Notes under the pieces: model-generated
Seen by the model: the letters and a program-made list of their open reading frames with translations, nothing else
The model's database searches: none
What the model was told of the DNA's origin: nothing
Program-made: the position numbers and the translations under genes
IMG/VR virus record: IMGVR_UViG_3300001598_000036
Coordinates: 1-64,000 of that record
Source: a virus
Taxonomy: Duplodnaviria > Caudoviricetes
Reading direction: 5' to 3' (one strand)
Length of the DNA: 64,000 bases
Shown: one piece after another, positions 1 to 64,000 of the stretch
Numbering within the stretch: the stretch's first letter is position 1
Layout of the letters: every line of letters begins with the position of its first letter

Positions 1-170
1 ATATGGAAAAAATTCCCAGCTTTTCCAGCTCCTTCCAAATTTGGTAAAATTTTCCAGAGTTTCCAGCTCCTGCCAGAAATGGAAAAAATTTCCAGCTCTC
101 CCAAAACTTTCCAAAACTGGAAAAAATTTCCAGTACTGTCAGAAATTTCCATATATGGAAAAAATTTCCA
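1..170. repeat. 38-bp-period tandem repeat built on the palindrome TTTCCA-N4-TGGAAA
   Basis: Palindrome variants start at 32, 70, 108 and 146 (exact 38-bp period). A fifth right half-site is at 5-9, so the array continues past the window edge. Confidence 0.8.
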
Positions 171-395
171 ATCCATCGTATATCGGCGATAGGCGATGCC
201 GCCGGGCCGACAACTTTAACGCATTAGAACTTTAACGCACTAAAGCGCCCGCGCCGGCGCGACAACTTTAATACTTTAATGTAGTAAAGTGAAACGCCCG
301 GCCACTATACTTTAGTACTTTACTAGACTAAAGCGAAGGATCCGGCTCGCGTACTTTAGTACTTTAACGCACTAAAGTCTATAGACCGGCGCCCG

Positions 396-409
396 CGAAC
401 ATATGTTCG
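396..409. promoter_or_regulatory. LexA (SOS/Cheo) box
   Basis: CGAACATATGTTCG matches the Firmicutes consensus CGAACRNRYGTTCG. Confidence 0.75.
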
Positions 410-457
410 CCTGACCAAATAAAAAAGAGAACAAACTTTCGTTTGTTCTCCGTTGGA

Positions 458-685
458 CTACTTGGTAAATTCTACCACTTTGAGTCCATCTTTGAAGAAG
501 TAGGCAACTGTTCTTGCCTTCTCAATGTCATCAAGTGTGATAACTTCGCCTGTTGTACTGTCCATTACAGTATCAACTCCTGCGGAATGCATTTTCAGTA
601 CAAGCACTGTCAAGTCTGTATAGACTTCGTGCGTTGCGTCTGAATTAGTGATAACTCTTGAAGCGTTAATTTTTTCTACTCTCAT
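458..685 (-). CDS. hypothetical early protein
   Basis: ORF with AGAGAGG RBS and a downstream terminator hairpin (425-450). Confidence 0.75.
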   Translation of the reverse strand: MRVEKINASRVITNSDATHEVYTDLTVLVLKMHSAGVDTVMDSTTGEVITLDDIEKARTVAYFFKDGLKVVEFTK

Positions 686-739
686 ATTATTACCTCTCTT
701 TCTTTTATCTGTATATATAGTATCATATTGCGAGTACCA

Positions 740-1090
740 TTAAAGGTACTCAGCAAATGAAACTGTATATTCTTTTCTAACTTTGAAAGTGAATTCTTTT
801 GGAAGTTCATCACATAAGAATCTGTCATTTCTAACATACTTTCCTATGTTCATTTCTTTCAACATTTCTCTTACTTCATCTTCAATTCTTAATGTTGTGT
901 ACTTTGAAAGTGGAATTGCGAACACATAATTAAATTTTGTTGTACCTATTGGATAATTTGGTGTGTTCAAATATTTTTTATTATGTTCCTTTTTTCTTCT
1001 TTCTAAATTGTTTGTTGTTCCAATTTTTACTACGAATCTTCCCAAACATTCACGATACCAACCTACATAGAAATATTCTTTTGCTTTCAT
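740..1090 (-). CDS. GIY-YIG/T5orf172-like protein
   Basis: YFYVG...VKIGTTNNLERRKKEHN...E motif pattern. Confidence 0.55.
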   Translation of the reverse strand: MKAKEYFYVGWYRECLGRFVVKIGTTNNLERRKKEHNKKYLNTPNYPIGTTKFNYVFAIPLSKYTTLRIEDEVREMLKEMNIGKYVRNDRFLCDELPKEFTFKVRKEYTVSFAEYL

Positions 1091-1128
1091 TTTTCTGTCC
1101 TTTCTTTCTTTAACTTAACTTATAACTA

Positions 1129-1158
1129 ATTATACACCCAACGGAATATCTCTGTCAA
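1129..1158 (-). promoter_or_regulatory. sigma70/sigmaA-type early promoter
   Basis: TTGACA-18-TATAAT on the minus strand. Confidence 0.8.
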
Positions 1159-1318
1159 TATTTTTTTTGAAAAAAACATAAGAAAAACAATTCTTTAATG
1201 CTTTAACGCAATAAAGCGCGCCACCGGACGATCCACTTTCGTACTTTAATGCATTGAAGTGCGACCGCCGGCCCGCGCACTTTAACGCAGTAAAGCGTTG
1301 AAGCGACAAGGGCGGCCG

Positions 1319-1332
1319 CGAACATATGTTCG
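1319..1332. promoter_or_regulatory. LexA (SOS/Cheo) box
   Basis: CGAACATATGTTCG, perfect consensus. Confidence 0.75.
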
Positions 1333-1373
1333 ACCAAGAAGAGCGAGGAGAACAATCGTTCTCCTCTGTATAT

Positions 1374-1730
1374 TTATTCATTCTTATGAATATTTTTTTC
1401 TTTCTCTCTCCTTTCTTTATCTTTGGCAATTTTTGCCATTTTTTTCTCTTTGGCAATTTTTGCCTTTTCTTCTTTTTCTTTACACTTCATAGAATATTCT
1501 TCTGCAAGTGCATAAGCATCATAAGGCTCTGTACCTTTGTTACTTCCTGTTGGAATGGAAATCTTTACCACTACGAAATCTTCGTTTCCCTCTCTGTCAA
1601 GAATTGGAAATGCAATTTCGTTTGACTTAACACGAAGAACATCATCTTCAGTGTTGGAAAGAAATTCCATAAACTTGGAAACATATTCCATTTTAACTTC
1701 TTCTCTTAATGCTTTTCTTGATACTGTCAT
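1374..1730 (-). CDS. hypothetical early protein with Lys/Glu-rich C-terminus
   Basis: ORF with RBS, an upstream TTGATT-17-TACAAT promoter and a downstream hairpin. Confidence 0.75.
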   Translation of the reverse strand: MTVSRKALREEVKMEYVSKFMEFLSNTEDDVLRVKSNEIAFPILDREGNEDFVVVKISIPTGSNKGTEPYDAYALAEEYSMKCKEKEEKAKIAKEKKMAKIAKDKERREKEKNIHKNE

Positions 1731-1816
1731 AATTTGTACCTTTTTTAACCTTTCTTTTTTTCTTTATTGTAGCATATATTTATTAACTAATCAAGCATTA
1801 GTTTGCTTTCTTTTGA

Positions 1817-1927
1817 TTACTTTTTTGCTAAAGTTTCCTGCGACTTTAACCATAACAATGACTTGAAAAACTGTTTATTATTGGTAGTATATATCTTTCC
1901 TTTGTACTCAATTACGAACATAATCAT
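1817..1927 (-). CDS. small hypothetical protein (36 aa)
   Basis: MIMFVIEYKGK...LAKK* with the same AGAGAGGTA RBS as neighbouring genes. Confidence 0.55.
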   Translation of the reverse strand: MIMFVIEYKGKIYTTNNKQFFKSLLWLKSQETLAKK

Positions 1928-2133
1928 TACCTCTCTTTCCTTTTCTGTACCTATATAATAACAAGTCTACTGTCCTATTAAACGGACTCTGCGGCGACCA
2001 TCAAAAATTTTTTGAAACTTTAACGCTTTAACGTACTAAAGCGCGGCCGACGCATAAACTTTAACGCTTTAGTGTGTTGAAGCGGAACGACCGGCCGCGC
2101 CACTTTAGTACGTTAAAGCGTGAAAGTGTAAAA

Positions 2134-2149
2134 TGTTTCACGTGAAACA
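2134..2149. promoter_or_regulatory. parS site (ParB/Spo0J binding)
   Basis: TGTTTCACGTGAAACA, the perfect 16-bp parS consensus. Confidence 0.8.
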
Positions 2150-2203
2150 TTAACGAACGACTACCAATTTTTGGTAGTCGTTCTATAAGAAAGAAAGAAA
2201 AGG

Positions 2204-2713
2204 TTAATTTCCATTTTTTTCCTTTGATTCTATTGCATAATACTTGATGGAAAAATTATCCAAAATTGAAGTTATCATTTCTGATTCTTTCTTATCGTTG
2301 GAAAATATTTGAAGTGTGTATAATTCATTTTCTACAACAACATTATATACTAACTTTACATTTGCATTTTTAAGAAGTGCAACAACATTTTCCATTTTTT
2401 TACTATTTACTTTTGCAGTAGCATTATATATCCATAATCTATCTTTTTGCATTTTTTCCTCAATAAACTTAATTGAGAAAACACCAACGAAGTTGACAAA
2501 TGCTACTGCAAAACATTTGGTAATAAGTGGTAAATCGCAAGTTGCTGTCAATACAATGATTACTGTATAAAAGCCAAAACAAATTGCATTTGTTATACTT
2601 GCTAACCATTTGCCACCTTTAATAGTAACTAATGATTTAACAGTATTTAACAGTACATTTACGAAATTAACTCCCATAAAAATCCAAAACATTGAAGTGG
2701 TAAAAATTGTCAT
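2204..2713 (-). CDS. membrane protein, DUF5698/UPF0316-like
   Basis: Three hydrophobic N-terminal segments followed by a soluble C-terminal domain. Confidence 0.55.
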   Translation of the reverse strand: MTIFTTSMFWIFMGVNFVNVLLNTVKSLVTIKGGKWLASITNAICFGFYTVIIVLTATCDLPLITKCFAVAFVNFVGVFSIKFIEEKMQKDRLWIYNATAKVNSKKMENVVALLKNANVKLVYNVVVENELYTLQIFSNDKKESEMITSILDNFSIKYYAIESKEKNGN

Positions 2714-3001
2714 AAGTCTTAATCCTCTCTTTCTTATTTTCTATATATAGTATAAACTATATACTGTCCTATAAAACGGACTCAACAATTATTTTTTTCT
2801 TTTTCTTTCTTATCTCTGTATATAGAATACACTATTTTTAATAATAAGTCAAGTTCTTTTTTTCGTACAATCCTTTGACGCTTTAATTCGTTAAAGCGCG
2901 GCGGCCGGGCAGTACACTTTAACGCTTTAGCAGAATGAAGTATGCGGCCGGACCATTCACTTTAGTACTTTAACGTGTTGAAGCGGAAGGACCGGCGGCC
3001 G

Positions 3002-3015
3002 CGAACGTATGTTCG
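3002..3015. promoter_or_regulatory. LexA (SOS/Cheo) box
   Basis: CGAACGTATGTTCG matches the consensus. Confidence 0.75.
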
Positions 3016-3023
3016 TCTACGAA

Positions 3024-3039
3024 TGTTTCACGTGAAACA
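3024..3039. promoter_or_regulatory. parS site
   Basis: TGTTTCACGTGAAACA, perfect consensus. Confidence 0.8.
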
Positions 3040-3055
3040 TTTTCGTTGTGACACT

Positions 3056-3694
3056 TTACCAAAGTAAAGTGTCACAATTTCCATTTTCTGCCAAGCAAGA
3101 AAGTAAAATCTGATACTCAATCTCGCAATCTTCTAAAGCAGTATGACTTTCTATAAAATCATTGTTAAAAAGATAACGATATACTATTTCGGCAGTATGT
3201 CTACATTTACCATATTTTGTAAGATAGTCATTATCTATACAAAACTGTTTGTAGTCATCATTACTCTTAAAAGTATCTCTTGCAAGTTTTAATATATCGT
3301 GGAACTGTGTTCCATACTTAAAGAAATATCTATATTTTGAATCTGTGATATATCTCTGTGTAGTACCTAAAGCAAAAGCATCAAATCTACAATTAAAAGC
3401 AAATACTTTTGTTATATTATACTGTTCCATAACATCACGAAGAATAAATTTGATAGTATTAAAACTTCTTAACTTTCTACTACCATTTTTTATATCTTCC
3501 CAATACATAGGAATCTTTTCGGCAAAATAAGCATTTGCCATCATATCTTCCCAAAGAAAAATATCCTTTACTGTAAATGAATCTTTGTGGAAAATGTTTC
3601 CATTAAAATCTGCTACAAGATAACCTATATCATATACAAGTGCATCATCTAAAGTGTTTGTTGTTTCTGTGTCAATTACTAAAATCTTTTCCAT
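3056..3694 (-). CDS. DEDDh 3'-5' exonuclease
   Basis: ExoI VIDTETT, ExoII FNCRFD, ExoIII HTALEDC. Confidence 0.85.
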   Translation of the reverse strand: MEKILVIDTETTNTLDDALVYDIGYLVADFNGNIFHKDSFTVKDIFLWEDMMANAYFAEKIPMYWEDIKNGSRKLRSFNTIKFILRDVMEQYNITKVFAFNCRFDAFALGTTQRYITDSKYRYFFKYGTQFHDILKLARDTFKSNDDYKQFCIDNDYLTKYGKCRHTAEIVYRYLFNNDFIESHTALEDCEIEYQILLSCLAENGNCDTLLW

Positions 3695-3738
3695 AATTTT
3701 CCTACTTTCTTTTTTTAACTTTCTTTAACTTATAATTA

Positions 3739-3768
3739 ATTATACACCTAAATCATATTTATTGTCAA
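3739..3768 (-). promoter_or_regulatory. sigma70-type early promoter
   Basis: TTGACA-18-TATAAT. Confidence 0.8.
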
Positions 3769-3972
3769 GCATTATTTTATAAATAATTATGTTTTTTTAC
3801 AAATACAATCCTTTCTTACTTTAACGTAGTGAAGCGGCTGCACCGGACGTAAGACTTTAACACTTTAATGTAGTAAAGCGCCCAGTCCGGCGGCGCCACT
3901 TTAGCCAATTAAAGTGTTAAAGCGTGAAAGCAAAAGAAAAGAGATGGAAGATACTTCCATCTCTCTATGCAA

Positions 3973-4317
3973 CTACTGTGCCAACTTGTAAGCCTTGAGT
4001 GTACCCTTTGACTTAACCTTGACATCAGCGACAGTCAAGATTCCATTATCTACCAACTGTCTACAAAGTGCAGTACACTTCTGTGTTGAAATCTCAACAC
4101 TTTCGGCAATAGCCTTGCAAAGAGTCAAGTCTTTGCCTTCAAGGAACTTTACAATATTTTCCTTGATTGGCTCATTCTCAAGAGCCTTCTTTGAGATTGA
4201 ATTCTTTCTTCTCTCGTTACGAGCATTCAACTTTTCAATCTCGTGCTTGGCAAATTCTACCATTTCTTCGTTTTCAACATTTGCGATAACCATTTCCATA
4301 AATTCTCTGTTAGTCAT
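3973..4317 (-). CDS. winged helix-turn-helix DNA-binding protein
   Basis: Start at MTNREF after an AAGGTA RBS. C-terminal IAESVEISTQKCTALCRQLVDNGIL fits a wHTH pattern. Confidence 0.6.
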   Translation of the reverse strand: MTNREFMEMVIANVENEEMVEFAKHEIEKLNARNERRKNSISKKALENEPIKENIVKFLEGKDLTLCKAIAESVEISTQKCTALCRQLVDNGILTVADVKVKSKGTLKAYKLAQ

Positions 4318-4371
4318 TTTAATTACCTTTCTTTGAGTCTTACTCAACTAACCTTGTTTAACTTATAATTT

Positions 4372-4400
4372 ATTATAGCATTTAATCTCTAATCTGTCAA
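4372..4400 (-). promoter_or_regulatory. sigma70-type early promoter
   Basis: TTGACA-17-TATAAT with TGn extended -10. Confidence 0.85.
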
Positions 4401-4422
4401 CCCCCTTTTAAACTTTTTTTAA

Positions 4423-4515
4423 TTATTTTTCAAATAACCAATAGCCACAAAGAATAGCAATTCCAAGATATGCCAATATTGACGCTGTTCTAATAATGAT
4501 TGTAAGTACTAACAT
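4423..4515 (-). CDS. small membrane peptide (30 aa)
   Basis: MLVLTIIIRTASILAYLGIAILCGYWLFEK, with an AAGGAG RBS and its own TTGACA-17-TAATAT promoter (4549-4577). Confidence 0.55.
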   Translation of the reverse strand: MLVLTIIIRTASILAYLGIAILCGYWLFEK

Positions 4516-4739
4516 TTGATTTTCTCCTTTCTGTCTTTCTGTAATTATATATTAACACAACTGAAACCCTATGTCAACAACTATTTGAATAAAAACATAA
4601 GAAATACAATCCTTTCGCACTTTAGCACGCTAAAGCGCGGGCGCCGGATCGTCTACTTCACTACACTAAAGCGTTGAAGCGGCGCGGCCGGCGCCAAGAC
4701 TTTAACACAGTAAAGCACTAAAGTCTAACCACCGGCCGC

Positions 4740-4770
4740 CCACTACATATAGTGGTACTATATGTAGTGG
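4740..4770. promoter_or_regulatory. two adjacent NrdR-box-like sites
   Basis: CCACTACATATAGTGG and GTACTATATGTAGTGG fit acaCwAtATaTwGtg. Together they form an inverted repeat without a U-tract. Confidence 0.5.
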
Positions 4771-4776
4771 TTAGTC

Positions 4777-5223
4777 TTATGCGTTAAGCACTCTCAATAT
4801 CTCAATGATGTTATCAACATCGTATGCAGTACCTAACCAATTATCTCTATTTGGCTTTTCATCATCAAACAGAATTCCGTTTGGCTCATTGACAACACTT
4901 GCCTTTGGTGTACCATACTCTACAATATGTATTTCATCAAACTGTACACTTGCAAGATGTCTGTTAAGCCAACCTCTCTTTGCGTTGGTTACTCTCATAC
5001 CATATTCATCTGTACCATTCTTTGCTAACCAACTAACAATTCCGATTGTATAACCTTTAGTTTGTAATCTGTTAAGAAGTCTTGCAAGGTTAGACATTCT
5101 AACCATTGTCTTTGCTTGTTCGTATGGTCTTGTATTCTCGTTGATGATATCATCAAGCCAAGTTTCAATTCCGTAAAGGTTTGCGATTGTTCCGTCCATA
5201 TCGAAGTAGATTGCTTTAGTCAT
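4777..5223 (-). CDS. HAD-superfamily phosphatase (5'(3')-nucleotidase-like)
   Basis: Motif I FDMDGT, motif II S, K and motif IV LFDD. Confidence 0.75.
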   Translation of the reverse strand: MTKAIYFDMDGTIANLYGIETWLDDIINENTRPYEQAKTMVRMSNLARLLNRLQTKGYTIGIVSWLAKNGTDEYGMRVTNAKRGWLNRHLASVQFDEIHIVEYGTPKASVVNEPNGILFDDEKPNRDNWLGTAYDVDNIIEILRVLNA

Positions 5224-5468
5224 TTTGAGTTACCTCTCTTTCTTTCTTTCTATAATGAGTATAGCACATAATAGAATTGATTGCAACCCTTTTTTGAATA
5301 AAAACATAAGAAATACAATCCTTCTCCACTTCACCGTAGTGAAGCGGCGCGACCGAACCAACCACTCTATCCCTTTAACATACTAAAGCATACGGCGCGA
5401 AGACTTTAATACTTTACTACATTAAAGCGTTGAAGCGGACATACGGCGCAAATGAAAAAGAATGTTAG

Positions 5469-5633
5469 TTAGACTAACATTCCTCTCTGTTCGCATTCTT
5501 CTTTAACTGCAACGAAGTAAGCATATTTATTCTTTTCGCCAATAAAGATTTCTTTTCCGAACTCATTATTATAAATGTTCTTTAACTGTTTAAGTGTCAT
5601 CTTCCATAATTTCTGTGTAGTGTAAGTCTTCAT
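5469..5633 (-). CDS. small hypothetical protein (54 aa)
   Basis: MKTYTTQKLWK...GMLV* with RBS and a TTGACA-17-TAATAT promoter (5667-5695). Confidence 0.65.
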   Translation of the reverse strand: MKTYTTQKLWKMTLKQLKNIYNNEFGKEIFIGEKNKYAYFVAVKEECEQRGMLV

Positions 5634-6058
5634 TATATATTACCTCTCTTTCCTTTCTGTAATTATATATTACCATAGACGGCGCGAAGTGTCAATATAT
5701 AATTAAAGAAAAACATAAGAAATACAATTCTTTTTTACTTTAACGCGTTGAAGCGGGCTATTATATAACACTATACCACATAGAAAAATCGCGTCCTATA
5801 ATATTATATTAGGCGCGTGAAAAATTTTTCCCTATATATAAATAAGAGCCACTTCATCTTGATGAAGCGGCTCGTCGTTGAAGCGGCGCCGAGGTCTGAG
5901 GTCGCGCCGAGGTCAGAGGTCCGGGGTTATTTCAGGAATTTGCTTTAACGCTTTAGCGCGTGAAATTGCCGCTGCAAACAACGGACCACGAACTAAATTT
6001 TTGAAATTAGTATTTAATTTTTTGACTTATATATAGAATATTTTTAGGAGGTACTATT

Positions 6059-7732
6059 ATGTCTGAATATCCAACTTCATATAATCCACCTTCCAAAGGA
6101 GACGTCTTAAGCACTCCATACGTAGCTATTAAAGGAGGAATATATGATGATTTAAAAGTAAATTTATTATCTATTTCCTCTGGTAATGAGGGATACGCTA
6201 TAAATGAAGCTGGCGCAAAAGTAGAAGGATTAATTGCCCCATTATTACAATTATTAACTTCTACTATGAATTCAGAAAAAGCTAAAGAAGATAATTTTTT
6301 ACAACACTTTAGCGCAACTATGCCAGATTCTCAATTAAAAAATCAAGTATTAGATTTTATTGATAATGGTAAATTTTCTTTAGCATATGATGCAATACAG
6401 CATTGAAAAGATGGATTATATAATGCTTTAGATAGTTATGAAACAAATATAGATAATTATAACAAATGAGTTCAAAAATATAGAAATAAAGTAGTAAATC
6501 AAGCCATAGAAGATTTACAAGATTATGGTGCGGCCGCGCTAACAAATATTAGTTTAGATACTCCATTAAGTGCTATTCCAGATTTAATTATTAATCGAAT
6601 GGCACAGAATAGTAGTTTAAGTAATAATGAAATACAACAATATACTGAAATATTACAGAAAGCGCTCGGAGATTTGAGTAGTAATTTTACTACTGGGCAA
6701 TGAAATATTCCTTCGGTTGATACTACTTTAAGAGATATACAAACTATGATAGATGAAGGAAAAGCTAATAGTAATATTAAGGGAAAGTTTAAAAATGAAC
6801 TATGAAAATCAGGAGTAAAATCAGGTTACAATAAAAAAGATCGTAGTATCATGGACGCTTGTTTAAGCTATATTTCTGGTTTTACCAATGGATTAACAAT
6901 GGAAGTATTCCTAGAAATATTTGGCGGCGGTGAATCTTCTGGTAGATTTATGACTGAAATTAAATCTTTAACTGGAAAAAATAATTCTATCGGCGCCATG
7001 GAAACTGACGTATTTTCTATATACAATGCTTCTTTTAATTATATTATTCCACAATTTAACACTTTAGAAAATAATACAGAAGAAGATATTAGAAATAAAT
7101 TAAATGAAATTGTTCCCGATGATGGGTTTATAATACATTATTCTGTAAAAGACTATACTGACGGTAAAATTAAAATTAAAGGTAGTGGTAATTTTGATGT
7201 TAGATTGGAAAATATTCAAACTTTGAATAAAGTAGTAGGGATAAAAGAGATTGAACAATTAATTTTTGCAATTGCAAATGGTGCATCTGATATGGTTATG
7301 GGAGGAAATGCTGAAGAAATAAAAGGATGTATAAGTGCTATGTGTTATGCTTATATGTTTGAAGATATGGATAATTTTGTAAGTATTGAAGTAGATCCTC
7401 CAAAAGTTTCTCAAACTGGTCCTACTCATTTACATATTTATTTTGTTAATGGGCATTATATTACAGCATCTGATCTATTAAGAAAAACTATTGATACAAT
7501 TAAAGAAAGTTTACTTAAATTTCGTAATAAGAAAAAATGAGAAGGAGGTTTAGTATCTTCTCCTTCTTTAACTTTACCTCCAGAAGGAATTTATACTTCT
7601 GTTACTAATCAAGGTAAACATCATGGATTAGATAAATGAGAAGCTGTTAGACAAATAAGTTTATCAAAAGGTAAATTTGATGTGCATTTAAGTTTTTCAA
7701 AGTTAAATGAAATAATTACTATTAAGTACTAG
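6059..7732 (+). CDS. hypothetical protein, 557 aa (TGA=Trp)
   Basis: AGGAGG RBS. A single frame broken only by TGA codons and ending at TAG. Confidence 0.75.
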
Positions 7733-7742
7733 TTGTAAAAAT

Positions 7743-7771
7743 TTGACATTTTCCCCAAAATCGCGTATACT
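7743..7771 (+). promoter_or_regulatory. sigma70-type promoter
   Basis: TTGACA-17-TATACT. Confidence 0.8.
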
Positions 7772-7804
7772 ATATATATCAGATACAGGAGGAAACAAAA
7801 CTAA

Positions 7805-9124
7805 ATGTCAAACAGACTCAAGCTCGACTGAACAATCAATTCAACATATGACCGCAAAGCATTTCTCGACACTTATCTCACGCAGATAACCTTCGTTCCA
7901 AACGAAGAAGAAATCGAAATGCTCGGTAACTATATACTTTGGGGCAAAGACATCGACGGAAAATCCGCAGTCCAACGCCACGAAATTACAATTGAGACCA
8001 GAAATAAGACGTGACAGAAAAAAGAGGAAGAATCGCTCGATTCCTTAATCGAGTCCCCTACTTTTAATGAAGCGTCTCTTTTTGGTACGCCGAAAGCCAA
8101 GACTATACGTAACGTCTTCTCAAGAGACGAAGCGTTAAACGAATCGCCCGATTTTCTACGGTCTATTTTCGAGGAACTATTCTCCCAAATTGACTCGTTA
8201 GATCTCGTGATAAACTACTACGACCTCGCGCACGGAAAACGCACAAAACCACCGCGTGAAGAACTACTCGAAAAATTTTCTGCGGCCGACCGCAAAATCT
8301 TACAGGAGAAAGCCGATTCGTTAAATCAGTTCAAATACTTAAAGCTGCGTCACGAACTAGTTGAATTACGTAGACAACAATTTACTCTGCGCGACAGCTA
8401 TCGACCGCAAATCCAACGTACTACTCCACTTCTCCCAAATCTAAACCAACAAACTACAATTTGGGAAGATAATTGTAAGGTTTATCCGCTTGGGGTTATT
8501 AGTCCTGGAAGACTGGGGCGTATATTTTTGGGAGAGGACGAATTAGTACCCGATTCATTTACGGAAGATGATTTAGCTATGGTATCGCGCTTCTATTGGA
8601 AGAAAAAACAAGAACAACGCGATAAACTATTTCTCGACTTTACGAATGAAATGCACGTTGCGGCCATTATGCAAATGTATTTCGAATTAGAAGAATCGGA
8701 CTTAGAAGAAGACTTAGATTCGATGACTGCGCGCCTTATACGTACTTTGGAGTATTATATTAAATTAGCTAAGCTGACCGACGCACAGCGTGAAATCTTA
8801 CAGTGGAAAATAGATAAAAAGACTAATCAGCAAATCGCAATTTATATTAATAAGAAATACGAAAAATCCTATACGATTAATTATATATCAACTATCTTTA
8901 GGAAAAAAATTATCCCAACTATTATCGAAGCAGTAGAATACCACGAAGAAATCGTAGGAAATCTCTTCTTCAAAGAAAATTTCAAAAGATGTACTGGATG
9001 CGGCCGCTTGTTACTTATGGACAAGCACAACTTTATCAAGAAAAGCCGTAGTAAGGATGGATTTTCGAATAAATGTAAAGAGTGTGAGAAGTTAGAACGT
9101 GAGAGAAGAAAGGAGAAAAAGTAA
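7805..9124 (+). CDS. putative sigma-like/HTH regulator with C-terminal zinc finger (TGA=Trp)
   Basis: AGGAGG RBS and two N-terminal TGAs. LTDAQREIL..KTNQQIA resembles a sigma region 4 HTH; CTGC...CKEC is a zinc-finger pattern. Confidence 0.55.
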
Positions 9125-9480
9125 TGACTGGAATATCACAAAAACAAATGAATCAATTTATTAGGTATATACCTCAACTTGAACCGCAAGAATTCGTTGG
9201 ATTAGCGAAATTACTTGGTGTGGTTGTAGTTGAGGATGACGAAGATAAAACGCCAAGAGAATTTGCTGATGTATTAGAAGATGTACTTGAAGCATTTACT
9301 AAATTAAATAGAAAACGCAGAAGAGAATTTATGACTCTACTTAAACAAGTTACGAAGCAGAATATGAAGGATAGAACGTCGAGTGCGGCCGATCCTCAAG
9401 AAACGGTCATCGAAGAAAATCTTGATGCTGCCGCAGACGACGTAAACATAGAGGAGGATGTAGATGGATCCGAAAATTAG
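9124..9480 (+). CDS. hypothetical protein
   Basis: Translationally coupled ORF with RBS. Confidence 0.75.
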   Translation: MTGISQKQMNQFIRYIPQLEPQEFVGLAKLLGVVVVEDDEDKTPREFADVLEDVLEAFTKLNRKRRREFMTLLKQVTKQNMKDRTSSAADPQETVIEENLDAAADDVNIEEDVDGSEN

Positions 9481-10447
9481 TTATGTACCACCATTCACTC
9501 TGCGCGAGTGCGTGAGATGTCATCAACAACTAGGACCATCAGAATTTATACGAACTAAATCCCCATTCTACGAAAAAGGATATATCAATTTGTGTAATAA
9601 TTGTATCAAAGATTTTTTGCGAAGCAAAAATTTCGCTTGGGATGCTGTTGATAAATTATGTCAGTTTGTTGATATTCCTTTTATACCGAATGAATTTGAA
9701 AAATTAAGAATTAATTTTGGAGAAGATGCGTTTGCGCGCTATGCTGATATTTTTCACGAATCGGAATATGAGAATCTTTCGTGGAAAGACTATTTCAACG
9801 AGTTCCAAAAACTTCAAGAAGCTGGCGCCATTGAAGATGAACTGCCGCTTATTAGTGATAGACATCGCAGAGAACTTCAAGAAAAATGAGGGCCGAATTA
9901 TGACGATGAAGAACTCCATTATCTCGAAGCACTCTATGACGGACTCTTAATGACACAAAACGTATCCGGCGCGCTTCAAATAGACCAAGCATTAAAAATT
10001 TGTAAGATTTCACTTTCTTTGGATAGTAAGATTCGCGAAGGAACAGATTTTGATAAAATGCTTGCTTCATATGAAAAACTTGTGAAGGCTGCGGAGTTTA
10101 CTCCAAAGAATGTTAAAAATGCAAGCGACTTTGATTCTGTTGGTGAACTTGTGAAGTGACTTGAAAAGAGAGGATTTAGAAATACTTTCTATGATGATGT
10201 TACTAGAGATGTAGTTGATGAAACTATTAAAAATATACAGAATTATAATCAGAGATTATATACGAATGAATCTGGTATTGGTGAAGAGATTACTCGTAGA
10301 ATTGAAGCATTGAAAAATGCTCAAGAATTAGAGAATTACTACGGAGTATCCGACCAAGAATATGATTTAGATAATTATGATAATGATGGTTATACTGAAT
10401 TAATGAAAGAAGATGAAGAATTCGAAGTTGAACTGGGAGGTGATTAA
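9464..10447 (+). CDS. zinc-finger protein, probable terminase small subunit (TGA=Trp)
   Basis: CVRC...CNNC N-terminus and acidic tail, directly upstream of the large terminase. Confidence 0.5.
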
Positions 10448-13009
10448 ATGAAATCTCTTACTAGTATCAAATTGGGATTATTCAAACCGAAGGATGCGGA
10501 TATTGCTAAACGAGAAGGAATACGTATAGACAAAGGAGCTGTACTTACTCCTGATTATTTAGAAACAATCGAAGAACTACTTAAAAAATATATTAGCTTC
10601 TTTACTGCTTATCCAGATTTATTCTTGGACTTAATAAAACCAAAAGATTCCGAATTTAAACTTTTCTTTTACCAACGAATTGTTTTGCGCGCGGTTATGC
10701 GTTTTAGAGAAGTTAATGTAACCGCGTGTCGTGCATTCTCAAAATCTTTTATTTCTATTTTAGGTATATTCTTACAATGTATATTTATGCCTGGAACTAA
10801 ACGATTTATATGCGCGCCTGCTAAAAATCAGTCGGCGCAAATTGCGAAAGAAAAGATTATGGAAATTTATGAGAAGTGACCTTTACTTAAACGAGAAATT
10901 GAAGCAAATAACTCCAAAGATACGCCAGGAAATTTTGGTAAGGATTATGTTACGCTTAGATTTAAAAATGGTAGTCAGTTTGACGTTGTAGGCGCGCTAG
11001 ATTCCGCCCGTGGTGGACGTAGGCACGGCGGCCTCATTGACGAGATAAGAGATCACGAGGAAAAACCGCTAAATGAAATTGTACTCCCACTTTTAAATGT
11101 ATCTCGTAGACTTCCAGATAACACGGTCAATGATAACGAAATAAATCAACAAACAATAGCTATGACCAGTGCAGGAGTAAAAACATCATTCGCTTATGAC
11201 AAACTTTTAGATATGTTTGAAAAATCTATCATTGATCCAAAATCAGCTTTTGTATTTGGATGTGACTATAGAGTACCTGTACTTCACGGCTTATTAGATA
11301 AAAACTTTATAAACGACTTAAAGATGTCACCATCATTTAACGAAGATTCATTTGCGCGCGAATATGCATCTATATGAAGCGGTTCAAGCGAAGAATCTTG
11401 GTTTAATTTTGAAAAAATTTCTAAGTATAGAAAAATAAAAAACCCAGAAACGCACAAAATTGATAGACCTGGTTCAAATCAATTCTACTTATTATCAGTG
11501 GACGTAGGCAGAATTTCTGACCAGACTGTCTGCTGCGTATTTAGAGTAAATGTTCTTAAAGGAAAATATCATAGTACACTAGTGAATTTATTTGTTTTAG
11601 GACGAACTCCGGAGACGAAACCATTTTCTATCCAAGCTCGTGACTTAAAAGAAATAATAGAGAAATTTGAACCACAAGAAGTAGTAATGGATACTAATGG
11701 CTTAATTACTAGGTCATTTAAAACCCTTTTAATTGCTGGAAACTCCTAACGTAAAGTCGAGGACAATCAGCAGCGAAGTTTAAGAAAGAAGAAAGACTTT
11801 TATAGGAGGTCTAAAATGAAAAAATTAATAACAAGATGTAAATATGATTTAAAATTTGATTATTATATTACTGATGATGGAAGAGTGTGAAGTGATAGAA
11901 CTCAAAAATATTTATCTTATCAGTATGATAAAAACGGATATATAAAAGTTCAAATGCGCTCTACTGATAATAAATCTCATAGATACTCAGTACATCGTTT
12001 AGTAATGGAAAATTTTAAACCTGTAGATGGAATGGAAAATTTACAAGTTAATCATATAGATGGTAATAAACTTAATAATAATTTAGAAAATCTTGAATGA
12101 ACTACTTATAAAGAAAATATTCAACACACTATAAATCATTCATTAAGAGCTGAAATTAATGGTAGCGCAAAATTATCTCCAGAACAAGTTATAGAAATTT
12201 ATAGAAGAGCAACTAATGGAGAGCGTAATATAGATTTAGGTAAAGAATTTAATATTCATCCAGATCAAATTGGTCGAATCAAAAATAAAAAATCTTGAAA
12301 AGAAATTACTTCATCGCTTTCTTAAAAACGTTCAACGACCAGTCGAAAGACGTAGTCTCAAGCGAGACGAAATGGAGGGTACCTTATAGAAGGTAAAGAT
12401 ATGGTCTAATCTTTATGGAAACATAAAGCAGTTTTAAAAACGCATATAAAAGTAGCGATTTATATGGAATGTAATGTAGGAGTAGGACTTGCTGATGAAA
12501 TGATTCGTACGCAGTTGGCGCGCGATGGTCATTTATTGCCGGCTTATGGTTTTACTAATGATGATACTTATAAAAAAGTTCAACCAAAAGATTCAATTAA
12601 AATACTTTATGGTATCAAAGCTAACGGTCCGCTAAATTCTAAAATTCACGGAAACTGTTATTCTCGTTTATCTGGCGGCTTATGTCGTTTTCTTGTTAAA
12701 GAACAAGAAGCTAAAAATATGTTATTATCCACTAAGATTGGTCAAAAAATGAGTGTTGAAAAACGTGTTGAGCGTTTGATGCCTCACGAAATGACCACGA
12801 AATTATTTGAAGAAATGGCTAATTTACGACTCAAAAGAACTGGTACTGGTTTAGATATAGTACTAGAACGAATTAATGAACGTTACCCAAAAGATAAGTT
12901 TTCTGCTTTTGAATATGGCTTATGAAGAATCAAAGAAAAAGAAGAAGAAAATTATTATAGACAAAAGAGAAGAGGTAATATGAATCGTCAATTAGTATTC
13001 TTTTCATAG
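10448..13009 (+). CDS. terL: terminase large subunit; exons 10448-11702 and 12477-13009 (TGA=Trp)
   Basis: Walker A-like CRAFSKS, RGGR..LIDE Walker B, nuclease SVDVGR. The spliced junction reads DTNGLGVGLAD. Confidence 0.9.
11703..12476 (+). mobile_element. group I intron in terL
   Basis: P1 AAUGGCU/GGUCAUU with a U-G pair at the 5' splice site. P AATTGCTGGAAA, Q AATCAGCAG, R GTTCAACGAC, S AAGATATGGTCT and terminal G. Excision restores the frame. Confidence 0.9.
11816..12325 (+). CDS. intron-encoded HNH homing endonuclease (TGA=Trp)
   Basis: VHRLV...QVNHIDGNKLNNNLENLEW with a C-terminal HTH-like domain and AGGAGG RBS. Confidence 0.88.
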
Positions 13010-13017
13010 GAGGAAGA

Positions 13018-14544
13018 ATGGTAATGGAAGATAAAACTAAAAACACTTCCTTGAACAATGAGAAAATTGAAAAGTTAGGAACTTTCCAAAAGGCGACTCG
13101 CGATATGATTGCGACTAGTGATAAAGCCTATTTGGGAGATTGAGCTGATAGATTTAAAGATAATAAAAACAGAGATTATTCATTAGAAGAAATTTTACAC
13201 ATTATAAATGATAATAATCTTACTAAACAAAGACGTCTATCAAATTCATATTATAACAAGGGCGGTTTTTATACTCGAATTCTTACCTATTATGCTACTC
13301 TTTATAAATACACAGGTATATTAATACCTAATCCATCTTTTGGAAAAGATCTCTCCACAGAATTTATACAAAAGAGATATCATAATGCTATGAATTTCGT
13401 AGAAAAAATTGCGATTCCTACTTTTTGCCAAAACTGTGCATTAAAAGCACTTATTGAAGGTTGTTATTATGGAATAATACAAACTTTAGATAAGGATAAT
13501 TTTACAGTTTTAGACTTACCTTCTAAATATTGTTCTTCTCGTTTTAAAGATAAAGCTGGAAATGATTTGATTGAATTTGATGTTAGATTCTTTGATCGTG
13601 TGAGAAATCCAGACCAAAAGAAAGTAACACTTCAAGTTTATCCTAGTGTAATTACTAATTATTATTATAAATGGAAGAAAGGAAAAGTTTTATATCCTTG
13701 AGTTAATGTTCCAAGTGATATTGGAATTTGTTTTCCATTCTACAAAGGACATCCATATTTCTTAAATGTTATTCCTGCGGTAATCAATTATGAAGATTCT
13801 GTAGAAGTAGAAAAAATGAGAGATATAGAAGAAATCAAGAAAATCATTGTTCAGCACGTGCCGCATACTCAAGATGGTAGTTTAGTATTCGAACCTGAAG
13901 AAGCTCAGGTTATGCACGAAGGCGCAGTTAATATGCTTAAGAAAAATGAAAATGTTAGTGTATTAACAAGTTACGCCGATGTTGATGCAATTGTTTCAAA
14001 AACAGCTGCAGATACTGCTTCCAATAATCTTGAGAAAATGATGAATAATATCTATTATGAAGCTAGTGCTAGTAATCAATTATTTGCGGCAACATCAAAT
14101 TTAGCTTTGGATAGATCTATTGAAAATGATATGGCGCTTATGTCGCAGTTAATTAATAAATTCAATATATTTATCACAAATTTAGTTAATAGATTATATG
14201 CGAATAGTAATATTTCATTTAAATATACTATTCTGCCTATTACGCAATATAACACAAAGGATTATATTGATAATGCTTTTAAATTAGCTAGTAGTGGATA
14301 TAGTTTCGTATTGCCTGCATTGGCTATGGGAGTATCCCAAAGAGATTTAGGTAATTTAAAAGACTTAGAAAATGATGTTTTAAAACTAGGAGATAAATTA
14401 ATTCCTTTACAATCTGCTTTTACGCAGAGTGCGGCCGGTGGTCGAGAAGCAGGAAGACCTGAGAAAGACCTCGACCAAAAAAGTCAAAAAACTATTCAAA
14501 ATGAAAAATCATTAGAAAAACAAGGACAAGGAGGCTCTAATTAA
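13018..14544 (+). CDS. portal protein (TGA=Trp)
   Basis: About 508 aa between terL and the protease, with the typical C-terminal AGRP motif. Confidence 0.75.
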
Positions 14545-16028
14545 TGGATTTTAACGAAATTATAAAAGAGTTTTCTGTAGTTGTTTATGGAAATTTAGAG
14601 AGGTATAGTGATACACTTTCTAAAGCAAGATTAAGGATTTTTTATAAGTATGGTAATAGAAATGGTTCATATATTACTGATGAATTTGCAGAAAAATTAA
14701 TCAGTACTTTACCTTATGCTCCTATTAAAGGTATCTATGATGAGTTTAACGAAGATTATACTGATCACGGAGAAGAAAGAACAGAAGGTAGAATATATGG
14801 TTTAGTTCCTGCTAATCCAAACTTCGCGTGGGAAATCCATAAAGACGAGGATGGAGTAGAAAGAGAATATGCTTGTACTGACGTTTTATTATATACAGCA
14901 CTTTATAAAGAAGCTGGAGAAATTTTAGGAAAAGCACAATCTATGGAACTGTACCAACCTTCCATTAAAGGAGAATTTAAATATGTAGATGGTAAAAAAG
15001 TATTTGTATTTACCGACGGATGCTTCTTAGGATTACAAGTCTTAGGTGATGAAACCGAACCTTGTTTTGAAGGTTCTGCATTCTTTAGTCTTTATAATTC
15101 TTTAAAGGACTTAGTAGATAAATTAGATACTTATGAAAAAAATAATCTCAATATTCCAAATAACAATGAAGGAGGAAAAAGAATGAAGGTTAATTTTAAA
15201 CTTTCAGATGGCTCAAAATATGATATGATATTCAATCTTCTGAATCCTGATTATAATGAAGCAGGAGAATGGGATTTAAATTATATCATTAGCGAAGTAT
15301 ATGATGATTATGCTTTAGTCTATGGATGTAAGAGTCGTCAGTATGAGAGAGTATATTATACTAAAGACAACGAAAGTGATACAGTTACTTTAGGCGAATT
15401 TAAGAAATGCTTTATTGTAGATGTAACTGAATCAGAAAAACAGGCATTATGCACTATTCAGGCACTGAATGGCGGCAGCTTCGAACAAGTAGATGAAAAC
15501 TTTGCTTGTAAGACAGAGATGACTGCTATGGAAGAAGAATATGCTAAATGTAAGTGTGATTTAGAGCAAGAATTAAGCGCTTGCAAGACTGCAAATTGCA
15601 CTTTAGAAGAAGAAAAATCAAGTTTTGAACAGAAAATTGAAGAACAAAACAACTCAATTGCTACTTTAACTTCAGAAAGGGATGAATTTAATTCTAAGTA
15701 TACTGAAGCTACAGAGCAAATTGAAAGTTTGAATAATACAATTACTGAGTTACAAGAATATAAACTCACAAAAGAAACTGAGGAAAAAACAGCTCTCCTT
15801 GACAGATATGCTGCTAAGTTAACTGATGATATCGTTCAGAAATATACTGAAACTTTAACAGAGTTCACTTTAGAAAGTCTTGATAAGGAACTGGCATTTG
15901 AATTAGTTAAATCAAATCCTTCAATCTTCTCACTGGATGCTAATGAAAATCAGAATTTCATTCCTAAAGATGAAGGTTATGAAAAAAGCGATATCGAAAA
16001 TTTACTCGATAAGTATGAAAATAAATAA
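14544..16028 (+). CDS. prohead protease/scaffold protein
   Basis: NRNGS..H..QSMEL..GLQVLG protease-like N-domain, coiled-coil C-terminus, position before the capsid gene. Confidence 0.7.
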   Translation: MDFNEIIKEFSVVVYGNLERYSDTLSKARLRIFYKYGNRNGSYITDEFAEKLISTLPYAPIKGIYDEFNEDYTDHGEERTEGRIYGLVPANPNFAWEIHKDEDGVEREYACTDVLLYTALYKEAGEILGKAQSMELYQPSIKGEFKYVDGKKVFVFTDGCFLGLQVLGDETEPCFEGSAFFSLYNSLKDLVDKLDTYEKNNLNIPNNNEGGKRMKVNFKLSDGSKYDMIFNLLNPDYNEAGEWDLNYIISEVYDDYALVYGCKSRQYERVYYTKDNESDTVTLGEFKKCFIVDVTESEKQALCTIQALNGGSFEQVDENFACKTEMTAMEEEYAKCKCDLEQELSACKTANCTLEEEKSSFEQKIEEQNNSIATLTSERDEFNSKYTEATEQIESLNNTITELQEYKLTKETEEKTALLDRYAAKLTDDIVQKYTETLTEFTLESLDKELAFELVKSNPSIFSLDANENQNFIPKDEGYEKSDIENLLDKYENK

Positions 16029-16045
16029 TTTTACGGAGGAACAAT

Positions 16046-16603
16046 ATGGCTTTTAAAAGAATGACAATTGACGGTTATGGTCAATTAGAATTAAATAACG
16101 TAGCGTTCCGTAGAGATGGCAGAATTGAAGCTCAGTGCAAGCTTAGTGCTACTGATTTCGCTAATATGGATGCTGAAAACGGAATGGTATTTGCAGTTGA
16201 TAAGTCAAAGGCAGAACTGAAACTGGTAGCTGCTGATAATATTTTACCAATTGCTATCAATTACAGTACAGAACATATGTACGATGAAAGAAAGAACGCT
16301 CTGAAAGACTTTAAGATTTCATTAAAGGATAACGAACAGTTCTTACCAAGAATGGGTTATCTCGCAATGGGAGACTTATTCACAACTAACTGTATCGGTT
16401 ATGAAGATAGTGAATTTACTTCCGAAGAAGCTTTCATTACTGCACTTGGCGCACTCGCAACTACTCCACTGTATGCAGTAGTAAGTGACAAGGGAGCTTG
16501 GAAAGTAACAGCCACTGCAACTGGCGCATACGCTAAAGTTATTAAGAAGACTACAACTCCTGATGGAATTCAGAAGGCTGTACAACTTCAAATTCTGAAA
16601 TAA
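16046..16603 (+). CDS. capsid decoration/minor head protein
   Basis: Lies between the scaffold and MCP genes, with high-expression codon bias. Confidence 0.55.
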   Translation: MAFKRMTIDGYGQLELNNVAFRRDGRIEAQCKLSATDFANMDAENGMVFAVDKSKAELKLVAADNILPIAINYSTEHMYDERKNALKDFKISLKDNEQFLPRMGYLAMGDLFTTNCIGYEDSEFTSEEAFITALGALATTPLYAVVSDKGAWKVTATATGAYAKVIKKTTTPDGIQKAVQLQILK

Positions 16604-16623
16604 TTGAATAGGAGGGTAATATA

Positions 16624-17670
16624 ATGGCAGATATTAAAACTTTAAAAGAATTAGCCCTTCATAGCGCTAAAGGTACTGCTCCTGCTAACTATTCAGTTCA
16701 GAGTGTAGATGAAGCGTTAATGGACGGTTTTAAAGAAATGGCTGGTTCATATCTCCAGTTTATGAAGAATAGATATGACATTTTCGAAATTATGGTAGAA
16801 ACTATTGACAACGTTGTTCCTAATAGAGTAATCGACGCTGTTGGTATCTTCGCAGAAGTTAAACAGGTTCCACAAGGAACTAAGGCTATCTTCAAGCAGA
16901 AGGCTGGTAAGGAAAGAGCTAAGAAATTCCTTACTCAGGTTGGTCTTTCAGGTGTATATGAGACATTCAGACTCGACCACGTAATCTATGAAATTCCAGC
17001 TCACGCTGTAGGCGGCGCTGCTACAATCGATTTCGAAAGATTCCTCGATGGAGCAGAAACAATGGCAGAACTGATGGAAATCCTGACAATTGGTCTGACT
17101 GATTCAGTTTATCTCGAAGTACAGAAGTGCTTAAGAGCTGCTATGAATGACGTTAAGAGACCTGCAAAGAATAAGTATTCATCAAATACTTTCGAAGCAG
17201 ACAAGATGGTTAAGCTGATTAACGTAGTAAGAAGTTATGGTACTGACGTAGTTATCTTCGCACCACCTGAATTCATTGCTGAAATGGGAGCAGATGCTAT
17301 CGTACCAGTTGGCGCAAACTATCGTGGTATTTATCATCCACAGGATATCGATGCTATTCATAATTCTGGATACATCAATATCTTTAGAGGAGTTCCAGTA
17401 GTTAAGATGGCTCAGGCTTACACTGACAAGACTAACGAAAAGACTTGGATCGATCCACAACTCGCTTACATTTTCCCAACTGGAAAAGAAAGAGTTGTTA
17501 AGGTTGTTCTTGAAGGACAGACTCAGATGCACGATTACGTGAACAGAGATCAGTCAATGGAAATCGAAGTTTATAAAAAGATTGGTGCTGGTATCATCAC
17601 TCATCACAATTGGGCAATTTACCAGAACTATGGAATCACTCAGACTTTCGAATCACCTTATGGTATGTAG
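16624..17670 (+). CDS. major capsid protein
   Basis: 348 aa, strong codon bias, IFRGVPVV motif, followed by a terminator. Confidence 0.8.
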   Translation: MADIKTLKELALHSAKGTAPANYSVQSVDEALMDGFKEMAGSYLQFMKNRYDIFEIMVETIDNVVPNRVIDAVGIFAEVKQVPQGTKAIFKQKAGKERAKKFLTQVGLSGVYETFRLDHVIYEIPAHAVGGAATIDFERFLDGAETMAELMEILTIGLTDSVYLEVQKCLRAAMNDVKRPAKNKYSSNTFEADKMVKLINVVRSYGTDVVIFAPPEFIAEMGADAIVPVGANYRGIYHPQDIDAIHNSGYINIFRGVPVVKMAQAYTDKTNEKTWIDPQLAYIFPTGKERVVKVVLEGQTQMHDYVNRDQSMEIEVYKKIGAGIITHHNWAIYQNYGITQTFESPYGM

Positions 17671-17680
17671 ATAATTTAAA

Positions 17681-17715
17681 AGGGAGGAGGATTACCTCCT
17701 TCCTTTATTTTTTTT
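17681..17715 (+). terminator. intrinsic terminator
   Basis: GGGAGGAGG/CCTCCTTCC hairpin plus T-tract. Confidence 0.75.
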
Positions 17716-17741
17716 ATTAAGAGTTAGAAGGAGTAATAATT

Positions 17742-18203
17742 ATGGAAAACAAGAAAATTATGGTAGAAAGCTTAGTAAGCGGAAATATTGGAATTAGAAT
17801 TCCAGAATTAAATCTTGCAAGAGTATGGGAACATAAAGGAGTAAAGAAGGGAATTAATTTTGATGTGCTTGAAGAAGCATTATACGATCCTGGCGTTGAA
17901 ACTATGTTTAAAGAAGGTATTCTTGGAGTATCAAAAGAAGATGCAATTGCGCTCGGTCTTACAGAAGAAGGAAGAGGAGAAGTTAGCGTAGTATTAGATG
18001 ACTTCCAGCGTAAAAGAATGATGACTTTAATGCCAGTAGCAGAATTTAAAGAAAAATTAGCAGAATTAAGCTATGCACAACTTATGGAATTAGTTGATTT
18101 TGCAGTAGAGAATGAACTTACTGATATCGAAAAATGTTCAATTATTAAGGATATGACTGATAAAGATATCATTAAGATGGTACAATTAGAAAGAGAAGAC
18201 TAA
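17742..18203 (+). CDS. hypothetical virion/assembly protein
   Basis: ORF with RBS following the MCP gene. Confidence 0.7.
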   Translation: MENKKIMVESLVSGNIGIRIPELNLARVWEHKGVKKGINFDVLEEALYDPGVETMFKEGILGVSKEDAIALGLTEEGRGEVSVVLDDFQRKRMMTLMPVAEFKEKLAELSYAQLMELVDFAVENELTDIEKCSIIKDMTDKDIIKMVQLERED

Positions 18204-18214
18204 GGAGGATTAAT

Positions 18215-18685
18215 ATGACTCCACTTTCAAAAGTTTACGATGCTTTTTTAAGTAAACAATTAGATGACGAATGAACTGGTTGGGAAGTAGAACAGATGGA
18301 AAAGGATTGGAGAACTTTCCTTGATGCCGCAATTCCTCTGTTTAAATTTCCTAAAGTAGACTTAGATATAGATGAAGAAACTCAATCATTTGTTGGAGAT
18401 TTAAAGAATTCCGAGATTCAAATTTTAGCTACTTATATGAAATGTGAATGATTAAATCGTACTATTCTTACGTGGGAACATATTAAACCTATGTATGAAG
18501 AAAAAGATTTTTCTGAAGCTAATCTAATTGATAAGTTAAATGACCTTTTAGAATTTGAAAGAAAAAATGCTAAACAATTAGAATCGATTTACTATCGCTC
18601 AATTAACGGAAAGCCTTTTGACTATACTAAATTAGCAAGTGAGAATAATACTACAAGTGTCAGAAATAAGAGAAGGATACGATAA
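18215..18685 (+). CDS. putative head-tail adaptor (TGA=Trp)
   Basis: AGGAGG RBS, position, and frame continuous through two TGAs. Confidence 0.5.
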
Positions 18686-18908
18686 TAAATTAAAATCAAT
18701 GCTTTACGGTTTATTGTGCGAGTATGAAAAAGATGGTAATTGAGAAGAATTTTTAGATAGTATTCTTATTCAATTACTCGGATATGAAGAAGAATCTAAA
18801 ACAATTAATTATTACATTTTATTTTATAATCTTTCTTCTTTAAGATATTTAAGGCATAAATATTTTAGAAAGAAAATTTTTGAATCAATAGGATTGGTTG
18901 GTAAATAA
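18639..18908 (+). CDS. small hypothetical protein (TGA=Trp; start uncertain)
   Basis: Open frame filling the gap; its TAATG overlaps the next start codon. Confidence 0.5.
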
Positions 18909-19630
18909 TGAGTGATTATTATGAAGTATACAATCAAAGATTAAATCGTTATGGAAACGATTATCAATCTCGTATAACTGGACAAAGGCAAAAAGTTTTT
19001 GAGCAGTTATTATTTAAATCTATATATAGAATTGAGTTTCAATATGGAAATGATTATGAAGCGGCTATATTAGAACCTCATAAGCAAGACCAAACTAGAA
19101 CTATGCAATATTTATTAACTAGATTAGATACTTTGTTAGAACCTGGTACTATTATCGATGTTGAGAATGAAGATGCAGAAGTTCAAAAATGAATGGTATA
19201 CTATCTTGAGAATAAACAGGCTAAAGGATATAATAGATATATTGTTTTGAAAATGTCTCATTATATTACTTGGGAAACTGAAGAAGGAACTAAACATAGT
19301 AGTTGAGTATATATGCATGGAAAAGAAAATTCTATTATTACTGATGTAATAGAATCTGGAGATGCGCAAGTAGTATATACTGAAGACGGAAATATGAGTT
19401 CTATGATTATGCCTATTAATGAAAATTTACATAAAGAAGATTATTTTGAAATAATTCAAGATAATATGGTAGATGCTTATCAAGTAAGAGGTTTTGATAG
19501 AATTTCCACTAAAGGAATAGAATATGTAACTATTGAGCGTGAATATGTAAAAGATAAGTCACCTATTCCAAAAAAACAACCAGGAGAATCTGGGAAAGAT
19601 TATTATTGGTTAACTGGAGGTGATGAATAA
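18908..19630 (+). CDS. putative head closure/neck protein (TGA=Trp)
   Basis: Joins two in-frame track fragments and is coupled at both ends. Confidence 0.55.
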
Positions 19631-20121
19631 TGACTGTACGTAATTATTCCGAAATGGGAGAAAATTTACATAAAATCATTTCTCGATTAATGGCTAATGA
19701 TAATTTAGTTAAATTATTATATTATACAGAAAAAGATCCTTTGGCGCAACCGAATTTAACAGAAGAACAAAAACAAAAAGAAGTTTTTGGTAAACTGATT
19801 AAATTTATACCGGTAGTTGGGCCAAAGGAAACCGCTCATTCAGTTATAGCAGTTAGAATATCTAGCGCGCGAAATATAAATTGAAATCAAGAGTTTCAAA
19901 ATATTTCAATTTCAGTTGAAATATTCACACCTTTTGATGAATGAGCAATTAAAAACGAAAATTTACGACCATTTATGATAATGGGAGAAATACAAAAAAG
20001 TTTGCATAATAAAACAATAAATGGTTTAGGTAAAATGTTAGGCGGCGACTTCGATTTAAACTTTTTAACAGAAGAACTTTCGTGTTACGAGCAAACTTTT
20101 ACAATACAGACTTATGATTAA
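19630..20121 (+). CDS. putative tail completion protein (TGA=Trp)
   Basis: Size and position before the tail tube gene; frame continues to TAA 20119-20121. Confidence 0.5.
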
Positions 20122-20908
20122 TGCTGCGGGATTATTCTTAGGTCAGCCGCAAAATTTTAAGGATAAATTTAAGGTTTACCCTCCTACAGTTAATGATGTT
20201 GTGAACAATCAAAAATTTCCACAGTATAGTACTATTTTTTTGATGACACAAGAAGAACTTGAAGATGAATTTATAGATAAAGTAGACGAGGAGGGTAATC
20301 CTTTATATATTCCTACTCCAATGGAATTTATGCTTGCTAATGCTTATAATAATAAAGAATTCGAAGCATTAGTATGTGAGGCTTTTGATTTTTTCATTCG
20401 AGAAAAAATAACTTTTTTATATGAAGAAAAAACTATTTTAATAGGAAATTTAGAAGAAGAATTAAATAGAGTCAATGAATTAATGCAAAAAAATAGTGAC
20501 ATTGATTTATCTCAAGAATTAATATTGCTAACAGAAGAGGAATATTTTGATTTTCAAAATATGATTCGTATATGTATAGGTCAAGAAGAAGAAAAGCCTT
20601 ATATATTTGAAGAAAACGAAAAAATACGTAAAATGAAAGCTAAAGCAAGATATCGTGATAAAGTAAAAGCCAAACAAGCATCTAAAAAAGGAGATACTCC
20701 TAATTTAGATACTATACTTGCTTCAATTTGCTGTATGGGCATTGGATTAAATCCACTTAATATTGGAGAGATAAGTTATGCGTCAATGCATAAAATTCTT
20801 AGTACATATCAAAAACATGAAAAATATGAAAATGATATTAAGAGTTTAATGGTCGGCGCGAAAGCAAAAGATTTAGATTTTAAATATTGGATTAGGAATT
20901 CTGATTAA
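20114..20908 (+). CDS. hypothetical tail assembly protein
   Basis: Intact ORF in the tail module. Confidence 0.65.
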   Translation: MINAAGLFLGQPQNFKDKFKVYPPTVNDVVNNQKFPQYSTIFLMTQEELEDEFIDKVDEEGNPLYIPTPMEFMLANAYNNKEFEALVCEAFDFFIREKITFLYEEKTILIGNLEEELNRVNELMQKNSDIDLSQELILLTEEEYFDFQNMIRICIGQEEEKPYIFEENEKIRKMKAKARYRDKVKAKQASKKGDTPNLDTILASICCMGIGLNPLNIGEISYASMHKILSTYQKHEKYENDIKSLMVGAKAKDLDFKYWIRNSD

Positions 20909-20932
20909 ACAAAATAAGGAGGCTATTTAACT

Positions 20933-21664
20933 ATGGCAAATATGTTTGATAGATATGGTATCAAAGAAGTATGCGATGTTACTTTTTATAAATTAAATAC
21001 AGATGGTTCACAGGGAGCTCCTGTACTTTATCTTGATACCCTGAAAGTTTCAACTATGGAACAAACTGCTGAAAACACTTCTGCTAGAGGTGGTAAAGGT
21101 AACCCAGAACTTATTATGTGGGACTACAATAAAGAAATCACAGTTACTCTGGAAGATGCTCTTTTCTCAGCTAAATCAATGGCTATGATGTTCGGAGATA
21201 ATGATGGAGTAGATAGTGCTACTAATAAAATTCAGAAAACTGTATTAGCTGGAAATATCGAAGGTTCAAAAGCAAAAATCAATGGTAAAGAATATGCTCT
21301 TCCAACAGATTCAGGAGATATTTCTTACTACAAGAATGACGGTACTGAAGGAACTTCAGCTTCATTTGATTTTGCAGTAATCAGCTTTACTCCACAGAAG
21401 GCTGAAAAGATTGAAATTTCTTACAATACATTCCCAGGAAGCTACAAGGTAATTGGTGATACTTATGCTAGAAGCGAAGCTTCTGGAGAAGATTCATTCT
21501 TCCAGTTAGTATTCAACAAGGCTAAGGTACAGAGCGAAGTTACTCTGACTATGGAAGCTGAAGGAGATCCATCAACATTCTCAATGAATCTTAAGATTCT
21601 GAGACCTGCTGGTGGAAGACCAATGGTTGAACTGATTAAGTACGACCTTACACCCTCAGCTTAA
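20933..21664 (+). CDS. major tail tube protein
   Basis: High-expression codon bias, ARGGKGN..LIMWD and EGDPSTFSM motifs, position. Confidence 0.7.
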   Translation: MANMFDRYGIKEVCDVTFYKLNTDGSQGAPVLYLDTLKVSTMEQTAENTSARGGKGNPELIMWDYNKEITVTLEDALFSAKSMAMMFGDNDGVDSATNKIQKTVLAGNIEGSKAKINGKEYALPTDSGDISYYKNDGTEGTSASFDFAVISFTPQKAEKIEISYNTFPGSYKVIGDTYARSEASGEDSFFQLVFNKAKVQSEVTLTMEAEGDPSTFSMNLKILRPAGGRPMVELIKYDLTPSA

Positions 21665-21781
21665 CTCGCCTGAACCTCCAGTAGCACAAAATAGCTACAT
21701 TCCTCCAGTTATAGACGAAGAGGAAGAGGAAATCCTCGAAGACGAGGAGTAGTTCTAGCGAAGGAACAGAATAAGAACTTT

Positions 21782-21812
21782 AGAGGTGGATGGTAGGCAT
21801 CCATCTCTTTTT
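21782..21812 (+). terminator. intrinsic terminator
   Basis: AGAGGTGGATG/CATCCATCTCT hairpin plus T-tract. Confidence 0.7.
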
Positions 21813-21831
21813 ATATCGGAGGAAGAAAATA

Positions 21832-22617
21832 ATGAATGATTCAAACTTTTCCTTCAAGGAGTTGTACGAATTGAAGTTAAAAGCTACTTATCCTATAGAG
21901 ATAGGTAAAAGGAAAATTGAATCTGGCGAAACTATTGCACTATTTGATAGAATTATGCTTTCTAATTTTAGAGAAATTCAATCAGTAGTAAGCGCCAACG
22001 GTGGATGAGATAATAGAGGATTAGTTTTTTGAGATAAAGTAAAAGAAGTTCAACTTTCTTTTACGCAAGGAGTATTCAATAAAGAACAATTTGCTTTATT
22101 ATCTGGCGCGCAATTAGTAGAAAAAGCTGAGAATTCAATTACCATAACCAATAGAGAATTATTAGAATCTGACGAAGAATGTCAGATTGAGTTAAAGGAG
22201 ATTCCTTCGGGAAGTATTTTTATTTATTCTGCGGCCGATGGTAGTAAATTAACATATCAAAAGATATCGGATAAAGTATATAAAATTAATACACAATATA
22301 CTGATGTAGTAGTGGATTATGAATATTTATATTCAAATAAAGCTAATTCTATTACTATTGGCAAAAAGATATTAAATGGATATATTCAGTTAGAAGGAAG
22401 AACAAAGATAAAAGAAGATGGTACGGGCGTAGTTCGTACAGGAATTATTAAGATTCCCAAACTTAAGGTTGTATCAGATTTATCTATGCGGCTGGGGCGT
22501 GAAGCTTCGCCAGTTGCCGGAAGTTTTAATGCGGTAGCTCTTCCAACTGGAGATAGAGGAAATAGTAAGGTTATGGATATACTCTTTTTGGATGATGATA
22601 TAGATAGTGATATTTAA
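21832..22617 (+). CDS. tail tube protein paralogue (TGA=Trp)
   Basis: ANGGWDNRGLVFWDKVKEVQLSFTQGVF aligns with ARGGKGNPELIMWDYNKEITVTLEDALF of the major tube protein. Confidence 0.65.
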
Positions 22618-22620
22618 TGA

Positions 22621-22656
22621 TAACACCAAATCTTTGGGGATTTGGTGTTATTTTTT
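22621..22656 (+). terminator. intrinsic terminator
   Basis: TAACACCAAATC/GATTTGGTGTTA hairpin plus T-tract. Confidence 0.7.
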
Positions 22657-22677
22657 ATTTAAAAGGAGGAAATTTGA

Positions 22678-25600
22678 ATGGCATCTAATCAAAATATTCG
22701 TATTAATATTGATTTAGTTGGAAATGCCTCTAAAGCGAAAGCAGCAATTAATCAAGTACAGTCTGCTTTGAATGGATTAAATACGGATAAACTTGGTAAA
22801 GGAGTAGGTAATACTGTTAGTAAACTTCAAAGTGAAATTAGTAAATTTGAAGAAACTGCTTATAAAGGTACTGCAGATACTAAAGATTTATCAAGTATGA
22901 CTCGTAATATTGAAAGTATTATAGGACTTACTAATAAATTACAAACAGAATTATCAAACGCTACTGGAAAAGAAATTAATTTAATTCCAGATAGTGATTT
23001 ACAACTTTTTCAAAAATTAAATAACGAAGTAAAGAATTATAATGCTGAAATATCTAAATCAGAAAAAATTCTTGCTAATTTAGAAAAAGATCAAAGTAAA
23101 AATATTAATAAAAGAGCAATTGCAAAACAAAATTTAAGAAGAGATTTTTTAGGTAAAACTTTAAATGACACTAGAGCAAACGAACTAGATGCTGAAAGAG
23201 CATTAAAATTAGCTAGTTTAAAGACACTATCAAAAAAACAAGATACTAAAGGATTGGATGAACAGGAAACCGCTTCTTTAGAAAAAATAAAAAGTGAATT
23301 ACAAGCTATTAACGCAGAAAGAGAGAAAATATACAGTAAAAAAGAATTATTTGATAGTAAAAGTTATAAAGATTTACAAAATGCAAATCAAGAATTAAAA
23401 AGTATTCAAGAAACTATTAATAAAATTGCTCAAGAAAGCACTGCAAAACTGCAAAGTGTGGCAAAAGTTATTCAAGAAGTAACTGGGCAAGATATGTCTA
23501 AAGTTACTTCTATAGAACAAATTACTCAAGTTATTAATAGTTTAGAAGCAGATAAAGTAGAACAAATTAGAACTAAATTGTTAGAAGCTGCTTCTGGTAT
23601 GGAACAATTAGGTAGCGAAGCTGGAAATACAAAAGGACAATTAAGTGATTATGCTACTGAAATAGATAAAGTTTCCTATTCCGCGCAACAAATGGCGCAA
23701 TTAAAAAATCAAGTTTTATCTTTCTTTAGTGTTGGGAATGGTATTCAATTATTTAAACGAATGGTTCGTAGCGCAGTTGATACTATTTCTGATTTAGATA
23801 AAGCTATGACAGAAACTGCAGTAGTAACTGATTTTTCAGTTTCTGATATGTGGAGTAGATTACGTGAGTATACTGATTTAGCCAATGAATTAGGAGCAAC
23901 TACACAAGGAGCTTATGAAACTATGACTCTGTATTATCAACAGGGCTTAGATACTAAAGCTTCATTTGAACTTGGCGAAGAAACTATGAAGATGGCTCGT
24001 ATTGCTGGTATGGATTATACCGAAGCAACAGATATGATGACCGCCGCGCTTCGTGGTTTTAATATGGAACTTAATGCAACTTCTGCAAAACATATTAATG
24101 ATGTATATTCAGAATTAGCTGCTATTACCGCTTCTGATACTTATGAAATTTCAGAAGCTATGACTCGTACAGCATCTATCGCAGCAAGTGCTGGATTAGA
24201 TTTTGATATAGCATCAGCTTATCTCGCTGAAGCAATAGAAACAACTAGAGAAGCTCCAGAAAATATTGGTACTGCAATGAAGACTATTGTTGCTAGATTT
24301 GCGGGACTTACAAAAGATCCAGCTGAATTATCTCAAGATATGAGAGATGCATTAGAAGGAGAAGTAGTAGAAGCAAATAGAGTAGAAGCAGCATTACGTT
24401 CTGCTGGAGTCCAAGCAAGAGATTCAAATGGAGAATTTAGAAATTTATCCGATGTATTTCTTGAATTAAATGCTAAATGAGATTCGTTAGATTTAATGAC
24501 TCAACGTTATGTAGCTACGCAGGCTGCTGGTACTAGACAACAATCTCGTTTTATCGCGATGATGCAGAATTACGATAGAACAATGGAATTAGTTAACGCC
24601 GCACAAAATAGTGCGGGAGCATCACAAAGACAGTTTGAAAAAACTTTAGATTCAATGGAAGCTAAAGTTAATAGACTCAAAAATGCTTGAAATGAATTTA
24701 TTATGAATATCACCAATAGTGATATGGTAAAAGCTGGTATTGATGCGTTAACTGGATTTTTAAATGTTTTAAATCAAATAGGAGAAAAACTTACAAAATT
24801 AGTACCTGGTCAATTCTTTGATGGAATAGCTAAATCTTTATTAAATATTTCTATGATTATTGCATCTATGAAAATAGGTGGATCTATTTTAAATGGAGAT
24901 ATTTTTAGAGGTGCAATTGGAAAAGATAGAAAGCAAAATAAATGAGGTTTATCTGGTATAAATGAAAACTTTAATAAAGGATGAGAAGAACAGAAAAAAC
25001 AAAAAACTTTTAATTGAACAGAAGGAACAAATATTTCTTCGGAAGCAATTAAACAAGGCAAAGATTTTACTTCTACATTATCTAGAACTTTAACCAATAA
25101 TAGTAATTTAAAAATTGCTAATAAAGAATTAACTAAAAATTTATTAAAAATTACTCCAGAAAATGCTAGAGAATTTACTCAAAGTTTAATTAATACATCT
25201 AATACTGCTATAGCTAAAGTATTGGGAAGCATGAAAAATCAAAAACTTCCTAATATGTTTGTAGAAGATTTTAAATCACAAATAAATTATGATGGTTTAA
25301 ATGAAGCCGGAAAATCAATGGCTGATAAAACTATTAATGGATTTTTAGAACAAACTAAAAATGGAGATTGAAGAGGATTAGAAGATTTTACTAAAGTAGC
25401 TAATCAATTAAATACTGGTAAAACTTATAATCCTGGAAAAACCTTACCTGATCAGTCAAAAATAGCTCCATTAGCACAAGGTTTACAAACAATTAGCACA
25501 AATGCTCAAATGGCTGGCTCTAGTCTAATGGGAATGGGACAAGCATTATCTGCCGCTGGTTTTGAAAAAACTGCTACAGTTTGCTATTTATTAGGAAGCG

Positions 25601-28600
25601 CTTTAAATGGTATAGGCGCTGCAGCGACTGGTGCGGCAGCGTTAGTTCAAAAATTATCCTTTGTATTACAAGGAGAAACTGCTGCTACTTTAGCTAGTGC
25701 TATTGCAGAAAAAGCTAAAAATACGGCACAAGCAGCAAGTATTATAATAAAAGGTGGATTAGCTGGAGTTACTGAAGTTTTAGCTGCTGCAGAAATGGCT
25801 GAAGCTACGGGTGCAGAAGCTGCTACCGTTGCTCAATGACAATTAAATGCTGCAATGTTAGCAAATCCAGTAGGATTCTTTATAGCTGCAATAGTAGCAT
25901 TAACTGCGGCATTAGCCGGATTAACAGTTGGAGCAGTTAAAGCATATCAAGCTATATCTGGTAAACTAGATGGCTCTACAGAATTAGAGAAAACATCAGC
26001 TGCCGCCACTCAAGCGCAAGCAGTTTTAAATGAAACTCAAAATGCCTATAATAAATTACATGAAGGAGCAATTAATTTAGAAGAACTTCAAAATGGTTTT
26101 GATGGATTGGTTGAAGGAACAAATGCTTGAAATGAGCAAATGTTAAAAACTAATGATAGTATAATTAAATTATGCGATCAATTTCCAAAACTATTAAAAT
26201 ATACAGAAACTCTTTCTAATGGTTTAATGGAAATTAAACCTGAAGGATTAGAAGAAGTTTTAAAGCAACAACAAAAAGCCTTAGCTAACGCTTCTGCTTT
26301 AAGTAGTATAGCTTCAGGTAGAGAAGCGAAAGCGCAGTCAAAAGTTGATTCTATTCAAGAATTTAATAATTTATCTTCCAAAACAGTAGATAAAACTGAT
26401 ATAGAACGCATTAAAAACATTCAAGAGCAAGGTATGCAAGAATATCTTAGTTCTTTAGAATTAGGAATGTCTACTATTGTAGCTACTACAGATGGAGTTT
26501 CTGATAAATATTCAGAAGGAATAAGTCAAATATTAGCTAATCAATATGAAAACTCCGTTAATGCTCAACTTGAAGAAATGCGAGGCTTTGATGGAAAATC
26601 TAGAAAAGATATTAAAAAAGCATGAGCTAAAGCAAATGGTTGAACTTGAAAAGAAAAAAATACTTATACAAATGATGCTACTGGCGCAGAACAAGAATTT
26701 GATTGAAAAACTGTAAAGCAAGGATATGCGGATACAAAAGCATTAGAGCAAGCATCTAAATCAGCGGAAGAATTATCTGCTCAATTAACTAGAGCCGATT
26801 TAAGTGCATCAAAACTATTTAAGAATTTAAAGGGTGCAGATAATACAAATGTATTTTCTAAATTATTAAGTAAAGATTCTACAATAGATGCTGATACTAT
26901 TAATAAATTACAAAAAGATAAAAATGTAGATAAACTAGTAAATAAATATAGAAAATCTGTCGGCGATAAAGAATTTGCTAAAGCATTATCTAATTATTTA
27001 GGAGTGAATTTAGATGAGGTTGAAGGAGATTTAGATAAATACGAAAAACAATTAAAAAAGACTCTTAAAAATAATGTTGATGACATTCAAAAAGCTCAAG
27101 CCGAACAAGCAAAAGAATTAGCGACATTACTTGCTTTTACACAAGATAGAAAAGATAATCAAGGATTTAATAAAAAATTAAATAAATCAAATGAAAAAAG
27201 AATTGCAAAATTTATTGATAATCTTAATACTCAACAAAGAGAATTTTTATCAAGTACTGCTTCACAAATAAACAATGCTTTAGGTAGAGATGCTACAAAT
27301 ACCTTCTTAGATACAATGCAAGAAATGTATCAAAAAACTAGAGGAGATGAAGGAAATAGAGCATTAATAGAAGCTCAAGAGTGAATTAGTACAATAGATT
27401 GAAATAATCCAATAACCGCCGCTGAAATGCTTAGCGAAGGATTAGATTCAAACAATAAAAAGATAAAAGAATTTAGTAAAAATATATTAGATGCTGGCGA
27501 TGATTGTATTAGCGCCGCTCGTCAAGTACAGTATTTTCTTACTTCTGCTGATTATGAAGAATTAAGCGAAGATGTTCAAGACTTTATAGATACAAATGGA
27601 GAAGTAACTGCAGATAATATTAGAGAAATGGCTAATGAAAATTCTGCTCTTAGAACGGTTATGGAAAATACCAACACATCTGCTACAACAATGGCGATGT
27701 TATTTACTAAATTAGGTAAAGATGGTAGTTTTGCAATTACAAGTATAACCGATACTTTATTAAATTTATTATCTGGTTTTGGACAATTAGAAGATACTAT
27801 AGCTGATACTATTAATGAATTAGAAAATTTTAATCCTGGAATTGATGAAGGCGCTGCCGCAGACGCTCTTGGAGAATGAGTAGAAGCTATTAATGGTTTT
27901 TGACAGAATGGAGAATATGGTAATTCACAATTACAGAACTATTTAAAGAAAGTATTTGGCGGAGATGTATGAGATCAAGCGGTTAGTGAAGCTAATGGTA
28001 ATATAGCAGAAGCAGAAGCTAAATTAGTAGATAGAGTTCAAAAATTTGGTGGTGGAGATTTATCTGCTGCTTGAATGGATTTAGCTAATAATTCTTCCGC
28101 GCAAAAAGCGTTAGAAAAATATCGTATTAGCGTAAAACAAACTGCTGAAGGTATTAGCGTTACTGATTTAGGAGGAGATAAACTTACTCATACAACTAAA
28201 GAATTAATTGCCGCAATTGCAGACGCATATAAAGTAGATCCTACTACCGCAGCCGCGATGGTAGCAGATATTAAAAATTTCTCAGCGGATGCCGCACAAG
28301 AATTACAGGCTGCTGATATTAAAGCGTCTGTTATTGGAAAGAATAGTAAATTTGCTCAATCACTAGAAACTCAATTTACTAATTCTCATAATTCTCTTGT
28401 AAAAGGAAATAAAATTTTAGCTAGTGATTTAAGAAATACTGCTGAAATTTTAAATAGTACTAGTAATTTTGGTAAAACTGATCAAATAGAATATTGAAAT
28501 TCAGTAATTAAAAATTTAGGATTAGATGAAGATTTAACTAAACAAATAAATATTGAATCTTATATTACTAAAAAAGGTGATATGGATATTGATAAATTAT

Positions 28601-31600
28601 TAAAAGATTTAGAAAAACTTGATTCTAATTCCATGCATAAAGTAATAATCGATCCTCAAATAGATAAAAATGGTAATATTAAAGTTGGCAACTTTATTAA
28701 ACAATTAAATCAATGATCAAAAGGAAATGGCGGAGAAGAACATTGATTATCTAATTTTGCTAATAGTCGAGGAGTAGTTAACGCCACAGATGCCGCAAGA
28801 CAATTAAGAGAAGAATTTAGTTTAACCGATGATCAAATACAACAAGTATTAGAAAATCGTTCCGAAAAAGGCTGAGAGTTTGATGTAAAACCAGAAGTTG
28901 CGTTAGATAACTTAAACATGGAAGATCAAATAGATGAGTATCGTCCAATGGGTAAGGCTATTGCTCAAGAATTAATTCAAGGTATTAAAGATGAATTAAC
29001 AAGTACTGGTATTGGTGGTTTTATTAATAGTTTATTTGAACCTTATACTGTTAATGCTGAAGAAGCTGGTACTACAGCTGGATTAAGATTCAAGCTTGGA
29101 TTTTTTAAAGTATTAAAAGTTGTATTTTCTGGCGCAGGATTAATTGGTATATTTACAATTTTCTGAAAAACTTTAAAGAAAATTGGCCAAAAATTAGGAA
29201 TTACTTCTTCTAAATCTAGTGCATTTTCCAAAGTAGGAAAAGGTATCGTAAAAGGTATTATTTCTGGTATTAAAAAAGGAAGTAAGGCAATATTAAAAGC
29301 TATACAAGGTATATTTAAACCAATTAGCAAAATATTGGAAAAAACTTTAGGGAAAACTAATTTTGGTAAAACTATTTCTAAAACTATAGGAAAAAAATCT
29401 AAAATACCAAAAGAAAAAACAACATATGCTACTAGAGGAAAAGATGGAAAACTTCATTACGCCACTGGCGAAAAGAAAGGTCAATACGTTTCAAAAAGTG
29501 ATAAAAATGTAAAAGAAATAACCAAAGAAGAAGCAAAACAATTAAAACAAAGAAAAGAAAGAAATAAAAAATTCTTAAAATCTACAGAAAAAGAAAAGAA
29601 AACACAGCAGAAAAAGACTAAAAATATTGAAAGAAAATCTATTTCACAAAAAGCTAAAGAGATTACCAAATCAAAAACATCCAATATAAAAACTGGAACA
29701 AAAGAAAAAATCTCTACTGTTTCTGGAAAAGGAAAAGGATTATTATCTAAAATTGGTAATAAACCAACTAATAATTTAGAAAAATTCATTAGTGGTAAAA
29801 AAGGTAATCTTAGTAAATTAGCTCCTGCTTCAAAAGGACTTTTACGTGGTTTAGGAGCGGTTGGAACTGCTGTTACAGTTGCAGAAGGAGTTAAAAATTA
29901 TTCTAAAGCAAAAACTACTAAAGGCAAAGGAAAAGCTATTGGTCAGACAGGCGGAACTCTTGCTGGAGCAGCTTTAGGAGCAAAATTAGGTGCTACTGCT
30001 GGAACTTTTGTTGGAGGACCTGTTGGAACTGCCGTAGGTGGATTAGTTGGTGGCGGAATAGGAGCAATTGCCGGATCTAAAGCTGGTAGATTTTTAGGCG
30101 GATACGCAGTTAGCAAAGGTAAACAAGCTAAAAATTTCGTATTTGGTAATAAAAAAACTGGAGAAAAAGATATCTTTGGTAAGATTGCTAGTAAAGGCAA
30201 AAGTATTAAAGATTTTGTATTTGGAAATAAAAAAACAGGACAAAAGAGTTTAGCTGGAAAAGTTTTAGATTTTCAAGGTAAATGAAATAAAAATAAAGCA
30301 ATTGGTAAAGACGGAGATCAAAAAGGTCTTACCGGTGCAATAAATAATTTAATTTCCGCATTAAACGCAAATACTCGTGCACTTGGCGGAAAACCAGCAG
30401 AAACAAAAACTACAAAAGGTAATCAAATTTCAAGTAAACTAAAATCAATTGGCTCAATTGGTAAAAACGTTTTAGGAAATGTAGGAAAAAATATATTAAA
30501 ATTTAATCCTATTGGAAAATCTTTAAAAACTTTAAATTTAGGAAAGAATTTACTTGGTAAAATAAAACTTCCTTCACTTAAAAATTTATTCGGAAAAGGA
30601 AAAGGTAGTGGACAAACCGTAAAAGTAAATAAAGTTACAGGATTAAAATCTGCTGTAAAAACTGGACTTGCAAAAGTTAATCCAAAATTAAAAATAGAAA
30701 AAGTTAGTGTTAAAAGTTTAAAATCAAAAGTACAAGAAACGGTAGATAAAGCAAAACCGAAATTAACAATTAATAAAGTTAAAACTTCAGGTATTAAAAA
30801 ACAAATTAACGAAGCCGTATCTAATTTAGAACCTAAACTAAAAATTAAAGTAACTACTTCTGGTATTAAAAATTTACCACAACAAGCTACTACTATAAAG
30901 GAAAGTTTTGATAAGATTAAAGGAATAAAGAGTTTTGATAGACATATAACAGTTACTACTGCTGGTACTAGTCAAGTTAAAACTATTGCTGATTCTCTTT
31001 CAAAATTAAAATCAATAGGACAAGGAGATTTTTCAAAAACTGTTAAAGTTGATACTCCTGGTGTTGATAAATTACCAGATAAAGTTAAAACTATTAAAAC
31101 AGCATTACAAGATGTAAATACTTTAAATGATGTTAAAAAGAGTTTAACTGTAGATGTAAGTGGTCAGAAAAAAGCTAAGACTGCCGCAAATGCTTTAGCT
31201 AAAGCTGCATCAGTTGGAGATAATTTAAATAAGACCATAACAGTTAATCTTAAGAAGCCTGATAATTTCGCGGACGATATAAAAGAAATTAAGAAAGGTT
31301 TTAAAGAAGTTAATAAGATTAAAAATGTTTCTAAAACAGTAGATATTAAAGTATCAGGTCAGAAAAAAGTACAAACTGCCGCGAAGAATTATAATAAACT
31401 TTCTGAAGAGCCAAATAAATTAAATAAGACTGCTACTGTTAAAGTTGATGCTTCCGGAGTTAAAAAACAAACGAATAAAGCAACTAAAGCATTTGACGAA
31501 ATAAATAAGATTAAAGATGTAACTAAAAAAATTACTATTCAAACTTCAGGAGTAAATAAAGCTGCGGCCGCTGCTAAAAATTTAACTCAGTTAAATAAAA

Positions 31601-34533
31601 TTGGTAATATTAATAAAACTTTAAAAATTAATAATAGTGCAGCAATTAGCAAAATAAACGCTGTTAAAAAGAAATGAAGTAGTTGATCACCTGGCACTAA
31701 AAAATTAAATATTAAAGTAACAAAAGTAAATAAAACAATTACTATTTCTGGTTCCGCTAAAGGTAGTGTTAGAATTAAAACCACTGCAAAAGGTAAAAAT
31801 ACTACTAAAAAATCAAAAGGAAGCACTCCAAAAGGTAAAAAAAGAAGAACAAGTGGTGCATCCGGACAAAATCTAGGATCCGCCGCACAAGGCGCGCAGC
31901 GTGGTAAACTTGGTCCAAGAGGTAAAGGAGGCCCAACTCTTACAGGAGAACTTGGGCAAGAAATGGTTTGAGAACCAGATACTTCAAGTTCATATCTTGT
32001 TGGTACTAATGGTCCTGAAGTAGTTGATTTACCTAAAAATGCAGTTGTATGACCACATAATCAAACCGAACAGATTCTTAAAGGTGAAAATCATAAGGAA
32101 TTAAATAGTAACGCTTTTGGTAGTGCATTTACTGGCTATGGTAATCCTTTTGGCAGTGGTAGTGTAGATGGCAATACCAAAACAACTACTACAAAAACAA
32201 CATCATCTAAAAAAAGCAAGAAAAAGAATAAAAAATCTAATGATAAATGAGAAAATCCATATGATAAATATTATAATCTCCAAAGAAAAATAACAAAAGA
32301 AATACGCGTACGAGAACAGCTTGAAAATAGATATAATCGTATGCTTAAACAGCGCAATTCATCAATTAAAGACTTAACAAAGAATATAGAAGAACAAATT
32401 GCTACTTTAGCTCAAACAATTAAAGACGCTAAGTCTATGATGACTAAAAAAGAAGCTCAAGCTGAAAAAGTAGAAGATAAAGTAATCACCGCTGGATACT
32501 CTAAGAGTAGTAAAGGAAAATATGTTAAAAAAGATGATGGCGGATATAGAAAAGCAACTAAAAAAGAATTAAAGAATAGTAAAATTCAAAAATATAAAAA
32601 GAATGCTGGTGCTATACAAAAGAATTTATCTGATTATGCTTATTGAGATGAAGAAAGCCATCGTGTAATAATTAATCAATCTAAAATTCAACAGATTGAA
32701 ACTAACTCAAAGAAAAAAGGAACGACTGGCAAATATTGAGCAGCATTTGGTAAAAAAGTTGAAAAATGGATAAGTGAATTAGAAGAATACCAAGATGCTT
32801 ACGAAGAAGCTGAAGACGCTTTAGAAGATGCTATAGATGATTTAGTAGAAATGGAAAGTGAAGCATTAACTACCATAGCAGATTTAGATGGGCAAATTCG
32901 CGATGCAATTATTGATTTGCGTCAACAAGAAATTGATAAATTATCTGATGTAAATGATTCAATTAACACTGCAAATGATAGAATTCTTAAGTCGATTAAT
33001 AAAGCTGTTAATAAATTAAGACGCGATAGAGATAATAAAGAAACAGAAACTGATTTAGCAGAAAAAGAAAGACGTTTAGCATATTTAAAACAAGATACTT
33101 CTGGCGCGAATGCTTTAGAGATTAAACAGTTAGAAGAAGAAATTAAAAATGCAAAACAAGATTATCAAGATGAATTAGTCGACCAAGCAATAGAAGACTT
33201 TGAAGATGCTAATGAAGAAGCTTCAGAGCAAAGAGAGAGAATGATTGAATTGCTTGAGGATAAACTTGATGCAGATCAAATGAATGGCGTTATTAATTCT
33301 ATGATTGAACGACTTAAAAATGAGAGTATTATTGATGGAGAATTTAGTGAAGATTCCAATTTAGGAAAATTATTTAAGAATACTACTAATTATTTGCGTG
33401 GAACTGATAACGAACGAACAAAACAATTAAATGATATTATTTCTGCTATTAAGGCAGCTTATGTTGCTCAGACAATTACTTTACCGCAAGTTGCTATACA
33501 AAACGCTTTAAATTCTTCTAGGGAAAATGGTGGAAAACCTGCTAATATTGCTGGCGCAACTGATAGTAGTGGTTCTGCTAAAGGAGTACAAGCTGTAGCA
33601 GGTTCTAGTGGAAACTATTTATTACAAGATGGAAAAGCATATTCCACTGATGCATTAACTCAAGATTCTAGTGGTAATTGAAATTTAGATACTTCACAAA
33701 CTTATCAGCGAACTGGAGCTGATATGGGAATAGATGGTACTGTAGATGATGAAAGATTTGGATTTGTTACTGCAGATGGTCAAGAACGCTGAGGTCAATT
33801 AGATACTAAAAATAATACTATTACAGTTGGTAATACTACATATAAAGATATAAAAGAAGTAGGAGAAGGAGATAATGTTAGTATTGTAAGTTCTACTAAA
33901 ACTTTTGGCAACGGAAAAGCTCCATGAGATTATACTTCTACAGGAAAAATGTGGAATAATAATACTTACAAACGTATAGCTTCAGCTCAATATTTATATC
34001 GTGATTTAGGTTATTCTTCTGATGTTTCTGGTAAATTAAATGGTGTAAAAACATTTAAAAATTACGCTTCAAAAGCAGGATTAACTATATCTTCTGGATC
34101 AGCAAAAAAGAACAAAAAAGACAAAAAGAAAACTGCTTATATTAAAGGAGCAAGTTATTTAAATCAATTCAAAACTCTTCAAGGAAAAACTATTGGTAAT
34201 GATGGAAAAATTTATAAAACAGGCGGCCTTGCTGATTATACAGGCCCAGCTTGGATTGATGGCACCCCTTCAAAACCAGAATTAGTACTTAATGCAAAAG
34301 ATACTTCTAATTTTATTCAATTAAAAGATATTTTAGCCGATATAATGAAAAATAATGGAATATCTACTAATACTGCTAATACAACAACTACAAATGATAC
34401 ATTTAATATATCAGTAAATGTAGATAGCATAGCAAATGATTATGATGTATCAAAATTAGTAACTCAAATCAAAAAAGAAATTACCAAAGAATCAAAATAT
34501 AGAAATGTAAATCAACTTCATCGTTTAAGATAG
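22678..34533 (+). CDS. tape measure protein, about 3951 aa (TGA=Trp)
   Basis: All 14 plus-strand track fragments share one frame and all but the last end in TGA. TP901-type TMP domain (LDKAMTETAVV...IGTAMKT) and C-terminal GGLADYTGPAWIDG..PELVL. Confidence 0.88.
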
Positions 34534-34641
34534 TATACTAATTTACGAAAAAAATTACTTTATATTAGAATAATGATATATGTAATATGCGGCCGATATA
34601 TTTGCGGTCGGCCGCAGAATACATATAAAAGGAGGAAATAA

Positions 34642-35640
34642 ATGGCAACTACAATAACTGGTGATTTCATCGGTTTTACATATAATAATATTCATTCTAC
34701 TGAATTTGGTGTTATTAGAACAAGTAATGGAGATAGATATGAAAATTCTTTAATTCCCGATTTTGAAGATCAATCTACACAAATTCCAGGAAAAGATGGA
34801 AGTTATTATTTTAGAACAGATTATTCTACAAAAACTTTTAGTATACCAATAGCTTTTGATACTATTTCAGAAGAAGATTTTAGACGTTTTAATAAACATT
34901 TTGGCGATAAAAAATTACATTATTTAACTTTTGATGAAGCTCCTTATAAATCTTATCATGTAAAAATAGCTTCTGCTCCATCTTTAGAATATTTATGTTT
35001 TGAAGAGGGAAATAATAAAAGAGTATACAAAGGAGAGGGAACTTTAGAGTTTGTTGCTTATGAGCCTTTTGCAATAACTACAATTGGAAATAATGGAGGA
35101 TTTAAAAAATACTTAGACAATTATACAGAAGAAAATAAATTAGAATGAGCTGCAGCAAGTGGTATGCTTGAAACAAAAGGAGATTATGATAAATATAAAT
35201 TAGGTGATACAACTGGAAAAGGATATTTTAAAATTTTAAATCCAGGAGATTTAGATACTCCTTTCGGATTAAAATTAGATTTTGTTGATAATATTATTGA
35301 ACAAACAGAAATTAGTATTTTTAAAAATGGTATAAAAGATAATACGAAAGTTTTAAATATTAATAAAATTAAAAAATCAGATATAACCACTGATGTAGAA
35401 ATTAAAAGTATATATATAGATAGTAGAACTCATTTAATATATGCTTTAGACACTAATGGAAATAATACTAATATTTTATTAAATAAATATATTGGATTAG
35501 GAGATTTTTTTAATTTACCTATTTGTCATCAATCTGATGAAGCAGTAATTTTAAATATTGCTTCAAATACTTCTTGAACTGCTGGAGAAGGTAAAGATAC
35601 TGATAAATGTGTTATAACTTATTTTTATCGTTATTTTTAA
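34642..35640 (+). CDS. distal tail protein (Dit) (TGA=Trp)
   Basis: GFTYNNIHSTEFG..IPGKDGSYY..LTFDE.PYK motifs, directly after the TMP gene. Confidence 0.75.
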
Positions 35641-35652
35641 AGGAGTAAAAAT

Positions 35653-38600
35653 ATGACAGAAAATTACATTAATTTAAAAAAATACGAAATAAGTTTATGA
35701 GAAGATACTATTGCTTTACGCGATGGAGTAGAATTTTTTAAAGAAAATAAACTATTCGTTATAGGTAGTGATGTAATGAATACTCAGAATTCTGTTTTTG
35801 CACCTAAATTAACGAAAAATGTAAATGGTTCTAAAACTTTAGAATTTAGTATTCATTCTAGATATTATAATGAAAGAGATGGTAAAATTATTGATAATCC
35901 TTTTATTAATTATTTAACAAATGAACGAAAAATTAAATTATATTATAAAAATGAATGATATGATTTTTTAATTAAAAATGTTAATGAAGGTTCAGAAGAA
36001 AATACTTTTATTTATTCTTGTGAAGATTTATATATAAATGAATTATCTAAAATTGGTTATAATTTACAATTTAATACTGAATTAGAAAATAATCAAGGTA
36101 GTATTACTCAATTAACAGAAAAAATTATAGCTGATACAGATTGAACTATTAATTATGATAATACTGAAACAATTCAACAAACAAAAGATGAACCTTTATA
36201 TGATTTATTGATTAGTAATATAACAAAAAATGGTCAACAAATTACTACCTTTCCGGCATTTAAAACAACAGATTTAACGTCAACTAATATTACAGTTTCT
36301 TATGAAGGAAGTGTTATAAAAAATCATTTTTATGTTATCTATAGTTCTTCTACAGAAGCAATTCCAGAAGATACTCCTTCTTTAAAATTTTTTCAATTTA
36401 TTTGTAAGGATGGTAGCGATACTTTTGTTACTGACGATGATAGAATTATTACAGATGCTGATGATTTATTTTTAAGAAATGTTAAAGTAGAAAAAAATAG
36501 TGAAACAAAAGTATTAACTAAATTATCTTGAACTACAGATAATAATGATAAATATATTATTACTTTTAACACTAATAGTCCTGGTTTAATTTATAATCTT
36601 AAAGGGCGTCGTCTAGTACGTAATCAATTATCTACTTTTGATACTGTAGCGAATCGTATGGTTAATATATATGATAAGTCTGAAAATGATACTACTAGTT
36701 ATAAATCATGTGCAGATACTTATTCAGAAGTATCTATTACGATTGATGCTTTTAATATAAATAAAACTAGATATTGAATTAAAGAAGGAAATAATTATAT
36801 TCAATGCACAGAAAGTAGTATTTTTGATAATACAAAAACTTATTATATTAAAATAATTATAGAATATAATAAAGAATGAGATTATTATATTTTACAAAGT
36901 GGGCAATATATAAAACAACAAAAAACTAATCCTACTGAATCTAATTATATAAATAAAACAATTTATGATTCAAATAGGAATATATATCTATATAAAATTA
37001 TTTATTATGGATATACCGAATCTGATTATGTTTCTCCTATTATTTTAGGAGATTTATTAGGTAATGATGATTGTTTATTAGCTTTAGATAATGCTCAAGG
37101 AAGAAAAATTGGTATAACTTCAATTAGTGGATGACAACCTGTATCAGGAGATACCGTAGAACAAAATATGTATCCTCAATATGATTACGGAAGTGGAAAT
37201 TTAATTAATTGATCTCCAACTACTGGCTCTATAATTTTTCATCCACATGAATCAAATTCACCAATATTGAATAGTAAGGTAACTGGAAATAGTATTTTTT
37301 CTACTTACCAAAAAAGTCATAAATTAACTTTACGATTAAATTTATATAAAGCTGATAGTTATACGGTTGAAACTGCTAATAGAGATGATTATATTACTTC
37401 AGAAAACCCAGTTCCAACTCAAAAATGATATAAATATGGAGATAAAATAGATTTATCCTCTTCTAATATTTTTTCTGCATATATTGGATATTATAGAATT
37501 AATGAATATGGAGCAATTATAGAAGAAGATAAAGAAAAATTATATACTTTTAATAATTTTAGATCTGGTAATGATGGATTATATTATGCAGATGCAGAAT
37601 GTACAACTTCTTTATCAGAAGAATGAGTTAAAGAAATGATGTCTGGTTTAACAGATAGTCTTCAAATTGGATTTTTTATTAAAATAGCAGGAAATGATTA
37701 TTATTTATCAGATGCTATGCAGTTATACGAATATCAGACAATGGATGGTAATCAAATATATCCAGGACAAACACCAGAAGCTAAATCGATTACTTGATAT
37801 TGTTATTATCCTTATGACGCAACAATTAAAGAAGAAAAAGATATAGTTTTAGAATATCGAAAGACAGAAGACTCAAATAGTTATATACCTAGATATAGTA
37901 CTTTTTATGAAAAAGTCAGAAGTATTGAAGGTTCAGAATCAAACTGTTTTAATTTAATTCAAACTTTATGTGAAACTTTTGAATGTTGAGCTAGATTTAC
38001 AGTTTGACATAATCCAGAAACTGGAGAAGTAGATAGAGATATAAATAATGAATATATTCATCCTAATAAACAAATAAGTTTTCATAAATATGTAGGAAAA
38101 GATAATGATGTTGGATTTATTTATGGAATAAATTTACAATCTATTGAAAGAACATTGGCTACAGATGAAATAGTTACTAAATTAATAGTAAAAGAAAATA
38201 CTAATGATTATGCAACTGATGGATATTGTACTATCGCGCGTAGTGAAGCAAATCCTACAAAACAAAACTTTATTTTTAATTTTGATTATTATACAAATAA
38301 AAATTTATTAAATGGAACTCAAGTATATAATGATTTATATAAAGAATATGGAGATTATTATTTAGGATATTATCCTAAAATGAAAAAAATATCTAATGAA
38401 GAATTATCATTAATAAATCAATTAGCTAATATAAATATTGATATGATTTCATTAGAAGCTAATTTAGAATCTTCTTATACGATATATAATAGTGCTTTTG
38501 AAACCTATTCCTCTTTTCAAAATGATTTAATGGTTCAACACGGAATTTCTTATGAACAATTAAAAGATACTTCAACAATCGAAGGAGAGAAAAAAACTGA

Positions 38601-41600
38601 AATACAAACTTTATTAAAAACCGATACTTCTTTTAGACAAAGATTATCAGAAGTAGAAACTGCTTATCAAAAATATTTAATATACAAAGGCAGATATGAA
38701 AATTATCATACTTCTCGTGTTTCATTAAAAGAAAAGTTATTTAGCACAGAAGATAGTTTAAAAACTATTTCTTCACAAAAAAGTGCATTAAATAAAGAAT
38801 TATTTGAAAAATATTCTCGTTATATTCAAGAAGGAACTTGAAATGATGATAGTTATATGGATGATACTTTATACTATTATGACGCTGAAGCACTATTATA
38901 TGATTCAGCATATCCTAAAGTTGAGTATAATATTAATGTAATAGATATTAGAGAAATAGACGGTTATGAATGTTATGATTTTGATGTAGGAGATAAAACT
39001 TTTATACAAGATACAGAATTTTTTGGTTATATCAGTAGAAATGATAATGAACCTTATACTCCTAGAAAACAAGAAGTAATTGTTTCAGAAATTACTTGGA
39101 ATCTTGATAATCCTATAGATAATTCAATAACAGTTCAAAATTATAAATCTCAATTTGAAGATTTATTTCAGCGTATAACTGCTACAGTTCAATCAGTAGA
39201 TTATTCTACTGGACAATATGATAGAGCTGCAGCTACTGTAGTAAATGGAACTTTTGATTTAGGAGTATTTCAAGAAACTTTAGATGAAAATTCTATTAGT
39301 ATTATAAATCCTAAAAATAAAGCTGTAATTTTTGATGAACATGGTATTACTTTACGAGATTTAAATGATCCAACAAATTTTGTTAGATTAACTAGTGGAG
39401 GAATTTATACTAGCGCAGATAGTGGTAATACTTGAGGAGCAGCAATTACTGGTAATGGTATTAATACTAATATGCTTACTAGTGGTAATATTAATACTGA
39501 TAATATTACAATTGGCGGAATAAAAAATTATACTTTTTCTTGAGATAAAAAAGGATTAAGCGCTTATGACTTTAATGAATTTTCTAAACAAGAAGATTTA
39601 ACTGAAGCGCAATTTAATGCTAATAAAACTTTATATTATATAAAAAGAAAAGAACATAATTATGAACGTTGTACTATAGAAAGTATTTTTAGTAGCACTG
39701 AAACTTATTATATTAAAACCGATGATATTTGTGAAGTAAATTATAATAAATTTGTTCGCTTTGATAAATATGGCTTATATGGTATTAAAAATATTAATAC
39801 TTCAAAATGAACTCCTAGTTCTATTAATGAAATTAAGAAAAAAGGATATTTTGGAATAACTTGAGATGGATTTTTTATACGTAGTTCTCATTTATCTGGC
39901 GGCCGAGTAGAAATTACTGACGAAGAAGATATTAAAGTTTATGATAAATTTGATACACCAAGAGTCGAAATCGGTTTGATTGGGGAAGATACTTCTTTAA
40001 ATAATGTATATGGAATAGTACTTCGTAAAGAAGCTGTCCCTGGAGAAGATAATAGAATTTTTTATACAGATAATGAAGGTAATTTAACAATTACTGGAAT
40101 TATTCATGCTACTGGTGGAAAAATAGCTGGATTTAATATTATAGGAGAAACTTTACAAGCCACTAATGATAATAATACAGTATTATTAAGTCCATCAGAA
40201 ATTATACTTGGTAAAACTGGAAGTCCTAGTTTTAGAGTTGCTGCTGATGGTTCTTTAACTGCGACTAATGGTAATTTTAGTGGTAAAATTACTACTTCTG
40301 TATTAGAAGCTGCTACTACTCGAATGGTCGGCGGCGCCATGATTTATAAAACTGCAGAAATTATTGATAAAATTACTGAAGCAATTGTTGAATTAAAGAG
40401 CAAAGATTATAGTCATTTTTCTGTTGGAGATAGAGTTTGTATTGTTGAATCGGATAAAACTTATGGCAGTAGTGAAGCTGAAGATTTAACAGTATATAGT
40501 ATTATTGCAAAAACAGCTACTTCTATTACGTTAAATGCGGCACCATCATATTCTAGCAATAAAGATTGTTTATTAGTTTATATAGGTAGCGCGCAAGATG
40601 CATCAAACAATAAATGAGATTGATTGATTGCTACTAATTCTACTAAAAATAGAAGAAACTTTAATAGTTTACCAAATGCAATTACTTTTAATGAAGTTAA
40701 AGTAGAAAATGATAAATTAAAATTAAATCCTAATGTTATTATTGGTGATTTATCTGAGTTAGGATTAAATTTATCTAATGGGTTATACGCAGAAAATGCT
40801 TATTTAACTGGTTCATTTTATGCTAATCAAAATAGTACTGATGCTTCTATGAAATTAGATAAAACTGGATTTAATTTAGGAAATACTTTAACTTATAATA
40901 CTACTACTAAAGAATTAGATATTAATGCTCATTCAATTAAAATTGGAGGAGTGCCTATTGGTTCAGGTAGTACAGTAGAAGATTATAATGCTTATTATAT
41001 ATTAACTTCTGGAGAGCCTACAAAAAATAATACTACTTTAGATAGTAATAATAAACCTGTATCAGATGGAAGTTATAGAGGATATAAAGGAAGTATTTGA
41101 AATACTGAAATGCCGAAAGCTTCTGATATTATGAATGCTTATGCTGGAGATACTACTTCAGAGCCACCAGAACTACCTTGTCAATTATATATAGTTAATG
41201 TTAATAAATTAGCTGATGGTTCTTATTATTTAATGACTCCTAAATTAGTAGGATCTAAAATAGAAATTTCAGGAGTATCTACTTTTAAAGGGTTGGCCGC
41301 AGATCATGGTGAGACTACGATTTTAGGCGGTTATATTAAAGGAACTAATTTAGAATTAGGAGGTAGTAATTCTGGTAGCGGTTCTATTATTATTAAAGAT
41401 TGAAAAGATAGAACTAAAATTCAATTATCAGCAGGCTCTGAAAGTTCTATAGGATATTCTTTTAATCTTGGAAACGCATTAACTTATAGAACTATTGATA
41501 GTGAAACTGATAATGATATATTAGATATTAGTGCAAATACTATTAATATTGGTAAAAAAACATTAAATCAATACATTAATGATAGTACGCAAAAACAGTT

Positions 41601-42039
41601 TGTTTATGTTAGATATGCATCTACTGATAATCCACAAAGTTTAGAAGATATATACTTAGTTCCTAATCCAGATTGAAAGGCTTGATTTATTGCTATTTTA
41701 CAATCTAATAGTAGTGTAGAACCTAATAATGTAGATAGTTATAATGGATTATGAACTAGATTAAAAAATTATAATGATACTGTAATATATATAACTTCTT
41801 CTAAAGGAACTAATTTTATTAAAGAAAATATAGATACTATATTAACTGCTCATGTATTAAAATACATAGGACAAGAAAATACTACTGAATTAACAATTAA
41901 TCAAATAGGAACATTAGGACAATTAAATTGATATTTAAACAATATAAAAATAAAAGAAAATACAAATACATTAACTGTTGTAGATGAAACTACAGGGAAT
42001 AATACTCTAAATTATATTGTTAAATTAGAGGATAATTAA
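35653..42039 (+). CDS. Tal/baseplate hub-central fibre protein, about 2128 aa (TGA=Trp)
   Basis: NGSKTLEF, YGINLQSIERT, PKVEYNINVID and ITGNGINT motifs. Seven track fragments lie in one frame. Confidence 0.75.
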
Positions 42040-42050
42040 AGGAGGAAAAT

Positions 42051-44462
42051 ATGACTACTATTAATGTTGGTAAAATTAAACCAATACGTGAAGTCGATTA
42101 TTGAACTGAAGAGGATAAAGGAGAGATTTTTAGCGATGTTACAGAATACATGGAAGATCCTTTACATATAGAAACATTTAGAGGACGTCCAGCTCAAATG
42201 CAATTTACAGATGCGGTTACTGGAGAGCCAGGAAGTCAAGTAATAGTTCAAAATTTAGGAACTGAAACACAACCTATTTTAAAATTAACTATACCTCAAG
42301 GATTAAAAGGAGAAACAGGAGATCCTTTTACTATTGATTATGTATATCATTCTATAGCAGAAATGAAAGCAGATACTAGAGAAATTCCCAATGGAAAATT
42401 TGCTATTATAGGAACTAATGAGGAATCAGTAGAAAATGGTATGTTATTCTGTAGAGATAATACTATATCCGATCCAGATTATGGTAAATGAGTATTTATT
42501 GCTGATATATCTGGCGCGCAAGGTATTCAAGGCCCGAAAGGAACTATGGAAGTTATTTCTACAGAAACTATTACTCCTGGAAGTCCCGCTAGTGTAGTTG
42601 ATGTTTCAGAAGAAGAAGGACATGCAAAATTAAAATTTTATATTCCTAAAGGTGAAAAAGGAGATCAAGGAAATGCAGGAGAAATTATTTCCGCAACTGC
42701 TTCTACTTTAGAACCTGGTAGTCCAGTTGAAATTGAATTAGGCGGAACTACTTCACAAAGAACAATGAATTTTAAAATTCCACAAGGTATCCAAGGAGAA
42801 GCCGGAGAAATTCTTAGTGCTACTGCGACCAAAATAGCACCAGATCAAAATCCTGAAATAGTACTCGGTGGAACTACTTCTCAAAGAACAATGGAATTTA
42901 AAATTCCTCAAGGTATTAAAGGAGATACTGGTCCTTTACCTACTATTTCTATTGATGGAACTACTACAACTACAGAAGAGCCTCAGGTTGAATGAATTGA
43001 AACTGCTACTGGTGGAAAATTACACTTTTGATTAAAAACTGGTCCGAAAGGAGATAAAGGAGATACTGGTAATGGATTTGTATTACATGGATTAGTTGCG
43101 ACTCCTGAAGAATTACCAGAAACAGGAAAAGATGGTGATGCTTGGGCAGTAGGTACAAAAGATTCGAATGAAATTTATATTTGAGATATAAAAGCAATTC
43201 CTAATCAATGAAGAAATATTGGCACTATGAGCAGTACTTGGAATAGTATTACTGGAAAACCTGATACTTTTCCTCCTTCTAGTCATAGTCATACAATTAT
43301 AGATTTACAAGATTCAGAAAATCCATATCATATTAAAAATTTAAAAGTAGCGCAAAATCAAATAGATAATTTTTCAAGTCATACACATATAAAAAATCAA
43401 ATTACTGATTTCGCACACAGTCATGCTAAAGGAGATATTGTTGATTTTAATCAACACGAACATACTATTTCACAAATTACTGATTTAAATACTCAATATT
43501 ATACTAAATCTGAAGTATATTCTAAAGAAGAATCAGATACTAATTATTATAATAAAGAATATTTATATACAAAATTGGAATTAGATGCAAAAATTCCTAC
43601 AGCAGAAAAAATGAAAGAGTGAGATGAAAAATCTAAGTTAACAGAAGGAACTGATTATTTAAATCCAACTCATATTCAAACAATTAATAATTTAACAAAT
43701 TATTATACTTCTACTCAAACAGATGCTGCAATTGCTTACGCTATTTCTCAAATACCTAAATTTAGTATATTAGTAGTAGATGTATTACCTAGTTTAAAAG
43801 ATGCTAGTATGACTACTTTTTATTTGCTTAAAGTTGTTGATACTTCTGGTAAAACCAGTTATGATGAATATATATGTGTTAAATTTTATACAGAACAACA
43901 AAAAACAGATTCAACTAAAACTGATACATATATTAATGAATCAATTTTTAATAGTAGTAAAACTTTATATGCTATAAAAGTAGGAGATAATTATCAAGAT
44001 TGTACTGAAGAAAGCATTTATGATCCTGGTAGTACAATATATTATAAAAATAGAAAATGAGAAAAAATTGGTAATTTATCTATTGATTTAAGTGGATATG
44101 CTACAGAAGATTGAGTGAGAAATCAAGGATATGCTTTACAAAGTGATTTAAATGAAAGTAAAACTAGAATTACTACGTTAGAAACTGAAACATGTGTTAC
44201 AAAAATACTTAAAAATTATTCTGTAGATTATACAAAATGAAATACCAGTACTACATACGCGGAATATCCTTGATATTATTCAGTCCCATTTGAGGGATGT
44301 ACTACTGATTACTATCCAGAAGTTATTTTTGATATTAATAATGATATGAGACTTTTAGCTCCTGTATCAACAACTGGAACAAATGTTGTTTATATTTATG
44401 CTAGCGAAAAACCAACTATAAATATACCAATTTCAGTAGTAAAAATTTGAAAGATGAGATAA
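42051..44462 (+). CDS. collagen-like tail fibre protein (TGA=Trp)
   Basis: Short Gly-X-Y runs (IPQGIQGE, GEKGDQG) and H-x-H..I.D repeats in one frame. Confidence 0.7.
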
Positions 44463-44474
44463 AAGGAGTAAAAT

Positions 44475-47393
44475 ATGAATCAAATTTTAGCAACAGGAAG
44501 TATAGTTCTTACAAGAACAGATGGAACTATTACTTATGCGCATATAAGATATTCTCCTAATGCCGATGGGAGCAATATGACAGAGAAACCAAATGACGCA
44601 ACTCGATATATAGGAGTATGTTATAATTCTTCTTCTGAACCTCCTACAGATAAAAATAATTATACTTGAAGTTTAATAAAAGGTAGTAATGGAGAAGACC
44701 CAAAAGAAATTGAAAAATCAGCACCAATATATAAAATATTAGATAAATTTAAAACCATATCTGTATCGGCTTCAGATTGATCTACTAAATATAGTAGATA
44801 TTATATATTAGAAAATAATAGATATAGACAATGTACTATTAATGATGCATGAAGCTCTATTGAAACTTATTACATTATAGATACAGAAGCTCCTATTGCG
44901 CCCACTACAGAAGTTAAAGCTAATAGTCCAGTAGATGGATGAAGTTTAGAAATTCCTACTTATATATATGGTAAACAATATTGAGTATGTTTACAAACAG
45001 TATTCCAAAGTTCTGGAAGTATACCTAATACTGATGACTCTATTACTGGCATGTATTTAGATGAAAATTCTGATACTATAGTTAATACTATAGATGATGA
45101 AAGTATAATAGATAGAACATATTTTGATGCTAATGGTAATTTAATTATTGAATTAAAGGAAGGAGAATATGGAAAACATGAAGACCCAAATGATAATGAA
45201 TATATTAATTCTTCTTATGTAGATGATAATGGACAATTAGTATTAGTTTTAAATAAGTCAGAGATTCCTATATATGAAGATGTGATATGAAGTGAAGTAG
45301 TATTACACGATGGATTAAATGAAGCTAATGAAAAAGCAGCTCTTGCAAAAGATACTTCAGATGATGCTTATACAATGGCAAATGGTTCAGTTGATAAAAT
45401 TATTTATTGATACTGCGCCGCCACTTATGGAGATAATGAAAAATCACCTCGCGCGCCAAATAATACAGCAGGATGATTTAAAGATCCATCTAAAACAGAT
45501 TTTGGTAAACAGATTAAGATTAATAATGAAGTTCAAAAATATAATTATTTGTGAATATATCCTGTTTATTATTATAGAAATGGTACTAATTCAAATGGAA
45601 TTAATCCAAGTACTAGTACAGAATTAAGTAATGATAAAATACAAATTTATGCATCGGTTAGTAATACTATGCTTGGGTTATGAACTTTTTTAGCTGGAGA
45701 TTCTATAGGTGAAGGAGCTACTACTATTAACGGAGGAAATATTACTGCTAATAGTATTACTGCAACTGAAATAGGAACTTTTGGTAATTTTACGATAGAT
45801 ACTGATTCTATACACAATCCATCCACTAAGAATACTTTTGATAATAATGAAGAAGGAATTTATATTAGTGGAACTAATGGAATTAAATTAAATGCTCCAA
45901 ATAATATAGAATTTTCAGTAAATTCTTCTACTGGATTATTAACGGCTAATAATGCTAATATTATAGGAAATTTATATGCAGATAAAGGATATATTGGTGG
46001 AAATAATGGATTCATAATTGATACAAATAAAATATATAGAAATAAATCTACATTAAAAAGTAGTGATGGTGGTATTTATTTAGGAACAGATGGTATTAGT
46101 GTTACTACTAGTGGTACATATTCTTATAATAATATTAGTGGATATAGTAGTAAAAGTTTTATAAAAGATGGAGATTATTATAAATCTAATTTTACTTCTA
46201 ATTCTACAGATTTTACAATAGGAAAAATTTCTTTATCGGAAATATCTAGTGGTGATATAATTACAGTTTTTTATGAAATTTGTGGAGATAGTAATAGCAC
46301 TGCTATTTTTGGTAATTTAGGAGTTAATAGTGGAACTGGTAATAATACAATAAAAACTAATACTACTATTGATAGTACCCAAATTTGTACTCAAGTAAAT
46401 TGTAGTTCTGGAGGAAGTGTTAAAACTGGTCAAATATCTTATACCGCTGTTGAAAATGCTAATTATAATTTTTTTATAGTAAAAATAGTAGGAAATAAGA
46501 ATTCATATGTAAAGTTTACTTTATCTGTTGGAGTTACAAATCAAGAATATACTACAACAATTACTAATGGGATACTTTATACTAATAAAATAATTGCTAC
46601 TGATTGCGAATTTAGTGGTAATATTAATGTTAACAATGGAGTGTTTAAAGTTGATTCCGCGGGTAATTTAGTTGCACAAAAAGCCACTATTACTGGAACT
46701 GTTAATGCTACCAATGGAGTCTTTAATAATTGTACTATTGGAAATAGTTGTACGATTAATGGTGATATAACAGCAAATCAAATTACTAGTGGAACTTTAA
46801 ATTGTGGTAATTTAACAATTAGTAATTTAACTGCGGATGATATTAAAAGTGGAACATTAGATTTAACAGAAGGAATTGCTATTGGAGGGAAAAACTGCGC
46901 TACTACTATTAATCAAAATTCAATTGTTTTTGATAATGGTTCATCTTATACCGGAATAGGAGTATCTGGATTACAAGCTAGTATTAGAAAATGATCTAGT
47001 GTTACCATTAGTGATGGTGGAAGTAATGCAACATCTAACCCTCATATACTAGCTTTTCAAAGTTTCGGACCTATTATATTTATCAGAATATATGCTACTT
47101 TTAATAAAAATAGTTATAGTGCTTCTACATGATATCATGTAGCTACTATAAAAAATGCTCCTTTACCAAATACTACTTATTATAGTTGTACTAAAAGTGG
47201 AACAAGAATAATGAGATATTATATTAATTCATCAGGACAAATTTATGCTAGTCCTTCTGGAAGTGGTTATACTACTAAAAAAGCCGTTACTAAATATGCA
47301 AATTTTTGATATTTTTCTAATGATATAGCTTCTAAATATCCAATATCCTTTGATGACGGAGAAGAAGATGATGATGATGATGAAACAGAATAA
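44475..47393 (+). CDS. tail fibre/host-recognition protein (TGA=Trp)
   Basis: YAHIRYS...YIG...YTWSLIKG module, beta-rich repeats and an acidic tail. Confidence 0.65.
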
Positions 47394-47485
47394 TATATAG
47401 TCAAAACTATTCTAACCCAAACCTCTATACTGTTCTCTCTCAAACGCCACTTATAAAAGGAATAAAAAAAAGGAGGAATTAATAT

Positions 47486-47818
47486 ATGTTAGCACGCGGA
47501 AACACTTGTTTCAAAGCAATTCCTATTCCAGATTTCGATGCTACAATTGAAACACTCTACGTAACTTTTGTCCAAAATGATTATGTAGTACTCGAAAAAA
47601 ATCTAAATGATGTAACATTTGATAAGCTGGAAACAGACACAAATCACGTTATTGTACGTTTAGTACAAAGTGAAACATTAAAATTTAAATATACTGGAAT
47701 TCCTTCTAAAGATGCAATAAAAGTACAATTACGTCTTAGGACTGATGATAACGAAGCATATAGTAGTTCGATAATGGTAGAACAATTATATGATGCATTA
47801 AAAGGAGGATTAGTATAA
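47486..47818 (+). CDS. hypothetical tail/baseplate protein
   Basis: Intact ORF with strong RBS; first gene after a candidate late promoter. Confidence 0.65.
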   Translation: MLARGNTCFKAIPIPDFDATIETLYVTFVQNDYVVLEKNLNDVTFDKLETDTNHVIVRLVQSETLKFKYTGIPSKDAIKVQLRLRTDDNEAYSSSIMVEQLYDALKGGLV

Positions 47819-47982
47819 TGGCTAGTGAAATTACTTTTGATAAAAATAGTCACGTATTTCAAACATATATGAAAAACGGAACATACAATCCTGTTGGTGA
47901 TATGATAGTTTATGATGGCGGTTCTGTAACCGATGAAGGACCGGAAGATATTTACGATGGCGGCAGCGTCACTGATGAATAA
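47818..47982 (+). CDS. small acidic protein with duplicated YDGGSVTDE
   Basis: 54-aa coupled ORF. Confidence 0.6.
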   Translation: MASEITFDKNSHVFQTYMKNGTYNPVGDMIVYDGGSVTDEGPEDIYDGGSVTDE

Positions 47983-47992
47983 GGAGGAATAA

Positions 47993-48373
47993 ATGGCTAC
48001 AAAAGTTATTAAAGCGACTCTACGTTTTAAAAGAGGTACCGCCGCAGAGTGAATAACTATTAATCCAGTTCTCAAATTAGGAGAACCTGGATATGTAACT
48101 GACTTAAACAAATTAAAAGTTGGTAATGGTCAAGATGTTTGGACTGAATTACCATATTTAGCTGGTGGTGGAACCGAATCAATCGCGGCAGATAATAAAT
48201 CACTTGAAATTTATTTAAATGATGATACACCTACGCTTCGTATAAAAGATTTTAACGAAGCTGAAGCAGGAGAAATCCCGCAGAAAACAGTTGGCGGAAG
48301 CATCGAATGGGTAAACATAAGTGATTTTATGGGAACTATTAGCGAAACTGAGATTCGCGAAATTTGTCAATAA
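47993..48373 (+). CDS. Mtd_N/hyaluronidase-N-like domain protein (TGA=Trp)
   Basis: RGTAAEW..NPVL..GEPG..TD..KLKVGNG...WTELPY. Confidence 0.8.
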
Positions 48374-48394
48374 CCAAAAGGAGATAATGCAAAA

Positions 48395-48802
48395 ATGGCT
48401 GAGAAATTTTTGAACAAAGAAGGATTATCTACCCTTTGGTCGATAATCAAAGAAAAAGACCTTAAATTAGAAGGCGATATTAAACAGATTGTAAATCTTG
48501 GTTATTTTTATGAGAATGAATTCTATACTGACCAAGAACATTTACATAAATATGTACCTTATTCGTATAAATTATATATTGAGATTAGTACTCACGTAGT
48601 TTATGCGTATATAAATAATCAATACGTAGCAGTAGGCTCTATGCCTGGGCAGGCAGATGAAACTCATGCTGGTATTGCTAAATTATATGACGCGAAAGGT
48701 GCTAATACTGATGGATCAATGACACAAAAAAGTGTTACTAATTATATCAATGATAAAGTAGGCGCAGAAATTCAAGAAGAACTTCTCGTCTTAACACGTT
48801 AA
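48395..48802 (+). CDS. tail fibre-associated protein
   Basis: AGIAKLYD..G.NTDGSMTQK motif seen in phage fibre proteins. Confidence 0.55.
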   Translation: MAEKFLNKEGLSTLWSIIKEKDLKLEGDIKQIVNLGYFYENEFYTDQEHLHKYVPYSYKLYIEISTHVVYAYINNQYVAVGSMPGQADETHAGIAKLYDAKGANTDGSMTQKSVTNYINDKVGAEIQEELLVLTR

Positions 48803-48838
48803 TACTTTAAAAAATTTTTTAAGGAGATTAAATTAATT

Positions 48839-50212
48839 ATGGCTGATATTAGTAAAATTAAGATTGGCGAAGGTGATGCGGTCAATTTAAAGGACGCTGC
48901 AGCTAGAGGAGATATCTCAACTCTCGTTGGAAGCCATTCAGTTGCCGCTCTTGGCGATGCTGCTTGGAAGGATATTGCTAGTGCTATTACTACTACAGAA
49001 ACAGGTCTCGCAACTGGTAAACAGGTTTACGATGCTATCCAAGGTATTGGACAGGCTCTTCACTTTGTTGGTATTGCTACTCAGCAAGAAGGCGAAACCG
49101 AACTTCAGGCTGTAGAAAGAACTTTCCCTGCTGCTCAGCAAACAGCTGGCGCAATCGCTATCTGCGGAGAAAAAGAATTTATCTGCGCTGGAAATGGAAC
49201 GGGCGGCGCAATGAAGTGGAATGAATTTGGTGATGTAAGTGCTTATGAAACTAAGGCTCACGCTGAAGCTACTTATACTCCAATGACAAGAACAATTGCA
49301 GGAGTTGATTTAGCAGATAATATCACTGCTACTGAAATGAAGACTGCATTAGAACTGAAGGGCCTTGCTTTTAAGGATAGTGCTTCTGGTTCAATTTCAA
49401 CTGCTGACAGTGGTACTGTTTCAGTTGGTAAAGCTGGAGATTATAATGTAAGCGCTCAGACAGTTGATGTTCCTGATACTTACAATGCTCTGGATGTAAC
49501 TCCTGCTGGTACAGTTGAAGTTACTAAGTCAAGTGCTGCTACTGCTTCATACAAGAAGACAACTGGTGTTACTGTAAGTGGAGCTACTGCAACTGGAGAA
49601 CAAACTCCTAACTATACTCCTGCTGGAACAGTTTCAAAACCAAATGTGACTGCTTCACTGACTCTTGCTGAGGGTTCAGTTGCTACTGTAACTGATGCTG
49701 GTACAGGATACTCATTAAGCGCTGGTAAGATTGAAGCTGATTCTGATACAAAAGCTAAATTCGTACAGGAAGCTGTTGTAATGCACGTTGGTGATACAAC
49801 TAAGTCAGAAGATGCAGAATGTCTGTATGTAGTAGCTGCTGAAAAGGGTGATGCTGTTACTGCTTCAAAAACTTGGACACTTACTAATCCAACTCTGAGC
49901 GGATCACTTCCAACATTCGGTTCAAAAGACGTTGTTATTAAAACTGGTACAAGTGTTGCTGCTGAACTGGCTGCTGCACCTACATTCACAGGTTCAGGCG
50001 CGGTTCTGAGCGCAGAAGCTGTTCTGTTAGATGCTGATGCAACTGTTACAGATGCTGTTTATACTGCAAGCTTCAGTGGTACTGCTGCTAAAGTTACTCC
50101 TTCAGTTAAGACTACTAAGAGTGGTGCAGTATCAACTGGTAGTGTTACTGTTGATAGTGAAACTGCAAACGTTACTCTGAGCACAAGTGCAAAGACTGTT
50201 ACTGTTTCTTAA
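48839..50212 (+). CDS. Ala/Thr-rich fibre or appendage protein
   Basis: TPAGTV repeats and high-expression codon bias. Confidence 0.65.
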   Translation: MADISKIKIGEGDAVNLKDAAARGDISTLVGSHSVAALGDAAWKDIASAITTTETGLATGKQVYDAIQGIGQALHFVGIATQQEGETELQAVERTFPAAQQTAGAIAICGEKEFICAGNGTGGAMKWNEFGDVSAYETKAHAEATYTPMTRTIAGVDLADNITATEMKTALELKGLAFKDSASGSISTADSGTVSVGKAGDYNVSAQTVDVPDTYNALDVTPAGTVEVTKSSAATASYKKTTGVTVSGATATGEQTPNYTPAGTVSKPNVTASLTLAEGSVATVTDAGTGYSLSAGKIEADSDTKAKFVQEAVVMHVGDTTKSEDAECLYVVAAEKGDAVTASKTWTLTNPTLSGSLPTFGSKDVVIKTGTSVAAELAAAPTFTGSGAVLSAEAVLLDADATVTDAVYTASFSGTAAKVTPSVKTTKSGAVSTGSVTVDSETANVTLSTSAKTVTVS

Positions 50213-50276
50213 TCCGAACAATAATGTGTTTTATGAGAGGAATGGAAACATTCCTCTCTTTATTTAGGAGAATATT

Positions 50277-50411
50277 ATGGATATTTCAAAGATTCAAATG
50301 CCTAATGGAGAAGAATATAATATTAAAGACGCAGAAGTGCGCCATATGATAGCAGTTTTATTAGGTCAAGAATCTAATGAAACTAATGAAGATAAAGGAG
50401 AAGAAGAATAA
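50277..50411 (+). CDS. 44-aa protein made mainly of the shared DISKI..Y.IKD motif
   Basis: AGGAG RBS, coupled to the next gene. Confidence 0.6.
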   Translation: MDISKIQMPNGEEYNIKDAEVRHMIAVLLGQESNETNEDKGEEE

Positions 50412-51550
50412 TGGCTGATATATCGAAAATTAAATTACCGGGTATGACCGATGCGTATAATGTCAAAGATACAACAGCTAGAACTAATGCAGCAACTGCT
50501 CAATCAACTGCAGAAGCAAAAGTAGCTAAATCTGGCGACACAATGACTGGCGCATTAGTACTTAGTGGAGCGCCAACAGAAAATCTTCACGCTTCAACTA
50601 AAAAATATGTAGATGATGCAATTGCTGGAATTTCTGGCGGAATGATATTCAAAGGTACTTTAGGTACTGGTGGTACAATTTCTACTTTACCTGCTGCAGC
50701 TGCCGCAAATAAAGGACATATGTATAAAGTAATAACTGATGGTACATATGCTGGAATTGCTGCTAAAGTAGGAGATTTATTTATTTCAGATGGTAGTACT
50801 TGGGTTCATATTCCATCTGGTGATGAACCAAGTGGAACAGTTACTAATATAGCAACTGGAACTGGATTAACAGGTGGTCCTATTACTACTAGTGGAACAA
50901 TTGCTATTGATGAAAATGTAGTAGCTAAAAAAGGTGATGGAATTACAGGTACTGTAACTCCATTAGGTTCAAATGCTGCTTCAAGTGTATCATTTAGTGG
51001 TACTGTAGCAAGCGCAAGTTCATTAAAGACTGCTGGTTCAGCTGGTACTATGGCCGCCATAGATGTTTCTAAGTTTAATGGAGGTACCCCAACTGCCGTT
51101 ACAATGGCTACTATTGATACTACTAAATTTAGTGGCGGTTCATTAAGTGCTGGTTCATTTAATGGTGGTTCTGGTTCATTTACACAAGGAGCTGATGAAT
51201 ATCAAACTACTACTTATGATGTAACCAATGAAGTATTGACGATTACTGCTGGCTCATTTACTCAAGGAACTGATAGTCATACTCATACTGCGGCAACCCA
51301 TACTCAGGGTACTCTTACACCAGCTGCACTTGGGACTGGATTCTACACTGCTGGTTCAGTTACTGATGGTACTGCTGCAAGTCTTGGAGCTGGATTCTAT
51401 ACTGCTGGTACTGCTCCAACAATGCCAACATTTGATACTATTTCAAATATTGTTACTAAGAATACAACAGCTACTGCTGCTGCTCAAACATTTAGTGGTT
51501 CTGAAAGTACTGTTAGTGGTACTATTAATCTTCCACCTAGTATTGAATAA
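50411..51550 (+). CDS. Gly/Thr-rich tail fibre protein
   Basis: KSGDTMTGAL..A.TKKYVD and GTGLTGGPITTSGTI fibre motifs. Confidence 0.7.
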   Translation: MADISKIKLPGMTDAYNVKDTTARTNAATAQSTAEAKVAKSGDTMTGALVLSGAPTENLHASTKKYVDDAIAGISGGMIFKGTLGTGGTISTLPAAAAANKGHMYKVITDGTYAGIAAKVGDLFISDGSTWVHIPSGDEPSGTVTNIATGTGLTGGPITTSGTIAIDENVVAKKGDGITGTVTPLGSNAASSVSFSGTVASASSLKTAGSAGTMAAIDVSKFNGGTPTAVTMATIDTTKFSGGSLSAGSFNGGSGSFTQGADEYQTTTYDVTNEVLTITAGSFTQGTDSHTHTAATHTQGTLTPAALGTGFYTAGSVTDGTAASLGAGFYTAGTAPTMPTFDTISNIVTKNTTATAAAQTFSGSESTVSGTINLPPSIE

Positions 51551-51866
51551 TAATTTATGAAGAGATTGGATTTATTTCCAATCTCTTTTTTTATTTCGTT
51601 GGCGGCCGTCACAAAATTATGTACGAATTGTAGCCTATGTTTAGGACGTAGCGATCGGCCGCACCCAACGTAATTCTACTACATAAAACAATAAAAAAAT
51701 ATACGCATATAAAACTAATTCCTACTTATAAATAGAAGATTTGAAAACGATAATCTCAATTAAAATTCTTTTTACCTTTGGAACTGATTATGCGTAGAAG
51801 ATATATACACTACAAATGACATTATAATTCCAAAGGATAATAATGTCTTTTTTTATAGGAGAAATT

Positions 51867-52106
51867 ATGGCAAAGAATATAAAAACATATAAATCTGATA
51901 TAGTTGAAAACTGAGAAAAAGCAAAAAACTTTAGACCTAAACCAGGAGAACTAATCTGTTATTCTGATATACAACAATTTAAAATCGGAGAGCAAGATGA
52001 TACAAAAGAAGAAGGAATAGGAAAATTACTATCAGATTTAGAGTTTCTAGTTAAAGAAACAGAATATAATTATACAGTTAAAGAAAATATATTAATTATT
52101 AAATAG
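51867..52106 (+). CDS. small Mtd_N-like protein (TGA=Trp)
   Basis: ENW...NFRPKPGELICYSD..QFKIG. Confidence 0.6.
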
Positions 52107-52116
52107 GAGGAAAATA

Positions 52117-52596
52117 ATGGCAAATATATCACAAATTAAATTGCCTAATAATGATACGGTATATGATATAAAAGATGCAAATGCCATTTCAAAGAATTTA
52201 GGAATAGCGGCAGGAGATATAATTTATTTTACTAATACTTCTACTCCTGCTCGATTACCAAAAGGCACTAATGATCAAGTATTAACTTTAAAAAATGGTT
52301 TACCTGCTTGAGCAAATTCTACAGGAGGAGCTCAAGTTATAACATTAACTAATTTAACTATTACTACTAGTGATTGAAGTAGTGATTTAACATATGCAGC
52401 GTATCCTTATAAAGCTACTATTAATGCAAGTGGAGTGGATAATACTTTTACTCCAGAAATTATTTTATCAGTTGATGATGCTACAGAAGGTATTATTGCA
52501 CCAGTAGCATTAAGTGGAAATAGTAGTGTATCTTTATATGCTTCTGAATTGCCAACTAAATCTATAACTATAGCTACTGCGTTATTTATTAAATAA
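52117..52596 (+). CDS. fibre adaptor-like protein (TGA=Trp)
   Basis: Carries the shared N-terminal motif; its C-domain is homologous to the C-terminus of 42051-44462. Confidence 0.65.
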
Positions 52597-52607
52597 AGGA
52601 GAATAAA

Positions 52608-53444
52608 ATGTTAGGAGATGTTTCTACTTTTAATATTTCTGAAAAGAGATTAGTTAAAATATTAATCACTAATTTACCGAATAAGACTAATTATATTCAT
52701 GGAGAAATATTAGATTTAACAGGATTAGAAATTAGAGCATTATATAATTATGGTTCTTCACAAATTATTAATAATTATATTACTTCTCCAGCATCGGGAG
52801 CTTCGGTATCAACTAATGATACAAAAGTTGTTGTAAGTTATACAGAAAATAATATTACGTGTACTGCGGAATTTAATATTAATGTAAGACGACAGTTGAG
52901 TAGTATTCAATTATCTGGAACATATACTACATCATATTATGCTGGAGATGAATTAGATTTAGATGGGTTAGTAGTAACTGCTTATTATAATAATAATACA
53001 TCTCAAATTGTAACTAATTATACTTCTTCTCCAGTAGAAGGTACTATATTAACTACTTCTACAACTAATGTTATTATTTCTTATAGCGAAGAATCTGTTA
53101 CTAAAACAGCTCAATATAATATTACAGTAGAAGATCCAGTTAGAACAATTACTATTTCAGGAACAGGAAATAGTAGTTATTGTTATGTTAGTATTGATGG
53201 GTCAAAGAAAACTGCTTCAGGAAGCTATACAGTGGATAAAGGAGATACAATTATTTTCGGTGTATATGGTAGAAGCAGTACTTATTATGGAGAAGTAAAA
53301 ATTGATGACACACAAGTACTAAAAGTTACTAATCAAACAACTAAAACTTATAATTATATAGTAAATAATAATTTAACAATATCTTTATCTTATACTTCTA
53401 GTAGTTCAACTCGAAGAGGAAGAATTACTGTAATAACTTCATAA
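52608..53444 (+). CDS. bacterial Ig-like (Big) repeat protein
   Basis: Two K/T.Y..GE.LDL.GL.V.A.Y repeats. Confidence 0.75.
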   Translation: MLGDVSTFNISEKRLVKILITNLPNKTNYIHGEILDLTGLEIRALYNYGSSQIINNYITSPASGASVSTNDTKVVVSYTENNITCTAEFNINVRRQLSSIQLSGTYTTSYYAGDELDLDGLVVTAYYNNNTSQIVTNYTSSPVEGTILTTSTTNVIISYSEESVTKTAQYNITVEDPVRTITISGTGNSSYCYVSIDGSKKTASGSYTVDKGDTIIFGVYGRSSTYYGEVKIDDTQVLKVTNQTTKTYNYIVNNNLTISLSYTSSSSTRRGRITVITS

Positions 53445-53457
53445 AGAGGAGAAAACA

Positions 53458-55515
53458 ATGATAGGAAGAACAAACGCAGGAGGAAATGCAGCAAATACTA
53501 TTACTAGTATAATTATTACAACTCCTCCTACTAAAACAGTCTATAATGCTGGAGAAACAGTTGATTTAACTGGTATTATAGTAAAAGCAAATTGAAAAGA
53601 TGGCTCGCAAGAAACTATAACAAATTCTTGCACTTTTAATCCAGCTAGTGGTACAGTTATTTATGAAACAACTACTTCTATTGATATTTCATACTATGAT
53701 AAAATTACAGGAGTAACATTTAGAGCTTCACAAGATATTACTGTAAATAGAATACCTAATTCATTAGTAATTGTTTCAGAACCCACTAAAACTGAATACG
53801 AAGCTGGAGAAACTTTAGATTTAACAGGATTAATAGTAAAAATAATATACAACTCAGGAGCAGAAAATACTACAAGTAATTATACAACAAGTCCTGCAGG
53901 AGGAAGTGAATTAACAGGCGGTACAAGTAGCGTTTTAGTTAGTTATACAGAAAATAGTATTACAGTAAGTAATAGTTTTAATATTACTGTAAATATTGGT
54001 ATAGCTTTATGGAGTGATCCAAATGCTACAACAGCTGATTTATTAGCTACCATCGCAAAAGCAGAAAGTGGAAAAATTGATTTGTCTACTTATTGAAGTA
54101 TTGGTGATACGAGAACAGTTACACTTCCGGCGATTTCGACTACTTCGGGTACTTATGATGGTATTAATTGAAGTGTTGGAGAGACTCATACTTCGCAAAA
54201 AATTGATTTAGTATTGATGGATTACTTGCCTAATGGATTTAGTATTGATGGTTATAAACCATTGTATGTAGTAGGAATGAAAGATTCATTAGCTACTAAG
54301 GGATATATGAATTCATCAGACACTAATACTGGTGGTTGAAATTCTTCTAAACGTAGAGGATGATGTAATCAAGCATTTAAAACTGCTATTGATTCTGTAT
54401 TATCTGGAATTTTTAAACAGTTTAGTTGACAAACTGGTATTGGTGGAGGGGCATCTTCTGGATTGCAGAATGCTTGTAGTGATTATTTTGGGTTAACGCC
54501 AGAAAAATGTATATTTGGTTCTAGGAGTTATTCTATTACCGATGAAGCGAACTTATTTAATCAATGAGAATATTATACTACTTCATCAAATAGGATTAAA
54601 AAATTAGGTAAAACTGGTTCCACTACCAGTTGGTGAGAGTGTTCTCCTTCTTCAGGGAACTCCGACCGTTTCTGTTATGTCGACTACAACGGTTCCGCCT
54701 ACGGTTACATTGCGAGCGGTGCTAGTGGCTTAGCGCCTTTCGGCTGTATCGGCAAATCTACTACGATTGCTCCAAAATCATTCGCAAGTGCTACTGACGC
54801 AGAAATCACTGCGATGGTCGCCGCCCATGACGCTGGCCAAATCGATTTAACAGAAATTTGAAGCGTTGGTGACCAACGTACAGTTCAACTTTCTGCTATG
54901 ACAGCTACTGGCGTTGGAGAATCGCATGTAGCACAAAGTCAGACATTGGTGTTGATGGATTCTACATGTGATGGATTTACGATTACAGGAACGAATAAGA
55001 AACCAACTTTTATTGTTGGATTGAAGAATTTTTTAGCGAAGGGAACTAGTGAAGAATATGGATATATGAATTCAACCGATACTAATACTGGAGGATGAAA
55101 TTCTTGCGCTAGAAGAACTTGGTGTAATAATGTGTTTAAAAATGCTTTACCAAGTGCATTATTACCAGCATTTAAACAATTTACTTGGCAAATAGGTAGA
55201 GGTGGAGGAGCTACTTCTGGATTAATATCTTCTGATGATTATTTTGCTTTACCTCCGGGAAAAGCAATATTTGGTAGTACAACCCATTATGCTCAAACTG
55301 ATGAAGATAATTTATTTAATCAATGAGAATATTATACTACTAGTGCTAATAGAAAAAAATATCCAGGAGACAGTAGTACTTCCGCTGACTATTGGTGAGA
55401 GTGTTCTCCTTGTTCAGGGGACTCCTACGGTTTCTGTTATGTCGCCTACACCGGTGGCGCCGACTATTACTATGCGAGCGATACTAGTGGCTTAGCGCCT
55501 TTCGGCTGTATCTAA
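53458..55515 (+). CDS. DGR target receptor-binding protein: 2 Ig-like and 2 CLec-like domains (TGA=Trp)
   Basis: Two duplicated domains (WS.GD.RTV..GYMNS.DTNTGGW..WWECSP..GLAPFGCI), each ending in a variable repeat. Confidence 0.85.
54619..54750 (+). repeat. DGR variable repeat VR1
   Basis: Homologous to VR2 and TR, with differences at codon positions 1-2. Confidence 0.88.
55381..55512 (+). repeat. DGR variable repeat VR2
   Basis: At the 3' end of the target gene; shares its IMH-like end and downstream AAATCTACT with VR1. Confidence 0.9.
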
Positions 55516-55588
55516 AATCTACTAAATCTACTTATACGTAGAAAATAAATTCGTTATAACTTATTAAAAAGCAATATAAATCTAAATT

Positions 55589-56014
55589 ATGACTGTACCT
55601 ACATATAAAAGATCTGTTTCTCCAGCCCAATTTATAGAAGAAACACGACAATTAAATATACGATTAGGACAAATTATTATGAATTATCCTACAAAATATA
55701 GACAAAATTATGGTGATTTTTTAATTAAATCAGCTTTAAAGGCATTACAATTACTTCAAAGCGCTAATAAAATATTTATAACTAAAGAATTACCAAAAGA
55801 ATTAAAATTAATACGTTATAAAAAAATCATAGAAGCAGAGGGGATAATAGAGAATATTTCCTCTAGCTTTTCAATTTATGCAGGCCTTCTATCTAATAAA
55901 GATGGAATTAATAGAGAGAAATTAGCTAATCAAGAAGTAGAAATAGGAACACAATGTTTTAATATTATAAATCTTCTCGATGGCTTACAAAAAAGTGATA
56001 AAAAATATCACTAA
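55589..56014 (+). CDS. avd: DGR accessory protein Avd
   Basis: Basic helical 141-aa protein (MTVP..KRS...YP.KYR...SAN.I) between the target gene and TR. Confidence 0.75.
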   Translation: MTVPTYKRSVSPAQFIEETRQLNIRLGQIIMNYPTKYRQNYGDFLIKSALKALQLLQSANKIFITKELPKELKLIRYKKIIEAEGIIENISSSFSIYAGLLSNKDGINREKLANQEVEIGTQCFNIINLLDGLQKSDKKYH

Positions 56015-56031
56015 AGGTTATTTACTGCTAA

Positions 56032-56160
56032 ATCGCTAGCGTTTGGTGAGAGTGTTCTCCTTGTTCAGGGTACTCCTACGATTTCTGTTATGTCACCTAC
56101 AACGGTGACGCCTACACTATCAGTGCGAGCTATACTAGTGGCTTAGCGCCTTTCGGATGT
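56032..56160 (+). ncRNA. DGR template repeat position (TR), atypically depleted of AAY codons
   Basis: Non-coding third copy between avd and RT with a divergent IMH*-like 3' end (GGATGTAAA versus GGCTGTATC). Confidence 0.75.
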
Positions 56161-56311
56161 AAAATGTAGGTAGAAGAGTAGTATATATGAAATTATACCA
56201 TTAAAAATAATTAAAAATATTTTTATATTTTACAGGAGTGAATAAACCCAGTATTTATACTAAATTAGATTCATGATTTATATTGCTTTAACGTCAATTA
56301 TAAATATACAC

Positions 56312-57343
56312 ATGATGACTCAACCAACTTTTGAAGAAGTATTTACTCCATCTCATTTAATGGAGGCCGCGCATAAATGTTGTAATAACGTTAGATGAAA
56401 ACGTTCTACACAATTATTTGAATTAAATCAATCTATTGAAATTGCTAAACTATATAAAGAATTAATGAATGGAACATATATTTCTAAAGGATTTAATAAA
56501 TTTAGTATTATTGAAAGAGGTAAAAAACGTAATATTCAAGCAGTTCATATTACTGAACGAGTTGTTCAAAAATGTTTATGTACTTATTTTTTAAGACCTC
56601 TATTAGAACCAAAATTAATTATTGCAAATGCAGCTAGTTTACCTGGAAAAGGAACTGATTATAGTATTAATAGATTAAAAAAAGATTTAATTTCACATTA
56701 TAGAAAATATGGAAGAGAAGGCGGTATTTTATTATTAGATTATAAAGATTTTTTTAATTCTATTCCTCATATAAAAATTTTAAATATGTTAAAATATATG
56801 ATAGAAGATGAAAAAATTTTTGATTTAACTTCTAATTTTGTAACTGCTTTTAAAGGAGAGAAAGGATTAGGATTAGGTAGTGAAGTATCACAAATGTTAG
56901 CCATTTATTATCCTAATATTATAGATCATTATATTAAAGAACATTTATATATTAAAGGATATGGTAGATATATGGATGATAGTTATTTAATACATCAAGA
57001 TTTAAATTATTTAAAATATTGTTACAAAAAAATTTATAATTTAAATCAAGATTTACAATTATCAATGCATAAATGTAAAATAGTTAAATTTAATCAATAT
57101 TTTACTTTTTTAAAGAAAAAGTTTTTTATAACCAAAACAGGAAAAATTATTATAAATATAAAACGTCAAAATATTACACATCATAGAAATAAATTAAAAA
57201 AATTATATAAAAAAAGAGTAAATCCTATTCATTCCCATCAAGCGTGAAAAGGATATGCTTTAAATTACAATAGTTACAATACTGTACAAAAAATGGATTT
57301 ATTATATAATAATCTATTTACAGAGGAGGGAAAAAATGACTAA
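56312..57343 (+). CDS. DGR reverse transcriptase (TGA=Trp)
   Basis: ERGKKR, LLLDY.DFF.SI.H, GLGLGSEVSQ (DGR-type SQ), RYMDD, FTFL; 343 aa. Confidence 0.92.
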
Positions 57344-57515
57344 CGACGATAGATATGAAGTTATGAAAATGATTAAACAAGCAAAAGACGAACTTCGTAG
57401 AGAATTTTGAGATGAATCAAATAAAAATTGGGCTGATAAAGCCGAAACTAAAGAAAATGTTAATGATAATACTGATGCTATACTCGAACTCGCAGAAATA
57501 GTAGGAGGTAATTAA
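57336..57515 (+). CDS. small hypothetical protein (TGA=Trp)
   Basis: GAGGAGG RBS and a DAILELAEI ending typical of genes next to fibre modules. Confidence 0.6.
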
Positions 57516-57517
57516 TA

Positions 57518-57658
57518 ATGGCTAGTGCAATAGTAAAACTTTATGTAAAAAAAATAACGAGTGGTGCAATTAATGAAACAACAGGTCTTCCATGGACTAT
57601 TGAAGATGTACCAGAAAGATGGCGTGAAGAAGTTCGTAAAGAATTAGAAAATAGATAA
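57518..57658 (+). CDS. CD1375-like small protein
   Basis: WTIEDVPERWREEVRKEL motif. Confidence 0.65.
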   Translation: MASAIVKLYVKKITSGAINETTGLPWTIEDVPERWREEVRKELENR

Positions 57659-57708
57659 TAAATAAGAGAATACATTTTATATGTATTCTCTTTTTCTTTT
57701 TGTAAAAT

Positions 57709-57737
57709 TTGACTTCTTCTAAAAAATCTAGTATAAT
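57709..57737 (+). promoter_or_regulatory. sigma70-type promoter
   Basis: TTGACT-17-TATAAT following a terminator (57664-57700). Confidence 0.75.
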
Positions 57738-57764
57738 AAATATATAAAATCAAAGGAGGAATCT

Positions 57765-58157
57765 ATGAATATCCAATTAACAAAAGTAATAAACTTTAAT
57801 GAATTTCTTACAAAAATACAATCATACGAAATGTCTATTTCTCTCGCTTATAAAATCTATTCAATGGCAGAAGAAATAGATAAAGAAAATAAATTTTATT
57901 ATGAAAAATTACAAAAAATCATAAGCGAATATGCTAAAAAAGATGACGAAGGTGAGTATCAAATGTCCGAAGACGGAACTCAAATTCTAATCAAAGAAGA
58001 ATGTATTGAACAATGCAACAAAGAAATGGAAGAATTAAATACTTGTGAAGTAGAATTAAATATCCAAAAATTACAACTCAAAGAATTAGAAGCCATACCA
58101 GAATTAAAATTAACTCTCGCAGAACTCGCAAGTATTAAAGACTTTATCGAAGAATAA
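57765..58157 (+). CDS. hypothetical phage protein (DUF1617-like)
   Basis: Acidic helical ORF with its own promoter and RBS. Confidence 0.6.
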   Translation: MNIQLTKVINFNEFLTKIQSYEMSISLAYKIYSMAEEIDKENKFYYEKLQKIISEYAKKDDEGEYQMSEDGTQILIKEECIEQCNKEMEELNTCEVELNIQKLQLKELEAIPELKLTLAELASIKDFIEE

Positions 58158-58191
58158 AAAAAGAACTCTTTTAATAAGAGTTCTTTTTTTT
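58156..58191. terminator. bidirectional terminator
   Basis: A-tract-GAACTCTT/AAGAGTTC-T-tract between convergent genes. Confidence 0.8.
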
Positions 58192-59980
58192 ATTCTCATT
58201 CTACTATTTCTGGAACAGATAGAACTGATTCACTCATATATTTTCCAATACCAATAGCATCTGCGACATCTTCATTTACACTTATATCATATCACTGTTT
58301 AATTAAATATTGAGTACTTCGTTTTTTATCCACCCTTGTATTATGAGTAACAATATAATCACCTACAAGAAATAAATGTTCTGGATTATCAACTAAAAAA
58401 CAAGTCATTTCTTCTTGATAATTTAAATATTCTATATTAATAATAGGATTATATTTAAATTTATAATTATTTATTAAATTATTTTTTTTATAATCTATAG
58501 TTACTAATTCTTTTTTTATATTTGGATTTCCATATAATGATACAATATATGATATTTGTTTCCCAAATCCTCTTGGCTGTACTAATTGTATATTACTACT
58601 TAATCCTAAACTAAAAACTATTTCTTGCACTTGATAGGCTAATGTTTTACTAATAGTAGTAAAACGCATTCTTCCACCACTCGTACTTCCATCAGTATCA
58701 ATTAAACCTTGTAATATCTGTATTCTATCTTCTATACTACTAGTTAAATACATTTGAGGTATAAATTTATTTTGAGAATTAGTATTTATTAATTCAGGAA
58801 ATTCAGATAAAAAATCTTTTATTTGTACATTTTTATGACCATATTTTTTTATTATTTTTTTATCTTTATAAGAAAAATAATAAGTATAATTTAGATTACC
58901 AGATTTTTTAATATCTCAATTCATTATAGAAGCAATTTTTTTAGGAAGAAAATCGTTTTTACTACTGAATTGTAATACTCGATTTTTATCTTTTCCTAAT
59001 CTAAAACTACCATCTCCAAGCATACATCCTAATATATATGGTAATATAGGTAATTCTTTTTTAGTATACTCAACTGGATAACAATAAGGAACTAATATTT
59101 TGTATTCTTTTCTAGAAGATTTAATTCCTATATTTATTATTTCTTCACAAGTTTTAGTTTTAAATTGTCTATTTTTTTTTGCTAGTTCTCTTTGTCTTAA
59201 AGTATTAAAACTTCATAAATGATCTTTACTACAATATATAAAACGTCCATCTTTAAAAGTAATTTTTACTACATCTAATTTACCCTGCGGATAAACAGCT
59301 AGTACTTTTGTTGGTTTACCTAAAGCGTCAAATAGTATATCATTAGTAGTAATTTCTCCTACAGTTTTTCATCCATTAATAGTAGGTATTTTTGTTGAAT
59401 TTGTAATACTTCTTCCTTTAACTCCACAATGATGTCTTCATGTATTCGTAGGACATATACTATATTTATATCCCAAATCGTAGCATAATTCTAGTAGAAT
59501 ACCTTGTAGGCGCGCGAGCTTCTCAAACGTAGTAACACCAAACGACTGTTGATACTGTATACCTTCAATACCAATATAATCTGGTTTCCATGCATCAAGC
59601 ATCGATATCAATCATACTTTTACTTCATGGTCGCGCGCAACATCATCAGCTAATTGCGTTTCAAAAGTTCCATAAGTAATTAATTCATCATTATCAAAAA
59701 CAGAGTATCCTGTTATTTTAGTAGATTGATCGAGCGCAAGTATTCGTTTTGCGCCCGACTTCTTTTTCCTAATTTTTGTATTGATATCTTTATACTGATT
59801 TGATGCACAAACAGGACACTCGCGCCGAGTACGTATTTTACCTCATGTAGAATATACTCGATGTCCTTCTTCACACACAAATACTAAAGGTTCATTTAAA
59901 TTTTTATATGTTTCACTAATACACTTTCAACCATATTCTTTTAATTCTTCGTTTATTGTATCTATTGAATATTTAGCCAT
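58190..59980 (-). CDS. RuvC-like Holliday junction resolvase with N-terminal zinc ribbon, intein-containing (TGA=Trp)
   Basis: ILALDQST..TGYSV, IGIEGI, P.TW, EDVADAIGI; C..GH...CPVC N-domain. Confidence 0.8.
58340..59410 (-). mobile_element. class 3 intein with LAGLIDADG endonuclease (357 aa)
   Basis: Block A SITNSTKIPTINGWKTVGEI, B DHLW, F MTCFLVD, G IVTHN/T; endonuclease motifs LGCMLGDG and QGLIDTDG. Confidence 0.85.
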
Positions 59981-60897
59981 TAGAATTGTCCTGACGAACC
60001 GAATCCGCCACCCCTATCTCCTTCGATTTCTCCAATATTTTCTACTTCTAACCAATTGACACTTGGTACTTCGACTAAACGCATCTGCGCAATACGCTGC
60101 CCTTTTTCAATAGTATATGGTTTTCCGTGTTCGATTGATTTTACTACAATCTTTCCACTTTCTAAAAAGTCATATTGTATATCTTGAATTGGATGTTCGA
60201 TATTTTCTACAATAATACCAATTTCATCTCTATATCCAGAATCAATAAGTCCTGGTGTATTAGCAATACGAAGTTTTGTTTTTACTGATTGTCCACTGCG
60301 CGGCTGAATAAGTAAAGCATATCCTTTTGGAATCGCAGTTTTAATTCCTGTTGGAATAATTTTAGTTTCTCCTGGAAGTATTTCTACTGTTTCAGTAGCA
60401 TATAAATCCATTGCGGCGTCACCGTCGTGCGCATATGAAGGAAGTTGGATTTCTTCACTAGTTTTTTCTATTGGAATAGTAATAATTGCTTTTGCTGTTC
60501 CATCGGCTTCAAGAAAAGTATTAGTAATAATAGTCATCATTCTTTTTAAGAAATCTACTTTATTTTGTGGCATTTCATCGCTTAAATTATTATCAATTTC
60601 TTCTAATACTTCTTTTTGTAACTGCGCAAAATCTTGAGTTGTTTTTCCCATTTCTCTCATTGTTTGCTGAAGAAGAATTCTATCTGCTGGAGTATTCATA
60701 GCTTTTTCTAATTCTTCTAAAAAGAAAGGGGCGAGAATATTAAATTCATTATCTGGCATAGAAAGAATTGCGCCAATTGATTCCATTCCAAATTGGTCAT
60801 CTCCTTCCATAGTGCTAAAAATATCCATTATTTCATCAAGTTTTGTTTCTTCTACTTTTTCTTCTAAATGTTCATCTATATTAATAATATCACTCAT
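59980..60897 (-). CDS. dut: trimeric dUTPase with acidic N-terminal extension
   Basis: AMDL, PRSG, GLIDSGYRDEI, RIAQ, RGGGFGSSG. Confidence 0.92.
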   Translation of the reverse strand: MSDIINIDEHLEEKVEETKLDEIMDIFSTMEGDDQFGMESIGAILSMPDNEFNILAPFFLEELEKAMNTPADRILLQQTMREMGKTTQDFAQLQKEVLEEIDNNLSDEMPQNKVDFLKRMMTIITNTFLEADGTAKAIITIPIEKTSEEIQLPSYAHDGDAAMDLYATETVEILPGETKIIPTGIKTAIPKGYALLIQPRSGQSVKTKLRIANTPGLIDSGYRDEIGIIVENIEHPIQDIQYDFLESGKIVVKSIEHGKPYTIEKGQRIAQMRLVEVPSVNWLEVENIGEIEGDRGGGFGSSGQF

Positions 60898-61160
60898 TAT
60901 TTATTTCCTCCGCATTTACATTCAGTATTTGAATGAGCTGTTGTTGTTACACTAGGATAATCTACGTAGTGAGTATATGACGGACTGGTAATAGTATAAT
61001 CTTTAGTAGTTTTAATAGGAGAATTCCATTTAATTGGAATATCTAATGTTCTTCTGCCATCGTTATATCCACCTTCATATACTTCATTAAGAATAGCTTC
61101 AAATTCTTCTTGTGAGAAATGAACTTCGCCATATTCATCTGCATAAAATACTTTAAACAT
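60897..61160 (-). CDS. hypothetical protein
   Basis: Coupled ORF, probable start MFKVFY. Confidence 0.65.
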   Translation of the reverse strand: MFKVFYADEYGEVHFSQEEFEAILNEVYEGGYNDGRRTLDIPIKWNSPIKTTKDYTITSPSYTHYVDYPSVTTTAHSNTECKCGGNK

Positions 61161-61381
61161 TATTCGTCTTCCTCCCAAATATCATTATGAATTTCTACAC
61201 ACTTACAAAGCCAGGCCTCTCCCACTATTTCTCCTTTTCTTTTTTTCGATTTATAAGTATAGCCAGCCGCGCCAACCATATATCCTTCTTCGTTTGCGCG
61301 AGTTCTAAAAGTTTCGCAAAAGTCTTTTGCTTCTTCTTCGCTATAAGCTCTTGATTCAATTGTTCTCTTAATCAGTTTCAT
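61160..61381 (-). CDS. hypothetical protein
   Basis: Coupled ORF with RBS. Confidence 0.7.
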   Translation of the reverse strand: MKLIKRTIESRAYSEEEAKDFCETFRTRANEEGYMVGAAGYTYKSKKRKGEIVGEAWLCKCVEIHNDIWEEDE

Positions 61382-61382
61382 T

Positions 61383-61610
61383 TTATTCTCCTTTATAAAT
61401 TTTTCTAAATTTTTCTTTGTTCCATCCGAATATATTATCTAATACATATAAAGTACACTCTTGTACTGCATCTATTTCTTCTTTAGTCATATATGGAAAA
61501 CACCAGTTTTCTTCTGTTCTATGCCATTTATCTATCCAATCTTCTTGTCCTTCTTCATATTCTAAATATCTATTTAGTAAATTTTCAAAAGCGTGTTCTA
61601 CTGGACTCAT
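61383..61610 (-). CDS. hypothetical protein
   Basis: Start MSPVEH overlaps the upstream TGA (ATGA). Confidence 0.6.
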   Translation of the reverse strand: MSPVEHAFENLLNRYLEYEEGQEDWIDKWHRTEENWCFPYMTKEEIDAVQECTLYVLDNIFGWNKEKFRKIYKGE

Positions 61611-62242
61611 TCTTTTTTCTCCAAACAAATTAATTCTTCTGCATAAGGTAATTCTCTAATTTTAAGACAAAATTCATACCATTCTTGAAGTTTATGTTGC
61701 TTGCGCGCGAAGTAGATATTTCTCAACGTCTGATAATTAGCAGTCCAAGTTCTCATTTGATTAAATGATTCTGGAAGCAATTGTATCATCGCGCGCCAAT
61801 AACGTTTATCTCCTGTGTTTAAATATAATTGTCTTAATTGTTCCAAATCACTTATTATCATATCCATAAATACATTTGGACTTCCGGTTGGATCGATTAA
61901 TTCTAAATCGCCATATCCATCCCAACTAAACATATCTTTTGTAATTGGTTTTTTTGTTAGTGTATGCATTGTACTTGTACTATTTGCAACTGTCGCTACT
62001 TTATACGTAGACATCTCTTTCCAAAAGTACAAACTGCTAGTGATATCCATAGTCACAAATATTTGACGCATAAATTTCGAATGGTCAGTACCGGCGCTAA
62101 TAAGTTTCTGCGCCAGTACCATATCCTTTTCACCTATATTTTCTCCATCACTATCAGAGAATCTCCAGCTATCATATGGATTTCTCATTCCTCTAATAGC
62201 GCCTTCTATATTAAATACTTTTATATTATCTATTTGAATCAT
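61607..62242 (-). CDS. ThyX-like (flavin-dependent thymidylate synthase-like) protein
   Basis: AIRGMRNP.DSW, DHSKFMRQI, NSTSTMH, QLLP.SFNQ.RT..NY..LRNIY.AR..HKL.EW; located among nucleotide metabolism genes. Confidence 0.6.
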   Translation of the reverse strand: MIQIDNIKVFNIEGAIRGMRNPYDSWRFSDSDGENIGEKDMVLAQKLISAGTDHSKFMRQIFVTMDITSSLYFWKEMSTYKVATVANSTSTMHTLTKKPITKDMFSWDGYGDLELIDPTGSPNVFMDMIISDLEQLRQLYLNTGDKRYWRAMIQLLPESFNQMRTWTANYQTLRNIYFARKQHKLQEWYEFCLKIRELPYAEELICLEKKE

Positions 62243-62447
62243 TCTGTGCCGCCTCCTTGCCTTCTAAATATCCAGTCATATGTTCATCTTGTAGTGTTTT
62301 TTGAATATTAGACCAAATAGAAGGAAAGCAACTTGCGCAAATATATTCAAAACTTACGTCCATATCGTTTACGCCTACATCGCGTCTTAATTTTTTAATT
62401 ACTTTCTCAAAATGGGAAAGTTTTGTGCTATCTATTTTCTTATCCAT
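62226..62447 (-). CDS. hypothetical protein
   Basis: Probable start MDKKID just after the RNR stop codon. Confidence 0.6.
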   Translation of the reverse strand: MDKKIDSTKLSHFEKVIKKLRRDVGVNDMDVSFEYICASCFPSIWSNIQKTLQDEHMTGYLEGKEAAQNDSNR

Positions 62448-62448
62448 A

Positions 62449-63965
62449 TTAATCACATTTACTCCATCCACAAGATTTACATATATTACATCCGCCTTCA
62501 AAAATTAATGGCGCTCCACAACTTGGACATTTTGGTTCCCATACTTTTTCATCATATACTACGGGATTTATTTTATACTTTATATCTTCTGAAAGTTTTA
62601 TTGACTTTTCTGATTTAGTAAAATTTTCTTTTGGTTTTAATTCTTTACCTTGAAAATCTTCCCACATTTCTTTAATTGCATATCCAATAGCCATTGGACA
62701 ACAAGAGCCTTTACTTGTATCTTTTTGTATTGCCGCACGTCTTGCATATGATGGACAAATTCCAGTTGACATAAGTTGGTCATATATATCTGTTACTGAT
62801 ATACCACCTCGCGCAGATAACGACATCATTCTTGAAAGTGCAATCATAAAATTGTTACAACCACCAGTAGAACCTTTACTAAGATATAATTCTACCAAAT
62901 CGCTACTATCTGCATCAAAAAAAGCAGTACAGTGAAGGGAACCGCATCCTGTCATAAGTTTACGCTTTAAACCAATAACATTATCGTGTGCTGATTTGAT
63001 TTCTCCTCTCTTAAATATATGAGTTTCACCAGAAATCATTTCGGTATATTCTTCTGTTTCTTCGGAATCTGCTACTAATATTGCCGCTCTCTTACATCCT
63101 GAACGGAAAATAGTAATTCCTTTCAATCCTTTTTCCCAAGCATACAAATATAAGTCGTATATTTCTTCAAGAGTAATTTCTTTTGGAAGATTAATAGTTG
63201 AACTGATAGCTGTATCTACGTGTCTTTGCATTATAGCTTGGATATCAATTCTATCTTTCCATTTTAAATCTGAAGAACAGACAAAAAAGTCAGGAAGTTC
63301 GAAATCTGCATCAGCATCTAATCCTAATATACTCTTATAATCAGTAATAGCTTTACTTTCTATATTATAACTATCTTTAAGGTTATCTGTATTTCTTGTA
63401 TAGTATAAACTAAACTCCGGTTCACATCCTCCAGTTACACCAAGCATCGTTCCTATCGAACCAGTCGGCGCGATACTAAGTAAGCTACAATTTCTTAATT
63501 TTCTATGTTTTAAATGTTTGATTTCCTCAGGAGTAAAATTGTCTTCAATAATCTTACTATCCCATATTGATGGATTGAATCCAGGAAATGCTCCTCTTTT
63601 TTCTGCTAAATCAGTATCATAAATTACTGCTGTTCTAAACATAAAGTCAAATAACATTTCTGTAAACTCTTTAGCTTCTTTAGAACCGTATGTTATTCCT
63701 AATTTAAATAACATATTAGCATATCCCATTACTCCAAGTCCAATATTTCTATACATCTTAGATGCTTTTTTCTGTTCTTTTAAAGCGTGTCTTTCAAGAT
63801 TTTCATCTATAATTGTATCAAGACCTTCTATTGCTATTTCTATTGCTTTTTCAAAAGAAGGGAAATCAAATTTAGCATCTGGTTGATATGGATTAATTAC
63901 GAATTCATTTAAGTTTAAACTACCAAGATTGCAACATCCATTTTTCATTAATGGTTGTTCGCCGC
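62449..63965 (-). CDS. nrdJ: class II (B12-dependent) ribonucleotide reductase, 3' exon
   Basis: GEQPL..GCCNLGSLNL, RNIGLGVMG, IAPTGS, AISSTINL, KGITIFR; C-terminal TSCPD-like domain and zinc ribbon. Confidence 0.88.
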
Positions 63966-64000
63966 CGATACCACACTTAGTTTCCTAAGCCGCATTGCTG
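63966..64000 (-). mobile_element. 3' end of a probable group I intron in nrdJ
   Basis: In-frame TAG upstream of GEQPL, CTTAG-GAAA-CTAAG GNRA hairpin and terminal G. An upstream exon ending in T would restore TGC GGC GAA (C-G-E). Confidence 0.65.

Follow-up and report, generated by a model that had tools for sequence, protein, structure and literature searches.

Arrays of predicted host HisR operators, LexA boxes and parS sites between the early genes of a phage with a predicted Clostridia host

The spacers between the early genes of this phage, at bases 200-5970 of a 126,454-bp genome, hold about 28 predicted sites for DNA-binding proteins of the host: 23 HisR-type operators, three LexA boxes and two parS sites. 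Every HisR-type operator (23/23), perfect LexA box (3/3) and perfect parS (2/2) of the genome falls within this region. Our tentative explanation, favored over a less probable repressor sponge, is that occupancy of these sites by HisR, LexA and ParB would couple the activity of the early module and the fate of phage DNA to host state. The phage is best explained as a TGA-recoded siphovirus with a predicted gut Clostridia host, and bases 200-5970 as an early module of the host-takeover type.

In the window, meaning the whole 64,000-nt stretch analyzed, the dyad CTTYA-N6-TRAAG occurs 26 times against 0.8 expected; the whole genome holds no more than these 26, of which 25 lie within 230-5867. Dyads at 3054 and 5852 fall in terminator-type hairpins, and the remaining 23 operators form eight blocks. 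A HisR weight matrix was trained on 14 bacterial operators alone; at a threshold of at least 12 bits it returned 23 matches in 126 kb, all in 1-6000, and 0 in shuffled genomes, with phage operators scoring 12-28 bits. The consensus match and this whole-genome scan uphold the HisR/YerC-like identity proposed in the first-pass annotation. The published consensus of HisR, a TrpR-family protein, is cacTTTA-N6-TAAAgtg; it binds DNA only together with L-histidine, and about three sites are reported per bacterial genome (PMC9413887). In Clostridia contigs, the tandem form CTTTA-N3-CTTTAAAG-N3-TAAAG was located directly upstream of hisZ (L269, L293 and L304), of hisR (L267; PF01371, E 9.5e-29) and of genes for amino-acid transporters (PF04392 and SBP_bac_3). 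Phage and Firmicutes HisR (YerC) operators share the TTTA-N6-TAAA core, the C/G flanks and the 8-bp staggered tandem form, and assignment of the phage dyads as matches to consensus operators of host HisR is supported. The two differ in setting: at bacterial his, transporter and hisR genes the operator overlaps the -35/-10, whereas the phage sites overlap no promoter core, lie upstream of unrelated early genes and number 23 rather than about three per genome.

On the minus strand, the early module lines up single-gene cassettes that each begin with a near-consensus sigma-70 promoter and end in an intrinsic terminator. A fixed block layout had been described on the plus strand; it stands when read on the minus (coding) strand, where the order is terminator, slot, GC linker with three operators, AT motif and TTGACA-17/18-TATAAT. 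Neighboring operators lie 36 or 44 bp from each other, and the GC linkers that separate them have CCGG at a fixed central place. Operator polarity is uniform, 17 of the 23 having the third half-site toward the promoter.

Features are given here in contig order, on the minus strand except where no strand is assigned. The contig opens with a terminal iteron region (1-190, no strand assigned; repeats TTCCAG and TGGAAA-N3-TTTCCA), a candidate ori/pac region whose repeats resume at the other contig end (126,150-126,454, with three copies of TTTGACACG there too); the contig break probably lies inside them. Block B1 (205-409; operators 230-245, 274-289, 318-333 and 362-377, LexA box 396-409) has an exact 44-bp operator spacing and is an orphan, its downstream promoter being absent. 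Next come the intrinsic terminator (426-451) of the operon 740-1090/458-685, its genes for a 75-aa protein of no family (458-685) and a 116-aa T5orf172/GIY-YIG-like protein (740-1090), and a TTGACA-18-TATAAT promoter (1158-1129) with the conserved AT motif (1172-1193), together spanning 1129-1193. Block B2 (1201-1332; operators 1201-1216, 1244-1259 and 1280-1295, LexA box 1319-1332) precedes the terminator (1345-1366) of a 118-aa gene of no family (1374-1730), beyond which lies a 36-aa gene, also of no family (1817-1927). A 22-nt motif, TACTGTCCTATWAAACGGACTC, lies in the promoter zone at 1968-1989 (no strand assigned) and again at 2762-2783, and is a candidate operator. Block B3 (2026-2150; operators 2026-2041, 2067-2082 and 2103-2118) carries a perfect parS at 2134-2149 within an 18-bp palindrome (2133-2150), followed by the terminator (2155-2183) of a 169-aa gene of no family (2204-2713).

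Block B4 (2881-3040; operators 2881-2896, 2925-2940 and 2968-2983) holds both a LexA box (3002-3015) and a perfect parS (3024-3039). A 212-aa DnaQ-like exonuclease gene (3056-3694; phrog_20187), conserved in relatives, has its 3' end overlapped by a hairpin (3045-3078) and its TTGACA-18-TATAAT promoter at 3739-3768. The slot of block B5 (3819-3914; operators 3819-3834, 3863-3878 and 3899-3914) is empty. Beyond it lie the terminator (3938-3966) and gene (3973-4320) of a 115-aa winged-helix DNA-binding protein, which has its own promoter (4400-4372) and no operator block, and a 30-aa open reading frame (4423-4515) with promoter 4577-4549 and AT motif 4591-4612 (together 4423-4612). Block B6 (4620-4715; operators 4620-4635, 4656-4671 and 4700-4715) is followed by a 148-aa HAD-type 5'-deoxyribonucleotidase-like gene (4777-5223; phrog_2643), conserved in relatives, with promoter TTGCAA-17-TATACT at 5286-5258 and AT motif 5300-5321 (5258-5321). 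Next are block B7 (5329-5427; operators 5329-5344, 5373-5388 and 5412-5427), a 54-aa gene of no family (5469-5633) and, together at 5667-5753, a promoter (5695-5667), an AT motif (5709-5730) and the one operator that makes up block B8 (5738-5753).

The LexA box CGAAC-N4-GTTCG (chance expectation 0.3) occurs in the whole genome only at 396, 1319 and 3002, and perfect parS, TGTTTCACGTGAAACA (chance expectation 0.01), only at 2134 and 3024. Both sets had been reported in the first-pass annotation and prove to be genome-unique; their remoteness from the downstream -35 was also confirmed, at about 170 bp (for example, LexA 1319-1332 against -35 1158-1153). A match of the slot sequences to host LexA and ParB consensus sites is supported. 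The NrdR-like boxes claimed at 4740 were not supported, being a chance-level match: scored against the NrdR consensus, the best match had 3/16 mismatches, and shuffles gave about three such matches per 64 kb. The segment 4740-4770 (no strand assigned) is a perfect hairpin with a 14-bp stem and 3-nt loop; it immediately follows the stop codon of gene 4777-5223, at the position of the terminator in other blocks. No Spo0A boxes were found in the phage genome.

Four cassettes have nearly the same AT motif and promoter; the cassettes have therefore been duplicated, and the sites could be non-functional repeats spread in this way. On the conservation data such an origin is very unlikely and scarcely a contender, as half-sites are invariant among the phage operators while N6 centers and linkers have diverged, the arrays persist across relatives at just 30-60% protein identity and recur in an unrelated phage family, and the LexA boxes and parS sites are perfect at the chance expectations given above. 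At the level of sequence, the phage operators are shown to be kept under selection.

Searches of phage proteomes bear on which protein could bind. In this phage, searches for a TrpR-family protein, a LexA DNA-binding domain and ParB_N found none, and because integrase, ParA and ParB are all missing from it, the parS sites can serve only a host ParB. No TrpR-family gene was found in complete relatives G002 and G004 or in phi29-like contigs; weak TrpR-like matches were HTH domains of GIY-YIG homing endonucleases. Since the large phages and the phi29-like phages share no protein (tblastn, E 1e-3), a host binder is likely. Acutalibacteraceae MAGs holding binned relatives encode HisR.

It is quite improbable that an early or virion protein of the phage binds the dyads, for example in early-gene shut-off, with host resemblance due to mimicry or coincidence. 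Under that explanation the winged-helix family (3973-4320) would bind the LexA-like boxes, as does gp6 of GIL01, a LexA homologue. The family is multicopy in closer relatives and co-occurs with LexA boxes, being encoded at 7/9 viral loci with perfect boxes, often in 2-3 copies, although this association is confounded by relatedness. The winged-helix model is confident (mean pLDDT 88), but the predicted fold matches generic MarR/TFE/PadR/Z-alpha proteins, with no LexA among the matches listed and no LexA_DNA_bind match. A LexA-like activator encoded by a phage has a precedent in GIL01 (PMC6182141); no homologue of GIL01 gp7 or gp6 was identified in this phage. Other repeated dyads at the same position in relatives L006, L113 and L262 would also fit co-evolving phage-encoded regulators. 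The winged-helix protein is, however, absent from G002, and its match in G004 is weak (E 0.002) and contains three stop codons; the protein thus lacks conservation among dyad-carrying phages. Neither a TrpR-family gene nor any protein common to both operator-carrying phage families was found, and the tandem operator form is identical to that of the host.

Many relatives have similar arrays. A scan recovered them in G001, G002 and G004 (44, 24 and 30 dyads), each set within one early region adjoining the terminase and structural module. The arrays also occur in phi29-like phages, identified by protein-primed polymerase, Gp16, connector and phi29-type capsid; these carry a tandem operator 12-35 bp from the physical end and 1-2 further dyads before the first promoter, making about 2-3 operators per end, beside replication origins and the first promoter. 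LexA boxes of closer relatives L212, L215, L122 and L125 keep the post-terminator position. Across relatives, the nearest dyad lies 33 to 114 bp from the -35, a spread that speaks against a strict activator geometry. Contig L146 packs 18 operators into about 700 bp free of intervening genes, GC linkers and cassettes, a cluster that looks more like a sponge, origin or centromere.

Such loose distances, together with the gene-free L146 cluster and orphan block B1, neither of which has a local target, suit arrays that exist to sequester host HisR and, less so, LexA and ParB, the spacers holding sites merely as free noncoding DNA. Titration would lift repression of histidine biosynthesis and uptake, cause partial SOS induction and bring ParB onto phage DNA. 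Each phage genome has 23 tandem operators, or at least 46 dimer sites, against about three sites per host genome (PMC9413887). The sites are also near-consensus, none overlaps a phage promoter, unlike host operators, and the phage has no HisR, LexA or ParB of its own. We nevertheless regard a decoy function as doubtful. Titration needs neither uniform polarity nor one block per promoter, and 2-3 operators per end in phi29-like phages, placed at origins and first promoters, are too few. Autoregulation of hisR in about half of genomes, with an operator upstream of L267 hisR, would buffer titration; the gain from his derepression is questionable on the reasoning that the pathway consumes PRPP and ATP. 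Host LexA boxes number in the dozens, against which three form a weak sink, and no precedent was found in the literature. Upstream placement with one polarity, the few sites at phi29-like origins and the phi29 precedent weigh against a pure decoy.

The constant order of terminator, protein sites with GC element, and promoter could instead mean that any tight binder placed after a terminator, with the GC-rich linkers, stops read-through and the spread of supercoils from one strongly transcribed cassette to the next, the identity of the host protein being immaterial. The exchange of sites among relatives between HisR type, LexA type and others, the loose promoter distances and the fixed CCGG agree with such an insulator or roadblock. 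It is improbable, given that phi29-like genome ends have no upstream transcription to block, that L146 lacks GC linkers and cassettes, and that a choice of conditional binders (histidine-dependent, SOS-cleavable) is hard to explain.

Among known systems, the host-takeover and pre-early modules of SPO1 and T5 are genome-end clusters in which small cassettes of one gene each have strong host-type promoters and terminators, as is the early cluster here, and this phage has T5-like content in a 5'-deoxyribonucleotidase-like gene and T5orf172. Those modules are not known to carry arrays of host-repressor operators; in SPO1, it is the phage protein TF1 that binds the early promoters. Multiple high-affinity sites for a single protein, dispersed or clustered and with a number that matters, are also found in E. 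coli datA, which is chromosomal and titrates the cell's own initiator DnaA, and in the stoperators of mycobacteriophage L5, which bind the phage's own repressor within transcription units and in one orientation. A close parallel is phi29, with five parS sites and six Spo0A boxes for host proteins, which couple its lytic program and DNA segregation to host state (PMC2731898). Both are nonintegrating phages without ParB, with parS served by host ParB and host-protein consensus sites close to early promoters and genome ends. In the present phage, HisR, a metabolic amino-acid repressor, rather than Spo0A is the main factor, there are 23 tandem operators rather than six boxes, no promoter core is overlapped, LexA boxes are added, and the function is a prediction from sequence. 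GIL01, likewise a Firmicute phage without its own LexA-type repressor, uses consensus SOS boxes for control by host LexA (PMC4551915); its boxes lie in promoter P1 and repress directly with the help of gp7, whereas those here lie just after terminators. The first-pass claim that no such array had been described holds for HisR arrays on phages, which appear undescribed, no description having been found in the literature searched; it was too strong for host-factor sites in general, because virulent phi29 was already known to carry Spo0A boxes and parS.

Coupling to host state, the explanation we favor, also faces difficulties. The operators, at about -85 to -190, and LexA and parS, at about -200, are too far away for classical occlusion; the promoters are near-consensus and should need no activator; and block B1, for all its four operators and LexA box, lacks a downstream promoter. 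Because every site lies clear of the promoter cores, an effect would have to come from upstream; a HisR nucleoprotein array formed cooperatively at about -85 to -190 could exert it, with either sign. Sequestration of HisR would be an unavoidable side effect and could provide a genome-copy-number timer. Were host HisR, LexA and ParB to occupy their predicted sites, the early region would be tied to histidine sufficiency, to the absence of DNA damage, and to chromosome segregation or spore entrapment; by analogy, this would be the strategy that phi29 follows through its Spo0A boxes and parS, and GIL01 through LexA.

The palindrome CTTYA-N6-TRAAG was found 26 times in the 126,454-bp phage genome, with 25 copies falling within 230-5867, against 0.8 expected. 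Since two of the 25 (at 3054 and 5852) lie inside hairpins, 23 operators remain, distributed over eight blocks in the spacers of the early genes. The first-pass annotation had described a fixed layout for these blocks, and the order was indeed constant: in the direction of transcription, a terminator, a slot that holds a LexA box and/or parS or nothing, a GC-rich linker, a set of three operators at intervals of 36 or 44 bp, a conserved AT motif, and a TTGACA-17/18-TATAAT promoter. The phage record is from IMG/VR, with the window spanning its bases 1-64000, and was rated complete by CheckV. Its large terminase shows 45% identity to the homologue of Geobacillus virus E3; with terminases of phAss-1, a recoded phage of the human gut (PMC10607447), and of other 120-166-kb Firmicutes phages, the identity is 37-43%. 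Late genes and some replication genes need TGA as a sense codon; the ORFs at 458-5633 (n = 10), all on the minus strand, are open in the standard code. Their products include T5orf172/GIY-YIG-like, winged-helix, DnaQ-like exonuclease, and HAD 5'-deoxyribonucleotidase-like proteins, and each cassette has a single strong sigma-70 promoter and a single terminator. In content and cassette design, this module resembles the pre-early or host-takeover modules of T5 and SPO1. When bases 1-6000 were compared with cultured phages by BLAST, the sole match was a 46-bp AT-rich stretch.

The dyads correspond to the operator of HisR, a TrpR-family repressor (YerC in B. subtilis) that binds the 20-bp palindrome cacTTTA-N6-TAAAgtg and requires L-histidine for binding. 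About three such sites occur per genome, and they belong to the his operon, to a histidine transporter gene, and to hisR (PMC9413887). The consensus core is present in all 23 phage sites, where the flank before CTTTA is usually cg rather than ca. Most sites include a third half-site at a distance of 8 bp, on the promoter side in 17 of the 23, or else an extra half-site upstream; the half-sites are under selection. Such a staggered tandem arrangement is typical of TrpR-family operators. The tandem form CTTTA-N3-CTTTAAAG-N3-TAAAG was scanned across 185,579 species genomes, and in genuine Clostridia contigs it proved intergenic and directly upstream of genes, namely, hisZ (three loci), hisR (encoding a 97-amino-acid Trp_repressor-family protein, E 9.5e-29), PF04392 and SBP_bac_3 binding-protein genes, and solute symporter genes. 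A weight matrix derived from 14 of these bacterial operators gave, at a cutoff of at least 12 bits, 23 matches in the phage genome and none in shuffled genomes, a result that is partly circular because the bacterial sites were chosen by exact pattern. All 23 matches lie within bases 1-6000, and the operators are exclusive to the early module. Evidence independent of the matrix comes from the bacterial gene context, which marks this sequence form as a HisR operator. The earlier proposal of HisR/YerC-type sites holds for the core as well as for the tandem form with its 8-bp stagger.

Placement distinguishes the phage operators from those of the host. Host operators overlap the -35/-10 region and repress promoters of histidine biosynthesis or uptake genes, whereas the phage operators precede unrelated early genes, at a distance of 28-50 bp or more from the -35, and never overlap a promoter, either here or in related phages. 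The operator nearest to the -35 is 42 bp away in four cassettes of this phage and 33-114 bp away in relatives. In the related genome G002, a promoter follows within 250 bp for 21 of 24 dyads, and no dyad is placed downstream of a promoter. Across relatives, the dyad-to-promoter distance measured by regular expression had no conserved value, a weak measure, as the expression overlooked many promoters. Blocks that stand between a terminator and the next promoter might also act as roadblocks or insulators, a role we consider improbable.

Several further motifs recur within the blocks. The AT motif (minus strand, GGATTGTATTTCTTATGTTTTT) has four near-identical copies, at 1172-1193, 4591-4612, 5300-5321, and 5709-5730, between the proximal operator and the -35, and could be an UP element or an additional binding site. 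In this position relatives have AT-rich palindromes of other kinds, and two loci (L212 and L191) have a near-consensus CodY-like box. A 22-nucleotide motif, TACTGTCCTATWAAACGGACTC, with inverted GTCC/GGAC arms, occurs at 1968-1989 and 2762-2783, overlaps the promoter zones of the genes at 1817-1927 and 2204-2713, and is a candidate operator for another factor. In the GC linkers (205-5440), CCGG lies exactly 8 nucleotides past the last half-site (TAAAG) and 8 nucleotides ahead of the next CTTYA in 12 of 15 cases, and CCGG-N8-CTTYA also holds at the upstream edges of blocks B1, B4, and B6. This fixed offset is partial in three other loci (L122, L197, and L212) and absent from locus L146 and the phi29-like phages described below; the rest of the genome neither avoids CCGG nor is enriched in it. 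A search of the phage for a C5 methyltransferase, which might have explained the fixed CCGG by C5 methylation, found none. For the linker CCGG, a second binding site, a site of modification, and a flexible step are all conceivable roles. GAAGCGG is present nine times on the plus strand of the array (2079-5880) and not on its minus strand, against five copies on each strand in the remaining 120 kb; the array copies arise from the CCG+CTTCA operator variant. This heptamer equals the Chi sequence of the S. aureus type, whose core in B. subtilis is AGCGG, and a link of the array to AddAB is conceivable. Spo0A, DnaA, and CodY boxes were not enriched in the array.

The slots hold sites for other host factors. 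Perfect copies of the LexA (Cheo/DinR) box CGAAC-N4-GTTCG occur at 396, 1319, and 3002, as had been annotated, and nowhere else in the 126 kb (0.3 expected). They follow terminators by 10-20 bp and precede the next -35 by about 170 bp, which agrees with the distance noted at first pass and is not a promoter placement for direct repression. Among viral loci, nine have perfect LexA boxes, usually just past a terminator and beside a GC element, and seven of the nine encode, often in multiple copies, the winged-helix family of the protein at 3973-4320. The structural model of that protein is a confident but generic winged helix, and LexA was absent among the fold matches listed; the protein is not conserved in the array-bearing relatives G002 and G004. 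By analogy with GIL01 gp6/gp7 and LexA, it is a candidate competitor or partner at the LexA boxes.

The two annotated parS sites were likewise confirmed as perfect copies of the 16-bp palindrome TGTTNCACGTGAAACA, at 2134 and 3024, each extending to the 18-bp palindrome ATGTTTCACGTGAAACAT. They are the sole copies in the 126 kb (0.01 expected), and this phage is the only one of the loci examined to have them. As the phage encodes neither ParB_N nor ParA, only host ParB could act at these candidate sites, and for the same reason the precedent of phi29 applies, in which host Spo0J makes use of five parS sites for spore entrapment (PMC2731898).

Unlike the other sites, the NrdR-like boxes proposed at 4740 did not survive scrutiny. 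NrdR boxes are 16-bp elements that resemble acaCwAtATaTwGtgt and occur in pairs upstream of nrd genes, with a spacing of about three helical turns. The best match to this consensus differed at 3 of 16 positions, no better than chance, and the supposed pair consists of the arms, 16 bp apart, of one perfect 14-bp hairpin (4740-4770), located where other blocks have a terminator. It follows the nucleotidase gene and does not precede an nrd gene.

Binding of the sites by proteins of the phage itself was also considered. Pfam searches for TrpR, LexA, and ParB found no TrpR-family protein, LexA DNA-binding domain, or ParB (ParB_N) in the phage genome, which is also without ParA and a tyrosine integrase; the searches identified no protein cognate to the sites. 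A TrpR-family gene is absent from the complete relatives G002 (138.6 kb) and G004 (167 kb) as well. Weak TrpR-like matches traced to helix-turn-helix domains of GIY-YIG homing endonucleases that split gyrase genes, and conserved small ORFs, taken up as possible binders, proved to be gyrase fragments split by these endonucleases. The gyrase A and B genes (genome positions 84,000-88,400, loci L243 and L005, outside the window) are divided in this way into short conserved ORFs, and the endonucleases have C-terminal helix-turn-helix domains and an in-frame TGA. That phage-encoded proteins bind the sites is a reading we hold to be unlikely.

Both contig ends carry the iterons TTCCAG and TGGAAA-N3-TTTCCA (window 1-190; genome 126,150-126,454), and the right end has in addition three TTTGACACG repeats and a consensus promoter that faces outward. 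The break in the assembly probably falls within a repeat-rich ori/pac region, and block B1 (205-409) may therefore adjoin an origin. At the other side of the module, between the divergent early and late modules, a perfect tandem 18-bp direct repeat, GCGCCGAGGTCWGAGGTC, is present in two copies at 5886-5921, beside a hairpin at 5846-5873.

Arrays of this kind recur in other phages, with at least 27 IMG/VR loci containing five or more dyads. Three related genomes, G001, G002, and G004, have 44, 24, and 30 dyads, respectively, each set within one early region of about 12-15 kb beside the terminase and structural module. These relatives and the present phage have some 70 ORFs in common at 30-60% identity, and yet only two early genes are conserved, so that the operators outlast the genes they flank. 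Phage genomes binned into metagenome-assembled genomes (MAGs) are further carriers, with 12-26 dyads in a 176-kb contig of an Acutalibacteraceae MAG (G011:C48) and a 139.6-kb contig of a "Bacilli" MAG (G013:C1). The terminase homologue of the former has eight in-frame TAG codons, and its recoding thus differs from that of this phage (TGA). Acutalibacteraceae MAGs that hold such relatives encode HisR, which is weak evidence for the host.

The design is also seen with other dyads. The exonuclease relative L006 is without HisR dyads and has instead a different dyad, TTAAATCTAGATTTAA, repeated beside GC linkers in the same cassette design (2180-10460), with TGACACATTTTTGACACA upstream of several promoters. 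Loci L113 (480-600) and L262 (5600-5900) have GTCTAAA/TTTAGAC and TGTGAT/ATCAC dyads, respectively, by GC linkers. In cultured terminase relatives (Geobacillus E3, Enterococcus VRE9_4, Bacillus FADO, and Brevibacillus Sundance), dyads were at background. Three good sites lie close to the genome ends of the gut phage phAss-1, whose description mentions neither promoters nor repeats (PMC10607447). We found no phage-borne HisR-operator arrays in the searchable literature.

A second, unrelated phage family carries the same operator. Phi29-like phages of 15-19 kb and 50% GC (L145, L171, L148/L155, L157, and others), with a protein-primed polymerase, Gp16 ATPase, connector, and phi29-type capsid protein, have a tandem HisR-type operator at bases 12-35 from the physical end, and one or two more dyads ahead of the first promoter; contigs that include both ends have this arrangement at each. 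Physical ends were recognized by adapter remnants directly abutting AAAGTTAAAAT. These phages have no TrpR-family gene and no protein detectably in common with the large phages. That two unrelated families use one operator, identical to that of the host, points at the sequence level to a host protein as the likely ligand. Operators placed, as in the phi29-like phages, at origins and at the first promoter suggest a regulatory role.

What the arrays do, we infer as follows. The reading that we favor, tentatively and at somewhat less than even confidence, is that they couple the early module to the state of the host by a phi29-like strategy. Histidine-bound HisR, LexA, and ParB are conditional DNA binders, which jointly would signal nutrient sufficiency, the integrity of the genome, and segregation. 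The first-pass annotation had instead proposed a decoy that titrates host factors, for which sites should far exceed the factor's own genomic targets; the phage has 23 tandem operators against about three per host genome (PMC9413887). A sponge would fit these operator numbers and block B1, an orphan with four operators, a LexA box, and no promoter downstream. It would also fit the gene-free 18-operator cluster of L146, but it poorly fits the low site counts of the phi29-like phages, and on balance we consider it doubtful. The cluster itself, in a 27% GC phage fragment (IMGVR_UViG_3300031466_000006), packs 17 HisR-type dyads into about 700 bp (1063-1772), with an 18th at 2336, has no GC linkers or genes between dyads, lies beside a LexA-like box and other iterons, and looks like an origin, centromere, or sponge.

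More speculatively, the arrays might constitute a noncoding host-takeover device and a genome-copy-number clock of the early module that works without a phage protein and evolved in at least two unrelated families. An entering genome would offer at least 46 HisR dimer sites, and thousands after replication; HisR and some LexA would be stripped from the host chromosome, and histidine supply and SOS functions would be derepressed.

Host-factor sites on phages are an already known kind of feature, and phages read host state through a few of them, as with the Spo0A boxes and parS of phi29 (PMC2731898) and the LexA boxes of GIL01 (PMC4551915). In contrast to those systems, the main factor here would be a metabolic amino acid repressor, with operators at about eight times the reported host complement. 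Because the operators imply a HisR-bearing Firmicute host, they also offer a hint to host range from sequence alone. Phi29-like phages and the large, recoded siphoviruses of gut Clostridia have the same operators, and if HisR binds them, early development would be wired to histidine sufficiency, or amino acid metabolism would be reprogrammed by DNA alone.

Follow-up and report, generated by a model that had tools for sequence, protein, structure and literature searches.

The window analysed here, a 64-kb stretch of a gut-type phage genome of 126,454 bp (labelled G000), carries at its left end a region in which genes alternate with eight dispersed arrays built from the dyad CTTTA-N6-TAAAG. Each early cassette of this region comes with a promoter of the sigma-70 type and a terminator-like hairpin of its own, several of the early-region terminators being devoid of a T tract. 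The features are given below, with the strand where one applies.

458-5633, minus strand: early (host-takeover-type) gene cassettes, running leftward, standard code
202-4732: 16 CCGG-centred stretches, most of them linkers between units, a few flanking an array
214-377: array A1, four units (cores 230, 274, 318, 362), preceded on the left by additional half-sites at distances of 8 and 16 bp; faces the left-end repeat region of the genome
246-265: example of a 20-bp GC-rich linker with central CCGG
396-409: perfect Gram-positive LexA (Cheo) box, CGAAC-N4-GTTCG; further copies at 1319-1332 and 3002-3015
1193-1303: array A2, three units (cores 1201, 1244, 1280), upstream of a 12/12 promoter (1158-1129, minus strand) and a T5orf172-like gene (1090-740)
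2018-2126: array A3, three units (cores 2026, 2067, 2103)
2134-2149: perfect parS, TGTTTCACGTGAAACA; second copy at 3024-3039
2873-2983: array A4, three units (cores 2881, 2925, 2968), upstream of a promoter (2852-2824, minus strand) and a membrane-protein gene (2713-2204)
3811-3930: array A5, three units (cores 3819, 3863, 3899, the last with two extra half-sites), upstream of a 12/12 promoter (3768-3739) and a DnaQ-like exonuclease gene (3694-3056)
4612-4723: array A6, three units (cores 4620, 4656, 4700), upstream of a promoter (4577-4549, minus strand)
5321-5435: array A7, three units (cores 5329, with two mismatches, 5373, 5412), upstream of a promoter (5286-5258) and a 5'-3' deoxyribonucleotidase-like gene (5223-4777)
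5730-5753: A8, a single unit (core 5738), upstream of a promoter (5695-5667) and a gene of 54 amino acids (5633-5469)
5852-5867: degenerate CTTCA-N6-TGAAG, also the stem of a terminator-like hairpin; the 24th site of the earlier sequence-only reading

The genes next to the arrays encode the exonuclease, the deoxyribonucleotidase, a winged-helix protein and products of unknown function, and are unrelated to histidine. The three LexA boxes are the only ones in the genome. A palindrome at 4740-4770 was considered as an NrdR site and rejected since its boxes abut, whereas NrdR boxes are described with a linker of 15-16 bp between them. An Rfam search of positions 1-6500 returned no structured RNA apart from a chance-level match to cspA.

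Exact copies of CTTTA-N6-TAAAG occur 16 times in the window, compared to 0.46 expected, and none of 100 shuffles reaches this number. Over the whole genome, every exact copy (n = 16) falls within 230-5427; the site at 3054 is a terminator hairpin. When at least nine of the ten half-site bases are required to match, the initial 6 kb contain 30 sites and the remaining 120 kb contain 12. The 24 operator-like sites that the sequence-only reading had described at 230-5867 are recovered once one or two mismatches are allowed, the set consisting of 15 exact, seven one-mismatch and two two-mismatch sites (5329-5344 and 5852-5867). The enrichment of the sites and their restriction to the early region confirm that the arrays are genuine.

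The arrays follow a strict grammar, most of which had already been noticed in that reading. Hereby, the spacer obeys the rule N-Y-N-N-R-N in all 22 core sites examined, and a further half-site (at least four of five bases) recurs 8 bp outward in every one of them; the N6 spacer together with the first bases of TAAAG recreates a 4/5 half-site for a second dimer. The left flanking base is A in 17 of the 22 phage sites. From core start to core start, the spacings within the arrays are 44, 44 and 44 bp, followed by 43 and 36, 41 and 36, 44 and 43, 44 and 36, 36 and 44, and 40 and 39 bp. The predominant values of 43-44 and 36 bp, which had been reported as phasing, are explained once each unit is seen as a core of 16 bp that is joined to a GC-rich linker of 20 bp and, optionally, to an extra half-site adding 8 bp. 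The linker measures 20 bp in 10 of the 15 gaps, is about 75% GC and has an invariant central CCGG (16/16).

The published motif of HisR (YerC, TrpR family) is cacTTTAnnnnnnTAAAgtg (Ashniev et al. 2022, PMC9413887), and the consensus given for this repressor in the sequence-only reading was thus correct. HisR operators govern the histidine regulon in Firmicutes, Actinobacteria and Synergistetes; for Ruminococcus gnavus HisR the motif was validated in vitro, binding requires histidine, and the assay used one of the three sites of that genome (PMC9413887). The 15 exact and seven one-mismatch cores at 230-5753 fit this 20-bp palindrome, and the 15 perfect sites among the 22 bring the phage closer to the consensus than the natural operators in the supplement of PMC9413887. 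Bacterial genomes were scanned as well; among the 120 paired-site loci listed, 22 contain hisR, and in 12 of the listed loci sites lie within 250 bp of that gene. All 25 bacterial sites within this distance obey the same Y/R spacer rule as the 22 phage sites, and a natural Christensenellaceae operator also has the 8-bp extra half-sites. Judged by palindrome, spacer and stagger, the comparison shows that the phage sites share the grammar of bona fide bacterial HisR operators.

Their placement and number are different. In bacteria, the sites are most frequent between -60 and +20 relative to the predicted start and overlap core promoters, whereas the phage sites sit at about -80 to -260, off the core promoters, and among the viral loci listed only 6 of 235 site-promoter pairs fall between -60 and +40. 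Bacterial genomes carry about one to three HisR sites, often imperfect and overlapping his, transporter or hisR promoters; in the phage, about 24 near-perfect sites are grouped into arrays that lie outside core promoters and beside genes without a link to histidine, and hisR is missing.

To identify a potential binder, we searched the full phage for a yerC/trpR homologue, a check already proposed with the first description of the sites. When G000 and ten further phage records with arrays were searched with the PF01371 profile, no TrpR-family protein emerged, and the weak matches (among them one of 9.7 bits) were rejected as TrpR/YerC candidates since they correspond to the helix-turn-helix repeats of GIY-YIG homing endonucleases. 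Likewise, tblastn with four bacterial HisR proteins gave nothing in G000 or in the 119 viral loci listed; the phage has no cognate TrpR-family gene of its own. Carriers of the same type of array include large phages with recoded stop codons, 160-kb phages with direct terminal repeats, and phi29-like phages of 13 kb. In some of the other phages, gene-free arrays hold at least 13-15 exact sites, or a single cassette region holds 28-42. One complete phi29-like genome of 13.2 kb (L060) carries its sites in the two terminal repeats, at 39-110 bp from either end, and none of its proteins has a counterpart in G000. The missing TrpR-family gene and the same sites in an unrelated phi29-like phage argue that host HisR is most likely the protein that binds the arrays. 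Of the host or phage YerC-like protein that had been proposed as ligand, the host version is therefore favoured, and the phage-encoded version finds no homologue to support it.

It is conceivable, but in our view unlikely, that a different phage protein binds the sites and thereby shuts off or organises the early region, the candidates being the winged-helix protein (3973-4317, minus strand; DnaD_N and HTH_24 matches below cut-off) or an unrecognised helix-turn-helix protein that has converged on HisR specificity. The winged-helix protein is conserved, frequently in duplicate, among phages whose cassette regions resemble that of G000, and GC-rich CCGG linkers are found mainly in these same phages. 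Against this stand the equal grammar in L060, its presence in arrays without linkers, and the match to HisR operators, which extends to the spacer and stagger rules, in addition to the negative HMM and tblastn searches.

The sequence-only reading had also offered recombination sites for the shuffling of gene cassettes as an alternative, either Xer/dif-like or integron-like sites or mere homology patches. In line with this, comparison of the related phages reveals that homologous early genes differ in order and number, with nucleotide similarity dropping at the intergenic arrays; at about 65-72% identity in shared genes, the relatives are too distant for mapping cassette breakpoints. Yet mosaic junctions are expected to be intergenic anyway, and every conserved position matches a transcription-factor operator. 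Moreover, G000 itself, as distinct from a host with XerCD, has no match to the tyrosine (PF00589) or serine (PF00239) recombinase profiles. Unrelated phages carry the sites without gene cassettes, and dense gene-free arrays and copies in terminal repeats are unlike cassette exchange. This alternative is thereby weakened to the point where we consider it highly improbable.

Only slightly more credible, and still improbable, is a role as iteron- or centromere-like platforms for genome replication, partition or packaging. The short direct and inverted repeats do resemble iterons and omega/ParR centromeres, the sites of phi29-like phages lie near the genome ends, and two parS sites adjoin the arrays. 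In contrast, eight dispersed arrays alternating with genes do not fit such a platform, a search of G000 for a ParB gene found none, and no phage protein is common to the carriers L060 and G000.

Taking host HisR as the most likely ligand, two uses of the arrays have to be weighed. We favour capture (titration) of the repressor over classical repression and consider it close to an even call that the arrays are host HisR operators built for tandem occupancy, which capture the active repressor. Hereby, the CTTTA-N6-TAAAG dyad and its extra half-sites in 8-bp register would accommodate tandem dimers; the untranscribed gaps between the early cassettes contain about 24 dyads, which would offer about 42 positions for dimers. 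Histidine-loaded host HisR would occupy these arrays and, since the sites lie off the near-consensus sigma-A-type promoters, should not act by occlusion. A bacterial genome contains about 2-3 such sites; one phage genome would exceed this number about tenfold and replication would raise the excess further, so that HisR might be lost from the operons for making and taking up histidine and from its own gene, and the histidine supply of the host would be derepressed during infection. Counting against capture, hisR is under negative autoregulation in about half of the genomes studied (PMC9413887), by which titration would be buffered.

A histidine-rich proteome was considered as a motive for HisR capture and rejected: the phage proteome contains only 1.4% histidine. 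The capture model gives no account of the conserved CCGG linkers.

A second use, which we regard as clearly less probable than capture but as a serious contender, is a cis-acting sensor of the host state or an insulator, by which HisR-histidine, sitting upstream of the individual early promoters, would modulate early transcription, stop read-through from one cassette into the next or shield strong promoters from their neighbours. Seven of the eight arrays (A2-A8) have a terminator on one side and the following early promoter on the other, A1 facing the left-end repeats, and several of the terminators are without a T tract, as noted above. Relatives keep one site per early promoter, with LexA boxes likewise upstream, and G001, G004 and G006 have theirs only in a single cassette region. 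At phi29-like genome ends, bound HisR would modulate the initiation of replication. The Spo0A boxes of phi29 provide a precedent for the cis role. Several observations are difficult to reconcile with a cis role. The sites do not overlap core promoters, and the promoters, which match or nearly match the consensus, need no activator. Sites lie anywhere between 27 and 196 bp from the -35 element, without helical phasing, and the orientation is mixed (83 versus 61). Furthermore, HisR binds in the histidine-replete state, so that suppression would fall in good times. Finally, the gene-free arrays of other phages do not adjoin promoters. The linkage of arrays to early promoters in this phage family, including the single site per promoter in relatives, also fits a cis role.

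Among cultured relatives, Phass-1 has one such site, and Enterococcus EF1 and VRE9_2, Bacillus Thrax1 and Bacillus C30-3, and a Clostridioides phage have 0-1 sites each, which is the background level, so that no isolate offers itself as a study system. A BLAST search with L011 against phage and plasmid collections gave no match. The host of the phage appears to belong to the Bacillota, with a weak hint of Acutalibacteraceae.

A close known parallel is found in the virulent Bacillus phages phi29 and Nf, which carry Spo0A boxes and parS (Castilla-Llorente, Meijer and Salas 2009, PMC2731898). In phi29, six consensus 0A boxes mediate promoter repression and block p6 at the origins during sporulation (PMC2731898), development being under the control of these boxes, located close to early promoters and origins, and of parS, which speaks for a cis role. 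As in these phages, a lytic genome here combines host-factor sites near early promoters or ends with host-type parS and encodes neither protein: HisR-type sites, three LexA boxes and two parS sites are present, and no TrpR-family or ParB gene. Unlike in phi29, the putative ligand is a metabolic repressor that binds in the replete state, the copies are several-fold more numerous and the core promoters are avoided. The perfect LexA boxes and parS sites found alongside the arrays point to a similar use of other host DNA-binding proteins.

The half-sites repeated in 8-bp register are shared with the operators of E. coli TrpR, for which Lawson and Carey (1993) reportedly described tandem binding in which neighbouring dimers overlap in this register. 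The TrpR half-site is CTAG/GNACT compared to CTTTA in the phage, and tandem binding of HisR is here read from the sequence. With respect to titration, the chromosomal locus datA, which titrates DnaA, is a host locus with a host function. Both datA and the arrays consist of clustered high-affinity sites proposed to lower the free regulator; in contrast to datA, the proposed sponge is virus-borne and its capacity would increase with viral replication.

We found no paper on HisR operator arrays in phage. Extending the capture model, it is possible, and we hold this somewhat more tentatively than capture by the present arrays, that numerous unrelated phages of gut Bacillota use amplified super-consensus arrays to sequester histidine-loaded HisR, alongside LexA and ParB, without any phage protein. 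Non-coding DNA would then serve as an auxiliary metabolic element that derepresses host regulons, with a sponge capacity growing with phage replication. The arrays themselves provide a host-range clue that needs the sequence only, pointing to HisR-bearing Bacillota or Actinobacteria, and a simple testable system consisting of a purified protein of 100 amino acids, histidine and 170 bp of DNA. If HisR truly occupies the arrays, an amino-acid-sensing repressor would be exploited by phages via DNA sequence alone, either to reprogram host metabolism by titration or to read the nutritional state of the host, and in both cases this would represent a way of taking over the host to which annotation centred on genes is blind.

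The core sequence CTTTA-N6-TAAAG (the dyad) is found in 16 exact copies in the 64-kb window, compared to 0.46 expected, and within the whole 126,454-bp genome (rated complete by CheckV, the window being its first 64 kb) every exact dyad falls within positions 230-5427. One of them, at 3054, is the stem of a terminator. When copies with one or two mismatches are added to the exact ones, the 24 sites described in the sequence-only reading are reproduced, the last one ending at 5867. The N-Y-N-N-R-N spacer proposed there applies to 22/22 core sites, and the extra half-sites reported 8 bp outward are likewise present in 22/22 cores, each at exactly 8 bp and with at least 4/5 bases matching. Because the spacer and the first TAAAG bases often re-form a 4/5 half-site, six second dyads staggered by 8 bp arise, and about 42 positions of the arrays match at least 8/10 half-site bases.

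The nearest matches of portal and capsid are found in the human-gut phage Phass-1 and in large Enterococcus, Bacillus and Clostridioides phages, and thus the host likely belongs to the Bacillota. The early region consists of small leftward genes in the standard code, arranged in cassettes with terminator-like hairpins and sigma-70-type promoters, whose positions are consensus-scan predictions and three of which show 12/12 consensus matches.

Features of the early region (positions in the window)
458-5633, leftward: early genes, with products including a T5orf172-like protein, a DnaQ-like exonuclease, a winged-helix protein and a 5'-3' deoxyribonucleotidase of host-takeover type
396-409, 1319-1332 and 3002-3015: Gram-positive LexA (Cheo) boxes, all perfect copies of CGAAC-N4-GTTCG, with no further copy elsewhere in the 126-kb genome
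2134-2149 and 3024-3039: two perfect chromosomal-type parS sites, inside a 20-bp palindrome

In a typical intergenic gap, the minus strand shows terminator, units (core plus extra half-sites), A/T-rich stretch and promoter, in this order; some gaps have a LexA box or a parS site, in perfect form, between terminator and units. Three units per array are usual, with four in the array A1 and one in A8, and the promoter-proximal core is centred near -85 by our own count. Each LexA box is located at the promoter-distal end of its array, off the promoters; two related loci (L086, L117) carry tandem LexA-box pairs at the equivalent place. The two parS sites, in a phage genome in which no ParB gene was found, parallel the five parS sites of phi29.

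Further elements were observed in the same region. A 31-bp hairpin at 4740-4770, which also provides the deoxyribonucleotidase gene with its terminator-like hairpin, has NrdR-box-like arms; its two boxes abut, whereas a linker of 15-16 bp is described between the boxes of NrdR sites, and the reading as an NrdR site was rejected. Directly 5' of three early genes (732-751, 1975-1995 and 2770-2790, minus strand) lies a conserved GAGTCCGTTTWATAGGAC or GAGTACC-N6-GGTACTC motif, possibly a second promoter class, an RNA processing site or an operator. TGGAAA-N3-TTTCCA and TTTCCATATATGGAAA palindromes together with TTTCCAGCTC repeats occupy the left end (37-170) and carry on at the right end (genome 126150-126300). 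They may serve in packaging or be bound by a further factor. Either circular permutation of the record or an assembly break within a repeat is probable.

The 44/36-bp phasing noted earlier is accounted for by the unit structure (44 = 16 + 20 + 8; 36 = 16 + 20). Hereby, the linkers between units measure exactly 20 bp in 10/15 gaps and have about 75% GC, compared to 30% for the genome, with a central CCGG as the sole invariant part (16/16). In these linkers (246-265 and 15 others; CCGG at 202-4732) the CCGG keeps a distance of 8 bp to the half-site on either side. Phages that draw on the same early gene pool again show CCGG or CCCGGG flanks, which other array-bearing phages mostly lack. Between units, half-sites and CCGG stay constant while the N6 spacers and the remaining linker bases diverge, which indicates that selection maintains the repeats and that recent copying alone does not account for them.

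The consensus given earlier for the histidine repressor HisR (YerC, TrpR family) is correct: the motif published for Firmicutes, Actinobacteria and Synergistetes is cacTTTAnnnnnnTAAAgtg (Ashniev et al. 2022, PMC9413887). R. gnavus HisR binds one such site in a histidine-dependent manner, R. gnavus having three sites overall (PMC9413887). As an independent test, 185,579 species genomes were scanned for two dyads 8-38 bp apart, yielding at least 120 loci. A TrpR-family gene is present within 8 kb in 22 of the 120 bacterial paired-dyad loci listed, and in 12 of those 22 hisR lies no more than 250 bp from the dyads. Ten of the 22, from Christensenellaceae or Clostridia, show the gene at a conserved distance of about 2.3-2.6 kb from the dyads. 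The Y/R spacer rule is obeyed by 25/25 hisR-proximal bacterial sites, the 8-bp extra half-sites also occur in a natural Christensenellaceae operator pair, and the phage sites are nearer to the HisR consensus than most natural operators. By every sequence criterion applicable, the phage sites are HisR-type operators. Intergenic elements of the form dyad, GC-rich perfect hairpin, dyad are interspersed in Bacillus spp. chromosomes (loci L137, L215, L170 and L135), several per 8 kb, with the same geometry as the phage unit (39-43 bp).

Concerning the binding protein, a host or phage YerC-like protein had been proposed. The phage-encoded part of this proposal is not supported, as no TrpR-family gene was found: the sole PF01371 match in the phage (9.7 bits) falls within a GIY-YIG endonuclease, four bacterial HisR proteins used as tblastn queries gave no match in this genome or 119 viral loci, and ten other array-bearing phage records likewise contain no such gene. 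The host part is favoured by the distribution of the arrays. The number of viral loci with the 25-base unit pattern exceeds 119, and among the matches listed about 40 contain three or more exact dyads. Some loci have early genes in common with this phage and carry one unit, GC-rich CCGG/CCCGGG flanks and tandem LexA boxes before early promoters; complete 167- and 169-kb phages and a 59-kb fragment contain 28, 12 and 42 dyads, in one cassette region each, and other phages possess gene-free arrays of 13-15 exact dyads. L060, a complete 13.2-kb phi29-like phage (protein-primed PolB, gp16, phi29-type capsid and connector), bears, in each of its inverted terminal repeats, dyads accompanied by two or three extra half-sites, 39-110 bp from the ends (39-110, 13096-13163), where phi29 has Spo0A boxes and p6 binding sites. 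No proteins common to L060 and this phage were found. Such a distribution points to a common host protein more than to a protein common to the phages. Another phage-encoded binder of the dyads, such as the conserved winged-helix protein, appears improbable; this or another phage binder might account instead for the CCGG linkers, found chiefly in phages sharing this early gene pool. The earlier alternative that the dyads are recombination sites is unlikely, as no tyrosine or serine recombinase was found in the phage and the genomic contexts elsewhere are ill-suited to cassette exchange.

A 159-kb contig (L201) binned with an Acutalibacteraceae MAG, which contains two hisR genes, combines arrays with homologues of early phage genes (deoxyribonucleotidase, membrane protein). 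The contig probably stems from a related phage that was binned together with a possible host, a weak hint at Acutalibacteraceae as host of the present phage. In cultured distant relatives, each genome has 0-1 dyads, and thus the arrays are a mark of certain uncultured phage groups from gut or rumen.

Dyads in bacteria overlap the core promoter and are most frequent from -60 to +20 relative to predicted start sites; only 6/235 phage site-promoter pairs fall within -60 to +40, the majority being at -80 to -260, a position that argues against classical repression. In phages, the sites are 27 to 196 bp away from the -35 element, with no phasing and in mixed orientation. Since, in addition, the early promoters are at or near consensus and DNA binding by HisR requires bound histidine (PMC9413887), activation through these sites seems unnecessary. 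The main rival explanation is a role in cis, as histidine-state sensor, read-through barrier or insulator between strong promoters, for which the strict tie of the arrays to early promoters in this phage's family and the precedent of Spo0A boxes and parS sites in phi29 (PMC2731898) speak. A full-text literature search revealed neither a paper connecting HisR with phages nor one describing operator sponges carried by phages, the nearest known case being phi29 with Spo0A and Spo0J. We favour, from the sequence data, the view that the arrays capture host HisR. One phage genome would provide about ten times the high-affinity sites of a host chromosome, a number that would grow with replication, and active HisR would be drawn away from the his, transporter and hisR promoters.

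Follow-up and report, generated by a model that had tools for sequence, protein, structure and literature searches.

Probable reading of TGA as tryptophan in part of the genome of an uncultured phage, and a candidate intron-split tRNA(UCA)

Gene organization of the window

The window, a 64,000-nt stretch, covers the first half of an IMG/VR phage genome of 126,454 bp, a linear record without terminal repeats and with a G+C content of 31.5%. The phage is uncultured and we take it to infect Gram-positive gut or rumen bacteria. Our search for its host yielded no match; the hosts of its named relatives are Enterococcus, Bacillus, Lactococcus, Clostridioides, and Staphylococcus. We compared it with ten whole related phage genomes (44-51% mean protein identity), nine of which use the standard code and one of which (G001) is TAG-recoded.

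The features from 6059 to 57343 described here lie on the + strand. In the late block, recoding starts with an ORF (6059..7732; 557 aa, 6 TGA, 0 TGG) that has no Pfam, PHROG, or NCBIfam match and is followed by a weakly annotated sigma-factor-like gene (7805..9124; phrog_5767 'sigma factor', E 6.6e-19; 2 TGA, 4 TGG), with W in relatives at both TGA positions and 8 TAG codons in the G001 orthologue. A packaging-module gene (9464..10447; phrog_3314) and the N-terminal piece of the large terminase (10448..11749; phrog_9, phrog_15503) each have 2 TGA codons, all opposite W in relatives. An HNH homing endonuclease gene (11816..12325; 3 TGA, 0 TGG) separates this piece from the terminase C-terminal piece (12464..13009; 1 TGA, W in relatives). 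The best match of both pieces is a single 601-aa terminase ORF of G001, to part of which the C-terminal piece is 66% identical.

The portal gene (13018..14544; phrog_2739, E 3.8e-59; 2 TGA) is followed by four head genes at 14544..18203 (14544-16028, 16046-16603, 16624-17670, and 17742-18203) with 0 TGA and 6 TGG, among them the major capsid gene (16624-17670), which matches proteins annotated as major capsid in the Bacillus phages Thrax1 and Thrax3. Four recoded head-tail connector ORFs (18215..20121) contain 2, 1, 2, and 4 TGA codons, most of them opposite W in relatives. The TGA-free tail genes that come next (20114..21664; 0 TGA, 2 TGG) include the major tail/tube gene (20933-21664), with matches to proteins annotated as major tail or tail tube, and a recoded tube paralogue lies beside them (21790..22617; 2 TGA). 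The tape measure gene (TMP; 22678..34533; 3951 aa, PHROG tape-measure families) has 34 TGA and 4 TGG, and the Dit distal tail gene (34642..35640; phrog_33) has 2 TGA. Three large tail/baseplate genes follow: a minor tail (Tal-like) gene (35653-42039; 26 TGA, 1 TGG) and a second gene (42051-44462; 12 TGA, 2 TGG), both matching minor-tail/tail-fibre PHROGs, and a third (44475-47393; 13 TGA, 0 TGG). Further along are an Ig-like/DUF6273 gene (53458..55515; Big_3, DUF6273; 12 TGA, 5 TGG) that is a likely DGR target, and a DGR-type reverse transcriptase gene (56273..57343; RVT_1, PDB 8ub7 reverse transcriptase E 3.6e-13; 2 TGA). On the - strand are a RuvC-like gene with a LAGLIDADG intein (58190..59980; 9 TGA, 1 TGG), with W in relatives at all nine TGA positions, and the start of the replication block (59980..63948), which extends to about 101.7 kb and, nuclease genes excepted, uses only TGG for Trp.

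Evidence that TGA is a sense codon

Read with table 11, the late block breaks up into a chain of fragments, and it resolves into long unbroken frames when TGA is read as sense. Greedy-ORF coding density over the whole genome rises from 0.717 to 0.902 on this change, in the comparison of code 4 with code 11 that the initial annotation had proposed, and reaches 0.793 with TAG as sense and 0.845 with TAA as sense. Across the five bins of 10 kb between 10 and 60 kb, density increases from 0.50-0.76 to 0.89-0.99 (0.97-0.99 across 10-50 kb), and the longest ORF grows from 1329 aa to about 3950 aa. The frames are broken by TGA alone, with no TAA or TAG interruption and no frameshift required. This bears out the earlier claim for the terminase, portal, TMP, Dit, Tal, RT, and RuvC genes, all of which read through without a break when TGA is sense. 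Altogether, credible genes contain 214 in-frame TGA codons, 34 of them in one ORF. Of the genes with 100 or more aa in the standard-code relatives, 16-32% terminate in TGA; at most three phage genes could end in TGA, each with a TAA or TAG 2-5 codons further on.

TGA codons align with tryptophan

Homologue alignments had been preset as the refutation test for Trp rather than Gly, and the Trp reading withstood it. Using the ten related genomes, we tallied 87 TGA positions, which gave 537 aligned cells with TGG/Trp in 66.9% of them, followed by Phe (5.0%) and Tyr (4.7%), against a background of 1.23% for W. The phage's own TGG codons are opposite W in 63.6% of cells in the same relatives. Gly is outside the ten commonest residues opposite TGA and hence below 1.3%, under its background of 5.7%. 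In five more distant phages, W occupies 22 of 54 cells at TGA positions and G none of the 54.

Individual motifs cited in the initial annotation fared unevenly. The HNH NLEW and intein DHLW motifs are present with W from TGA, the former opposite W in I-HmuI (PDB 1u3e). The RT motif VRWK is likewise present with W from TGA, but R is opposite in the Bordetella DGR RT structure. In the tail-tube pair, one TGA of 21790-22617 does align with the single W of 20933-21664, but the other is opposite K, and the string RGTAAEW said to mark Mtd_N was not found. TGA occupies ancestral Trp positions, and it almost certainly encodes Trp in this phage.

Partition of TGA among gene classes

The distribution of TGA is highly uneven. 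Early genes at 1-6 kb contain 12 TGG and no TGA, the late block, where TGA has taken the place of TGG in most genes, has 136 TGA and 40 TGG, and 36 TGA-free genes of the replication block (59,980-101,700; 9412 aa) use 124 TGG and no TGA; DnaE (genome 67289-71275) has 20 TGG and no TGA. Six head and tube genes have 0 TGA and 8 TGG, versus 136 and 27 in the other late genes (Fisher p = 1.5e-6). TGA is dominant in the genes for minor virion proteins, lysis, homing endonucleases, the DGR, and the RuvC-like protein with its intein, and absent from those 36 replication-block genes, the major capsid gene, and the tail-tube gene. The TGA-rich genes outside the late block encode chiefly endonucleases of the GIY-YIG and LAGLIDADG types, endolysins of the lysis cassette (C39-like, GH25, and PG_binding), and the RuvC-intein protein. 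Recoding had been placed at 6059-59980, where it is indeed present, but 11 genes inside this range lack any TGA, and genes beyond it are recoded as well, namely those of the lysis cassette (104.7-108.2 kb) and of homing endonucleases (84-97 kb).

We observed much the same partition in G001, which was recoded independently with TAG: largely the same orthologues are recoded or spared. Its capsid orthologue has 0 TAG and 13 CAG, its major tail/tube orthologue 0 TAG and 9 CAG, and its DnaE 0 TAG.

A candidate tRNA(UCA) split by a group I intron

A search of the rest of the genome for a tRNA-Trp(UCA), TrpRS, or release factor had been suggested. ARAGORN and Rfam found no canonical tRNA(UCA) in the genome, and we found no TrpRS or release-factor domain encoded in it, but the search did yield a non-canonical UCA candidate. 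Since the record is linear and lacks terminal repeats, a canonical suppressor could sit past either end. The candidate is a tRNA-like gene at genome 92,028-92,324 (+ strand, outside the window) with anticodon UCA in the loop CUUCAAA. Its acceptor stem AGGGGUG/CACCCCU has 7 bp and an A1-U72 pair, and is followed by G73 and an encoded CCA end. In bacteria, the A1-U72 pair and the G73 discriminator are identity elements of tRNA-Trp. A 226-nt group I intron (92,058-92,283), whose splice sites were placed by homology, divides the candidate between positions 34 and 35. At L014:8064-8265 the RF00028 (group I) model gives 56.4 bits (E 1e-13), above its gathering score of 50.

Introns of this family, whose conserved 3′ end is GUAGUAAG, interrupt phage tRNA genes between 34 and 35 in 58 IMG/VR contigs, and the junctions of the candidate agree with those of 60-odd homologous phage tRNA introns. 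Nine further contigs have the intron with a 3′ exon starting CAAAA (CAAAACC in eight), and ARAGORN calls an intron-split tRNA-Trp(tca) in two of the nine. All three contigs examined at full length are TGA-recoded, carry intron-split UCA tRNAs, and are unrelated to the phage. Across five intron-split UCA tRNAs, G73 and the loop CTTCAAA are common and the stems are kept through compensatory changes. The candidate itself has all four stems intact, with compensatory changes relative to its counterpart L246, a sigma-70 promoter match of 12/12 upstream, and a terminator downstream.

Several features of the candidate depart from a canonical tRNA. ARAGORN made no tRNA call on the joined exons, relaxed thresholds included, and the Rfam tRNA model had no match at the 92-kb locus. 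The D loop has 3-5 nt and no GG where G18-G19 is canonical, the T loop is AGCGUUA (not UUCGAAU) and departs from UUCRANY, and position 27:43 is a C-A mismatch. The candidate also lacks the extra arm of 24-27 nt that its four intron-split UCA counterparts have; in most intron-split UCA tRNAs, the loop of this arm copies the CCA anticodon loop of tRNA-Trp. Because of these odd loops, the mismatch, and the missing arm, the candidate could be a decayed copy. A U-G wobble pair could not be assigned with confidence at the 5′ splice site.

The intron position is that of cyanobacterial tRNA-Leu(UAA) group I introns, which are inserted after U34 (34/35) and belong to RF00028 (Hausner et al. 2014, PMC3984707), whereas the gene here has a UCA anticodon and is in a phage. 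In relative G003 a homologous intron lies within a canonical tRNA-Leu(UAA) gene. According to the 2014 review, every phage group I intron known by that time was in a protein-coding gene (Hausner et al. 2014, PMC3984707).

Proposed mechanism and alternatives

The host is probably a member of the Bacillota with the standard code, judging for the code from the TGA-free early genes and the standard-code relatives, and a code switch driven by the phage in such a host is very likely. We consider it probable that code 4 is used for part of the genome by the mechanism outlined here as a whole. Early genes would be translated by the host code while a phage-made opal-suppressor tRNA builds up during infection. 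Only after this build-up would the minor virion proteins, lysis cassette, homing endonucleases, DGR, and sigma-like factor be made; needing the accumulated suppressor, these late and selfish genes would have TGA as a translational gate. With no TrpRS or release factor of the phage's own, the predicted tRNA(UCA), if working, would be charged by host TrpRS and compete with host RF2. This competition, and the yield it would cost, is the likely reason why TGA is avoided in the abundant capsid and tube proteins. The consensus sigma-70 promoter points to transcription of the tRNA early on, so a late 'switch' may not be sharp. On balance we lean towards the 92-kb tRNA as the predicted decoder of TGA. 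We give even odds to the more specific proposal that the switch operates through an opal-suppressor tRNA-Trp(UCA) of reduced structure, encoded by a gene that a predicted self-splicing group I intron interrupts at 34|35.

In the strongest alternative no working phage tRNA is needed, and TGA is read either by host tRNA-Trp(CCA) as a near-cognate once a phage factor weakens RF2 or by a host-encoded suppressor, the split tRNA-like gene being a relic. The missing canonical tRNA(UCA), the candidate's non-canonical D and T loops and lost extra arm, the detection of suppressors in only 35% of code-4 phages (Borges et al.), and the avoidance of TGA by the most abundant virion proteins, which fits inefficient decoding, all speak for it. 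We nevertheless regard it as unlikely, since reading the 214 in-frame TGA codons would demand very efficient read-through and the genome has no release-factor-like gene. The base 3′ of TGA shows no bias (p = 0.30) and so no preference for leaky contexts, which is easier to reconcile with a dedicated decoder than with leaky read-through. The intact and compensated stems of the candidate and the joint occurrence of intron-split UCA tRNAs and TGA recoding in the three unrelated contigs also weigh against a relic.

In Mycoplasma and Spiroplasma, as in E. coli opal suppressors derived from tRNA-Trp, UGA is read by a TrpRS-charged tRNA-Trp(UCA), and in these two genera the reassignment is genome-wide and RF2 is lost. 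The phage could simply follow a host of this kind, as its low G+C content, its near-complete lack of TGA terminators, and its lack of a canonical suppressor tRNA, release factor, or TrpRS would allow. Native code 4 in AT-rich DNA, however, should make TGA common everywhere, unlike its restriction here to some gene classes and the 124 TGG against 0 TGA in the 36 replication-block genes. The family-level relatives are moreover standard-code phages with TGA stops, or TAG-recoded, and the named ones infect standard-code Bacillota, making a code-4 host very improbable.

Two further readings have next to no chance of being correct. A glycine reading of TGA (code 25), known from phages that infect Absconditabacteria or Gracilibacteria, has in its favor that code 25 phages occur in gut metagenomes (Borges et al.), and is refuted by the codon tally in both the near and distant sets. 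If the genome were decaying or misassembled and the TGAs true stops, or if they were sites of selenocysteine insertion or occasional read-through, the fragmented look under table 11 would be explained and nothing more; this reading is refuted by breaks that are due to TGA only, need no frameshift, coincide with conserved Trp positions, and show a functional partition found again with TAG in G001.

Comparison with known systems and implications

A phage-driven switch of TGA to Trp accords with what is known: stop-codon recoding in gut phages, as the initial annotation stated, is an established phenomenon, and this phage adds one more to the gut phages with TGA recoding (code 4) that Borges et al. 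reported (bioRxiv 10.1101/2021.08.26.457843), which include the ~127-kb 'Agate' lineage. We liken the phage to Agate by size and recoding pattern only: the genome is 126.5 kb, TGA encodes Trp, G+C is low, and near relatives use the standard code or are TAG-recoded. The study of these phages reportedly appeared in Nat Microbiol in 2022. As in its code-4 phages, structural and lysis modules are recoded, replication genes are not, and homing endonucleases inside early genes favor TGA. Unlike here, where TGA stops end 16-32% of genes in standard-code relatives, the figure is 2.7% in Agate's close relative. The preprint text does not contain the word 'capsid' and describes neither the sparing of major virion genes nor intron-split suppressor tRNAs.

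Other recoded phages differ in how the code is changed. The Jade phage code-change operon encodes TrpRS, RF1, and tRNA(UCA) (Borges et al., Fig. S6); Jade is alike in its phage-driven TGA-to-Trp switch in Firmicutes and its recoded lysis genes, whereas no TrpRS or release-factor domain was found in our phage. phAss-1 of the proposed Phassvirus (PMC10607447) is also a large gut siphovirus (portal 29% and capsid 36% identical to this phage) with a stop codon recoded mainly in virion genes and a predicted Clostridia/Bacillota host. In phAss-1, however, TAG is read as Gln with three canonical tRNA-Sup(CTA) genes, while our phage reads TGA as Trp and has no canonical suppressor.

Intron-split UCA tRNAs escape standard tRNA finders; if the candidate is indeed the decoder, such tRNAs could explain part of the ~65% of code-4 phages in which 'no suppressor' is seen. 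The splicing step, or gradual build-up of the tRNA, could then time the translatability of late, lysis, and selfish genes.

Coding density and TGA as a sense codon

TGA recoding in this phage is confirmed by the coding density of its genome (126,454 bp, 31.5% G+C, CheckV completeness of 100%; the record is linear and a terminal repeat is absent). The window covers positions 1-64,000 of this single IMG/VR record. Calculating greedy-ORF coding density over the whole genome for each reading, we found that it rises from 0.717 under the standard code (table 11) to 0.902 with TGA as sense, compared with 0.793 for TAG and 0.845 for TAA as sense. Between 10 and 60 kb, the density of the five 10-kb bins increases from 0.50-0.76 to 0.89-0.99 with TGA as sense, and values of 0.97-0.99 are reached in those up to 50 kb. 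The row of short ORFs that table 11 yields at 6-58 kb becomes a series of uninterrupted long genes with zero frameshifts, as the initial annotation had proposed, and its calls of terminase, portal, Dit, tape measure, minor tail, reverse transcriptase (RT), and RuvC-like genes agree with ours, which place a LAGLIDADG intein in the RuvC-like gene. With table 11, the genes for the terminase, tape measure, tail, and lysis proteins of this genome are lost to annotation. As a terminator, TGA ends 16-32% of genes of ≥100 aa in relatives; only 3 phage genes possibly end in TGA, each with a TAA or TAG 2-5 codons further on.

Not every apparent case of recoding was retained. A 362-aa ORF under code 4 (TGA = Trp) with 13 TGAs at genome 80,830-81,918 (+ strand; L013:16830-17918 in a later stretch of the genome) is an artefact of ORF calling: it runs antisense to genuine genes, whose serine codons TCA/TCT account for its TGA/AGA "conservation". 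This ORF and 26 other purine-poor ORFs were left out of the final tally. Likewise, ten MCP-related loci appeared TGA-recoded locally; the five of these fetched as whole genomes proved to be standard-code, with small genes and real TGA stops behind the locally reduced density.

By its portal, capsid, and tube proteins, the phage is distantly related to large siphoviruses of Bacillota, including phAss-1, Enterococcus EF1/VRE9, Bacillus Tsamsa/PBC2-like, Lactococcus 949-like, Brevibacillus Sundance, Clostridioides, and SPbeta-like phages. A search for close relatives by portal alone found none, and Pfam gave almost no matches for the packaging and head proteins. Gene order is common to the phage and ten IMG/VR genomes, with a mean protein identity of 44-51%. 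A host search with the GH25 endolysin against genome contigs gave no match.

TGA positions align with tryptophan

We aligned all proteins to relatives with in-frame TGA masked as X, after removing purine-poor ORFs as antisense artefacts of code-4 ORF calling. Against the ten whole genomes, 87 TGA positions gave 537 aligned cells, 66.9% of which are Trp, always encoded by TGG, followed by Phe (5.0%) and Tyr (4.7%). The phage's own TGG positions gave 63.6% Trp over 1427 cells, against a background of 1.23% Trp in these alignments. The Trp share at TGA is close to that at TGG, and TGA positions therefore behave exactly as Trp positions. Reading TGA as Gly (code 25) is excluded, since Gly makes up <1.3% of the 537 cells compared with a background of 5.7%, and none of the 54 cells aligned to five distant phages, 22 of which are Trp. 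Paralogues within the genome were uninformative at TGA positions (Y 5, F 4, W 1).

These homologue alignments support Trp as the meaning of TGA, and the preference of the initial annotation for Trp over Gly is borne out by the comparison it had named. Its four motifs fared less evenly: three are present with W supplied by TGA, and RGTAAEW was not found. The HNH motif NLEW holds up, with I-HmuI carrying W opposite the TGA; the RT motif VRWK is a weaker example, as the RT of the Bordetella diversity-generating retroelement (DGR) has R at this position.

Distribution of TGA among gene classes

The use of TGA differs sharply among regions of the genome, and this partition of genes, together with the meaning of the codon, is the part of the mechanism that the counts and alignments demonstrate. 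The early region (1-6 kb) has 0 TGA and 12 TGG codons, the late block (6-57.6 kb) has 136 and 40, the region from 57.6 to 101.7 kb has 36 and 142, and the remainder (101.7-126 kb) has 42 and 95. Between 59,980 and 101,700, 36 genes totalling 9412 aa, including DnaE, helicases, and a GyrB-like gene, use 124 TGG and no TGA. Outside the late block, the TGA-rich genes are GIY-YIG and LAGLIDADG homing endonucleases within or between replication genes, the lysis cassette at 104.7-108.2 kb (C39-like, GH25, and PG_binding endolysins), and the RuvC-like resolvase with its LAGLIDADG-type intein (58190-59980, - strand), in which 9 of 9 TGAs are Trp in relatives; single TGAs occur in a few further genes. 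The lysis region is closely preceded by a full-length ROOL RNA (RF03087, 287.5 bits) at genome 103,345-103,964 (+; L014:19345-19964, L014 being another later stretch).

Within the late block, 11 genes are TGA-free, including those for the major capsid (16624-17670) and major tail/tube (20933-21664) proteins. Six head and tube genes have 0 TGA and 8 TGG, compared with 136 and 27 in the other late genes (Fisher p = 1.5e-6). The DGR module (52608-57343) contains the RT (56273-57343), a small ORF (55589-56014), and two paralogous Ig-like proteins, one with 0 TGA (52608-53444) and one with 12 (53458-55515, DUF6273).

We also observed genes in pieces. The large terminase appears to be divided into two ORFs (10448-11749 and 12464-13009) by an inserted segment with an HNH endonuclease (11816-12325); both pieces match one 601-aa ORF of the relative G001, and Rfam detected no group I intron over 10448-13009. 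Several replication genes at genome 72,566-90,066 (L013/L014) are similarly in pieces with TGA-rich endonuclease ORFs between: 72566-72952 and 73978-75231 around a GIY-YIG gene; 81964-83763, 85035-85328, and 86437-86655 around two nuclease ORFs; and 87180-87533 and the GyrB-like 88582-90066 around another GIY-YIG gene. Each set matches a single G001 ORF, and between 64 and 104 kb, these genes included, Rfam found no group I intron beyond that of the candidate tRNA described below.

A relative with TAG recoding

The IMG/VR genome G001 (IMGVR_UViG_3300021387_000025), with a mean protein identity of ~49% to the phage, recodes TAG instead, so that the phage family contains standard, TAG-recoded, and TGA-recoded members and thus three genetic codes. 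G001 has 29 tRNAs, one with the anticodon CTA. Its in-frame TAGs are mostly in orthologues of TGA-carrying genes: the portal (9), tape measure (59), tail (37), RuvC (10), GIY-YIG (11), and terminase (4 and 8 for the two ORFs). A sigma-factor-like protein at the head of the late block (7805-9124, +) follows the same pattern, as reading it requires two TGAs and reading its G001 orthologue requires eight TAGs; it matched one PHROG only, and PDB and NCBIfam searches gave nothing useful. If this protein drives late transcription, the code switch would lie upstream of late transcription.

Orthologues spared by TGA are mostly spared by TAG as well. DnaE has 0 TAG, and the capsid and tube genes have 0 TAG with 13 and 9 CAG, respectively; the exceptions are the orthologues of 14544-16028 (6 TAG) and 20114-20908 (5 TAG). 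The likeness of the two patterns suggests that two different stop codons have been recruited for one kind of gating within a single family. Judged from codon content, two independent recodings appear to gate largely the same genes, and both leave the high-copy capsid and tube genes untouched.

A candidate UGA decoder

The decoder, like the host code and the timing, we infer. A tRNA-Trp(UCA), TrpRS, or release factor had been suggested as worth seeking across the genome, and conventional searches did not provide one: ARAGORN and Rfam together identified six tRNAs (Thr, Gln, Leu-UAA, Lys, Ser, and Met), none with anticodon UCA or CCA, and release-factor and class Ib synthetase domains are absent. 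Beyond the window, at genome 92,028-92,324 (+; L014:8028-8324), we found a tRNA-like gene with anticodon UCA that is interrupted at position 34/35. The interrupting element is a group I intron of 226 nt (RF00028, 56.4 bits against a gathering score of 50). Once joined, the exon flanks of 30 and 41 nt form an acceptor stem of 7 bp (AGGGGUG/CACCCCU) and an anticodon stem with the loop CUUCAAA, which holds the anticodon UCA; G73 and an encoded CCA are also present. A 12/12 match to a sigma-70 promoter (L014:7777-7805) lies ~220 nt upstream and a strong terminator (L014:8349-8380) 25 nt downstream.

The splice sites are placed by homology with phage tRNA introns; manual inspection yielded no P1 guide whose pairing puts a U-G at the 5′ splice site, and ARAGORN made zero tRNA calls over all combinations of 5′ and 3′ exon joins. 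The candidate departs from a canonical tRNA in its very short D loop, T loop AGCGUUA, and C-A mismatch at 27:43. The T loop of its nearest homologue, in IMG/VR contig L246, is likewise non-canonical (GGCAGUA), a sign that the elbow has been remodelled and has not simply decayed at random. We consider it somewhat more likely than not that the intron-split tRNA is the working UGA decoder. The base 3′ of TGA shows no bias (p = 0.30), a result more in keeping with a dedicated tRNA than with leaky read-through.

A scan for the conserved intron core identified 58 IMG/VR contigs (L185-L242). In most of those callable by ARAGORN -i, the intron is at 34/35 in a phage tRNA gene of canonical type. The commonest host gene is tRNA-Leu(UAA), and others are called as Leu(CAA), Ala, Ser, Thr, Lys, or Phe, so that a single group I intron family is widespread among phage tRNA genes. 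Most of the introns, and that of the candidate, end in GUAGUAAG at the 3′ end, and many contain homing-endonuclease ORFs, such as the HNH ORF of the homologous intron in a tRNA-Leu(UAA) gene of the relative G003 (G003:C1:20893-21720). A second scan for 3′ exons starting with CAAA found nine more contigs, 8 of which start with CAAAACC, and ARAGORN called an intron-split tRNA-Trp(tca) in two of these. Three fetched as whole records (G011, G013, and G015) are all TGA-recoded, as reading TGA as sense lifts their density from 0.64-0.71 to 0.88-0.91; the capsid protein of the phage had zero matches in them. The tRNA-intron locus itself had zero blastn matches among 80 GyrB-anchored loci and, in INPHARED, none beyond a partial match to the intron core of a 735-kb phage.

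G73 and the anticodon loop are identical in five UCA tRNAs (the candidate and those of L243, L244, L246, and L247), and their stems are preserved through compensatory changes. The four other than the candidate have a variable arm of 24-27 nt, an extra arm that the candidate lacks, with a loop that copies the CCA anticodon loop of tRNA-Trp in the form UCCAAA or CUCCAAA. The arm could be a second TrpRS recognition site on a UGA-decoding tRNA.

Relation to known recoded phages

Recoding itself is established biology. In gut phages whose Firmicutes and Bacteroidetes hosts use the standard code, Borges et al. (bioRxiv 10.1101/2021.08.26.457843) described recoding of TGA to Trp and of TAG to Gln, in keeping with the remark of the initial annotation that such recoding is known there. 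As in the present phage, recoding in their phages affects the structural and lysis modules but leaves out the replication genes, TGA is preferred by an intron endonuclease located in an early gene, and close relatives use other codes. Given this match, the phenomenon is known and our phage is a further member; phAss-1, a distant relative, is TAG-recoded (PMC10607447). Three features are absent from the published accounts examined: the intron-split suppressor candidate, the sparing of capsid and tube genes (the word "capsid" is absent from the preprint text of Borges et al.), and the putative parallel gating by two stop codons.

A review of bacterial group I introns placed all phage examples known by 2014 in protein-coding genes (Hausner et al. 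2014, PMC3984707), and nothing in the literature searched describes a suppressor tRNA interrupted by such an intron, although later reports may exist elsewhere. With tRNAscan-SE in bacterial mode, Borges et al. detected suppressors of TGA in only 35% of their code-4 genomes and suspected non-canonical tRNAs. An intron-split, non-canonical tRNA such as the candidate would be a plausible route by which code-4 phages with no detectable suppressor read UGA. The parallel gating by TGA and TAG, with the capsid and tube genes spared in both, argues that suppression may be costly and that the recoded codon may act as a dosage or timing filter, and the presence of three codes in one phage family makes it a good system for studying code change.

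Follow-up and report, generated by a model that had tools for sequence, protein, structure and literature searches.

Results

Organization of the DGR cassette

The stretch of DNA analysed here (the window) comprises the first 64 kb of a phage record of 126,454 nt that is rated complete in IMG/VR. The phage genome has a G+C content of 31%, and TGA is read as Trp (code 4). A cassette at positions 53458–57343 on the plus strand carries a target gene, an ORF in the avd position, the template copy (TR), a spacer and an RT gene, which is the canonical DGR order.

The DGR target gene (53458–55515, +) is an ORF of 685 aa under code 4 with 12 in-frame TGA codons. It encodes two Ig-like Big_3 domains (Pfam, E=3e-9) followed by two tandem DUF6273-type variable domains (Pfam DUF6273 on two stretches, E=9e-15), each of which ends in its own VR. 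The gene is internally duplicated with a period of 759–762 nt and 72–78% identity, and its product is a single receptor-binding-type protein with two tandem diversified domains. VR1 (54619–54747, +) forms the end of the first variable domain and VR2 (55381–55509, +) the C-terminus of the protein, both in register with TR. Because VR1 is internal to the target gene, its homing signal lies within coding sequence. A short motif, AAATCTACTA, was observed 3' of the shared end in both VR1 and VR2 and was absent after TR. The conserved Trp-Trp of the repeats is spelled TGG-TGA.

The probable avd gene (55589–56014, +; 141 aa, no TGA codons) occupies the canonical place between the target gene and TR. 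Pfam returned nothing for its product, and the PHROG match to 'Avd protein of DGR' was weak (E=0.0035). TR itself (56032–56160, +) is non-coding and contains 1 AAC among 17 NNY codons. A stop codon at 56029–56031 closes the VR reading frame, so TR is not a coding third VR, in agreement with the earlier note, which had described a non-coding copy upstream of the RT gene. The IMH*/IMH marker (56155–56157, +) reads GGA in TR and GGC in the VRs (54742–54744 and 55504–55506); TR/VR homology stops a few bases 3' of this marker and the flanks then diverge. The spacer between TR and the RT gene (56161–56311, +) is AT-rich and about 150 nt long and presumably provides the priming portion of the template RNA. 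The TR-spacer RNA gave no significant fold (z = -1.1) and no Rfam match, and no hairpin or cruciform 3' of VR1, VR2 or TR folded better than shuffled sequences.

The DGR-type RT gene (56312–57343, +) contains two in-frame TGA codons and was assigned by Pfam (RVT_1) and PHROG (RT, E=2e-66). Its catalytic motifs are intact, the invariant GLGLGSE..Q and Y.DD columns of its clade being kept. We found 1694 homologues, the best at 56% identity. The IMG/VR loci numbered 503, and those sampled are DGRs. A single tblastn hit across the whole 126,454-nt record showed that it is the only RT in the genome. The locus has an RT of the DGR clade, a TR/VR pair beside the RT gene and a difference between IMH and IMH*; the marker and the divergent flanks behind it match the arrangement that gives DGRs their directionality, a function that is putative here. 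The three repeats have a G+C content of 49–53%, compared with 31% for the genome and 22–26% for the RT and avd genes, and by composition the TR/VR sequence seems either foreign or under strong constraint.

Comparison of TR with VR1 and VR2

DGRs are described as strictly one-way systems, in which an invariant template serves variable targets. Exactly three copies of the repeat were found, both in the window and in the entire 126,454-nt record. We recounted the mismatches across positions 56032–56154, with the marker end left out. TR differed from VR1 at 23 sites, where the template base was A at 8, G at 7, T at 6 and C at 2 (15 non-A), and from VR2 at 19 sites, where it was A at 9, T at 6, G at 3 and C at 1 (10 non-A). 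The recount reproduced exactly the numbers that the earlier note had obtained by hand alignment. DGR mismatches are essentially confined to template adenines, a large majority usually being required in surveys, and the DGR template is invariant and AAY-rich; here TR had adenine at only 8/23 and 9/19 of the mismatches and is neither. If the inferred AAY-rich ancestor (see below) is taken as the template instead, the mismatches are confined to adenines.

The pairwise distances among the three copies were 23, 19 and 20. The 27 variable sites all fell at positions 1–2 of 17 NNY codons, with third codon positions free of variation (chance ~2e-5), while the remaining 96 sites had the same base in TR, VR1 and VR2. 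The earlier note had thus placed the differences correctly at codon positions 1 and 2 and had rightly seen a single AAY codon left in TR, an AAC; it had also named the right kind of codon, NNY, with a count of about 18 that became 17 on recount. At the first and second positions of these codons, TR keeps 15/34 adenines (44%), the replacements being G at 7, T at 8 and C at 4. TR bases other than adenine differed from at least one VR at 16 sites, and such mismatches extended to the last variable codons of both VR1 and VR2. Exact shared blocks of 20 nt and 22 nt flank the variable core in all three copies. The constant sites were alike in both VRs (96/96), compared with 72–78% identity in the surrounding duplicated domains, and VR1 and VR2 bear the sequence signature of targets that were active in the past.

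At the first codon (56032–56034), TR differs, VR1 and VR2 share the same Ser codon, and relatives have a constant Ser. This codon may belong to the 5' boundary or fall immediately beyond it; leaving it out gives 21 mismatches (14 non-A) against VR1 and 17 (9 non-A) against VR2, and the overall pattern stays the same.

Homologous templates and control loci

Eight homologous TRs were drawn from loci L008–L015 and L036, whose RTs are 40–53% identical to that of the window. These TRs aligned codon for codon, from a Trp-Trp-Glu start to a Pro-Phe-Gly-Cys end. At the 17 codons that are variable in the window, they carried AAY in 8/8 at nine codons and in 3–7/8 at five; the remaining variable codons were single-adenine or adenine-free (ACN, AGC, TCN, GCN). 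The same loci have VR domains that are also codon-aligned with those of the window, the same avd-TR-RT order and the GGA/GGC marker. Unlike the window TR, their TRs hold 10–17 AAY codons and show A-only mismatches to their VRs; the loci use the standard code and are GC-richer than the window. The difference between GGA in TR and GGC in VR recurred in 8/8 homologous DGRs, which bears out the IMH*-like end proposed in the earlier note. The same note had suggested comparison with the TRs of related phages, and it was this comparison, with AAY-rich templates there and an AAY-poor one here, that supported its two further proposals, an AAY-rich ancestry of all three copies and a mutagenised TR. The ancestral template, as judged from relatives whose RTs are only that similar, would have carried AAY at most of the codons now variable in the window.

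To place these counts among related elements, we used 80 IMG/VR loci with RTs 38–53% identical to that of the window, in which TR/VR pairs were called by one script; 55 pairs of at least 100 nt made up the control set. Control mismatches fell at template adenines in 756/797 cases (95%) and at other bases in 41/797 (~5%). Against this ~5% rate, the non-A counts of the window had binomial probabilities of ~1e-14 (15/23) and ~1e-8 (10/19). The number of AAY codons per control TR ranged from 4 to 17 with a median of 10, compared with 1 in the window TR. One round of mutagenesis in this RT clade left a VR that differed from its own TR at 52% of adenines, with replacements in the order G>T>C; an adenine mutation density of ~50% has been reported for Bacteroides DGRs (PMC11601372).

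The dependence on sequence context was assessed on 53 distinct control pairs and the codon spectrum on 51 gap-free pairs (loci L006–L084). Template adenines before G were changed in control VRs in 8% of cases (5/63), compared with 48–58% in other contexts, and TGY (Cys) occurred at AAY positions of control VRs in 1/514 cases, where ~36 were expected; these biases may reflect either the RT's context preference or selection. In the window, TR and the VRs alike have kept seven adenines at constant positions (P ~0.003 under uniform mutability). As a sign of VR-type selection this retention is void, since five of the seven precede G, the context that changes in only 8% of cases. Neither these adenines nor the Tyr/Cys codon spectrum, which covers 17 codons only, gave an imprint of VR-type selection that could be made out in TR.

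Of the 372 DGRs surveyed by Wu et al. 2018, 23% had non-A-to-N differences between TR and VR, up to 11 in a single target; the authors explained them by infidelity of the RT, errors of integration or mutations acquired later (PMC5758913). The DGRs of that survey share with the window non-A mismatches in an otherwise complete DGR. Their maximum of 11 compares with 15 and 10 in the window, all at positions 1–2 of AAY-homologous codons, and, unlike in those cases, the altered partner can be identified in the window as TR (PMC5758913).

Search for another template

The earlier note had raised the possibility that the true template lies elsewhere and had suggested looking for an AAC-rich fourth copy. 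No fourth copy of the repeat was present in the complete 126,454-nt genome. A search of IMG/VR at the protein level and with two DNA patterns yielded neither a fourth copy nor a sister phage, only chance GC-rich hits. JGI metagenome contigs contained no match to the constant blocks and no sister phage, a single 44%-identical fragment being recovered, and 185,579 species genomes gave no match to the constant blocks. A template elsewhere therefore found no support in the complete genome or in the three public collections, and the AAC-rich copy was not found in any of them.

Smaller template erosion in related phages

Template polymorphism was analysed in one well-sampled related family with 18 distinct TRs, using flanks of 1.2 kb for comparison. 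Consensus-adenine TR columns were polymorphic in 13/24 cases, compared with 35/234 flank adenines (Fisher P=4e-5) and 17/104 columns of other TR bases (P=3e-4), so that TR adenine columns were 3–4 times more polymorphic than flank adenines of the same family. Most TR variants in this family were private A-to-N changes, and some were adjacent doubles within a codon. An identical TR variant occurred in L059 and L063, which come from two different metagenomes, and this argues for heritable variants.

Two relatives showed larger changes. The L061 TR (about 3170–3300, upstream of the RT match at 3599) holds 4 AAY codons, the fewest among the controls. The L061 VR was explained by the TR of its sister phage L047 in 11/11 cases and by its own TR in 7/14, and the two TRs differed at 10 sites, 8 of them at adenines. 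On these sequence comparisons, L061 makes a strong case for a second eroded template. The L078 TR (about 4070–4200, about 430–300 nt upstream of the RT match at 4501) matches its own VR exactly over the 3' half, where eight adenines stand unmutated, and carries the VR-type GGC, not GGA, at the IMH marker. Its sequence appears to be direct evidence of VR-to-TR transfer, or of chimeric assembly. The VR-type marker base would make this TR a homing target.

Proposed overwriting of the window template

From the pattern of the three copies, its rarity, their AAY-rich ancestry and the absence of another template from the genome, we infer a single overwrite event in which an adenine-mutagenised copy of the AAY-rich ancestral template would have replaced TR once, from end to end. 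VR1 and VR2 would be older, independent products of the same ancestral template that have not been rewritten since. Overwriting by a mutagenised copy, one of the readings put forward in the earlier note, gave the best fit to the star-like distances, the one-round adenine retention and the 96 unchanged sites. The pairwise distances of 23, 19 and 20 indicate three independent draws, with TR copied from neither resident VR. The 44% adenine retention, set beside the 52% of adenines mutated per round in the clade, makes TR resemble a one-round product, and zero change at 96 constant sites points to a burst and not to drift or stepwise adaptive loss. Neither VR was rewritten with the present TR as template, since non-A mismatches occur right up to the final variable codons; partial rewriting of a VR from the present TR by a 3'-anchored tract was rejected on the same ground. 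This evidence comes from one metagenome assembly of one phage.

The overwrite would reduce the coding repertoire at the 17 codons from ~1e20 to ~1e9. With 15 adenines left at variable positions, the element can still diversify, and the DGR, intact-looking by its sequence, is probably weakened and not dead.

We favour mis-targeted retrohoming, or self-homing of cDNA, as the route, at a probability of roughly 40%. Mutagenised cDNA made from TR RNA would integrate into TR DNA instead of into a VR, which is the simplest account of an independent draw with one-round statistics. IMH dictates directionality in the Bordetella DGR (PMC5703328), and the window TR has kept an IMH*-type base and its 3' flank diverges, two features that should be protective in that paradigm; self-homing therefore requires a breach of the IMH/IMH* barrier.

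A doubtful but still serious competitor to self-homing is VR-to-TR gene conversion, a route that the earlier note had not set apart. Homologous recombination would have copied a diversified VR allele into TR, with a conversion tract that stopped within the constant 22 nt preceding the IMH* marker. Both routes yield the same product, a mutagenised template. The identical blocks of 20 nt and 22 nt around the core could support such recombination, and L078, whose TR matches its own VR in the 3' half, shows a transfer of this direction. The internal erosion patches in the TRs of L069 and L078 also spare many 3' adenines, which is unlike a 3'-anchored cDNA tract. However, the window TR matches neither VR (15 and 10 non-A differences, star-like distances), so the donor must be a third allele, either a VR allele of a co-replicating genome or one since lost. 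In addition, the IMH* marker was not co-converted.

An assembly artefact, in which the true TR is AAY-rich and a VR haplotype has been threaded into the TR context, is unlikely. The record was indeed assembled from a metagenome in which the phage population was presumably diversifying, exact blocks of 20 nt and 22 nt are common to the three copies, and a related family with longer shared blocks also has odd TRs. Yet the shared blocks are shorter than the k-mers usual in final assemblies, and coverage would be highest along the path of the true TR. The mutated codons at 56035–56043 directly adjoin TR-unique sequence, which leaves no shared sequence for an assembler switch on the 5' side. The TR-specific GGA and 3' flank are intact, and ~130 nt, within one read length, joins both unique flanks across the core.

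It is improbable to much the same degree that the latest writing of both VRs was done in trans, by the AAY-rich TR of a co-circulating close relative or by another template outside the genome, while the resident TR had been adenine-poor for longer. DGR components can act in trans (Wu et al. 2018, PMC5758913), but the complete genome holds no fourth copy or second RT, and the constant blocks were unmatched in IMG/VR, the JGI metagenome contigs and the 185,579 species genomes. Such a template must also match every one of the 96 constant sites, and the resident TR would then once more be an eroded form of that template.

Gradual loss of adenines by point mutation, fixed by selection to lock adapted residues, follows a model of Regnier et al. 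2026 (bioRxiv 10.64898/2026.02.18.706561) and is very improbable here. Theory predicts TR adenine loss in stable environments (bioRxiv 10.64898/2026.02.18.706561), and single A-to-N TR variants do occur among near-identical phages. Against this, the window would need ~19 adenine substitutions with 0/96 elsewhere and no intervening VR rewrite, and the bases that would have been locked correspond to neither VR: at 16 sites a non-A base of TR is different from that in VR1, VR2 or both. The relatives moreover have adjacent double changes within codons, which are typical of cDNA-type events.

Relaxed RT specificity, by which bases other than adenine would be mutated, was also offered in the earlier note and recalls the RT infidelity that Wu et al. 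2018 proposed for non-A-to-N differences (PMC5758913), but it was rejected because 0/96 constant-block or third-position sites vary, variation is restricted to AAY-homologous codons, and the RT is intact and belongs to a clade with 95% A-specific mismatches.

Comparison with the BPP-1 DGR

The BPP-1 DGR (mtd-VR/IMH, avd, TR/IMH*, brt) has the same order of parts as the window, in which the avd gene is a probable one. Both have a 3' VR, a non-coding TR just upstream of the RT gene and a difference between IMH and IMH*, and the template design is AAY-based in both, as inferred for the window from its relatives. Unlike BPP-1, the window has a target gene with two VRs, one for each of the tandem variable domains, and uses code 4, with TGA inside the RT gene, the target gene and the repeats. 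Its IMH/IMH* contrast starts with a single A/C difference, and no significant hairpin lies 3' of either VR. The chief difference is that the window TR is not the invariant parent of its VRs.

The closest precedent for a mutagenised TR is an engineered one. Doulatov et al. 2004 (Nature) reportedly swapped IMH* for IMH in BPP-1 and obtained an adenine-mutagenised TR. The outcome is the same as in the window, and the one-way rule can fail. The two cases differ in that the BPP-1 swap was engineered, while the window TR keeps an IMH*-type base and divergent flank, so that the barrier would have been breached with no obvious change. In contrast to the window, the relative L078 has the VR-type base in its TR.

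Implications for template stability

The window DGR, recognized as such by its parts and its relatives even though its TR is not AAY-rich and its mismatches are not confined to TR adenines, is probably a natural instance of template overwrite. No description of natural TR self-mutagenesis was found in the open literature. A natural template that bears a full round of mutagenesis indicates that the one-way barrier can fail, and the smaller hits in relatives point the same way as the window TR. In current theory, the template changes only by ordinary slow mutation (bioRxiv 10.64898/2026.02.18.706561).

Tentatively, and with somewhat less than even confidence, we suggest that DGR directionality is intrinsically leaky, that the adenine mutagenesis of the element recurrently hits its template through both self-homing and VR-to-TR conversion, and that erosion is a general ageing process of DGRs. 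If this is true, the window would represent a complete one-step overwrite and the relatives partial ones, and template erosion would limit the lifespan of DGRs and must be countered by selection. If general, the process would give DGRs a built-in decay route and account for some of the non-A-to-N mismatches that are dropped from surveys or put down to an unfaithful RT. It would also call for caution in detection pipelines that demand A-biased mismatches and in engineered DGR mutagenesis, where template stability matters. The overwrite rate can be measured by deep sequencing of TRs under constitutive DGR activity.

Other repeats in the window

Intergenic arrays with a 44-nt period were observed at positions 190–5760, ahead of several short minus-strand genes. 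In each 44-nt unit a GC-rich, CCGGC-type segment comes after a short inverted repeat (CTTTA..TAAAG), and the arrays gave no Rfam or tRNA match. At positions 1–170, which form the left end of the record, a palindromic TGGAAAAAATTTCCA-like motif is present in five copies with a 38-nt period, and these repeats are possibly terminal or packaging-related iterons.
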